Source: Gemmatimonadota bacterium (GTDB taxonomy: Bacteria > Gemmatimonadota > Gemmatimonadetes > Gemmatimonadales > GWC2-71-9). From it: a stretch of DNA of 38,475 bases. Both the position numbers and the translations under genes were made by a program. The DNA is taken from NCBI GenBank assembly GCA_040008015.1, contig JBDTTZ010000492.1, positions 1-38,475 on the forward strand, written 5' to 3'. Below are positions 1 through 38,475 of this stretch, one piece after another. Under the pieces are notes generated by a model. The model saw nothing but the letters and a program-made list of their open reading frames with translations, searched no databases and was not told where the DNA came from. Position 1 is the stretch's first letter; every line of letters starts with the position of its first letter.

Positions 1-605
1 TGCTCGACCGGCTCAAGGCCCAGTATCCCGATGCCCGCTGCGCGCTGAACCACGAGTCGCCCTACCAGCTGATCGTGGCCACCATTCTCTCGGCGCAGTG
101 CACCGATGCCCGGGTCAACATGGTGACGCCCGACCTGTTTCAGCGCTACCCCGGCGTGCATGAGCTCGCCCGCGCCAACCCGCTCGAGCTGGAAGCCATC
201 ATCAAGTCCACCGGTTTCTTTCGCAACAAGACGAAGAGCCTGATCGGGATGGCCCAGGCCGTGGTGGCCGATCACGACGGGAAGCTGCCCCGCACCATGG
301 CGGAGTTGAACAAGCTTCCCGGCGTGGGCCGCAAGACCGCGAACGTGGTGCTGGGGAACGCATTCGGCATCGACGAAGGAATCGTGGTGGATACCCACGT
401 GACGCGCCTGAGCCAGCTGCTGGGCTGGACCGTCAACACCGATCCGGAAAAGATCGAGCAGGATCTCATGGAGCTGTTCCCCAGGGAAGAATGGACCCTG
501 CTGTCCCATCTGCTGATTTTTCACGGCCGCCAGGTCTGTATTGCCCGCCGGCCGCAACACGAGGCCTGCGTTCTCAACGACATCTGTCCTTCTGCAAGAC
601 TGTGA
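1..605 (+). CDS. nth: Endonuclease III (Nth), 5' end cut by the window edge
   Basis: The frame stays open back to nt 3 (LDRLKAQYPDARCALNHESPYQLIVATILSAQCTDARVN). HhH motif LPGVGRKTANVVL. C-terminal Fe-S loop VCIARRPQHEACVLNDIC. Stop TGA at 603-605. Confidence 0.9.
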   Translation, partial: LDRLKAQYPDARCALNHESPYQLIVATILSAQCTDARVNMVTPDLFQRYPGVHELARANPLELEAIIKSTGFFRNKTKSLIGMAQAVVADHDGKLPRTMAELNKLPGVGRKTANVVLGNAFGIDEGIVVDTHVTRLSQLLGWTVNTDPEKIEQDLMELFPREEWTLLSHLLIFHGRQVCIARRPQHEACVLNDICPSARL

Positions 606-640
606 GTTCGCCAACGTCCCGCCGGCTCCCCTGAAGGGTA

Positions 641-804
641 CCGTTTTCAACGCAGAGCCTCAGAGGCTCAGAGAATACTGGCAAAACCAACATTCATATG
701 GCGGATGATTTTGGTTGTGGAACGACCGACCTGATGGGATGCTGAGCCCCGTAAGAAGTTGCCATAAGCTATCTGCCATGGGCCAGTCTCTGAGTTGAAA
801 ACGG
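641..804. repeat. Tandem-unit hairpin element, CAGAGNCT type, with about 100-nt low-GC insert
   Basis: Left arm is CCGTTTTCAAC + CAGAGCCT CAGAGGCT CAGAGAAT + ACTGGC (641-682). Right arm is GCCAGT + CTCTGAG + TTGAAAACGG (782-804). The 11-nt clamp and the inner 6-mer are perfectly complementary. Unit count is 3 on the left and 1 on the right. Confidence 0.9.
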
Positions 805-847
805 CGCCCCGCAAGGGACAGCAGACTACCCCGCTAGATTCCCTCTT

Positions 848-2935
848 ATGAATCGCCTCGGCTCCGCACCATCGGCCTATCTCCATTCCGCCGCGCACCA
901 GCCGGTGCACTGGTATCCCTGGAGCGACGAAGCTTTCGCCGCGGCCCAGAAAGCGGATCGCCCGATCCTGCTCGATATCGGCGCGGTCTGGTGTCACTGG
1001 TGCCACGTCATGGACGGGGAGTCGTACGAAGACCCGGCGCTGGCCGGTTTCCTGAACCAGAACTTCATCGCCATCAAGGTGGACCGGGACGAGCGCCCCG
1101 ACGTCGACGCCCGGTACCAGCGCGCGGTCCAGGCTTTCTCCGGCCAGGGCGGCTGGCCGCTGACCGGTTTCCTCACACCCAAAGGCGAGGTCTTCTACGG
1201 CGGCACTTACTTCCCGCCCGATGGGAAGTACGGGCGCCCCGGGTTCCGGAGCGTGCTGGAACAGGTCCTCGGCATCTATCGCCAGCAGCAGGACCGGGTG
1301 GTGTCGCAATCGGAGGCGGTGCAGCGGATCGTGGCGGAGTCGCTGGACGAGACCGCGTCCGGCGCGGCGAGTGACACGATCCTGGAGCAGGCGATCGAGC
1401 GGATGAAGCGAAGCTTCGACTTTGCCAACGGCGGATTCGGCAACGCGCCCAAGTTCCCCCACCCCGCGGCGATCGCGCTGCTGCTGCGCCGCTACCTGGA
1501 TCAACCGGAGCCCGTTCTCCGCGAAATGATCGAGGCCAAGCTCGACGCCATGGCCCGGGGCGGGATTCACGACCACCTCGGTGGCGGCTTTCACCGCTAC
1601 AGCACCGATGCCCGCTGGATCGTGCCCCACTTCGAGAAGATGTCCTACGACAACTCCGAGCTGCTCAAGGCCTATCTCGACTGCTACGCAGCGTTCGGGA
1701 ACGAGGAGTTCGGGGAAACGGCGCGGGGGATCGTGCGCTTTGTCCGGGAAGTGCTCGCCGATGCCGGTGGCGGCTACGCCGCCAGCCAGGATGCGGATGT
1801 CGGCCTGGACGACGACGGGGACTACTTCACCTGGACGCTGGAAGAGGCCCAGGCCGTGCTCTCCGGCAGCGAGCTGGATGTCGCCACCACGTACTATGAC
1901 ATCGGGACCGCGGGTGAAATGCATCACAACCCCGGCAAGAACGTGCTCTATGTCAGCGCACCACTGGAGACCGTCGCCATCCGGCTGGGGATTCCACTGG
2001 AGGAAGTGATGCGCGTCCTGCCGGTGGCGGCGGGCCGGCTCCGCGCCGCTCGCGCGAAGCGCACCGCGCCTTTCGTGGATCCGACCCGCTACACCAGCTG
2101 GAACGCCATGCTGGCGAGCGCCCTGCTCGCGGCCGGCGCGGTCCTGATCGACGACTGGGCCCGGGAGAACGCGCTGGGAACTCTGCGGCGGATTCAGCGC
2201 GAGAACACCGAGCCCGACGTGGTGGGTCACACCCCGGGCGGCGCGCAGCACCTGCTGGACGACCAGGTCCAGGTCGCCAACGCGAGCCTAGACGCGTGGG
2301 AGGCAACCGGCGACTCGTCCTGGTTGGCGTGGAGCATCCGGATCATGCAGCGGGTGTGGCGGGACTTCTGGGACCCGGCAGGCGGCGGATTCTTTGACTC
2401 CCGCGCGGCTGAAGGATCGGCGGGACTCCTGCCGCTTCCTTCCAAGCTGGTGCAGGACGCGCCGACGCCGTCACCCAACGGAGTGGCTGGAATCGTCCTT
2501 GCGCGGCTGGCGGAGATCACCGGTGATCCGGCCTGGCAGCTGCGCCGCGATGAGCTGGTCAGGACTTTCGCCGGCGGCGCCGCCGACCTGGGACTGCACG
2601 GCGCCACGTTTCTGATTGCGATGGACTGGACGCTCAGGCCGCCGGCTCACTTCGTGATTGTTGGCCCGGCCGGCGATCCTGAGGCCGAGCGGATGCACCG
2701 CCGCGCCCTGGGTACGTTCCTTCCGCGCCGAGTTGTCCTCAGGGTTACTCCGGAATCTCTGGCCACGACCGCACTGCCTCCAGCGGTTCGCGGCATGATT
2801 GACAATGCGCCAGGGTCCAGGGCATACGCCTGCGTGGGGACCAGTTGTCGAGTGCCGGTCACGAACGATACCGAGTGGAAAGCCACCCTCGACCAGCTCG
2901 CCCCCAATGCAGTCATTCCTGCCGTGGAAAGTTGA
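848..2935 (+). CDS. Thioredoxin-fold protein of the DUF255/YyaL (SSP411-like) family
   Basis: 695 aa. N-terminal thioredoxin-like motif GAVWCHWCHVMD, followed by a long alpha-helical (six-hairpin-like) region typical of the family. Confidence 0.85.
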   Translation: MNRLGSAPSAYLHSAAHQPVHWYPWSDEAFAAAQKADRPILLDIGAVWCHWCHVMDGESYEDPALAGFLNQNFIAIKVDRDERPDVDARYQRAVQAFSGQGGWPLTGFLTPKGEVFYGGTYFPPDGKYGRPGFRSVLEQVLGIYRQQQDRVVSQSEAVQRIVAESLDETASGAASDTILEQAIERMKRSFDFANGGFGNAPKFPHPAAIALLLRRYLDQPEPVLREMIEAKLDAMARGGIHDHLGGGFHRYSTDARWIVPHFEKMSYDNSELLKAYLDCYAAFGNEEFGETARGIVRFVREVLADAGGGYAASQDADVGLDDDGDYFTWTLEEAQAVLSGSELDVATTYYDIGTAGEMHHNPGKNVLYVSAPLETVAIRLGIPLEEVMRVLPVAAGRLRAARAKRTAPFVDPTRYTSWNAMLASALLAAGAVLIDDWARENALGTLRRIQRENTEPDVVGHTPGGAQHLLDDQVQVANASLDAWEATGDSSWLAWSIRIMQRVWRDFWDPAGGGFFDSRAAEGSAGLLPLPSKLVQDAPTPSPNGVAGIVLARLAEITGDPAWQLRRDELVRTFAGGAADLGLHGATFLIAMDWTLRPPAHFVIVGPAGDPEAERMHRRALGTFLPRRVVLRVTPESLATTALPPAVRGMIDNAPGSRAYACVGTSCRVPVTNDTEWKATLDQLAPNAVIPAVES

Positions 2936-2952
2936 GCGTCCCCCGATATCAA

Positions 2953-3036
2953 CCTTTTTCAATACAGAGCCTCAGAGACTCAGAGGAACAAACAGACTGT
3001 TTTCTCTGAGCCTCTGTGGCTCTGAGTTGAAAAAGG
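2953..3036. repeat. Tandem-unit hairpin element, CAGAGNCT type, compact copy
   Basis: CCTTTTTCAATACAGAGCCTCAGAGACTCAGAGG...CTCTGAGCCTCTGTGGCTCTGAGTTGAAAAAGG. My hand pairing gives roughly 35 bp with a few mismatches. Confidence 0.9.
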
Positions 3037-3095
3037 TGGCGCGCAAAGGTGCCCAGCCAGCCCGCACTGGTTTACCTTCCAACGATGGCCTCAAA

Positions 3096-3119
3096 TCTCT
3101 CTCTCTCACTCTCTTTCTC
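3096..3119. repeat. Polypyrimidine (CT) low-complexity tract immediately upstream of ppiB
   Basis: TCTCTCTCTCTCACTCTCTTTCTC, ending 5 nt before the ppiB ATG. Confidence 0.9.
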
Positions 3120-3124
3120 AGAAA

Positions 3125-3574
3125 ATGAAAACCGCTAGCATCGACACCTCGCGCGGCACCATCACCGTTGAGCTCTTCGATACCGAAGTGCCCGGCACCG
3201 TCGCCAATTTCGAGAAGCTCGCCGGCCAGAATTTCTACGACGGCACCCGCTTTCACCGGGTGATTCCCAATTTCATGATCCAGGGCGGGGACCCGCTTTC
3301 CAAGGATCCCAACAACCCCCGGGCCGGCACCGGCGGGCCGGGCTACAAGATCAAGTGCGAGACCCACCTCAACACCCACAAGCATGTGGCGGGAACCCTG
3401 TCGATGGCCCACGCCGGTAAGGATACCGGCGGCAGCCAGTTCTTCGTCTGCCATGCCCCCCAGCCGCATCTCGACAAGGTGCATACCGTGTTCGGCCAGG
3501 TGACCAAGGGCATGGACGTGGTGAATGCGATCCGGCAGGGCGATGAGATCAAGTCGATCACGGTGACCGGGTGA
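3125..3574 (+). CDS. ppiB: Peptidyl-prolyl cis-trans isomerase, cyclophilin type
   Basis: Hallmark [15 protein letters not shown] and [18 protein letters not shown]. 149 aa with no signal peptide. Confidence 0.9.
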
Positions 3575-3975
3575 ACCTCGATTTTGCCGTGCTGGCCGAT
3601 TATGCCCTGATCGACCAGCAAGGCAAGCTTTCGATCATCGGGATTTTTCAGCACGTCTGGGTCACTTCGTTTCCCACGGTAAACGCCCGGACCCATCTCG
3701 TGCTTCGGGTCAAAGGCCGGCGGACCGAGATCGGCAACCACTCCATTCGCATCCGCTTTGTGGATGCCGAAGGCCAGGAGCTCCTGGGCGGCGAAGGCAC
3801 GGTGCAGTTCGGAGAGCCGGTGGCCGGCGTCACCGAGCTGGAAGCGGGCGCTGTCCTGGTGTTCGATATCCCGCTTCCCATGGCCGGCCAGTACGCCTTC
3901 GAAATCAGCCTCGACGGCCAACTCTCAACCCGGGTGCCGCTCACGGCAGCACCGGTAGTGCGTCCGAAGGAATAG
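3571..3975 (+). CDS. Hypothetical protein (134 aa, beta-rich, no motif recognised)
   Basis: GTG start overlaps the ppiB stop (GTGA), implying translational coupling. Codon usage is coding-like. No family assigned with confidence. Confidence 0.55.
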
Positions 3976-4027
3976 AATGACCTGTCCTTCGATCCTCATT
4001 CAAGAACGCGGTCCACGGAGTATCTCT

Positions 4028-5419
4028 ATGCGACGGTTCCCAGTCTGGCTGGCCGCCGGCGTCCTTGCCGGTGCCATGGCTGCCCCTCGAACGATCCTGG
4101 CGCAGGGCTATGGAGTCTACGAGCACGGCACCTGCGCGATGGCGCGGGCCGGTGCGGCCGTCGCCTCCCCATGCGATGACGCCTCCACAATCTTCTTCAA
4201 TCCTGCGGGGCTCGCGCTGGCCGATCACCAGCTCGTCAGCGCCGGCGGCACCCTGATTGCGCCATCGGGACAGTTCGAGAACGACAACACCGGAATCAAG
4301 ACCAGGATGAACCGGCGGGTCTACCCGGTTCCTCATTTCTACTTTCAGCATCCCATCAGCAAGCGGATTGTCGCCGGGTTCGGTTTCTTCGTCCCCTACG
4401 GCCTGGAAACCGATTGGCCGGAGAACTTCGAAGGGCGATTCCTGGGCTACAAGAGCCTGGTCCAGGGTTTCTATCTCCAGCCGACGGTCGCCGCGAAAAT
4501 CACCGACCGGATCATGGTCGGCGCCGGGGTGGACTTCACCTACCTGAAGGTCGGGCTGCATCAGCACCTCGACCTCGCCCCCCAGGCGCTGCCCCCGCCG
4601 GCGCCGCCCGGAGCCACCTTCGCCAACCTGGGCATTCAGCAGCGCACCGACTTCGCCAACGCCGATCTCGTGGGACATGGCTGGAACCTGGGGTACAACC
4701 TGGGGATCCTCTGGCAGGCGACCGACAAATTTTCCCTGGGAGTTCGCTTCCTCTCCCGGCAGAAGGTTGAGATCAATGACGCCGACGTGACCTTCACCCA
4801 GATCGCGACCAACGATACCCTCGCCATGGGCAACCCCTTCGGCGTGCCGCCCGGTACCACCCTCGACCAGGTGCTGGCGTCGCGCTTCCTCGACGATTCG
4901 ACGCTCGGCAAGCAAAGCGGCCAGACCTCGCTGACACTGCCGGAGCAGCTGGTTCTCGGCGCGGCCTACCAGCTCACCCCCCGGTTCAAGCTGCTCTTCG
5001 ATTATCAGCATACGAACTGGAAAGTCTTCGATCGCCTGGTGATCGACTTCGACCACGCGGGCCAGCGGACAATCGTGGAGGACTACAAGGCGAGCGACGG
5101 GGTCCGGCTGGGCGGGGAATACGCCTGGACCTCCAACACCACGGTGCGCGCCGGGTTCCTCACCCACACCGAGGCGGCACCGGACCAGACGGTGACGCCG
5201 AATCTGCCGGAAGGTCCGCGCTCCGAGTTTACCCTGGGCCTGGGGACCCGGTTGACCAATTCACTCCGGGTCGATCTCGCTTACCAGTACATCGACCAGG
5301 CCGACCGGCGCGGACGCACCACCGATGGCGGCCAGGCGGTGCCGACCACCGCGGTCAACAACGGCCTCTACACTTTCCATGCTCATCTCTTCGGCGCGAC
5401 GTTCGCGCTGGCGTTCTGA
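4028..5419 (+). CDS. Outer-membrane transport protein, OMPP1/FadL/TodX family
   Basis: I chose the start at ATG 4028, which gives signal peptide MRRFPVWLAAGVLAGAMAAPRTILAQ; the track start 3977 is rejected. The beta-barrel-like sequence ends in a terminal Phe (FALAF). FadL-like N-terminal GYGVYEHGTCAMARAGA. Confidence 0.8.
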   Translation: MRRFPVWLAAGVLAGAMAAPRTILAQGYGVYEHGTCAMARAGAAVASPCDDASTIFFNPAGLALADHQLVSAGGTLIAPSGQFENDNTGIKTRMNRRVYPVPHFYFQHPISKRIVAGFGFFVPYGLETDWPENFEGRFLGYKSLVQGFYLQPTVAAKITDRIMVGAGVDFTYLKVGLHQHLDLAPQALPPPAPPGATFANLGIQQRTDFANADLVGHGWNLGYNLGILWQATDKFSLGVRFLSRQKVEINDADVTFTQIATNDTLAMGNPFGVPPGTTLDQVLASRFLDDSTLGKQSGQTSLTLPEQLVLGAAYQLTPRFKLLFDYQHTNWKVFDRLVIDFDHAGQRTIVEDYKASDGVRLGGEYAWTSNTTVRAGFLTHTEAAPDQTVTPNLPEGPRSEFTLGLGTRLTNSLRVDLAYQYIDQADRRGRTTDGGQAVPTTAVNNGLYTFHAHLFGATFALAF

Positions 5420-5435
5420 CAGGGAGACCACGATC

Positions 5436-6707
5436 ATGAAACCTCGCTATCTCGCCGCCTCCCTGGCGCTGGCCCTCGCGATCCTTGCCGGCTGCCATTC
5501 CGACGACTCGCTGAATCCGCCCGCTTCGCCCCCGGTCCCCAGCGGCGGCGCGATCTTCCAGCGCTACGTCGCGCTGGGCAACAGCATCACCGCCGGTGTG
5601 CAGTCCGCCGGCATTAACGACAGCACTCAGGCCCGCTCCTACGCCTTGCTGGTGGCCGAGGCCATGGGAACCAGCTTCATCTATCCCCGGCTCAATATGC
5701 CGGGCTGTCCCCCGCCGTTTCTCAATAACGTGACCCAGACCCGGGTGAACCTGCCCGGACTGCCGCCTCCGGACGACATGACCTGCTATCTCCGGCAGAG
5801 CAACGTCACGCCCAACAATGTCGCTGTCCCCTTCGCCCGGGCGACCGAAGTGCTTACCAACTTCGCGGTGCCTTCCCGGGCCAATGCGCTGACCACGATG
5901 TTCCTGGGCGGCCGGAACCAGGTGAAGGCGATGCGCGACCAGAACCCGACCTTTGTCTCGCTCTGGATCGGGAACAACGATGCGCTGGCGGCACTGACCA
6001 ACCTGGTGAACCCGGGTAATCCCGATTCGGTCACCGACGTCGCCGTCTTTCAGAGCCAGTACACCGCAATCCTCGACAGCATCGCCGCGACCGGGGCCCA
6101 GGCCGTCCTCCTCACGGTCGCCGACATATCGGTGATCCCCTACGCCTCGCGCGGCTCGGTGTACTGGTGTCTCCGGACTGGCCTTTGCCCCGGCATTCCT
6201 CAGCAGCTCCCGTCCGCCCTGACGGTCTCCAACAATTGCGCACCCAACGCCGCGATTCCCGGCTCCAAGGGTGACTCCATCCTGGTGCCGTGGCCGATCG
6301 GGGTTCCCAAGATCGCCGCCGCCGCCGCGGGCCAGCCCACCACGCTTGACTGCAGCGTGGACACCGACGTCATCACTCCGAGCGAGTACGCCGGATTGCG
6401 CAACGCGGTCCTCGGCTTCAACACCTTCATCCAGACCCAGGCCGCCACCCGGGGCTACGCCTTCGTCGACGTGAACCCGCCGCTTCTCCAAAAAGTGGGC
6501 ACCGGGGAGATTCCGCCTTTCCCGGATCTGAGCCAGGCGCTATCCGGAGGGAACATTGGGTTCGGTCCGCTCTTCTCGCTGGACGGCGTCCACCCCAGCA
6601 CGGTCGCCCACCGCCTGGTGGCCGACTCGGTAGCGTCCGCGATCAACCAGAAGTACGGCACCACGCTCCCGGTACCGGTGTGCGGAGCGATTAGCTGCCC
6701 GAACTGA
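5436..6707 (+). CDS. SGNH/GDSL-type hydrolase lipoprotein
   Basis: ATG 5436 is preceded by AGGGAGA. Lipobox LAILAGC. Block I is ALGNSITAG and block V is DGVHPS. The track start 5325 overlaps the upstream gene and is rejected. Confidence 0.75.
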   Translation: MKPRYLAASLALALAILAGCHSDDSLNPPASPPVPSGGAIFQRYVALGNSITAGVQSAGINDSTQARSYALLVAEAMGTSFIYPRLNMPGCPPPFLNNVTQTRVNLPGLPPPDDMTCYLRQSNVTPNNVAVPFARATEVLTNFAVPSRANALTTMFLGGRNQVKAMRDQNPTFVSLWIGNNDALAALTNLVNPGNPDSVTDVAVFQSQYTAILDSIAATGAQAVLLTVADISVIPYASRGSVYWCLRTGLCPGIPQQLPSALTVSNNCAPNAAIPGSKGDSILVPWPIGVPKIAAAAAGQPTTLDCSVDTDVITPSEYAGLRNAVLGFNTFIQTQAATRGYAFVDVNPPLLQKVGTGEIPPFPDLSQALSGGNIGFGPLFSLDGVHPSTVAHRLVADSVASAINQKYGTTLPVPVCGAISCPN

Positions 6708-6858
6708 GACGGTAGGACGGAAAGACAGTAAGACGGTATGGTGGAGACAGTCACCCTACCGCCTTTGTCGTTTCCATTCTTAATTCATCTCTGGTTCCGT
6801 TCTCCATCCTGCGGTGAAGGCGGTCACCTACCGTCTTACCGTCTTACCGTCCTACCGT
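6708..6858. repeat. Tandem-unit hairpin element, GACGGTAR octamer type
   Basis: Left arm has 4 units (GACGGTAG GACGGAAA GACAGTAA GACGGTAT, 6708-6739). Right arm has 4 units of YTACCGTC (6827-6858). Internal oppositely oriented ACCGCC and GGCGGT copies sit at 6754-6762 and 6818-6826. Confidence 0.9.
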
Positions 6859-6864
6859 CTTTCT

Positions 6865-7446
6865 ATGACCTGGAATCGCGAGCGAGCGCTGGCCCTGATG
6901 CACGAGTACACCGCCTCGGAAGCGCTGCGGAAGCACATGTACGCGGTGGAGATCGCCATGCGGGCGATGGCGATAAAGGCGGGCGAAAACCCCGATGAAT
7001 GGGGCATCGTGGGGTTGCTGCACGATTTCGATTACGAGCGCTTTCCCAATGCCGCCCACTCGCCGACCGAGGAGCATCCCGCCGAGGGCGTGCGCATCCT
7101 GGCGGCGCAGGGTTTCCCCGACGCCTGGCAGCGCGCCATCCTGGGTCATGCCACCTATTCCGGAGTCCCGCGGGACACGCCGCTGGCCAAGGCGCTCTTC
7201 GCGGTAGACGAGATTTCCGGGTTCCTGGTCGCCTGCGCGCTGGTCCGGCCCACCAGGAGCCTCCAGGACCTCGAAGTTTCCAGCGTCAAGAAGAAGTTCA
7301 AGGACAAGGCATTCGCCCGTGGGGTGAGCCGGGAGGATGTGATCCAGGGCGCCGCGGAGCTGGGCGTTCCGCTCGATGATCATATCCAGTTCGTGCTGGA
7401 GGCCCTGAGGCCGGAGGAGAAGGTGCTGGGGTTGGGCGTGGGGTAG
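6865..7446 (+). CDS. HD-domain phosphohydrolase
   Basis: MTWNRERALALMHEY... with the HD motif in LLHDFDYERF. The track start 6814 lies inside the octamer repeat array (it translates as [11 protein letters not shown]) and is rejected. Confidence 0.8.
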   Translation: MTWNRERALALMHEYTASEALRKHMYAVEIAMRAMAIKAGENPDEWGIVGLLHDFDYERFPNAAHSPTEEHPAEGVRILAAQGFPDAWQRAILGHATYSGVPRDTPLAKALFAVDEISGFLVACALVRPTRSLQDLEVSSVKKKFKDKAFARGVSREDVIQGAAELGVPLDDHIQFVLEALRPEEKVLGLGVG

Positions 7447-7467
7447 TCAAGCGACCTCTGGACAGCG

Positions 7468-7670
7468 CCCTTTTCAACTCAGAGCCTCAGAGACAACAGT
7501 CAGTGCTCCGTCGAGTTACCCATTTTCAACGCTCGGCAACTCCAATTGTTTTTCTATGTGGCCCTAAGTGTCCTACGTGACTACGTGTTGAAAACGATCG
7601 TTTGGTAAGGAGTGACCATCCGACTTCCCGCCGATCCCTCTGAGCCTTTGAGTCTCTGCGTTAAAAACGG
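7468..7670. repeat. Tandem-unit hairpin element, CAGAGNCT type, outer copy of a nested pair
   Basis: Left end is CCCTTTTCAAC TCAGAGCCTCAGAGACA (7468-7494). Right end is CCCTCTGAGCCTTTGAGTCTCTGC GTTAAAAACGG (7636-7670). Confidence 0.85.
7521..7596. repeat. Second TTTTCAAC...GTTGAAAA-clamped element lying inside the 7468-7670 element
   Basis: CATTTTCAACGC... (7521-) and ...CCTACGTGACTACGTGTTGAAAACG (to 7596). The arms between the clamps are only partly complementary, so this looks like a degenerate copy. Confidence 0.6.
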
Positions 7671-9126
7671 CAGCCTGAAAAGGAAACCTGACGACCCGAA
7701 CACGGTGACCGCAACCAAGACCGTTCAATCATCCGCTCCCTCCACACCTCCGGAGGCCGGCACGATCGAAAAGGCCGTCGACCGGGCCGCCGATGCGCGC
7801 CCCATACCGGGCAACGATGTCCGGCTGCTGCTCAATGGCCCCGAGTGTTACGCCGCGATGTTCGACCTGATCGCCCGGGCGCAACACTGGATTCACTTCG
7901 AGAACTACATCATCCGTTCCGACCGGATCGGGTGGCAGTTCGCCGAGGCGCTCGCGGCCCGGGCGAAGGACGGCGTCAGCGTCCGGGTGATTTACGACTG
8001 GCTCGGATCGTTCGCCACCCGCTCGAAGTTCTGGAAGTTCCTGCGCGAGGCCGGTGTCGAAGTTCACTGCCACAATCCCCCCAAGTTTCTCGATGCCTTC
8101 CAGAATCTAAATCGCGACCATCGGAAGCTGGTGGTGGCGGACGGTATTGCCGGGATCACCGGCGGACTCTGCATCGGCGACGAGTGGATGGGCGACGAGG
8201 CGAAAGGCATTCAACCATGGCGGGATACCGGGATCGAGATCAGCGGGCCCGCGGCGGTCGCGCTGGACCAGTCGTTCAACACCCTCTGGCGCATTACCGG
8301 AGGGAGCACGGGAGAAGACCGGAGCCCGGACTCCATCCCTGACCGGGGAGAGGCGAGCTGCCGGGTCATCGCCGGGCGGCCCGGACGGGAGCGGACCTAC
8401 AAGGTGCTCGAGATCCTCGCCGCGAGCACGGTAAAGCGGCTCTGGATCACCGATGCGTACATGGTGCCCCCGCCCCGCCTCTTCCAGGCCTTCGTGGATG
8501 CGGCCCGTGACGGCGTGGACATCCGGATGCTGGTGCCGGGGTCGAGCGACGTAACCCTGGTGCGGAACCTCACCCGGGTCGGCTATCGCGACCTGTTGCG
8601 CGCCGGGGTGCGGATCTTCGAGTGGGATGGGCCCATGCTCCACGCCAAGACGATCGTGGCCGACGGCTGCTGGGCCCGGATCGGCACCAGCAATCTCAAC
8701 GCGTCGAGCCTGACCGGGAACTACGAGCTGGATGTCCTGATCGAAGATCCCAGGCTGGCGCACCAGCTGGAAGAGCAGTTCCGCCGGGACATCGCGCGCA
8801 GCTCGGAGATCATTCGCGGAAAACTTCGCGCGCCCCAGCGGTTCCAGAAGGTCCTGCCCTCGGTGCTCGCGCGGCAGAGCCCGGAAGAAGCTCCCGCGGT
8901 GCATACCCGCACCCGGAGAGAAGCGCGGCGCCGGGCGGTGGTGGCCCTGTGGACGGTGGTGACTGGTGCGCGGCGTTCGCTTTTCGGGCCGGCGGCGCTG
9001 GTCCTGATCGCCCTGGGCGGGCTGTTTATCGTGATGCCCCGGGTAATGGCGTACGGCTTCGGCGCGATCTGCGTCTGGCTCGCGGTCGCGGCCACCCGGG
9101 AAGCCGTCCGGCGCCGCGGCGGATAA
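7612..9126 (+). CDS. Phospholipase D / cardiolipin synthase-like protein (start uncertain, possibly GTG 7705)
   Basis: Two HKD motifs (HRKLVVADG and HAKTIVADG...GTSNLN). C-terminal hydrophobic segments. Codons 9-20 of the track ORF lie within the right arm of a repeat element (7636-7670), so the true start is probably downstream. Confidence 0.8.
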   Translation: MTIRLPADPSEPLSLCVKNGSLKRKPDDPNTVTATKTVQSSAPSTPPEAGTIEKAVDRAADARPIPGNDVRLLLNGPECYAAMFDLIARAQHWIHFENYIIRSDRIGWQFAEALAARAKDGVSVRVIYDWLGSFATRSKFWKFLREAGVEVHCHNPPKFLDAFQNLNRDHRKLVVADGIAGITGGLCIGDEWMGDEAKGIQPWRDTGIEISGPAAVALDQSFNTLWRITGGSTGEDRSPDSIPDRGEASCRVIAGRPGRERTYKVLEILAASTVKRLWITDAYMVPPPRLFQAFVDAARDGVDIRMLVPGSSDVTLVRNLTRVGYRDLLRAGVRIFEWDGPMLHAKTIVADGCWARIGTSNLNASSLTGNYELDVLIEDPRLAHQLEEQFRRDIARSSEIIRGKLRAPQRFQKVLPSVLARQSPEEAPAVHTRTRREARRRAVVALWTVVTGARRSLFGPAALVLIALGGLFIVMPRVMAYGFGAICVWLAVAATREAVRRRGG

Positions 9127-9245
9127 CGCCTTTTATTGTAACGCCTTAGTCTGCTCCCTCCCACCCCGGATTCTCCCGGCTATTCTTCCTGTCACATGGG
9201 AACTCCTGACCTCAACGATTACCTCTCTGCTGACGTAAATCCGAC

Positions 9246-9788
9246 GTGAGCGACGCTGATCTCGCCCGGCGCGCCTCGATGGGCGACAGCGATGCTTTCG
9301 GAGAGCTGGTCAACCGGCACGCCGCCGCGGCGCGCCGCCTCGCACGGACGGTTCTGCAGAACGCCGAAGATGCCGACGATGCCGCGCAAGACGGGTTCCT
9401 GCTCGCCTGGCGTTATCTCGAGCGCTACGACCCGGAACGGCCCTTCGCGCCCTGGCTGATGCGTATCGTGCTGAACGCGGCGGCGGACCTGCGGAGGAAA
9501 CGCCGAGTGCGGCAGACCGAGATGATTCCGCCGGCGGCCCTGTCCTCGGAGCGTTCACCCGACGAACAGACCGACTGGCGGCTCTTTCACAGCGAGCTGA
9601 GCGAGGCCCTGGAGCGGCTGCCGGAGCGGCAGCGGATCGCCGTCACGTTGTTTGATGTCGAAGGCTACAGTCACGGAGAAATCGCCGAGCTGCTGAAGAT
9701 TCCCGAGGGAACCGTGCGCTCCGACGTCTTTCACGCCCGGCGCACGTTACGCCAGGCCTTGAGCGCCTTTCGCGAGGAGCCAGAATGA
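9246..9788 (+). CDS. ECF-type RNA polymerase sigma-70 family factor
   Basis: Region 2 (DAAQDGFLLAWRYLERYDPERPFAPWLMRIVLNAA) and region 4 HTH (EGYSHGEIAELLKIPEGTVRSDVFHARRTL). GTG start. Confidence 0.85.
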   Translation: MSDADLARRASMGDSDAFGELVNRHAAAARRLARTVLQNAEDADDAAQDGFLLAWRYLERYDPERPFAPWLMRIVLNAAADLRRKRRVRQTEMIPPAALSSERSPDEQTDWRLFHSELSEALERLPERQRIAVTLFDVEGYSHGEIAELLKIPEGTVRSDVFHARRTLRQALSAFREEPE

Positions 9789-10123
9789 GCGACAACCCGT
9801 TCGCCAGCGAACGCGACCAGAAACTGGGCGACCTGCTGCGCCGATACCTGGAGCCGTCGGATCATGCCGGCTTTGTGCGCCGGGTCATGGTGGGGCTCCA
9901 CGCTACCGACAATAGTTGGGACGTGCTGAGCCGCTGGGCGCGCCCCGGTATCGCGGCAGCCCTGGCCTTCATCCTGGGCGCGGCAACCTGGGTCATTCTC
10001 CAGAGCGCCGCGGAGCCGCAATCACTGGCGGACGCGGTGTTGCCCGGCGACGCGCCGGCGACACTCTTCTCCGCGACCCAGCTGAACAATGAGCTGGTAT
10101 TAGAGGCAGTACTTGAGCGGTAA
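9785..10123 (+). CDS. Putative anti-sigma factor / small membrane protein
   Basis: ATGA overlap with the sigma gene. 112 aa with one hydrophobic segment (GIAAALAFILGAATWVIL). The assignment rests on position only. Confidence 0.5.
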   Translation: MSDNPFASERDQKLGDLLRRYLEPSDHAGFVRRVMVGLHATDNSWDVLSRWARPGIAAALAFILGAATWVILQSAAEPQSLADAVLPGDAPATLFSATQLNNELVLEAVLER

Positions 10124-10281
10124 CTAAAGGACTGAGGACTGAGGACTCTGCGATTCACGGTCCCAGCCTTTGGTCAGAATCCCAACTCTCTTAGTCCTTA
10201 GTCCTTGGTCCTTAGTCCTTGGTCCTTAGTCCTTGGTCCTTAGTCCTTGGTCCTTGGTCCTTAGTCCTTGGTCCTTAGTCC
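10124..10281. repeat. Tandem-unit hairpin element, GGACTRA heptamer type (about 3 versus 13 units)
   Basis: Left arm is CTAAAGGACTGAGGACTGAGGACT (10124-10147). Right arm is 13 consecutive TTAGTCC/TTGGTCC units at 10191-10281, in the order A A G A G A G A G G A G A. The spacer is 43 nt. Confidence 0.95.
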
Positions 10282-10290
10282 CTGGAGTTT

Positions 10291-10674
10291 ATGCGTTCGA
10301 CCCTGAAGGCAACCCTGCTGCTCATCGCCACCTTCGCCGGAGGCGCGCTGGCCGGCGGCGCGGTGATCGGCCTGGCCGATCGCGACAAGCTCCCGGGACG
10401 GAAATACCACTACCATCATGGGGACGACGACCACATCGAGTTCCTGAGCCGGAAGCTGGAGTTGACTCCGCCCCAGAAAGACAGCGTCCACTCCATCCTC
10501 GAACGGCACAAGCCGGCGATGGATTCGCTGTGGCGGCAGCTGGGGCCCCGGTTTGAAACAATCAGGGACTCGATCAGTAATGAAATCCGCCGGCAACTGA
10601 CGCCGAAACAACAACAGGCCTATACCGAGATGATCCGCCGCTTCGAGGAAGAGCGCCGGGGACCTCCTGAGTGA
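10291..10674 (+). CDS. Periplasmic LTXXQ-motif protein (Spy/CpxP-like, heavy-metal-sensor family)
   Basis: N-terminal signal or anchor. LTPPQ and LTPKQ motifs. His-rich HYHHGDDDH. GGAG lies 3 nt upstream of the ATG. Confidence 0.7.
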   Translation: MRSTLKATLLLIATFAGGALAGGAVIGLADRDKLPGRKYHYHHGDDDHIEFLSRKLELTPPQKDSVHSILERHKPAMDSLWRQLGPRFETIRDSISNEIRRQLTPKQQQAYTEMIRRFEEERRGPPE

Positions 10675-10675
10675 A

Positions 10676-11997
10676 ATGAATCGAATCCTGCTTGCCCTCG
10701 CGGGCGCCGTTACCGTGGTGAGCCCGGGCGCGAGCGCCCAGATCGCCGACTCGGCGACCCATAGCCAGATTCCCGTCGTCACCCTGGAGGAAGCCATTCG
10801 GCTGTCCGCCATAGTGCAGCCCTCGGTGATCTCCGCTGAAGGCTCCGTGCGCAACGCCGGCGCCCAGATCCGCGCGGCCCGGGGGCAGTTCCTCCCCAGT
10901 GTTACCGCCCAGTCCAGCGCAGGAAATTCCTTTTCCGAAGGCGCGCGGACCGATCCGATCACCGGCAACCTGGTAGCGGCCAACCAGAGCAACACCAGCA
11001 TCAGCATGGGCCTCTCCGCGCGGGTGGATCTCTTCACCGGGTTCCGGCGGGGCACAGACGTGCGGGCAGCCCGGGCCCAGGGCAGCGCGGCGGACGCTTC
11101 GCTGGTGGATGCCCAGTATCAGTCCAAGCTGAATACCACCACCGCGTTCTTCAATGCGCTCTACGACGCGCAGCTGGTCCAGGTCCGCCAGGCAGGCGTC
11201 CGCCGTGCCGACGAGCAGCTCAAGATCTCCATCGCCAAGCTGGCCTCCGGCTCGGCCACCCGCTCCGACTCATTGCAATCGCTGGTGCAGCTGGGCAATG
11301 CCCGGGTGCAGCTGGTAAACGCGCTCTCCCTGCTCGCGACCGACGAGGCCAACCTCGGGCGCCTGGTTGGCGCCGAGGGCCGGGTAGCGGCGGCCGACGA
11401 CTCGGCGTACTACCGGGTCATGACCATACCCGACACCGCCCAGATCCGGCGCGAGGCGGTGGAGCGCTCGCCCCGGGTCCAGAGCACGCTCGCCACCCAG
11501 AACGCGGCCCGCGCCACGCTCTCTTCTGCCCGTTCCGCCTACTGGCCGACCCTGAGCCTGGCCGGCAACTACAACTACAACGGGAGCAAGAGCCTCGACT
11601 ACGAGCTGTTCAACAACCGTTCGGTTTCGCTCTCGCTGTCCTGGCCCCTGTTCAACAACTTTACCCGGGAACGCAACATCACCTTGCAGGAAGTCTCTCT
11701 CGAGATCGCCGAAGCCAATGCGACCGATACCCGCCGCCAGATCCTCGCGTCGCTCACCGGGCAGTTGGGCAGCCTTGAGGCCGCGCGGCTCCGCATCGAG
11801 ATCACCACGATCAGTGTCGCGGCCGCCGAAGAGGATCTGCGGGTTCAGCGCGAGCGCTACCGGCTCGGCGCCTCGACCATCGTAGAGCTGTTGACCTCGC
11901 AGGAGAACCTGGACCAGGCCGAGGTGGACCTGGTGAATGCGCGATTCGACTACCTGAAGGCCAAAGCCCAGATCGAAGCCATCATTGGACGGACCCT

Positions 11998-12001
<4 letters not shown>
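10676..12001 (+). CDS. TolC-family outer-membrane efflux protein
   Basis: Signal peptide ending ASAQ. Two-repeat coiled-coil/beta pattern typical of OEP/TolC. Starts 1 nt after the upstream stop. Confidence 0.85.
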
Positions 12002-12753
<752 letters not shown>

Positions 12754-12754
12754 A

Positions 12755-14293
12755 ATGAGACTTCATACCATGCGTAAACTCAATATTGCCCTGATCGCCC
12801 TGCTCCTCGCCGGCTGCAAGAAGGATGAGCAGGTGGTGACCGCGGTGTACCAGGCCGTGCCGGTGGTCCGCAAGGACATCGTGGTCTCGGTCCAGGCGGC
12901 GGGAACCCTGCAGCCGGACACCACGGTCGAGGTCAAGTCGAAGGCATCGGGCGAAATCGCCCAGATCATGGTGGAGACCGGCCAGGAAGTCCGTCGCGGC
13001 GATCTCATGGTAAGCATCGACCCCAGGACCGCCCGCAATACCCAGGCCCAGGCCCAGGCCCGGTTCGACGTCTCCCGGGCGACGCTGGCCAATGCCCGCT
13101 CCCAGAAGCGGCGCTCCGACGAGCTCTTTGCCTCGCAATCCATCACCCAGACCGAGCACGAGGCCGCCCAGCTCGCCTACGCCAATGCCATGGCCGATTC
13201 GGTGAGCACCAAGGTCGATCTCGAGAACGCCCAGATCCAGCTGGAAGACGCCGATGTGCGGGCACCGATTTCGGGGACCATCATCGAGAAACTGGTGGAG
13301 CGTGGCCAGGTCATCTCTTCGCCAACCCGCGACGTGGGCGGCGGCACCGTTCTGCTCCAGATGGCGGACCTGAGCCTGATGCAGGTGAAGGCCCTGGTGG
13401 ACGAGACCGATATCGGGAAGATCCGGGCCGGCCTGTCGGCCACCGTCACCGTGGATGCGTACCCCAACCGGCCGTTCGAGGGAACCGTGCTCAAGATCGA
13501 GCCGCTGGCGACCCTCAACCAGAACGTCACGATGTTTCCGGTCATCGTACGGATCCAGAACCAGAACGGGCTGCTCCGGCCGGGGATGAACGCGGAAGTG
13601 GAGATTCATGTCGGCCGCCGCGATTCGGTGCTCGCCATTCCGAACGCGGCGCTGCGCACCACCCGCGACGTGAGCTCCGCCGCGCTGGTGCTGGGGCTGG
13701 ACCCCAAGGTCGTGGAACAACAGCTGGCGCAGGGCGCCCAGGATTCGGCCCGCACCACGACCGCGGGCGCCGGCAGCACGCACCCGGCCGATACGACGAA
13801 GAAACCTGCCGGCAACGTGCTGACCCTGCCCGATGGCCGCACCGTTCCGCTGCCGGAAGGCGTCACCGAAGCCCAGGCTTCGGCCGTCATGAAGAAACGA
13901 ATGACCGGCGGAACCCTGACCACCGAGGAAAGCGCGCTGCTCCGCAAGGTGTTTTCCGGCATGGGCGGCGGAAACGGGAGCCGGTCCCGCACCCCGACCA
14001 CCGACTACCAGTTCGGCGCGAAATACATCGTATTCGTGCAGCGCAACGGTCAGCCGGTCGCGGTCAACATCCAGACCGGGCTCACCGACATGGATTACTC
14101 CGAGGTGACCCAGGGCCTCACCGAGCGCGACTCGGTGCTGATCCTCCCCAGCGCCAGCCTCATCGCGTCGCAGGTCGAATGGCGGGAGCGGATGGGACGA
14201 GTCACCGGCGGTGGCAGCATGGGCGGCCTGCGCCAGTCCACGACGACCACGACCAGCGCCGCCACGCCCGCCGCGGGAGGTGCCCGGCCATGA
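12755..14293 (+). CDS. Efflux periplasmic adaptor (HlyD/MacA-like membrane fusion lipoprotein)
   Basis: ATG 12755 gives MRLHTMRKLNIALIALLLAGC (lipobox). Adaptor-type barrel-sandwich and coiled-coil sequence. The track start 12683 overlaps the ATPase gene and is rejected. Confidence 0.8.
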   Translation: MRLHTMRKLNIALIALLLAGCKKDEQVVTAVYQAVPVVRKDIVVSVQAAGTLQPDTTVEVKSKASGEIAQIMVETGQEVRRGDLMVSIDPRTARNTQAQAQARFDVSRATLANARSQKRRSDELFASQSITQTEHEAAQLAYANAMADSVSTKVDLENAQIQLEDADVRAPISGTIIEKLVERGQVISSPTRDVGGGTVLLQMADLSLMQVKALVDETDIGKIRAGLSATVTVDAYPNRPFEGTVLKIEPLATLNQNVTMFPVIVRIQNQNGLLRPGMNAEVEIHVGRRDSVLAIPNAALRTTRDVSSAALVLGLDPKVVEQQLAQGAQDSARTTTAGAGSTHPADTTKKPAGNVLTLPDGRTVPLPEGVTEAQASAVMKKRMTGGTLTTEESALLRKVFSGMGGGNGSRSRTPTTDYQFGAKYIVFVQRNGQPVAVNIQTGLTDMDYSEVTQGLTERDSVLILPSASLIASQVEWRERMGRVTGGGSMGGLRQSTTTTTSAATPAAGGARP

Positions 14294-15507
14294 TGATCGG
14301 CGAAACGGTCGCCGTGGCACTGCAGTCCATCCGCGCCAACAAGATGCGGGCATTTCTGACCATGCTCGGCATCATTATCGGCGTGGGTGCGGTCATCACC
14401 ATGATCTCGCTCGGCAATGGAGCCCAGAAAGCCGTCGAGGAACAGATCTCGGCCATGGGCGCGCGACTCCTGTCCATCTACCCGGGCCAGATGTTTTCTC
14501 ACGGCGTGGCGAGCGGCAACCGGGTGAGCCTGACCACCGAGGATGCCGATGCGCTGAAGCGGGACGCACACCTGCTCGACGCGGTCACTCCCGAGCTGTC
14601 CAGCTCATACACCGTGAAATACGGCAACAAGAATCTGAATCTCCAGACGGTCGGCACCACCGCTAACTATGCCACGGTGCACAACTACACCATCCCCTTT
14701 GGGCAGATGTTCACCGACGGCGACGACCAGGCCCGGCAGCGGTACGTCGTGCTCGGCGCCGACGTGCCCGAGATGCTCGGGGCGAATCCCGCCGCACTGA
14801 TCCACCAGACCGTCCTGATCCGCGGGATTCCCTTTGAAGTCGTGGGAATACTGAGCCGCAAGGGAGCGTCCAGTGGCTCGTTCTTCAATGTGGATGAACA
14901 GATCCTCATCCCGTTGCAAACGGCGCAGTACCGGATCCAGGGGACCAACCGGGTTCGCTCGATCACTGTCGAAGTCGCCGAAGGCGTGCCGATGGAGCAG
15001 GGAATGGTGGATCTCGAGCGGGTCATGCGGCGGGAACACCGGATCCGGCCCGGCGGAGATAACGACTTCACCATCAGGAACCAGATGGAGCTGCTGGCGA
15101 CCCAGCAACAGGCCACCGAGGTCTTTGGGTCCCTCCTGGCCGGGATCGCCGCAGTAAGCCTCCTGGTCGGCGGCATCGGCATCATGAACATCATGCTGGT
15201 CTCGGTCACCGAACGCACCCGGGAGATCGGCATCCGCAAGGCGCTGGGAGCTACCCGGATCAACATCATGCTGCAGTTCCTGATCGAGGCGCTGGTCCTG
15301 TGCCTGATCGGCGGGCTGCTCGGCGTGGGCCTGGGAACCTGGGCGGCCGACATCATGGCCAAGAGCTACGGGTGGAACACCCTGATCTCGGTCAACGCCA
15401 TCCTGATGGCGTTTGCCTTCAGCGCCGGTGTGGGCCTGGTATTCGGGATCTGGCCTGCCAGCCGGGCGGCGAAGCTCGATCCGATTACCGCCTTGCGTTA
15501 CGAATAG
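14290..15507 (+). CDS. ABC transporter permease (MacB-type, FtsX family)
   Basis: ATG 14290 overlaps the adaptor stop (ATGA). MMIGETVAVALQSIRANKMRAFLTMLGIIIGV is a typical MacB N-terminus. FtsX-like C-terminal TMs. Confidence 0.85.
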   Translation: MMIGETVAVALQSIRANKMRAFLTMLGIIIGVGAVITMISLGNGAQKAVEEQISAMGARLLSIYPGQMFSHGVASGNRVSLTTEDADALKRDAHLLDAVTPELSSSYTVKYGNKNLNLQTVGTTANYATVHNYTIPFGQMFTDGDDQARQRYVVLGADVPEMLGANPAALIHQTVLIRGIPFEVVGILSRKGASSGSFFNVDEQILIPLQTAQYRIQGTNRVRSITVEVAEGVPMEQGMVDLERVMRREHRIRPGGDNDFTIRNQMELLATQQQATEVFGSLLAGIAAVSLLVGGIGIMNIMLVSVTERTREIGIRKALGATRINIMLQFLIEALVLCLIGGLLGVGLGTWAADIMAKSYGWNTLISVNAILMAFAFSAGVGLVFGIWPASRAAKLDPITALRYE

Positions 15508-15511
15508 CAAC

Positions 15512-15624
15512 AACCGCAGAGACACAAAGCCACCGAGATTCCGTACTACCTGCAACGCAGCTTTCTTGACGTGCATTTGCGGGTGGGCCGGTGCGAATCT
15601 TTGTGGCTCTGTGTCTTTGTGGTT
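15512..15624. repeat. Tandem-unit hairpin element, CAGAGACA/CAAAGCCA octamer type
   Basis: Left arm is AACCGCAGAGACACAAAGCCACCGAGATTC (15512-15541). The reverse complement of 15595-15624 is AACCACAAAGACACAGAGCCACAAAGATTC. They match at 25 of 30 positions, and 4 of the 5 differences are G/A. Confidence 0.9.
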
Positions 15625-15662
15625 CGCGGTTATCTTCCAATTCTCAATTTCCCCATCTCGCC

Positions 15663-17957
15663 ATGCTGCTGCTGATTGCTATACCGCTCCTGCTCCAGGC
15701 GCCGGACACATTACCGGGCGTGAACGGCACCGGCCGTCCCACCTTCTCGGTGCCCCGCATCGAGGCCACCGTACAGGTGGACGGCGTGCTCGACGAACCG
15801 GCCTGGCGGAGCGCCGCCCGGCTCACCGGGTTCAGCCAGTACGAGCCGGTGGACAGCCGGCCGGCGGAAGAGCGGACCGAGGTACTGGTCTGGTACTCCC
15901 CCACCGCCATTCACTTCGGCATCCTGGCCTACGACCGGCACCCCGAGACCATCCGGGCCACCGAGGCCGACCGCGACAATATCGATTCCGACGATCACGT
16001 TATCATCTATCTCGACACCTTCAAGGACCGGCGCCGGGCCTTCTTCTTCGCGGTGAATCCCCTGGGAAGCCAGCAGGATGGCGTGCGCAGCGAAGGCGCG
16101 GCCAGCGCCGGCAACATCTTCGGCGGCAGCATCGACAAGAATCCCGACTACCTGTATGAATCCCGCGGCCGGATTACCGATTCGGGGTACATCGTGGAAG
16201 TGCGGATTCCGTTCAAGAGCCTGCGCTACCCCGGCAACGGCCCCCAGAGCTGGGGGATCAATTTCCTGCGCCGGACCCAGCGCACCGGCTACAACGACAC
16301 CTGGACCGATGTGCACCGAGCCAACGCCAGCTTCCTGGTCCAAGCCGGGACGCTCGAGGGGCTGCACGACCTGCACCGGGGTATCGTCCTCGAAGGCCAG
16401 CCCTTCGTCACCGCGGCGGCCAACGGGGCGCTCAACAACGCGGGGAATTTCGAGCGGGAGAACGTGGATCCCGAGGTTGGGCTCAACCTGCGGCTGGGGT
16501 TCACCAGTCTCTCGCTCGATGCAACCGTCAATCCCGATTTCAGCCAGGTCGAATCCGACGTCAGCCAGGTGACCGCGAACCAGCGGTTCGCCCTGTTCTT
16601 TCCCGAGAAGCGGCCGTTCTTCCTGGAGGGCATCGAGCTGTTCAGCACGCCCAACCAGCTGGTCTACACCCGGCAGATCGCAAACCCGATCGCCGGGGGC
16701 AAGGTGACGGGGAAGTTCGGGAACTTCGGAATCGCCCATCTCACCGCGGTGGACCAGGTGGATGACGACGGCCTACCGGGGAACGAGGACGTGCTATTCA
16801 ACATCACCCGGGTGCGCCGGGATTTCGGCTCCAACTCGGTCGCCGGAGTCACCTTCACCGATCGCAGCAGCCTCGACTCCCCGGGCTACAACCGGGTCGT
16901 TTCCGGCGACGTCCGCTACGTCTTTGCCAAGTTGTACTATTTCGAAGCACAGGTGGGAGGCTCATGGACCCGCCTGGGAACCGCCCCGGCGCTCTCATCG
17001 CCGATCTGGAAACTGGAATACGACCGCACCGGCCGGTCCTGGGGATTTAACTACCAGCTGAACGGAATCGGGCAGGATTTCATTACCCGCTCCGGATTCG
17101 TCAACCGAAACAACATCGTCTTCGCCAGGGGGTTCAACCGGCTCACCTGGTACGGCGCGCGGGGTGCCGGGCTGGAGAACTTCACGACCTTTTTCGGGGT
17201 GAATCGGTTCTGGAAGTATGGAGACCTGGCCGGCGACGCCATCGAGGGCAGCGAAGAAATCACCGGCCAGTTCCAGTTCCGCGGACGCTGGCAGCTCCGG
17301 GGCCATCTCGAGCACGCCTTTGTCGACTTTGACCCCGCCGATTATGCCGGCTACACCGTGGACGACGGAGGAGGACAGACCGGATTCGTCGTGACGCACG
17401 GGGTGTCCGGGTTCAGCGGCAACGTGAGTCTGGATACGCCCGTGTTCCAGAGTGTCGACGCCAGCCTCAGCCTCGGCACCGGGACCGGCGCGGTTTTCCG
17501 CGAGGCGACCAGGGGACACGGCTATGACGTGAACGCGAGCATCAACTTCCGCCCGACATCCGGACTCCGCCTGTCCCTCCTGAATACCTATTCCAGGATC
17601 ATACGGGAGGATGGCAGCCTGTTCGCGCGAACCATCATCCCCCGGGCCAGGATCGAGTATCAGCCCAGCCGGGCGTTGTTCTTCCGGATCGTGGGTGAGT
17701 ACGTTTCGCAGCGAACGTCCGACCTGGTGGACCCCACGACCGGTAACCCGATCCTGATCAACGGAGTGCCCGCCACCGGCGGGGACCGGAACGAGGTCCG
17801 GGTGGACCTGCTCGCGTCGTTCGAGCCGACACCGGGAACCGTCGCTTTCCTCGGTTATGGCAGCTCCATGCAAGGCCACTCCACGCTGGGGTTCAGCAAC
17901 CTGGAGCGCACGTCCGATGGATTCTTCGTCAAACTGGCGTACCAGTTCCGGCGATAA
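15663..17957 (+). CDS. DUF5916 / CBM9-like (DOMON-like) domain outer-membrane protein
   Basis: I chose ATG 15663 (MLLLIAIPLLLQAP). N-terminal DGVLDEPAW CBM9-like motif. Long beta-rich C-terminal part ending in FVKLAYQFRR. The track start 15591 lies inside a repeat arm. Confidence 0.7.
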   Translation: MLLLIAIPLLLQAPDTLPGVNGTGRPTFSVPRIEATVQVDGVLDEPAWRSAARLTGFSQYEPVDSRPAEERTEVLVWYSPTAIHFGILAYDRHPETIRATEADRDNIDSDDHVIIYLDTFKDRRRAFFFAVNPLGSQQDGVRSEGAASAGNIFGGSIDKNPDYLYESRGRITDSGYIVEVRIPFKSLRYPGNGPQSWGINFLRRTQRTGYNDTWTDVHRANASFLVQAGTLEGLHDLHRGIVLEGQPFVTAAANGALNNAGNFERENVDPEVGLNLRLGFTSLSLDATVNPDFSQVESDVSQVTANQRFALFFPEKRPFFLEGIELFSTPNQLVYTRQIANPIAGGKVTGKFGNFGIAHLTAVDQVDDDGLPGNEDVLFNITRVRRDFGSNSVAGVTFTDRSSLDSPGYNRVVSGDVRYVFAKLYYFEAQVGGSWTRLGTAPALSSPIWKLEYDRTGRSWGFNYQLNGIGQDFITRSGFVNRNNIVFARGFNRLTWYGARGAGLENFTTFFGVNRFWKYGDLAGDAIEGSEEITGQFQFRGRWQLRGHLEHAFVDFDPADYAGYTVDDGGGQTGFVVTHGVSGFSGNVSLDTPVFQSVDASLSLGTGTGAVFREATRGHGYDVNASINFRPTSGLRLSLLNTYSRIIREDGSLFARTIIPRARIEYQPSRALFFRIVGEYVSQRTSDLVDPTTGNPILINGVPATGGDRNEVRVDLLASFEPTPGTVAFLGYGSSMQGHSTLGFSNLERTSDGFFVKLAYQFRR

Positions 17958-18751
17958 TGGATCGAGAGAACCAGGCGGCCCACCCGGACGTTACAGCTTC
18001 AGACTTCTCCCGGGGTGACGTGACCCACACCGCTGTTGAATCTGCTGAACCTCCAGCCGTGGTACCGGCCGGCCGCCCCGCGGTCAAGCGACACCACTGG
18101 CTGGTCCGCCTCTGTCACTGGGCCAACGCCATCCTGCTGGTCGGGATGATCGCGAGCGGGCTCCAGATCTACAACGCCTACCAGCGGTTCGGACCCCGGG
18201 ACATGCGGTACATGGTGCTCAATCCGGTGAAGCTGCTGCATGGCACCCCGTCCGCCCCGGAATGGGCCCGGCTGGGCGGCTGGCTGGCCGGCGGTCTCAA
18301 CTGGCACTTCACCCTGGCCTGGCCCTTCGTTCTCACCGGTCTGCTGTACCTGGCCTATCTCGCCTTGTCCGGAGAATGGCGGTCGCTGTTGTTCCGTCCC
18401 CGGGATATCATCCCTGCCGCCCAGATGCAGCTCTACTACCTACGGCTCCGCAAAGCGCACCCGGCACAGGGGAAGCACAATGCGCTGCAGAAGGCAGCCT
18501 ATACATCCATCGTCGTGGTCGGAGCGCTGGCGGTGCTGAGCGGATTCGCCATCTACAAGCCGGTGCAGCTCTCGTGGCTGACGACCCTGTTCGGTGGATA
18601 CGAGTATGCCAGGTACTGGCACTTCGTGGCGGTGTGGGTCTTCGTCGCCTTTACTATCCTGCATGTCGTCCTGGTATTCGTTGTGGATCCCGCCTCGCTC
18701 CGTGCCATGATCACCGGATGGTACCGGGGAAGGTTTCCCAGCCATGACTAG
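17957..18751 (+). CDS. Cytochrome b (Ni/Fe-hydrogenase b-type / b561 bacterial family) membrane subunit
   Basis: TAATG overlap with the upstream stop. RHHWLVRLCHWANAILLVGMIASG and four TM segments with conserved His. The exact start is uncertain. Confidence 0.7.
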   Translation: MDRENQAAHPDVTASDFSRGDVTHTAVESAEPPAVVPAGRPAVKRHHWLVRLCHWANAILLVGMIASGLQIYNAYQRFGPRDMRYMVLNPVKLLHGTPSAPEWARLGGWLAGGLNWHFTLAWPFVLTGLLYLAYLALSGEWRSLLFRPRDIIPAAQMQLYYLRLRKAHPAQGKHNALQKAAYTSIVVVGALAVLSGFAIYKPVQLSWLTTLFGGYEYARYWHFVAVWVFVAFTILHVVLVFVVDPASLRAMITGWYRGRFPSHD

Positions 18752-19475
18752 ACCACAGCTGGACCGGCGCGATTTTCTCAGGTTGGGACTGGTGGCTGGG
18801 CCGGTGTCGCTGGCCGCGGCTTGCGGCTGGGATGGCGGCACGGCGATCGAGCCACGACTGCGGGCCTTCTCCCGGGTGAACGACTGGGTGGGCGAGCACA
18901 TCCTGCAGTCTAACAACCGGCTGGCCCGCGAGTATCCGGTCAGCCAGCGAACCCGGGACTTCCCTCAGTACTTCGTTACCCGGCCCCAGGCGCCGGTGCC
19001 GGCCTCCGAGCCCTGGAGCCTCGAGGTGGGAGGCGCGGTGCGGAAGCCGGTCCGGCTGACGATGGAGATGATCCAGCAGCTGCCCCGCGTGACCTATACC
19101 CTGAAGCACCACTGCGTTGAGGGCTGGACCGCGATCGGCACCTGGACCGGCGTGCCCCTGTCGAGCGTGCTCGCGATGGTAGAGCCGACCGAGAAAGGCC
19201 GTTACCTCCGTCTCGACTCTTTCGACCGGGACCCCGGCGGCAGGCAGTACTACAACGGGTGGGACCTGAAGAGCGCGATGCATCCGCAGACCATTCTCGC
19301 CTACGCCTTTAACGACCAGCCGCTGCGCGCCGAGCGGGGCGCGCCGCTCCGGCTGTATTCACCGGTGAAGCTGGGATACAAGCTGACCAAGTACCTCACC
19401 AGGATTACGCTGACGACCGACCGGCCGGGAGGCTACTGGGAGGACGTCGGTTACCCGTGGCTGGGCGGGGTATAG
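18744..19475 (+). CDS. Molybdopterin-dependent oxidoreductase (sulfite oxidase / YedY-MsrP-like fold), Tat signal
   Basis: Twin-arginine DRRDFLRLGLVAG followed by AAAC. Oxidoreductase molybdopterin-binding motif HHCVEGWT. Overlaps the cyt b stop by 8 nt. Confidence 0.8.
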   Translation: MTRPQLDRRDFLRLGLVAGPVSLAAACGWDGGTAIEPRLRAFSRVNDWVGEHILQSNNRLAREYPVSQRTRDFPQYFVTRPQAPVPASEPWSLEVGGAVRKPVRLTMEMIQQLPRVTYTLKHHCVEGWTAIGTWTGVPLSSVLAMVEPTEKGRYLRLDSFDRDPGGRQYYNGWDLKSAMHPQTILAYAFNDQPLRAERGAPLRLYSPVKLGYKLTKYLTRITLTTDRPGGYWEDVGYPWLGGV

Positions 19476-19493
19476 TTTGGAGCGGTAGCGTCT

Positions 19494-19745
19494 CTACTCC
19501 TCGCCGTCGGTTCTCGACAAAGCCACGTCAGCTGTGCCATCCGGCTGGTAGCTGACCACCACCGACCAGGGCTGGCAGCACACCGGACAATCCTCCACGT
19601 ACTCCTGCTGGTTGCCGCTGCCGGGATCCAGGGTGATTTCCACCGACTCGCCGCAATAGGGACAGGTGACGCTGGCGTCCAGGTCGGCGACGCCGTCGCC
19701 CAGCTCGAACTCATCGAGCGGATCTGGTTCCGGGATCTGAATCAT
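19494..19745 (-). CDS. CPXCG-motif cysteine-rich small protein
   Basis: CPYCG...CPVCC pairs. ATG at 19745 is preceded by AGGAGG. The longer track ORF (to 19835) is rejected. Confidence 0.7.
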   Translation of the reverse strand: MIQIPEPDPLDEFELGDGVADLDASVTCPYCGESVEITLDPGSGNQQEYVEDCPVCCQPWSVVVSYQPDGTADVALSRTDGEE

Positions 19746-19797
19746 CTCGTGGTTCCTCCTAACGAAGCGGTTCCCCCGGAGATATCTTAAGCGGTTC

Positions 19798-21051
19798 ATG
19801 AGCCGGCGTCTTCCTCTCCTCGCCATCCTGCTCACCGTCGCGCTGGTGGCGGCCCGGGTGCTCCGGGCTCCCCCGCTCTACGACCCGCTGGGCGCTCCGC
19901 TTCCCCCCGGAGTGCATCTCGGTTTCCCCGTCGTTCACCTGCTCTTTGCGCCGCTTTTCGATCTCTGGGATGCGGCTTCCATGCTGAGTCTGCGGCGGTT
20001 GGAGTGGATGGCCGCCGGGCTGCTGCTGGTTTTTCTGGCCTGGCGCGGGGTGCTCGCGGTACTGCGCCGGCGCAGGGATCCCGATGCCGGCCCACCCATC
20101 GGGCTCATCCGTGAGCTGAGCGCGTTGCTGTTCGCTCTGCTGGGGTTCGTGGCCTTTATCGCCGGGGGGATGCTCTGGCATCGCCCGATGGTGGCCCTGC
20201 GGGACGTGCCGCCGGCGTTCATGACGGTCGATCTCCATTCTCACAGCAACGTCTCCCACGATGTGATGGGGACCCTGATGGCCGGGTTCGATACCGAGGC
20301 CAGCCGCCGCTGGCACCGGCGCGCGGGCTACGACGCCTTCTTTCTCACCGACCACAACACCGTCGCCGGGCTCCCGGCCGCCCCCGCCACTGAGCCGCCG
20401 TTCGTCTGCCCCGGCATTGAGATCAGCTCCTGGCGCGCCCACATCGTTCTGCTGGGCACCAGCGACAGCGTTGACCGCAGCCGGTACGGCGGGTCGCTCG
20501 AGGGCGTCCTCACGCTGCTTCGGGAGAGCGAGTCCCGCTACGGCGCCATCTCGATCGCTTCCCTCCCCGAGTACGATCAGAATCACTTCGACCACCTCGA
20601 CCAGCTGATCGAAGCTGGCATCGACGGTTTTGAAATCGTGAACGCATCGCCCAAGGCGGCAATGTTCTCCCGGGCCCACCGCGACAGCGTGACCGTGCTG
20701 GCAACGGCGCGCAACCTGCTCCTGGTCGGGGTGAGCGACAACCATGGATGGGGCGCCACCAACCTGAGCTGGAACCTGGTACGGGTTCCCGGATGGAAGA
20801 GCGCGCGCAATCCCTGCCCGCAGCTGCTGAACCAGCTCGCGACCGGTGGCATCGCCGCGGTCCAGATTGCCGAGCGGCACCACCTGGAGAATGATTCGAG
20901 GTGGCCGTTGCCGCTGACGCCGGAAGCAGTGATCTGGGAGACCTGGCGATCGTTGACACCGTTGCAGACGGTGTCGTGGCTATTCTGGATCTGGGTCGTA
21001 GGAATCGTTGTGGCGCGCCGCCTTTACCCTCTAGCCCCATCTCCCACGTGA
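19798..21051 (+). CDS. Membrane protein with PHP-type metal-dependent phosphoesterase domain
   Basis: Several N-terminal TM segments, then DLHSHSNVSHD and FLTDHN (PHP motifs). C-terminal TM. Confidence 0.6.
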   Translation: MSRRLPLLAILLTVALVAARVLRAPPLYDPLGAPLPPGVHLGFPVVHLLFAPLFDLWDAASMLSLRRLEWMAAGLLLVFLAWRGVLAVLRRRRDPDAGPPIGLIRELSALLFALLGFVAFIAGGMLWHRPMVALRDVPPAFMTVDLHSHSNVSHDVMGTLMAGFDTEASRRWHRRAGYDAFFLTDHNTVAGLPAAPATEPPFVCPGIEISSWRAHIVLLGTSDSVDRSRYGGSLEGVLTLLRESESRYGAISIASLPEYDQNHFDHLDQLIEAGIDGFEIVNASPKAAMFSRAHRDSVTVLATARNLLLVGVSDNHGWGATNLSWNLVRVPGWKSARNPCPQLLNQLATGGIAAVQIAERHHLENDSRWPLPLTPEAVIWETWRSLTPLQTVSWLFWIWVVGIVVARRLYPLAPSPT

Positions 21052-22040
21052 ACTCTCGCATCGCGGGCACCGGCTTCTCCGTTCCGGACCGGGTAGTGAC
21101 CAACCATGAATTGGCCACCCTGATGGACACATCGGACGAGTGGATTCGGATTCGCACCGGCATCCAGGAGCGCCGCTGGGTTCGCGAAGGGGAAACCGGG
21201 GCCGCCCTCGCCCTGGCGGCCTCTCGGCGCGCTCTTGAAGCCGCCGGACTCCAGCCCGGCGATCTCGATGCCATCGTCTTCGCCACCAGCACCCCGGATC
21301 ACTTCCTTCCGGGAGGCGGCGTGTACCTCCAGCGCGACCTCGGAGCCGGGATGATCCCGGCGATCGACATTCGCACCCAATGCAGCGGATTCGTGTACGG
21401 CCTGTCCGTAGCGGACGCATGGATTCGCTCCGGGCACTATCAGCGGGTGCTGGTGGTGGGCGCGGAAGTCCAGTCTACCGCCATGGATGTCTCGACCCGG
21501 GGGCGCAACACCGCCGTCATTTTCGCCGACGGGGCCGGAGCGGTGGTCGTCACCAGCTCGGCCGAGCCGGACCGCGGCCTGCTGGCGTTTGACCTCCATT
21601 CCGAGGGAAGCCGGGCCGAGCTGCTCTGGGTGGACGGGCCCGGCTCGATGTACCACCCCCGCGTGTCCCACGAGCATCTCGATGCCGGGCGCTACTTCCT
21701 CCAGATGGACGGCAAGGAAGTGTTCCGTCACGCGGTTACCCGGATGCCGGAATCGGTGCTCGCCGTGCTGGCGAAGGCGGGGCTCAGTATCGACCAGGTC
21801 GCGCTGCTCATCCCCCACCAGGCCAATCTGCGGATATCCGAGGTCGTCCAGAAATCGCTCAAGCTTCGGGATGACCAGGTGTACAACAACATTCAGCACT
21901 ACGGAAACACCACGGCTGCCACCGTTCCCATCGCGCTGGACGAGTGCGTCAGGGGGGGCCGGATCAAAGCCGGAGACATCGTCGTCTTTACCGCGTTCGG
22001 CAGCGGTTTCATGTGGGGGAGCGTGGTCCTGCGTTGGTAG
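21048..22040 (+). CDS. fabH: Beta-ketoacyl-ACP synthase III
   Basis: GTG 21048 gives VNSRIAGTGFSVPDRVVTNHELATLMDTSDEWIRIRTGIQERRW. Catalytic residues are in CSGFVYG, HQANLRI and GNTTAATVP. GTGA overlap with the upstream stop. Confidence 0.9.
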   Translation: MNSRIAGTGFSVPDRVVTNHELATLMDTSDEWIRIRTGIQERRWVREGETGAALALAASRRALEAAGLQPGDLDAIVFATSTPDHFLPGGGVYLQRDLGAGMIPAIDIRTQCSGFVYGLSVADAWIRSGHYQRVLVVGAEVQSTAMDVSTRGRNTAVIFADGAGAVVVTSSAEPDRGLLAFDLHSEGSRAELLWVDGPGSMYHPRVSHEHLDAGRYFLQMDGKEVFRHAVTRMPESVLAVLAKAGLSIDQVALLIPHQANLRISEVVQKSLKLRDDQVYNNIQHYGNTTAATVPIALDECVRGGRIKAGDIVVFTAFGSGFMWGSVVLRW

Positions 22041-22049
22041 GTTTCACCG

Positions 22050-22076
22050 GCTTGGCAGTGCTAAGCGTTTATCTTT
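22050..22076 (+). terminator. Possible weak intrinsic terminator after fabH
   Basis: GCTTGG-CAGTG-CTAAGC (6 bp including one G.U) followed by the T-rich GTTTATCTTT. It starts 10 nt after the fabH stop. Confidence 0.35.
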
Positions 22077-22166
22077 AAATGACTTGATGACTTGAAACAC
22101 GCCGGGGTGACGTTACGTACTGAAACACACGAGACGTCGTTGGTGCCCTCACTCCAGGACTTGACC

Positions 22167-22439
22167 ATGTTCATCTTCAGCTGGGTAAGCACCATCATCA
22201 CCGTTGCCGCCGGGCTCACCGGTTTCCTGTTGACTCGCCGGTTCGTCGCCCGCCGGCTTCGCTTTGTGGATTCGGTCTACTCGCCGGCGGCACCGTTCAT
22301 CATCGCGGCGCTGGCGATGCTGCTGGCCTGGCCGGTCTCCGCCTTGCCGCTGGTCACCGCGACCGCCAGCGCGCTGTTCGGCATCGGCGCCGGGCTGGGA
22401 ACCATCAGCGGAGTCAAGGCGCTCAGACGAGCCAACTAG
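22167..22439 (+). CDS. Small hypothetical membrane protein (about 90 aa)
   Basis: MFIFSWVSTIITVAAGLTGFLL plus two further hydrophobic segments. The start is chosen at the first Met before TM1. No family recognised. Confidence 0.45.
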   Translation: MFIFSWVSTIITVAAGLTGFLLTRRFVARRLRFVDSVYSPAAPFIIAALAMLLAWPVSALPLVTATASALFGIGAGLGTISGVKALRRAN

Positions 22440-22443
22440 AATT

Positions 22444-22494
22444 GAAGATGGAAGATTGAGGATTGAGGATTATCCTTCTTCCATGGCTTCCATT
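22444..22494. repeat. Heptamer array GAAGATG GAAGATT GAGGATT GAGGATT with a complementary segment overlapping the yggX start codon
   Basis: 22448-22463 (ATGGAAGATTGAGGAT) can pair with 22472-22484 (ATCCTTCTTCCAT). That gives 13 bp with a 3-nt bulge, and the pairing includes A and U of the yggX AUG (22483-22485). Confidence 0.8.
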
Positions 22495-22731
22495 ACATGT
22501 GCTCGTTGCGGCCAGACCCGGGACCAGATGCCCTTCCGGCCGTTCCCCAACGATGTCGGTCTCAAGGTGTTTGAGAGCATCTGTAATGTGTGCTGGCAGG
22601 AATGGCTCGCCACCCAGAAGCAGATCATCAATCACTATTCGCTCGACCCCCGGGAGCCGAAGTCCAGGGAAGTACTCTACACCCACATGGACACCTTTCT
22701 CTTCGGGCCCAGGGGACTGCCGACGGCGTAG
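22483..22731 (+). CDS. yggX: Fe(2+)-trafficking / oxidative damage protection protein YggX
   Basis: MASITCARCGQTRDQMPFRPFPNDVGLKVFESICNVCWQEWLATQKQIINHYSLD is a close match to the YggX family pattern. Confidence 0.85.
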   Translation: MASITCARCGQTRDQMPFRPFPNDVGLKVFESICNVCWQEWLATQKQIINHYSLDPREPKSREVLYTHMDTFLFGPRGLPTA

Positions 22732-22900
22732 GGAGTCCTACTCCCTGGTTACGCTGAATTCAAGGATCGCATCGATCGCCGGCCCGCTCGGCATCAAGTC
22801 CTCCGTCATTCCGATCCGCCACGTGCGTCCACCCGTTCGTACCATCCAGCCATAGTTCAAAGTGAGCTCCCCTCGATCCAGCGCGGGCCCCCTGGTGTCA

Positions 22901-22909
22901 TGGTAGTAT
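22901..22909 (+). promoter_or_regulatory. Candidate extended -10 element (TGGTAGTAT) upstream of pirin
   Basis: TGnTAnnAT-like sequence in a locally AT-richer stretch, about 115 nt upstream of the pirin ATG. No convincing -35. Confidence 0.25.
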
Positions 22910-23022
22910 GGGATATGATAGAAACCTGGACCGGGACCGGCGAGGGAGTCGCCACCGGGAACTTTTTCAGCGAAGGGATTGTTGGGAGAATTACTTTCCA
23001 GCACGGTACGAGAGGAGCGAAC

Positions 23023-23922
23023 ATGTCTATCCGGCCAGTGAAGCAGGTCGTGCAGTCCAAGCCCACTATGGAAGGCGCCGGGGTGCGGCTGCGCCGGGCA
23101 TTCGGCTTTGGTGAGACCAAAGACTACGATCCCTTTCTCCTGTTCGACGATTTCCGCAACGAGACCCCCGACGACTACCTCGCGGGGTTTCCCTGGCACC
23201 CGCACCGGGGTATCGAGACCATCACCTACGTGCTGGCCGGCTCGGTACACCATGGCGACAGCCTGGGTAACCGGGGGAGCATGGGCCCCGGCGACGTCCA
23301 GTGGATGACGGCTGGCAGCGGCATTCTCCACCAGGAAATGCCCAAAGGGGACGCCACCGGCCGGATGCACGGGTTCCAGCTCTGGGCCAATCTCCCGTCC
23401 GCCCTGAAGATGACGCGGCCGCGCTACCAGGACATCGTCGCCAGGGACATCCCCGAAATCACCGACGATGACGGCACCGCGGTGCGGATCATCTGCGGAA
23501 ATTTCTGGGGGAAGAGCGGGCCGGTCGAAGGCGTTGCGGCGGACCCGCGATACCTGGACGTTTCGGTTCCGCCCGGCCGGCGCAAGACACTGCCGGTGGA
23601 CGCCTCCTCGCAGGCCTTTGCCTATGTCTTCGAGGGGAGCGGGAACTTCCGGGACGCGTCACAACCGTTACCGGTGAAGACCGAGCGGGTGGGAGATGCG
23701 GTAAGCACAACCAGCGGAGAAGCAGAGAACCGCTCGCTGGTGCTGTTCGACACCGGGAGCGAAGTGACGGTTCAGGCCGGGGAGAAGGGCATCCGCTTTC
23801 TCCTCGTTTCCGGAAAGCCGATCGAGGAGCCGGTGGCGTGGTACGGTCCGATCGTCATGAATACATCGGAGCAATTGCGGGAGGCGTGGGCCGAGCTCAA
23901 GGACGGGACTTTCATCAAATAG
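23023..23922 (+). CDS. Pirin family protein
   Basis: GAGGAG lies 7 nt upstream of ATG 23023. Cupin metal motif HPHRGIETITYVL...H and QWMTAGSGILHQE. The track start 22900 is rejected. Confidence 0.9.
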   Translation: MSIRPVKQVVQSKPTMEGAGVRLRRAFGFGETKDYDPFLLFDDFRNETPDDYLAGFPWHPHRGIETITYVLAGSVHHGDSLGNRGSMGPGDVQWMTAGSGILHQEMPKGDATGRMHGFQLWANLPSALKMTRPRYQDIVARDIPEITDDDGTAVRIICGNFWGKSGPVEGVAADPRYLDVSVPPGRRKTLPVDASSQAFAYVFEGSGNFRDASQPLPVKTERVGDAVSTTSGEAENRSLVLFDTGSEVTVQAGEKGIRFLLVSGKPIEEPVAWYGPIVMNTSEQLREAWAELKDGTFIK

Positions 23923-23927
23923 ATCGT

Positions 23928-23950
23928 AGGGGCGCACTGCGTGCGCCCCT
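23928..23950. repeat. GC-rich REP-like palindrome AGGGGCGCAC-TGC-GTGCGCCCCT between convergent genes
   Basis: Perfect 10-bp stem with a 3-nt loop. It lies between the pirin stop (23922) and the PDZ-protein stop (23960). No U-tract. Confidence 0.85.
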
Positions 23951-23959
23951 GCCGGCGCC

Positions 23960-24838
23960 CTACCGGTTTGGCACCACCTTACCGACGATGCTCTCCCGCC
24001 GCTTCATCCGCATCACGTCGATCCTGAGGTCCTCGCCGGGCTCGTAGCTCTGCAGCACCCGGAACATCTGGCCCGGGTCCGACATCCTGCGCCCGTCCAC
24101 CGCCAGCACGACGTCTCCCGGGCGGAGATTGAGCTTGCTGCTTGGGGGAACGTTGATCACCAGCACTCCCTCGCCGATGCCGAAGTACTGGCCCAGGGCG
24201 GGATTCATCGGTGCCAACTCCAGGTCCATGACCCGGGTCCGGAGGATCATGACGTTGCCGCCCGGCGTATTGGGATCGAATACCGGTTGATCGTCGAAGT
24301 TGAAGTAGAGGTCCGACCGGTCGGGCCCTTCCATCGGGGTGCGATAGCTGAACATCTGCCCGGTGGCCGGCTCGTCAAACATCGCCCGCATCGGCTCCAG
24401 CACCACGGTCGCCCGGCGCCGCTCTCCGCCCCTCTGGTATTCCAGCCGGGCGGTGTCACCCGCATCCATCTGGGTCGTGAGCTCGATGAGGGCAAGGGCG
24501 GGAGAGAGCTTGCGGGATTCGCGAGCAGCCTGGATCAGTGAGCGGCTGTTCAGGGTGACGATGATATCGCCGGAACGGATCCCGGCGCGGTAGGCCGGGC
24601 CGGCCGGAGTCACGGCATCGACCAGGGCGCCGATGGAATCCAGGGGACCGGGCAGGATGTTGACCGTAATCCCGATCTTGCCACGATTACCGGGGAAGAC
24701 CCTGAACAACTCCCGTTCCGGCACCACCGTGTAGGTGCGATCCGGCCGGCGCTGAGAAGAAGGCTGTTGGGCCTGCGCTCCGCTGGAAAGTGCTGCACAA
24801 AGGCAAAGGCAGGGAAACAGCAAGGCCGGTCGCATCAC
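23960..24838 (-). CDS. Secreted protein with two PDZ domains
   Basis: Signal peptide MMRPALLFPCLCLCAALSSGAQA. PDZ-type GDIIVTLN and GDVVLAVDG segments. Start overlaps the anti-sigma stop. Confidence 0.75.
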   Translation of the reverse strand: MMRPALLFPCLCLCAALSSGAQAQQPSSQRRPDRTYTVVPERELFRVFPGNRGKIGITVNILPGPLDSIGALVDAVTPAGPAYRAGIRSGDIIVTLNSRSLIQAARESRKLSPALALIELTTQMDAGDTARLEYQRGGERRRATVVLEPMRAMFDEPATGQMFSYRTPMEGPDRSDLYFNFDDQPVFDPNTPGGNVMILRTRVMDLELAPMNPALGQYFGIGEGVLVINVPPSSKLNLRPGDVVLAVDGRRMSDPGQMFRVLQSYEPGEDLRIDVMRMKRRESIVGKVVPNR

Positions 24839-25437
24839 AGGCCCACATTACTGGCCTTGGTGACGTGCACGTCCACCAGGGCATCGAGCAGATTGACCCG
24901 CTCCCGCCAGAGCTGCAGCAACTGCTGGTCCCGGCTTTGGACGTCCCGCATCTGGGTGACTTCCAGCTGACGGTCCAGGTCGGCGATCCGGTCTTCCAGC
25001 TCCGCCGCGATCCGTGCCGTCCGGCCGTCGGTGACCCGGGCCTCGGGGTTGTAGCGGAGGATCGTGCTTTCCAATGCCCGCGACTGCGCCTTCGCGGTGT
25101 CAATCGCGGCGGTAGCCGACAGCCTGCCGGGGCGCGAGATGTCATTGACGACGACGGCGAGCAGCACCGAAGCGGCCAGGGCGGTTCCCGCGATGCTCAT
25201 CCAGCGGATCCGGCGGCGGTGCCGGTCGTCCGCCATCCGGCCGCGGATCACCGGCCAGGCATCACGGGGCGGTTGCATCCCAGGCAGCGCTTTCATACGC
25301 GCCACTCGCTGGTGCAGCCGGTCCAGCTCGTTCCGGCACAGCTCACAGCTCTCCACGTGGCGCCGCGCCTCCGCCATCCCGGGCTCCGTACCCGGTCCCC
25401 GCAGCGACACCAGTTGTTCCATGCTCAGGTGGTTCAT
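24835..25437 (-). CDS. Anti-sigma factor (zf-HC2 type), single-pass membrane
   Basis: H-x3-C-x2-C motif (HVESCELC). Central TM (WMSIAGTALAASVLLAVVV). ATGA overlap with the sigma gene. Confidence 0.75.
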   Translation of the reverse strand: MNHLSMEQLVSLRGPGTEPGMAEARRHVESCELCRNELDRLHQRVARMKALPGMQPPRDAWPVIRGRMADDRHRRRIRWMSIAGTALAASVLLAVVVNDISRPGRLSATAAIDTAKAQSRALESTILRYNPEARVTDGRTARIAAELEDRIADLDRQLEVTQMRDVQSRDQQLLQLWRERVNLLDALVDVHVTKASNVGL

Positions 25438-25973
25438 ATGGCCGCCTCCTCTCCCAGCCAGCGGCGAAGGCGCACGTGGGCGCGCGCCAATTGCGATTTG
25501 GAAAAACTCACGGTCTTACCCATCATCTCTGCGATCTCTTCGTGGGTGTAGCCCTCCACGTCGTGCAGCCACACCACGGCGCGGGAAGTCTCCGGCAGCC
25601 GGTCCAGCGCCGCCTCGAGATCCATGCGCAGATGTGCGTCTTCCTTGCGACTCGGAGAGATTTCGTCTTCCAGCTCGTCGGTGTCGCGGTATTTGTTTCT
25701 CCGGAGCCGCATGAGCGCCTTGCTCGATGCGATGGTGCGGATCCAGCCCCAGAGACTTCCCTCGCCCCGGAACTGGCCCAGGCTGCGGCACAACTCGAAA
25801 AAGGTCTCCTGCAGCACGTCCTCGGCGTCTTCCGCGGTCCGGCAGATCCGCCGGGCCAGGTTGTACACCGGCATCTCAAAGGCGCGGTACAACGCCTCCA
25901 TCGCCTGGGGATCCCCAGTACGGGCACGGGCGAGGACGGCGTCGGCGTTTGCGATCACGAGGGATTCTGCCAT
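25434..25973 (-). CDS. ECF-type RNA polymerase sigma-70 family factor
   Basis: Region 2 (DVLQETFFELCRSLGQFRGEGSLWGWIRTIA) and region 4 (EGYTHEEIAEMMGKTVSFSKSQLARAHVRLRR). Confidence 0.85.
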   Translation of the reverse strand: MAESLVIANADAVLARARTGDPQAMEALYRAFEMPVYNLARRICRTAEDAEDVLQETFFELCRSLGQFRGEGSLWGWIRTIASSKALMRLRRNKYRDTDELEDEISPSRKEDAHLRMDLEAALDRLPETSRAVVWLHDVEGYTHEEIAEMMGKTVSFSKSQLARAHVRLRRWLGEEAAI

Positions 25974-26134
25974 GGCAGCATAAAGATGCTGGAGTGAAGG
26001 GGTTGGTTGCAGGGGCAGGCCCTTGCGCGGGCCCAGGAACCCCGGAAGTCGATTTGACCGGTTGGGATTGATAATTTCTTACGTGTCAATGCCTTACGCT
26101 GTTGACTCACGCCGGTTTCGCCCCGAATTCAGCC

Positions 26135-26166
26135 AAAAAAGAACGGAGGGCCGGCTGGCCCTCCGT
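26135..26166 (-). terminator. Rho-independent terminator downstream of the S8 peptidase gene
   Basis: On the minus strand: AACGGAGGGCC-AGCC-GGCCCTCCGTT (11-bp perfect stem) followed by CTTTTTTGG. It lies 38 nt after the stop codon. Confidence 0.85.
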
Positions 26167-26203
26167 TAAGGGGCGGCCCGAAGGCCGGTTCCCGCGACCT
26201 GGC

Positions 26204-27595
26204 TCAGTGGTTGTGGCAGGCCGCCGCACGCAACACGTTCAACCGTCCCCGCCCGAAGACCGACGAGGGACCCACGTTGTCAGCATTCTTGGTCAGGCAG
26301 GTTCTCACCACGGACGGCAGTATGCGGCCACCGCCCATCTGCGACTCGACCACCGCGGCCGCGCCGGCCACCATGGGCGACGCGAAGCTGGTGCCCGCGC
26401 CGAACAGGTAGCTCACCCCGCCGCTGCAGTTGAAGGGGGGAGGAGTAAAGCGACTGCAGGCGGAGAGCACCAGGTCCTGGGTGAGACCGCCGGCGACAAG
26501 GTCGCCGCCTGGGGCCACCATCGCAATGCCGGTCTGGCCGCCATAGTTGGAGTAGCTGGCGAGCAGGTCAAAGTTCATCTGGGCGATCGGGGCGGTGGCT
26601 CCTACGCTCAGCACGCCTGGCAGCTGGGCGGGAATCGACCGAAGCTGGGGCTCATCGGTATCGAGATTGATTCCGAGATTGCCCGAGGAAGCGACGACGA
26701 GCACCCGCTCCGAGTTGGCGAAGTTGATGGCATGCTGCAGCGCCTCGATCAGGCCGGCCACACCGGGCGCCTTGGTATTCACGTAGGCGCCGAGGCTCAT
26801 ATTGATGACATCAGCCTTCACGATCGAGGCGAAGATGATGCCGTTAATGATGTCGCCGAAGCTTCCGGAGCCCGAGGCGCCCAGCACTTTCACGGCGCAC
26901 AGCCGGGTGTCCGGTGCCGTCGAGGCCATGCCGATCCCCCGGCTGCTGATGAGGCCCGACACGAAGGTCCCGTGAAGATTCAGGTCTTCAATGAACGGCT
27001 CTGCCGCGACCATCGACGCACTCCGGGAAAGATCCACCTTCCCGATCAGGTCGAGCTGGCCCGGGTCAACCCCGGTATCCAGCACGCAGACCAGCCTTCC
27101 GGCGCCACCGGGAGTCGTCCCCCAGGCGGCATCGGCCTGGGTCACCCGCATGTTCCACTGGTAGCCGAAGAAAGCCGCGCCGCTCTGGTTGGTGCCGTTC
27201 GGCGTGGGGCCCGGGTTGCTCAGCTGCTGCAGGCCGGAAAACATCTGCGACGCGGGAGGAATCCACTGGACCGATAGGTCCTGGGTTACCGAGGTGACGT
27301 TGGGAGCCTTCTTGAGGCTCGCCAGCTGGGCGCTGCTGGGATTGCGCACGATGGCAAGCCCGGCGAGCGCGTTGTTCTGCTCGATCTGGAGGCCCGGGGT
27401 AGCGGCCAGCCCCGACCCGGGTTTCAACACGACGATGTAACGCCCGGGAACCGCGGTCAACGGTGCTCCACCCGTTGCGACCGCCTGATCGGGTCGCATC
27501 GAGGTCGGGCCGGTGCTGTCTTCTTCGCGTCCGCACGCGGCAACGACCAGCACCGCGGCGATGGTCGCCGCACTGAGAACGGAAACTCTGGCCAT
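26204..27595 (-). CDS. S8 family (subtilisin-like) serine peptidase lipoprotein
   Basis: ATG 27595 gives MARVSVLSAATIAAVLVVAAC (lipobox). Catalytic triad contexts are VLDTGVD, HGTFVSG and GTSFASPMVAG. The track start 27766 is rejected. Confidence 0.85.
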   Translation of the reverse strand: MARVSVLSAATIAAVLVVAACGREEDSTGPTSMRPDQAVATGGAPLTAVPGRYIVVLKPGSGLAATPGLQIEQNNALAGLAIVRNPSSAQLASLKKAPNVTSVTQDLSVQWIPPASQMFSGLQQLSNPGPTPNGTNQSGAAFFGYQWNMRVTQADAAWGTTPGGAGRLVCVLDTGVDPGQLDLIGKVDLSRSASMVAAEPFIEDLNLHGTFVSGLISSRGIGMASTAPDTRLCAVKVLGASGSGSFGDIINGIIFASIVKADVINMSLGAYVNTKAPGVAGLIEALQHAINFANSERVLVVASSGNLGINLDTDEPQLRSIPAQLPGVLSVGATAPIAQMNFDLLASYSNYGGQTGIAMVAPGGDLVAGGLTQDLVLSACSRFTPPPFNCSGGVSYLFGAGTSFASPMVAGAAAVVESQMGGGRILPSVVRTCLTKNADNVGPSSVFGRGRLNVLRAAACHNH

Positions 27596-27753
27596 GCAGG
27601 CCTCCAGCAAATTGTGGGATGTAACGGGATGGATGGTGAGCCGACCGAGTATGCGGAATCTCTTCAGTGTCGTCAAGGAGCGTCGGCGCATCGGTTGTGG
27701 CGTTGATGCGGCAGGAAATAAAATCAGAACTCGAACAAGGCTAGATTCCGCCC

Positions 27754-28869
27754 ATGGCCAATGCACCCGAAAACTGGCTCCACCACCTGGCCGACGAGGC
27801 CGACGCCTCCTTCCTCTACCGGGAGCTGGCGAAGGCCGAACCGGATGCCAATCGCGCGGGGATTTACCTCAAGCTGGCGGATGTCGAGGACCGGCACGTG
27901 GAGATGTGGGCTCACCTGCTCCGCCAAAACGGGCACCAGGTACCGTCTCACAGCCCCTCGTTTCGCGCCCGGCTCACGATCTGGGTGGCCCGCCGCTTCG
28001 GAGTGAAGTCGGTGCTCCCGATGTTGCTTCAGGAAGAAGGCCGGGAGGTCAAGAGCTACCTGAATCTCTACAAGGAATCACCGGAGAGCGTCGTCGCGCC
28101 CACCGCGCTTACCCTCGCCCGGGAATCGGCGGAGCATGCCGAGTCGCTGGCCGGTCTCTCCGGCGCGAGCAGCGAGCCGTGGCACAAGACCGGGGCCGGC
28201 GGGTTCCTTCGCAACGTGGTGTACGGCTTCAATGACGGGCTTACCGCGAACTTTGGCCTGGTCGCGGGCATGATCGGCGCCCAGGCAAGCTTCGGCAGCA
28301 CCGGTCACGCAGTGGTGGTGGCGGGCATCGCCGGCATGGTGGCCGATGCGCTGTCGATGGGCTCCTCGGGCTATCTCGCCGCCAAGAGCGAGCGCGAAGT
28401 GTTCGAGCACGAAATCGCAATGGAGAAGGAAGAAATCCGGCTGATGCCGGACATCGAGCGGGAGGAGCTCTCCCTGCTCTACCAGGCCAAGGGAATTCCC
28501 GAAGCACAGGCCAGCGCGCTGGCGACGCAGCTGATGACCAACCCGGAACGGGCGCTGGAAGAAAAGGTCCGGGAAGAGCTGAAGATCGGAGCGGCCAGCT
28601 CCACCCCGATGCGGGAGGGTTGGATCACCGGCATCGCGACCGCGTTCGGCGCCTTCATTCCGGTCGCTCCGTTTCTGTTCACCCGGGGCCCGGTGGCGAT
28701 CTGGTCCGGTTTCGCGATCGCCATGCTTTCTCACTTCGGGGTCGGGGCGGCCCGGAGTTTCTTCACCGGGCGGGGAATCTTCCGGAGCGGGATGGATATG
28801 TTCCTGGTGGGCCTGGGAGTTGCTGGTGTGGGGTATGTCGTTGGAGAATGGCTGGTTAAACTCCTTTGA
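27754..28869 (+). CDS. VIT1/CCC1-family iron/manganese transporter with N-terminal ferritin-like domain
   Basis: N-terminal ferritin/rubrerythrin-like helices (ASFLYRELA...EDRHVEMW). C-terminal VIT1 membrane domain (VYGFNDGLTANFGLVAG...). Confidence 0.8.
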   Translation: MANAPENWLHHLADEADASFLYRELAKAEPDANRAGIYLKLADVEDRHVEMWAHLLRQNGHQVPSHSPSFRARLTIWVARRFGVKSVLPMLLQEEGREVKSYLNLYKESPESVVAPTALTLARESAEHAESLAGLSGASSEPWHKTGAGGFLRNVVYGFNDGLTANFGLVAGMIGAQASFGSTGHAVVVAGIAGMVADALSMGSSGYLAAKSEREVFEHEIAMEKEEIRLMPDIEREELSLLYQAKGIPEAQASALATQLMTNPERALEEKVREELKIGAASSTPMREGWITGIATAFGAFIPVAPFLFTRGPVAIWSGFAIAMLSHFGVGAARSFFTGRGIFRSGMDMFLVGLGVAGVGYVVGEWLVKLL

Positions 28870-29011
28870 ATTGGCGCTCCGGCCGGGTGTGAGGCGTCCC
28901 CGGCCCGAACATTTCCCAATTGGACTACTCTGGGCTAATTTGGTTCCCGGACCTCCCCGCTGATAGCGGCGAAGCCCGCCCCCGAGTGCCCGTTGTCGGA
29001 TCGAGATCATC

Positions 29012-30145
29012 ATGAACCTGCGGATTCCTGCTGTTGTTTTTCTTGTCCTCCTCGCCGCCTGCCGGGAGTACTCCGGGCCGACGGCCCGGGAGCCGGAATC
29101 GTTCCTCGGCCGCAATCCCGCGGCGACGTTCAACATCATTGACCTGGGCAGCCTGGGCGGGGATTCCAGTGTAGCCTATGGCCTGCTCGGCACCGACCAG
29201 GTCGTGGGAGTAAGCCGGACTGGCACCGGCGACATGCACGGCTTCTACTGGACCCGGTCCAGCCAGACCATGAAGGACCTCGGCACCCTGGGCGGCAACT
29301 TCAGCGTGGCCTATGATCTCAACGGCCTGACCCAGATCATCGGGCAGAGCACCACCGCCAGCGGTGAGTTCCATGCCTTCATCACCACGCCATTTCAGGG
29401 CATGATCGACCTTGGCACCCTCGGCGGGGATTACTCCATCGCCCTCGGGATCAACCAGTTCACCGAAGTCGTCGGACTGAGCAAAGTCGCCTCCGGGGAA
29501 ATGCATGCCTTCAAGTGGTCGCAGTCCACCGGAATGGTGGATTTGGGTATTGGCAGCAGTTACAGCGTGGGATACGCGGTCGATCCTTTCGGCACCACCA
29601 TTGGATATTCGCGGACTCCAGCGGGAACGCTTCACGCCTACCGGCTCACCAAGGCCGGGGCGATGACCGACCTCGGAGTGCTTCCCGGCGGACAGGAGAG
29701 CTGGGCTGAAGATGCCAACACGCTGGGCAACCAGATGACCGGCCCGACCGGCCCGGCATTTGTGACCGGTTACAGCCAGGTGCGCATTCCGGATCCGGCA
29801 CCCTCGGGGCCGGCGCGCTCGAGCATGTGGATCGTGATCCATGCCTTCCGATGGACCCCGACCGAAGGCATGGTTGACCTGGGCGCCGGCGGCGGGCTGC
29901 ACAGCTTCGGGTTCGGAGTCAACGAATTCGGCGACGTGGTGGGCCAGATCGTCAACATCCAGGGCGAGGACCGCGCCTTCTACTGGACGGAGAACAGCGG
30001 GTTCTACAACCTGGGGACCCTGGGCGGGCCGACCAGCTTCGCGAACGCGGTCACCAAGTGCGGCAATACCGTTGGTGGATCAGAGGACGCTGCCGGCAAG
30101 ATGCACGCGGTGCTGTGGAGCCATACCTGCCCCAGGGTGCCGTAA
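29012..30145 (+). CDS. HAF-family extracellular repeat lipoprotein
   Basis: Lipobox VLLAAC. Repeated DLG(S/T)LGG...S.A.G.N..G.VVG......HAF.W units. Confidence 0.8.
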   Translation: MNLRIPAVVFLVLLAACREYSGPTAREPESFLGRNPAATFNIIDLGSLGGDSSVAYGLLGTDQVVGVSRTGTGDMHGFYWTRSSQTMKDLGTLGGNFSVAYDLNGLTQIIGQSTTASGEFHAFITTPFQGMIDLGTLGGDYSIALGINQFTEVVGLSKVASGEMHAFKWSQSTGMVDLGIGSSYSVGYAVDPFGTTIGYSRTPAGTLHAYRLTKAGAMTDLGVLPGGQESWAEDANTLGNQMTGPTGPAFVTGYSQVRIPDPAPSGPARSSMWIVIHAFRWTPTEGMVDLGAGGGLHSFGFGVNEFGDVVGQIVNIQGEDRAFYWTENSGFYNLGTLGGPTSFANAVTKCGNTVGGSEDAAGKMHAVLWSHTCPRVP

Positions 30146-30150
30146 TACGC

Positions 30151-30174
30151 AGGAGCGCACAGCTGTGCGCCCCT
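30151..30174. repeat. Second copy of the GC-rich palindrome, AGGAGCGCAC-AGCT-GTGCGCCCCT
   Basis: 9 of 10 stem pairs. It lies between the HAF-protein stop (30145) and the leuS stop (30187) and shares GCGCAC...GTGCGCCCCT with the 23928 copy. Confidence 0.85.
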
Positions 30175-30186
30175 ACAGACCCGCCC

Positions 30187-32634
30187 CTATGTACCCACCA
30201 CGATATTGATCAGCCGGTTCGGCACGTAGATCACCTTCCGGGTCTCTTTCCCCTCGATGAACCGACGGGTCGTGGCGTCTTCGCTCGCGACCTTGAGTAC
30301 TTCCGCCTCCGGGGCATCCCGCCCCACCGTCACCTTGCTGCGAGTCCGGCCGCTCACCTGCACCACCACTTCGACGGTCTCTTCCACCAGCATCTTCGGA
30401 TCCCAGTGCGGCCAGCGGGCGTCGAATACCGACATCTGGTGACCCAGCCGTTCCCAGCATTCCTCCGAGAAATGCGGCACGATCGGCGCCAGCATCACCA
30501 CCAGGTCTTCGACGATCTGCCGCTCGGCGCAGTTCTCCTCGCGCAAGGTGTTCACCAGCTCCATCATGGCGGAGATGGCGGTGTTGTACTTGAGGTCTTC
30601 CATGTCCTGCTGGACCTTGCGCTTGGTCTGGTGCCACTTGGCCCCGACCCCGTGGGTGATCTCTCCACAGGCATCCTGGGCCATTGATTCACCGACCATT
30701 GCCCAGACCTTGTCGAGGAACCGTCGCGGGCCGCTGATCCCGGCATCCCGGAAATCGCCGCCCTCTTGAAATGGCCCCAGCGACATGAGGTACATGCGAA
30801 AGGTGTCGGCGCCCCACTTCGCGATGTAGTCATCCGGCACCACGACATTCCCCCGGGACTTGGACATCTTGGCGCCGTCCTTCACGATGGTGCCATGGGC
30901 CCGGAACCGGGTGAATGGCTCCTCGAAGTCGACCAGCCCCAGCTCGTTCAGCACCATGCAGATGAAACGCGAGTACAGGAGATGGAGGACCGCGTGCTCG
31001 TTGCCGCCGATATAGGTCGTGACCGGGAGCCACGTTCGGGTCAGCGCCGGATCAAAGGCGCGGTCCTGGAACTCGGTGCTGGTGTAGCGGAGATAGTACC
31101 AGGCCGAGTCGAGAAAAGTGTCGGAGACATCGGTCTCCCGCCGCGCCTGGGCGCCGCATACCGGGCAGGCGACGTGGTACCACTCCTTGTGCCGGGCCAG
31201 GGGAGAGATGCCGCTGTCGTCGGGACGGAAATCCTCGATTGGGGGCAGCAGCACCGGGAGATCCGATTCCGGGACCGGGACCGGGCCGCAGGCGTCGCAA
31301 TAGATCATGGGAATGGGCGGACCCCAGTAGCGCTGGCGCGAGATACACCAGTCATGGATCCGGTAGTTCACCACGCTCTGACCGATGCCGCGCTGCTCCA
31401 GCCAGGCTACGATCGCACCGAGCGCATCGCGTGACGTCATCCCGTTGAATCGGCCTGAGTTCACCATGCGCACGTCGTCCACGCCGGTGAACGCCTGGGT
31501 CACCGGGGCGTCCGGGTTCTCGCCTTCGCGGGCCAGCACCTGTACCACCGGCAGGTCAAAGGCGTGGGCGAACTCGAAATCCCGCTCGTCATGTGCCGGC
31601 ACCGCCATGATCGCGCCGGTGCCGTACTCCAGCAGCACATAGTCCGCGACCCAGACCGGGATCCGGGCACCGGTGGCCGGGTTCTCGGCAAGAGATCCGG
31701 TAAACTCTCCGGTCTTCTCCTTCACCGTCTTGCGGCTCACCAGGTCCAGTTTGGCGGTGCGCTCGAGATAGGCCGTTACCGCGGCCCGGCGATCCGGCGT
31801 GGTCAACCGCTCGACGGCCGGATGTTCCGGCGCGATCACCAGGTAGGTCGCACCGAAGATGGTGTCGGGCCGGGTGGTGAAGACTTCCAGCGGCACCCGA
31901 TCGCCGGCGCCGTCAAAGGCGTTGAAGGTGATCCGGGCCCCGTCGGAGCGGCCGATCCAGTTGCGCTGGGCCTGCCGGGTAGACTCGGACCAGTCCAGCT
32001 TCTCCAGGTTGGCAAGCAGCTTCGGCGCGTATTCCGCGATCCGGAAGAACCACTGCTCCAGCATCCGCTGCTCGACCCGGGTATCCGGGTGACGCTCGCA
32101 GAAACCGTTGATGACCTGCTCGTTGGCCAGCACGGTCTTGCATTCGGGACACCAGTTGACCGCCGCTCGTTTTTTATAGGCCTTTCCCGCCTTGTAAAGC
32201 TGGAGAAAGATCCACTGGGTCCACTTGTAGTACGCCGGGTCGGTGGTGGACAGCTCGTGGCGCCAGTCGAACATCCCGCCCATCCGGTGAAACTGGCGCC
32301 GGAAGTTGGCGATGTTGCGCGGGATCAGCTCACCGGGATGAATGCCCTGCTTGATGGCGAAATTCTCGCTGTGGATTCCGAAGGCATCGAAGCCCATGGG
32401 CTCGAAGACATCGTAACCCTGCAGCCGCTTGAAGCGCCCGAAGATGTCGCCGCCGGAAAAGGCAAACATGTTCCCCACGTGGAGACCCTCGGCGGAGGGA
32501 TAGGGGAACATCATGAGATTGTAGAACGGCCGTTTGGCCCCGTTCAGATCGGGCTCGTTGGTGTGCTGCTCGGCCCAGCGGGCCTGCCACTTGGCCTCGA
32601 TCGACTGAGGATCGTATTGCGGGGTCTCTGACAT
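30187..32634 (-). CDS. leuS: Leucine--tRNA ligase
   Basis: 815 aa. HIGH-type motif (GLHVGN), KMSKS present, full-length LeuS-like sequence. Confidence 0.95.
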   Translation of the reverse strand: MSETPQYDPQSIEAKWQARWAEQHTNEPDLNGAKRPFYNLMMFPYPSAEGLHVGNMFAFSGGDIFGRFKRLQGYDVFEPMGFDAFGIHSENFAIKQGIHPGELIPRNIANFRRQFHRMGGMFDWRHELSTTDPAYYKWTQWIFLQLYKAGKAYKKRAAVNWCPECKTVLANEQVINGFCERHPDTRVEQRMLEQWFFRIAEYAPKLLANLEKLDWSESTRQAQRNWIGRSDGARITFNAFDGAGDRVPLEVFTTRPDTIFGATYLVIAPEHPAVERLTTPDRRAAVTAYLERTAKLDLVSRKTVKEKTGEFTGSLAENPATGARIPVWVADYVLLEYGTGAIMAVPAHDERDFEFAHAFDLPVVQVLAREGENPDAPVTQAFTGVDDVRMVNSGRFNGMTSRDALGAIVAWLEQRGIGQSVVNYRIHDWCISRQRYWGPPIPMIYCDACGPVPVPESDLPVLLPPIEDFRPDDSGISPLARHKEWYHVACPVCGAQARRETDVSDTFLDSAWYYLRYTSTEFQDRAFDPALTRTWLPVTTYIGGNEHAVLHLLYSRFICMVLNELGLVDFEEPFTRFRAHGTIVKDGAKMSKSRGNVVVPDDYIAKWGADTFRMYLMSLGPFQEGGDFRDAGISGPRRFLDKVWAMVGESMAQDACGEITHGVGAKWHQTKRKVQQDMEDLKYNTAISAMMELVNTLREENCAERQIVEDLVVMLAPIVPHFSEECWERLGHQMSVFDARWPHWDPKMLVEETVEVVVQVSGRTRSKVTVGRDAPEAEVLKVASEDATTRRFIEGKETRKVIYVPNRLINIVVGT

Positions 32635-32649
32635 AGGGCTGGGAATTTA

Positions 32650-32755
32650 GACGGTAGGACGGTAAGACGGTAAGACGGTAGGACGGTAAGGCTCCGATCC
32701 ATGTCATCCGGTGTTCTTACCGCCTTACCGCCTTACCGCCCTACCGCCCTACCGC
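32650..32755. repeat. Tandem-unit hairpin element, GACGGTAR / GGCGGTAR octamer type (5 + 5 units)
   Basis: Five GACGGTAR units at 32650-32689 and five CYTACCGC units at 32716-32755. The loop is about 26 nt. It lies in the divergent leuS/MCP spacer, 16 nt upstream of the leuS start. Confidence 0.95.
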
Positions 32756-32805
32756 CCTTCTTCATAGCTTTGCTAATCCCGCCATCAGAGAGCCGCAAAC
32801 CCACC

Positions 32806-34122
32806 ATGGCCAAACAGAGCTACTCGCTCCTCCGCACGATGGGACTTTTCGCCGCCGCCGCGATCCTCACGTTCCTGGTCATTACCGTTGTGGTTCTGAG
32901 CTTCGGCCTGCATCTGACCCCCTGGCAGCTGCTGGGCCGCATCTGGCTCCAGATGCTGATCCTGGGCGCGGTCATGGCCATCCTGCTCGGATACATCGGG
33001 AACCGGATCAAGCACCGGGTGGTGGATCCACTGGTTGGTCTCGACGCGCGGGTCGGGGACGTCGCTCAGGGCAACCTTTCACAGAGTGTCACCGCGTCGT
33101 CCCGGGCGAGCGGCGAAGTACTCAAGCTGGTCGACGGCGTGAACTACATGGTGAGCGAGCTTCGGTCCCTGGTGGATTCGATTCGACATTCGGCGGGCGA
33201 TGCCGCGACGCTGGCCATGCAGATCTCCGCCTCCACCCAGCAGATGAGCGCGTCAACCGAAGAAGTGGCCGGCACCTGCGGGGACCTTACCGACCGGGCC
33301 AACAAACAGGCCGCCCTGGTCCGCGCCACCGCCCAGGACGCCGGCCGGATCCTTTCGATCGCCAAGACGCTGGCCGACGGCGCCCGGCAGGCCGCCGAGC
33401 GCAACGCCGCACTCGCCAAGGTCGCCCGGGCCCACCAGGAACAGCTCGATACCAGCTCGGTGCAGCTGAAACGGCTGACCGAGGAAATCGAGCTTGGCGC
33501 ATCCGAGGCCGAGGCGCTGGCCGCCGCCTCGGAAGAGATCGAGAAGTTCGTCACCCAGACCAAGGCGATTGCCCGGCAGACCCACATGCTGGCGCTGAAC
33601 GCCGGTATCGAGGCCGCCCGGGCCGGGGCCGAGGGACGCGGGTTTGCAGTGGTGGCGGAAGAAGTCAGGAAGCTGGCGGGACAGGCCGCACAGGCCGCGA
33701 CGACCACCAGCCAGACCGTGGACCTGGTCCAGACCCGGGTGCGCACGGCGCGGGAACGGCTGATCCGCCTTGCCCAGGGTGGCATGACCGCGCGGGACGC
33801 CGCCAATACCGCGGTCCAGGGCCTGAGCCAGGTCGCGGCCGAGGCCGAGGCTAACGACCACTGGACTCGCCAGATCTCGACCTCGGCGGGCGAGGTCCGG
33901 GAGCTGGTGGATGGTATCGCGAGCCGGATGGGCGGCGTGTCCGAGGGAACCGAAGAGTTTGCGGCGGCGGCCCAGGAGATTGCGGCATCGGCCGAGGAAT
34001 TGAGCGCCTCAACCGTGGAGATCGCCAACTCGGCGACCCAGCTGTCTGGCGCCTCTAACCGGCTGACGGTTTCGGTGAGCAAGTTCCGGCTGCAGAATGG
34101 AGGGCCGGGAAACGGCAAATAG
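32806..34122 (+). CDS. Methyl-accepting chemotaxis protein
   Basis: I chose ATG 32806 ([26 protein letters not shown]). Two TMs, a HAMP-like region and the conserved signalling hairpin [37 protein letters not shown]. The track start 32701 lies in the repeat array. Confidence 0.85.
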
Positions 34123-34616
34123 CGGCACCCGCACAAAAGGACAGCCGCCAACAGTCGAAATGGCGTCACGTGGGCGGGGGGCGCCCGGCGTTTTCGCTCA
34201 CTTCACCGACTGCAGCGGCTGTCCACCTTCTATGTTGAAGAGCCAGGCGCGGATCCAGAGAATCTTGCGGGACCCGTGGGCGCCCGGCGCCCGGCTCGTT
34301 CGGAGAATTTGCGGCGGGTCCAGAGGGAGTGCGGTGAACTACATCACATTCTGGAATCCTGGACGGCCGAATCGGGCCAACGCGAGCCCGAATCGTTGGT
34401 GGGAGAACTGCGAGGTTGTGTTGTCAGCGGAGGTAGCTGCAGGGAAAGAAGACTCTGGTAGCTGTCCGGTTCAGGAGCCGCGTCAACTCCCGGGTAACCG
34501 GATTTTCGCTTACGCGGAACGCCATCCGAGTCTCACCACCTAATGTAGGGGCGCCGCCGGTGGTGGATGTGAACCGCATCACCAAACACCCGCCATCGTA
34601 ACTCTTTCACCACTAG

Positions 34617-34686
34617 GGACTAAGCCTTTAGGACTAAGGACTAAGGACTAAGGACAGAGGACTGAGGATCGAGGACCGAGGACAGG
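34617..34686. repeat. Solo heptamer array, GGACTAA type (no inverted partner)
   Basis: GGACTAA at 34617-34623, then 8 contiguous units from 34631 to 34686 (GGACTAA x3, GGACAGA, GGACTGA, GGATCGA, GGACCGA, GGACAGG). The units degenerate toward the aminotransferase gene. Confidence 0.9.
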
Positions 34687-35774
34687 TCTTCAAGGAGAGC
34701 CCGGAGCCGGTCCGGCTCTGCGTCCCCCATATGCCCGATCCGGATCGTACTGGCCTTGAGCTCGCCGTATCCCGCCCCAATTACCCACCCACGCTCCGCC
34801 ATCGCCCCCACAACGTGATCACCGAGTGTCGCGGCAGGCAGGTTGAGACACGAAACGGTCCAGGAGCGCCGCCCTTCGGCGGCCAGCAGGCTAACCTGGG
34901 GATGCAGCAGGACCCACTCCTCCACCATCGTCAGCATGGCGTGGTGCCGCCGCCACCGAGCCTCGATACCGCCGGCCGCCTGGATCCGTTCCAGCTGGGC
35001 GGCCAGGGCGAAGTACAGCGGGATTGAGGGGGTGGACGGGGGCTGAGAACGTTCGGCGGCTTCCGCGTAGCGAACCAGGTCGAAATAGCGGCCCCGGTCT
35101 GACAGCCACCGGGCCCGCGCCAGGAGCCGGGGGCTCACCGCTCCCAGGACCAGTCCGGGAGGAAGTCCGAGGGCTTTTTGTGACCCGGCAAAGACAAAAT
35201 CCATCCCCCAGTGATCGGTTTCCACCGGACTTCCGCCCAGCGAGCTCGCAGCATCCACCAGGACCAGCAGGTCTTTCCGGTTCCGTACCACTGATATGAG
35301 GTCGAGTAGCGGTGCCAGGGCTCCAGTCGAGGTCTCCGAGTGAACCAGCGCGACCGCGTCAACCGGCGGTCCATCCAGGAATTGCGCCAGGTATTCCGGC
35401 TCCAGCGTCCGGCCCGGTGGAACCATGACCCTGATGACTTCCTTGCCGGAGAGCTCCGCGATCCGGGCGAAACGCTCGCCAAAGGCTCCGCCGATCACGA
35501 CCAGCACCCGTTCGACGACCCCGCAGCGAATCGCCGCCTCCATGAAACCGGTAGTGGACGCGGTCCCGATGACGACCGGATGCGCGGTGCGGAAGAGATC
35601 GGCCAGGGGCTGCTTGAGCTCGGCCATGAGCTGCTCCATCGCGGCACCGCGATGCGCGATCATGGGCCGGTTCATGGATGCCAGGATGTCAGGGTGAACT
35701 TCCGATGGTCCGGGCAGGAACCAGTTGCCAAAGCTGATAGGGACCTCCAAAGAGAGTGAAGAATCACCCTTCAC
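34641..35774 (-). CDS. Class V aminotransferase (serine-pyruvate / alanine-glyoxylate type)
   Basis: LPGPSEVHPDILASM N-terminus. PLP-lysine context FAGSQKALG. GTG start overlaps the upstream stop. The last 14 codons and the stop lie in a heptamer repeat array. Confidence 0.8.
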   Translation of the reverse strand: MKGDSSLSLEVPISFGNWFLPGPSEVHPDILASMNRPMIAHRGAAMEQLMAELKQPLADLFRTAHPVVIGTASTTGFMEAAIRCGVVERVLVVIGGAFGERFARIAELSGKEVIRVMVPPGRTLEPEYLAQFLDGPPVDAVALVHSETSTGALAPLLDLISVVRNRKDLLVLVDAASSLGGSPVETDHWGMDFVFAGSQKALGLPPGLVLGAVSPRLLARARWLSDRGRYFDLVRYAEAAERSQPPSTPSIPLYFALAAQLERIQAAGGIEARWRRHHAMLTMVEEWVLLHPQVSLLAAEGRRSWTVSCLNLPAATLGDHVVGAMAERGWVIGAGYGELKASTIRIGHMGDAEPDRLRALLEDLSSVLDPQSSVLSP

Positions 35775-36427
35775 GCGGTGAAGTAATTCTCCAGGACCCC
35801 ACCTTCAAGAATCTCTTCCGACTTGACGAGGCGGACGCCTTCTTCCGCCCATTCCTTGAGCAGGTGCTCGGCCGCCTTGGGGTTGAAGGCGCGGGCCGCG
35901 TCGGTCACGAAGTAGATCCGGGTGTGGGGACGGTGCTGGGCCAGCCCCTCGATGGCGTACCGGTCGCTCCCGTCGGTGGCGACGCCATACATGACGATGA
36001 CCTGGGGATCGAGCGTGCGGAGGAGCGGCAGGACGTTGGAATTGGTGAAAACATCAAACCAGTGCTTGTGCAGCAGGAAGTCCCCGGCATGCTGCTGGAC
36101 CCGGGCGAGGGTGGCGGCATCCTGGTGCTCCGGCTCGATCACCAGGGGATTCTGGAGCGCCGTCTCGGGGATCTTTTTCTGCCCCTGGCTTCCCCGCATG
36201 CAGTGGGGAGGGAAGGTCTCGATGTAGTCCGGGTGGTCGCTCAATTCGCGGTGACCGGCCAGGTGATCGTCCGCGCTGGCCAGGATCCGGACCTTGCGGT
36301 CGCGCGCAAAGGCGGTGAGCCGCTTCAGGACCGGGCGGATTCCCCCGGCGCCGGGGATGGGGAGCCTGCCGCTGGGCTCGAAGAAATCGGCCTGGGTATC
36401 GACATCCCAGAAGAGAAGACGAGCCAT
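35771..36427 (-). CDS. Isochorismatase-family (cysteine hydrolase-like) protein
   Basis: I chose ATG 36427 (MARLLFWDVDTQADFF). Asp and Lys catalytic contexts are present. Ser sits at the usual Cys position (GVATDGSDRY). The 396-aa track ORF extends antisense into iclR and is rejected. Confidence 0.7.
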   Translation of the reverse strand: MARLLFWDVDTQADFFEPSGRLPIPGAGGIRPVLKRLTAFARDRKVRILASADDHLAGHRELSDHPDYIETFPPHCMRGSQGQKKIPETALQNPLVIEPEHQDAATLARVQQHAGDFLLHKHWFDVFTNSNVLPLLRTLDPQVIVMYGVATDGSDRYAIEGLAQHRPHTRIYFVTDAARAFNPKAAEHLLKEWAEEGVRLVKSEEILEGGVLENYFTA

Positions 36428-36568
36428 GACCGGCCTCAGGCTCCGAAGAAGGTGACCGGAAGGTAGGAGCGTCCGCGAGGTGCGACAAGCAGCAGTTTCG
36501 GCAAGTGATCTTGACAGCGACGCCTCCAGCCTGAACATTGACCCACGCCCGAACCTCGGCTCCACATT

Positions 36569-37360
36569 GTGAAACTCCGTACCACGAAGGGTGAACGTCA
36601 GGTAACCGGCGCGCAGGCCATCGGCCGCGCGTTCAGCATCCTGCGCATGTTCAGCGACGAAACGCCGGAGTGGAACCTGGCCGAGCTGTCCCGCAAGGTG
36701 GGGCTTACGAAGACCACTTCGTTCCGCCTGCTGGGCGCGCTGGAGCATGAGCGCATGGTGGCCCGGAACCGGCCCAGCGGGTCCTACCGGCTGGGCCCCC
36801 GCGCGATCGAGCTGGGCTCGCTGGCCCAGCGCTCCAACAGCCTGCACCGCGCGGCGCACGAAGAGCTGATTGCCCTCTCCGAAGCCACCGGAGAAACCAC
36901 CAGCCTGGAGATCCTCATCGGCACCCATGTCCTGGTTCTGGACGAAATCCAGGGGCGTCACAAATTGAGCCCGGCGCCTTTTATCGGCTCACGCTGGCCG
37001 GCCCACACGGCATCGACCGGGAAGGTGCTGCTGGCCGCGGCGGGGGGATGGCCGGCGGGAAGCCCGCGGCCGGTCCGGCTCACGCCGCAGAGCATCACTT
37101 CGGTCGCCCGGCTCAATGCCGAGCTGGCGGCGGTCACCAAGAGGGGCTATGCCGTCGCGATCGAAGAGCTGGAAGCGGGCTATGTCGCGGTGGGGGCTCC
37201 GGTGCGGAATCACCATCGGAGCGTGGTCGCGGCGATCAGCGCCGGGGGTCCGTCCATTCGCTTTACGGCGCAGCGAATCCCCCGCATAGCAAAGGCGGTG
37301 TGCGAGGCCGCCGAACGTATCTCCCAGCGGCTGGGCGCCGGACGGGAGCCCCGCACATGA
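36569..37360 (+). CDS. IclR-family transcriptional regulator
   Basis: N-terminal HTH (LAELSRKVGLTKTTSFRLLGALE) and a C-terminal IclR effector domain. GTG start, exact position uncertain. Confidence 0.85.
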   Translation: MKLRTTKGERQVTGAQAIGRAFSILRMFSDETPEWNLAELSRKVGLTKTTSFRLLGALEHERMVARNRPSGSYRLGPRAIELGSLAQRSNSLHRAAHEELIALSEATGETTSLEILIGTHVLVLDEIQGRHKLSPAPFIGSRWPAHTASTGKVLLAAAGGWPAGSPRPVRLTPQSITSVARLNAELAAVTKRGYAVAIEELEAGYVAVGAPVRNHHRSVVAAISAGGPSIRFTAQRIPRIAKAVCEAAERISQRLGAGREPRT

Positions 37361-38259
37361 GAGGCCGCCGGGTGCTGTTGACGGCGGGCCTGATCGCCGC
37401 CCTACAGGGGGGCGCGGGTGCGACGCGCTCCATTGCCGCCCAGCAGCCGCGGGGCGTGCTGCTGATCGTGGGCGGCGGCCACCAGCCACCGGACCTGGTC
37501 CGCCACTTCGTGGACCTGGCGGGGGGCTCCGGCACAGCGCGCATCGCTGTGGTTCCCATGGCGAGCTCGGAGCCGGTCGCCACCGGGGAGGAAAAGGCGG
37601 AAGAGCTCCGGGGACTGGGCGCCCGGGTTTTTGTGCTCAATCTCACCCGGGCGCAGGCCGAGTCGGACTCCGCGGTCCGGTTGCTGGATGGGGTCACCGG
37701 GGTGTGGTTCACCGGCGGCGACCAGGTCAGCATCACGTCGGCGTTGCTGGGCACCGCAGTGCACCGGGCCATCGCGGCGCGCTACCGGGACGGAGCAGTC
37801 CTCGGAGGCACCTCGGCGGGCGCGGCGATCATGTCGGATTCAATGCTCACCGGCAACCAGTACCGGGCACCGCCGGATACCAACGGCTACTACGGTGATG
37901 AGTACGACTCCATCGCCCGGCACTTTATCGAGATCGTGCCGGGGCTCGGCTTCCTGCACGGCGCGATTGTCGATCAGCACTTCATCACGCGGGAGCGCAC
38001 CAACCGGCTGTTGAGCGTGATCCTGGAACGCCCCACGCTGATCGGCGTAGGGATTGATGAGGGAACCGCACTGGAGGTGCGCCCCGATGGAACCTGGCGC
38101 GTGCTGGGCGCGAGCGCGGTGATGGTGTTCGACGCGCGGGGAGTCAAGGTCACCCGGAGCGGCGCGCCGGCGCTGGGAGCGGCCGATATCCGGCTTCACG
38201 TTCTCCCAGCAGGCAGCGTGTATGACCCTCGCCGGGGCCAGGCTACGCTCCCCGAGTGA
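37357..38259 (+). CDS. Cyanophycinase (peptidase S51) with N-terminal signal peptide
   Basis: ATG 37357 overlaps the iclR stop (ATGA). MRGRRVLLTAGLIAALQGGAGA signal-like N-terminus. Nucleophile context GGTSAGAAIM. LIVGGG and FTGGDQ motifs. The track start 37048 is rejected. Confidence 0.8.
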   Translation: MRGRRVLLTAGLIAALQGGAGATRSIAAQQPRGVLLIVGGGHQPPDLVRHFVDLAGGSGTARIAVVPMASSEPVATGEEKAEELRGLGARVFVLNLTRAQAESDSAVRLLDGVTGVWFTGGDQVSITSALLGTAVHRAIAARYRDGAVLGGTSAGAAIMSDSMLTGNQYRAPPDTNGYYGDEYDSIARHFIEIVPGLGFLHGAIVDQHFITRERTNRLLSVILERPTLIGVGIDEGTALEVRPDGTWRVLGASAVMVFDARGVKVTRSGAPALGAADIRLHVLPAGSVYDPRRGQATLPE

Positions 38260-38321
38260 TTCACCCGGAAACAATTCGTTCTATGACTAACCCTTCATCT
38301 CGTCTCGTTCGGAGGAATCAC

Positions 38322-38475
38322 ATGAACCGTTGGCGAAACATCTGGAACGGCGCGCTGGGGCTGATCGTCGCGATGCTCCTGGGAGGCGCAGCCACCGCGC
38401 AGGCCCAGAGCGCGACGGTACGAGGAACCGTGTCCGACTCGGCCTCGCAACGTCCCCTGGAAGGTGCGGAGGTCA
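38322..38475 (+). CDS. Probable TonB-dependent receptor / carboxypeptidase-regulatory-like domain protein (N-terminal 51 aa only)
   Basis: GGAGGA lies 6 nt upstream of the ATG. Signal peptide ending AQAQ, then SATVRGTVSDSASQRPLEGAEV, typical of CarboxypepD_reg N-domains. Runs off the window. Confidence 0.5.
   Translation, partial: MNRWRNIWNGALGLIVAMLLGGAATAQAQSATVRGTVSDSASQRPLEGAEV

Follow-up and report, generated by a model that had tools for sequence, protein, structure and literature searches.

Repeat Arrays in the Window

The window analysed here, a stretch of 38,475 nucleotides from a Gemmatimonadota soil bacterium (Gemmatimonadales) whose lineage is known from metagenome assemblies only, carries tandem arrays of short units in its intergenic spacers, at most loci as inverted pairs. 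The units measure 7-9 nt and, as the first-pass annotation had stated, are not multiples of 3 in length. That annotation announced ten loci and listed nine; a degenerate element nested in the loop of one of them brings the total to ten. Rather than the single family of constant architecture first proposed, the elements form at least two classes: class A, a dispersed repeat built of a chassis plus iterated cores, and class B, locus-bound arrays of changing copy number that undergo concerted evolution. The features are as follows, with a strand assigned only to the last.

627-818: class A element 1; outer inverted repeat 627-660 / 785-818; left arm with TTTTCAAC at 644-651 and CAGAG units at 653-657, 661-665 and 669-673; right arm with a single unit CTCTGAG at 788-794 and GTTGAAAA at 794-801
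2952-3037: class A element 2, the minimal form; arms 2952-2988 / 3001-3037, 12-nt loop
6707-6861: class B element; (A/G)GACGGTA x4 at 6707-6738, TACCGTC(T/C) x4 at 6829-6861
7447-7704: class A element 3, about 260 nt; arms 7468-7497 / 7633-7670
7523-7594: degenerate CGTAG-core element (class A) nested in the loop of element 3; TTTTCAAC at 7523-7530, then CCTACGTGACTACGT, then GTTGAAAA at 7587-7594
10124-10281: class B element; GGACTGA x2.9 at 10128-10147, (C)CTTAGT/(C)CTTGGT x13.1 at 10190-10281
15512-15624: hairpin with 8-nt units, probably class A; arm GCAGAGA-CACAAAGC-CACCGAGA at 15512-15538, complement at 15598-15624
22441-22494: array with a short complement, weak hairpin; GA(A/G)GAT(T/G) x4.4 at 22441-22471
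32649-32758: class B element; (A/G)GACGGTA x5.2 at 32649-32690, TACCGCC(C/T) x5.1 at 32718-32758
34612-34686, plus strand: one-armed GGACTAA/GGACNGA array of about 8-10 units, no hairpin

Tandem Repeats Finder and an inverted-repeat search recover the arrays and their pairing at the coordinates first read from the sequence. With a score of at least 30, a period of 7-9 and at least 2.5 copies, the window holds 14 arrays, compared with a mean of 1.0 and a maximum of 4 in 200 first-order Markov simulations; strict inverted pairs number four, compared with none. The clamp-plus-unit string TTTTCAAYNCAGAGCCTCAGAG gives five matches at up to three mismatches and none in shuffles. The gene map places the sequence between genes at every locus, and nine of the approximately 13 spacers longer than 90 nt are composed of such elements. 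In RNA folding, scored as z against dinucleotide shuffles, the folds of seven out of nine loci are far better than their controls, the poor values being those of 34612-34686 (z = -1.4 and -0.2) and of the nested relic (only -0.55). Paired-array hairpins, initially claimed for all loci, are present at most of them; 34612-34686 is one-armed and 22441-22494 has an array on one side with a weak hairpin.

The arrays are not assembly artefacts, since they are present at orthologous sites of independent assemblies from other samples (L001, ENA; L002, JGI; the GenBank MAG SMAG_U4459; and a 1.39-Mb contig). All carriers found are metagenome assemblies, as an artefact might predict, but the recurrence spans independent samples and assemblers on multi-hundred-kb to Mb contigs, and equivalent sites are annotated in the finished genome of an isolate, Geobacter metallireducens GS-15 (PMC2700814). 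This explanation, taken together with the integron attC-like origin discussed below, is extremely improbable.

Class A Elements

In every class A copy the arms align as TTTCAAC followed by three to four units of the form N C-NN-AG N1-2. The arm, about 45-65 nt long, consists of the conserved chassis TTTGCG-N6-CG-TTTTCAAC, in its fuller version (GGCTTCC)TTTGCG-N6-CG-TTTTCAAC, and of units at 8-9-nt spacing on the five-base core C-NN-AG. The AT-rich clamp described in the first-pass annotation does exist, as the inner part of this longer conserved arm. Three sub-families, CAGAG, CGTAG and CGGAG, have the clamp in common and differ in the core in every unit of both arms, and position-specific spacer bases are kept between them while the core changes. 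The outer chassis is common to CAGAG and CGTAG, the sub-families whose flanks were seen, and CGTAG and CGGAG also share an 8-9-9 unit spacing. The interiors are unrelated among 16 copies, some of which enclose a whole second element or inner GGCATAT/ATATGCC sub-arrays. Single arms exist, as do inverted pairs, convergent or divergent, with arbitrary sequence between them, and asymmetric copies with a CAAAG variant arm are found in both orientations relative to transcription.

Element 1 (fold z = -5.1) is flanked by the EndoIII stop (605) and the DUF255 start (848). Of the inverted arrays originally read at 641-804, the left arm stands with three units and the right arm holds about one. The element is missing from the orthologous spacer of L001-L004, which measures 9-22 nt or, in L004, contains unrelated sequence, and is truncated in SMAG_U4459. 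Each arm of element 2 is a clamp plus three CAGAG units (2946-3043, z = -8.3). The corresponding spacer contains a long-loop CAGAG copy in SMAG_U4459 (L013 7833-7942), a CGTAG-core copy in L001 (12088-12205) and no copy in L002-L004; a single site therefore carries CAGAG in two lineages and CGTAG in a third.

Element 3 is inserted between the stop of an HD-protein gene (TAG 7444-7446) and a PLD start (GTG 7705), and its right clamp is mutated to GTTAAAAA. First taken as a simple element, it is a composite, with the relic in its loop. The left units of the relic are eroded, and the exact 11-nt stretch TTTTTCTATGT is common to it and the interior of L001 12088-12205. Element 3 is absent in L001, where the HD and PLD genes overlap (GTGA), and in L002, where 11 nt separate them; the SMAG_U4459 copy at this site has a wholly different interior. 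No clean target-site duplication was found, the one possible case being GGTGA/GGTAG where HD and PLD meet. The hairpin at 15512-15624, flanked by a MacB-type permease and a DUF5916 gene, has a C-NN-AG type core and lacks the TTTTCAAC clamp (15505-15630, z = -6.7); in L004 a hairpin built from other units, AATTGAGG/CCTCAATT, sits in the orthologous spacer (21626-21805).

Relatives about 83% identical differ in whether a class A copy occupies the orthologous spacer, and in this respect class A behaves like selfish DNA that is gained and lost. The arms show no compensatory co-evolution: within sub-families, the similarity of an arm is 0.704 to its own partner and 0.713 to the partners of other copies in one comparison, and 0.808 and 0.817 in a second (permutation p values of 0.6 and 0.7). 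Across types, rather than within a sub-family, arms do match (p 0.001).

A search of one-genome-per-species DNA for the arm sequence TTTTCAAYNCAGAGNCTCAGAG gives 43 matches, spread over 36 stretches, compared with about 2 expected by chance (our own estimate, assuming uniform composition). This 20-nt sequence thus reaches about 20 times the chance expectation, and the contigs that carry it, with GC contents of 22-70%, span more than 10 phyla under the labels Bacteroidota, Fusobacteriota, Chlamydiia, Verrucomicrobiota, Planctomycetota, Methylomirabilota, Acidobacteriota, KSB1, Ignavibacteria, Desulfuromonadota and Gemmatimonadota, every carrier being a metagenome assembly. All matches run on into further C-NN-AG units. 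Genes end 0-50 nt from the copies; the neighbours are ordinary housekeeping genes, none common to the loci, and neither the window nor the surroundings of the 36+ loci yielded a transposase, a RAYT or another candidate binder. An integron attC-like recombination site would account for the position after stop codons and for the clamp, as TTTCAAC...GTTGAAA agrees with the attC core sites RYYYAAC...GTTRRRY at 6/7 positions. However, the flanks are syntenic housekeeping genes rather than cassettes, an integrase is absent, and the periodic arms of the present elements are foreign to attC.

Class B Elements

Class B comprises 6707-6861, 10124-10281, 32649-32758 and others. In the first of these, the left arm begins inside the stop codon of a lipase gene and the right arm stops 4 nt before the ATG of the HD gene (6866; 6700-6866, z = -8.5); the unit occurs at the orthologous spacer in L002 and in L001, where the right arm has one unit. 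The element at 10124-10281 is flanked by an anti-sigma stop and the start of an LTXXQ-family gene (10291; 10120-10290, z = -2.75). Its arm counts are 2.9/13.1 in the window and 3.7/9.3 in L001 around an identical loop, in agreement with the unequal arms noted at first. The counterpart spacers contain AGTCCTT x6 in SMAG_U4459, a degenerate right array in L002 and CCTGGCCC x4 in L004, the unit consensus drifting from CCTTGGT in the window to CCCTGGCC in L004.

The third element, 32649-32758, sits between the divergent leuS (-) and MCP (+) genes (32640-32765, z = -6.7 on the plus strand and -9.3 on the minus strand, where nine G.U pairs form). It has 4+4 units in L114; in L113, the closest relative, one partial unit is left after a precise deletion between the arms. 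The spacer holds a hairpin of different units (GAGGGNCN) in L115 and is non-periodic in L116. Overall, an identical unit is found at an identical spacer across relatives with changing copy number, the adjacent DUF255 protein being 68-84% identical; class B arrays are locus-bound and evolve in concert. As first reported, units also recur at unlinked loci (GACGGTA at 6707 and 32649, GGACTAA at 10124 and 34612).

In the weak hairpin at 22441-22494, the short non-repeated complement includes the downstream ATG (~22484; 22436-22500, z = -2.4); it is absent in L115 and L116, whose spacers of 18 and 63 nt are unrelated. The array at 34612-34686 has no inverted partner, and overlaps the 3' end of an aminotransferase ORF (- strand); in L114, L115 and L116 the spacer is otherwise conserved but lacks the array.

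The elements could be a pure mutational by-product, in which replication slippage makes the 7-9-nt arrays and fold-back or template-switch synthesis inverts copies, with neither recognition nor effect. The changing copy numbers, the concerted consensus drift, the unequal and one-armed arrays, the deletion in L113 and the often locus-specific units are consistent with it. It leaves unexplained the class A arm across phyla, the conserved non-repeated chassis outside the arrays, the identical units at unlinked loci and the spacer bases kept while the core changes, and is distinctly unlikely.

A role at the RNA level, as 3'-end barriers or terminators, RNase III sites or translational couplers bringing the stop to the start, would fit the very stable folds, the G.U pairs produced on the sense strand by variation in 10124-10281, and the several class B stems that run from a stop codon, or from right beside it, to a point 4-10 nt ahead of the following start. 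Across the Gemmatimonadales set, the purine-rich array of every pair is 5' on either strand; the purine-rich 5' arm would be Shine-Dalgarno-like and the pyrimidine-rich 3' arm a ribosomal protein S1 or leader tract, and heptamer arrays just upstream of start codons in Beggiatoaceae were proposed as S1, Csp or CsrA sites (PMC4679880). The window shows no enrichment of canonical U-tailed terminators, so that 3' ends may rely on other structures. Against this, at 5/8 loci the sense strand does not give the better RNA fold, A.C mismatches fall on the sense strand in the GACGGTA element of L002 and in class A copies, and the arms show no compensatory change. The hairpins are flanked as 5'-U-run / A-run-3', the reverse of a terminator, and elements are lost in close relatives with no visible replacement. 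At leuS, a likely -10 box, positioned for a near-leaderless mRNA, follows downstream of the element, which is therefore probably upstream of the transcription start and may be outside the leuS mRNA altogether. The mRNA processing, stability or translation role entertained in the first-pass annotation finds no consistent support in sense-strand folding, orientation, arm covariation or leuS placement, and an RNA-level function is unlikely.

Interpretation

Tentatively, and with a likelihood somewhat below even, the elements are read as REP/MITE-like non-coding foldback repeats of two related flavours, the arms of which are iterated putative recognition sites. The options of a selfish slippage-prone element and of a protein landing pad, both raised earlier, fit best among those first listed. 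Class A would be a dispersed, non-autonomous intergenic repeat that works through the arm as its unit, comes and goes at spacers, and receives further elements in its loops. An oligomeric trans-acting factor may recognise the C-NN-AG cores; the most likely candidates are DNA-binding proteins, for instance a transposase or recombinase, or a nucleoid protein. Such a factor would account for the common core in all units of both arms and for its block-wise switch. The block-wise switch could also arise by concerted evolution without a binder. The factor, the way in which the elements spread and any influence on expression are inferred, whereas the existence of the elements, their periodic build, their turnover at orthologous sites, their distribution across phyla, the missing compensation between arms and the concerted evolution of the arrays are observed. 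Class B would consist of arrays of 7-8-nt units that are tied to their locus and frequently paired with an inverted partner, and that persist at a spacer while replication slippage homogenises and resizes them. Their retention at one spacer over deep divergence suggests some local function, unneeded in a purely selfish model. If transcribed, hairpins of -50 to -80 kcal/mol would form between cistrons and could serve as 3'-end barriers.

Alternatively, the arms may be paired binding arrays for a host regulator or nucleoid protein (ribbon-helix-helix-type, or IHF/HU), placed in spacers and controlling neighbouring promoters or DNA looping, with incidental hairpin potential. The 7-9 bp periods, the conserved cores with free spacer bases within units, the recurrence of GACGGTA and GGACTAA and the commonness of one-armed arrays fit this proposal; furthermore, the leuS/MCP arrays flank a divergent promoter region directly upstream of the -10-like TAAATT and TAGCTT. 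However, some 200 kb of related DNA contains at least 12 distinct unit sequences, so many regulators would be needed; units differ between lineages at orthologous spacers, the leuS element is lacking in the closest relative, the neighbours are unrelated housekeeping genes, and the clamp, as read from the sequence, matches the IHF consensus WATCAANNNNTTR poorly. This reading is rather unlikely.

Comparison with Known Systems

The window elements have no match in Rfam, among CRISPR or in classical REP, as the first reading had supposed. Whole elements move in classical MITEs; in contrast, class A interiors are unrelated between copies. Ribbon-helix-helix-type proteins read tandem 7-8-bp boxes, and iterated operators of similar period are known in the 8-bp met boxes of MetJ and the 7-bp heptads of the omega protein. 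The elements had not been recognised at first as a described family, but Aklujkar et al. (2009) catalogued, without experiments, paired opposite-strand sites in Geobacter metallireducens, each with three to five tandem 7-9-nt units, and proposed binding by a DNA-binding protein, with IHF/HU as a guess (PMC2700814). The paired-array architecture was thus already described in 2009 and is not new as such; reverse-complementing the class 2 consensus of G. metallireducens, TCTCCGTS(Y) (PMC2700814), gives the CGGAG-type unit of the present elements.

Tandem arrays in the window

The complete metagenome contig (38,475 bp, 64% G+C) carries ordinary chromosomal genes, among them those for EndoIII, a DUF255 thioredoxin-like protein, cyclophilin, FadL, a GDSL lipase, an HD protein and a PLD-type enzyme, together with ECF sigma/anti-sigma pairs, a MacAB-TolC-type efflux system, FabH, pirin, LeuRS, an MCP and others; the nearest matches of its proteins are proteins of Gemmatimonadales MAGs. 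The arrays and the inverted pairing reported by the first-pass annotation were recovered at the same positions by TRF and by an inverted-repeat search. Counting arrays of 2.5 or more copies at period 7-9, the window has fourteen; 200 first-order Markov simulations average 1.0 and never exceed 4, and none of them contains a strict inverted array pair, of which the window has four. At seven loci the fold is more stable than in dinucleotide shuffles, the z-scores ranging from -2.4 to -9.3. Every locus is intergenic, as had been proposed, and array elements make up 9 of the approximately 13 window spacers longer than 90 nt. An assembly artefact, which had been named as a possible explanation, is excluded because the same elements recur at orthologous positions of independent assemblies. 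The window holds a real, unusually dense set of intergenic foldback repeats. The loci considered are as follows:

627-818, class A, element 1, EndoIII/DUF255 spacer
2952-3037, class A, element 2, DUF255/cyclophilin spacer
6707-6861, class B
7447-7704, class A, element 3, HD/PLD spacer, with a nested class A copy at 7523-7594
10124-10281, class B
15512-15624, probably also class A
22441-22494, class B
32649-32758, class B
34612-34686, class B

The first-pass annotation had treated these loci as one family of hairpins with arms built of tandem 7-8-nt units. The description is partly right, yet the interpretation is too unifying: class A comprises dispersed repeats with a conserved chassis and an iterated core, and class B comprises arrays that lack the chassis and are bound to their locus. 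At 22441-22494 the array is present, but the opposite arm is a short non-repeated complement rather than a second array. The hairpin proposed for 34612-34686 could not be upheld, as this array has no inverted partner and does not fold above shuffles.

Anatomy of the class A arms

Alignment of the class A arms gives the chassis (GGCTTCC)TTTGCG-N6-CG-TTTTCAAC, followed by three or four units of the form N C-NN-AG N1-2. Three sub-families, CAGAG, CGTAG and CGGAG, are distinguished by the core, which differs in every unit of both arms. The clamp (the inner part of the chassis) is common to all three, the outer chassis was observed for CAGAG and CGTAG, and the 8-9-9 unit spacing is common to CGTAG and CGGAG. 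Copies of the CGTAG sub-family were found in L001, a contig of a relative (two copies), in the carrier stretches L081, L083 and L085, and as the nested relic in the window; the three CGGAG copies are all in the metagenome stretch L072. The arms, 37-65 nt long and 79-86% complementary, constitute terminal inverted repeats. A single arm, TTTTCAAC+(C-NN-AG)n, has no internal self-complementarity, and pairing needs two arms. The interiors of 16 copies are unrelated, all-against-all BLAST revealing only short shared GCCATAT sub-arrays; some interiors contain inner GGCATAT/ATATGCC sub-arrays or a complete second element. The structures are therefore layered, with the loops acting as hot spots.

The core type is common to both arms of one element (p 0.001 across types). 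Within a sub-family, the similarity of an arm to its own partner is 0.704 and 0.808 in the two comparisons made, versus 0.713 and 0.817 to the partners of other copies (permutation p for an own-partner excess 0.6 and 0.7). Since arms are no closer to their own partner, there is no sign of post-insertion selection on base pairing. Copies with an inherited asymmetry (CAAAG in one arm) occur in both orientations relative to the flanking genes. Cis-acting RNA elements could be envisaged at some class B loci, where stems span from a stop codon to a start codon, but support is not consistent across loci, and this explanation is considered quite unlikely. The asymmetry of G.U versus A.C between strands, taken as a test for sense RNA, was inconsistent between loci and orthologues and was dropped as evidence. 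The order "purine-rich arm first" was likewise rejected as a polarity relative to transcription, because an inverted repeat shows it on both strands by construction; it describes topology and implies no strand preference, and Chitinophagaceae copies have the opposite topology.

Taking into account that both arms of an element, on a conserved chassis, carry one core throughout their units while the spacer bases are free, the iterated cores would be putative sites recognised by an oligomeric factor that is provided in trans. Foldback repeats whose arms carry such iterated sites are the reading we prefer, with a confidence that approaches but does not reach even. The trans factor may be the mover of the arms or may only bind them. 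The chassis with a switchable core would offer a concrete handle on a factor that reads iterated 8-nt units.

Turnover at orthologous spacers

Syntenic contigs of relatives were reached through homologues of the DUF255 protein and of LeuRS. L001 and the GenBank MAG SMAG_U4459 (contigs L013 and L014) share about 82-85% DNA identity with the window; the contigs L002-L004 and L113-L116 are more distant.

Contents of orthologous spacers in the window and its relatives; the comparison at leuS / MCP has no entry for SMAG_U4459 and L001.
EndoIII > DUF255: window, full element; SMAG_U4459, truncated element; L001, none, 9-nt spacer; L002-L004, none
DUF255 > cyclophilin: window, CAGAG-unit element with 12-nt loop; SMAG_U4459, CAGAG element with long loop; L001, same clamp and outer sequence with units ACACGTAG/CTACGTGT; L002-L004, none
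HD > PLD: window, element of ~260 nt; SMAG_U4459, element with completely different interior; L001, none, genes overlap (GTGA); L002, 11 nt between genes
leuS / MCP: window, 5+5 GRCGGTA units; L114, 4+4 units; L113 (closest relative), one partial unit; L115, hairpin of other units (GAGGGNCN); L116, non-periodic

At the HD/PLD junction the empty site of L001 reads GGGGTGACCG and the filled site reads GGGGTAG-element-CGGTGACCG. This is compatible with a GGTGA-like duplication, although the flanks have diverged.

Locus-bound arrays and slippage

Across lineages the GGACTAA element keeps its place, as does the GACGGTA element of the lipase > HD spacer, with changed copy numbers. The anti-sigma > LTXXQ spacer holds a pyrimidine-rich array in every lineage compared; its consensus drifts from CCTTAGT/CCTTGGT to CCCTGGCC, each array remaining internally homogeneous, a pattern of concerted evolution by slippage. 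Slippage alone, on the other hand, is hard to accept as the origin of the class A arms, because it would homogenise the spacer bases too. That the repeats are a pure mutational by-product is considered slightly less likely even than an RNA function.

At least a dozen further unit types, as paired or single arrays, occur in about 200 kb of related contigs. Paired arrays of other units (AGCGGTR/CACTGCT-TACCGCT, GTGAAGG/CTTCACC, and GCATTGA/TCAATGC with a 12-nt loop) and a one-armed CGCTTCC x4 array were seen among the loci L115 8445-8565 and 13939-14081 and L083 6519-6690 and 9248-9335, so that the design is general in the clade. The 1.39-Mb relative L004 lacks the FadL and lipase genes; in its spacer before the HD gene, at 13046-13214, about 14 GACAGTGG units form a one-armed array that exceeds all others observed in length.

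Spread beyond the lineage

A scan of one genome per species returned 43 matches to TTTTCAAYNCAGAGNCTCAGAG in 36 stretches, where our own estimate of the chance expectation, assuming uniform composition, is about 2 in 596 Gb. SMAG_U4459 supplies roughly a quarter of the matches. The other carriers are contigs, of 22-70% G+C, that bear the labels Chitinophagaceae and other Bacteroidota, Fusobacteriales, Chlamydiia, Verrucomicrobiota, Phycisphaerales, Methylomirabilota, Terriglobia, KSB1, Ignavibacteria and Geopsychrobacteraceae. Every match extends into more C-NN-AG units, and an inverted partner is usual. All carriers found by the scan are MAGs; the finished genome of the isolate Geobacter metallireducens carries sites of such a design.

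A search with an arm profile (nhmmer) gave convergent pairs, divergent pairs (in the carrier stretches L005, L023, L033 and L035) and single arms, all intergenic. The copies lie beside housekeeping genes, at 0-50 nt from the gene ends, and most of the spacers that hold them are co-directional or convergent. In Chitinophagaceae the arms often face outward (arm'-GTTGAA-N16-30-TTTTCAAC-arm), and Fusobacteriales carry several different arm modules, stacked and mirrored. In the Fusobacteriales stretches (22-30% GC) L026, at 3900-4700 and 6100-6900, and L030, at 1-900, modules such as TTACACAAAGGGCACGAAG..., TTGAAACCACGGGAT... and TTTTCAACGCAGAG... follow one another in series and are mirrored in reverse order, producing Russian-doll palindromes of several hundred nt. 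Words such as CACGAAG, CACAAAG and CACTAAG also form the outer arms in the Geopsychrobacteraceae locus L022.

All-against-all BLASTP of the ORFs of the 36 loci and Pfam searches of the flanking proteins revealed no shared gene family, such as a transposase or RT, near the arms. Viral contigs scanned by pattern, and plasmid and phage records searched by BLAST with a Bacteroidota copy, gave no match. The TTTTCAAC-chassis arms may tentatively be regarded as a cross-phylum foldback superfamily, read by a resettable oligomeric reader of C-NN-AG, spread without linkage to a transposase and built up preferentially in each other's loops; as a whole, this extended proposal is more doubtful than credible. 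If true, the superfamily would be a new type of mobile or self-propagating prokaryotic DNA with a "programmable" core, and not a variant of REP or MITE.

When metagenomes were scanned for the two clamps separated by 100-130 nt, 72 stretches were returned, mostly coding sequence or unrelated long palindromes. The true family members are only L072, L081, L083 and L085/L109; the others were discounted, because a 10-nt inverted pattern picks palindromes by chance from a huge population. Six metagenome contigs (L049, L054, L082, L091, L102 and L103; ~37% GC) share unrelated near-perfect foldbacks of 141-149 nt (TATTTAACGACACGTTTTCAACTGCACAAAGTACAGGACGTTCC...), with the central segment in either orientation, retrieved only through a chance clamp 10-mer.

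Other features of the window

The motif CTAGATTCC (CTAAATTCC at leuS) occurs at:

834-842 (+)
27741-27749 (+)
32642-32650 (-)

In the window and in relatives it stands at a fixed 5-10 nt upstream of the ATG of the DUF255, VIT1 and leuS genes, motifs of this type being found upstream of leuS and VIT1 in L113, L114, L115 and L116. It resembles a -10 box whose placing would give mRNAs with no leader or almost none. When one mismatch is allowed, the window contains the 9-mer 7 times where 4.7 are expected, which is no over-representation, and the exact copies are all start-proximal. Many window starts have pyrimidine-rich leaders without a Shine-Dalgarno motif, and a CT-rich tract, (TC)n / CTCTCTCTCTCA, lies at 3096-3120 directly upstream of the cyclophilin start.

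The spacer of the convergent MCP and aminotransferase genes, about 450-480 nt long, shows block conservation in four lineages, for example in CCAACGAATCGGGCNCGCGTTGGCCCG and GCGAAAACGCCGGGCGCCCCCCGCCCACGT:

window 34123-34611
L114 608-1090
L115 4144-4581
L116 4121-4579

It has no Rfam match at the gathering score and could be an unannotated RNA or small gene; the window ORF at 34097-34543 is possibly not a real gene. A short G+C-rich palindrome, GGGGCGCAC-N4-GTGCGCCCCT, occurs twice in gene-end spacers, at 23930-23955 and 30155-30180. These hairpins, REP-like or resembling terminators without the U-run, are separate from the periodic-arm elements.

Consequences for annotation

If the preferred reading of foldback repeats with iterated sites holds, one unnamed repeat design accounts for a considerable fraction of the long intergenic spacers of some Gemmatimonadota. 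The arms in Bacteroidota, Fusobacteriota, Chlamydiia and others suggest that the same may apply there, few loci per genome having been observed. The repeats create false ORFs and displace predicted start codons. The mechanically predicted MCP ORF starts at an ATG at 32701, in the element loop, so that its translation would run through the right arm; judged by alignment with relatives, the true start is near 32815, and start-codon calls are thus corrupted by the repeats. The aminotransferase ORF (-) likewise extends into the 34612-34686 array. Searches for structured RNAs could also be misled. Furthermore, the elements allow testing whether bacterial foldback spread differs from the REP/RAYT or MITE/IS mechanism.

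Comparison with known systems

Several familiar explanations were set aside. CRISPR arrays would need direct repeats of 24-48 nt with unique spacers, and the units here are contiguous and 7-9 nt long. None of the 10 terminator-like sites found in 1-20000 (11.9 expected) coincides with an element; the elements are flanked by a T-run 5' and an A-run 3', and a terminator hairpin would need a U-run after it. The integron attC core RYYYAAC...GTTRRRY is matched at 6 of 7 positions, but the genes on either side are housekeeping genes, syntenic across five lineages, and no integrase domain was found among the proteins examined around the elements; an attC site or an artefact is extremely improbable. 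At the gathering threshold Rfam gave no match in the window and only tRNAs in 15 carrier loci, and at E<=10 only generic hairpins (miRNA precursor) far below threshold in both. A search of literature text for the exact clamp strings returned a single match, an irrelevant primer.

Bacterial MITEs (Correia/NEMIS, Nezha, Chunjie) have an internal sequence common to their copies, target-site duplications and a parent IS. They resemble class A in being non-coding, intergenic and bounded by terminal inverted repeats, in being present or absent between relatives and in being able to sit in operons. Presence and absence of the MITE type is observed here, elements 1 and 3 being absent in L001 and L002 and element 2 in L002-L004. 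However, class A interiors are unrelated, also between orthologous copies of the window and SMAG_U4459, unlike those of MITEs, which move as a whole, and a non-exhaustive search of the ORFs of the 36 loci, the housekeeping neighbours and plasmid, phage and viral collections found no parent IS with the same ends. ISL3-like ends (GGCTCTTC...), considered as a conceivable parent and set aside, resemble the arms only loosely. Eukaryotic Foldback (FB) elements have long inverted terminal repeats made of tandem short sub-repeats, with unequal, variable arms and a variable middle. They differ in being eukaryotic and of kilobase scale and in having their own transposases; they are the closest to the present elements in design, a likeness by analogy and not by descent.

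Intergenic heptamer arrays, the STRR, were reportedly described in cyanobacteria by Mazel and co-workers in 1990. TAACTGA repeats occur in Beggiatoaceae, Cyanobacteria and Bacteroidetes as direct heptamer arrays near starts, with 169 direct sets versus one indirect repeat in a Beggiatoa genome and no function shown (MacGregor 2015, PMC4679880). Both kinds resemble the window arrays in that units of 7 nt are repeated in tandem within spacers only, the arrays often ending a few nt ahead of a start codon, and in the occurrence of one unit in distant phyla; unlike the window arrays, they are direct, consist of other units and lack a chassis or clamp.

In REP, BIME and REPIN sequences, including the GTAG- and CGTC-tagged superfamilies, the unit is a palindrome of 20-40 nt with a terminal tag (PMC3733652, PMC3116915). 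As in class A, these sequences are extragenic and multi-copy, occur as singletons, in clusters and as dimers, head-head or tail-tail, with 1-100 bp between the units, form long hairpins from paired units, are grouped into superfamilies by a short conserved tag common to several phyla, and are a favoured landing place for other elements. The class A arm, in contrast, is non-palindromic, with three or four periodic sub-units and the tag TTTTCAAC at its conserved head, GTAG being restricted to the inside of the CGTAG units. No RAYT or Y1_Tnp domain was detected among 30 window proteins or ten arm-adjacent proteins (from L011, L015, L023, L033, L034 and L035). The arms are organised like REP units, yet without the defining palindromic unit and GTAG/CGTC tag.

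The first-pass annotation had not recognised the elements as a known repeat family. They are not wholly new, because the design was catalogued in Geobacter metallireducens GS-15 as paired "global regulator binding sites" of classes 1-3 (Aklujkar et al. 2009, BMC Microbiol 9:109, PMC2700814). That work lists 24, 21 and 8 pairs of sites on opposite strands, composed of tandem octa-, nona- or heptanucleotides, in one genome with supplementary alignments, and guesses at IHF/HU binding without experiment. Host regulator arrays of this kind would be an unlikely, though not implausible, reading of the present elements. Both sets are intergenic opposite-strand pairs at variable distance (~80-110 bp in Geobacter), each site with 3-5 tandem units of 7-9 nt. 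As far as the published consensus goes, the class 2 unit TCTCCGTS(Y) is the reverse complement of CACGGAGA, the CGGAG unit of L072. Class 3 places the purine-rich array first, as in the window (TCAGGAG/TCAGAAT ... CTCCTGA/ATTCTGA), and its unit is that of the AGGAGTC array at 146-178 in L004. The description as published, its alignments being supplementary, does not mention a conserved chassis, core-switching sub-families, turnover at orthologous sites, nesting or spread across phyla; to judge from the literature searched, neither the chassis with its switchable core nor the turnover nor the occurrence in many phyla seems to have been reported before. The paired sites of G. metallireducens are the closest precedent for the elements.
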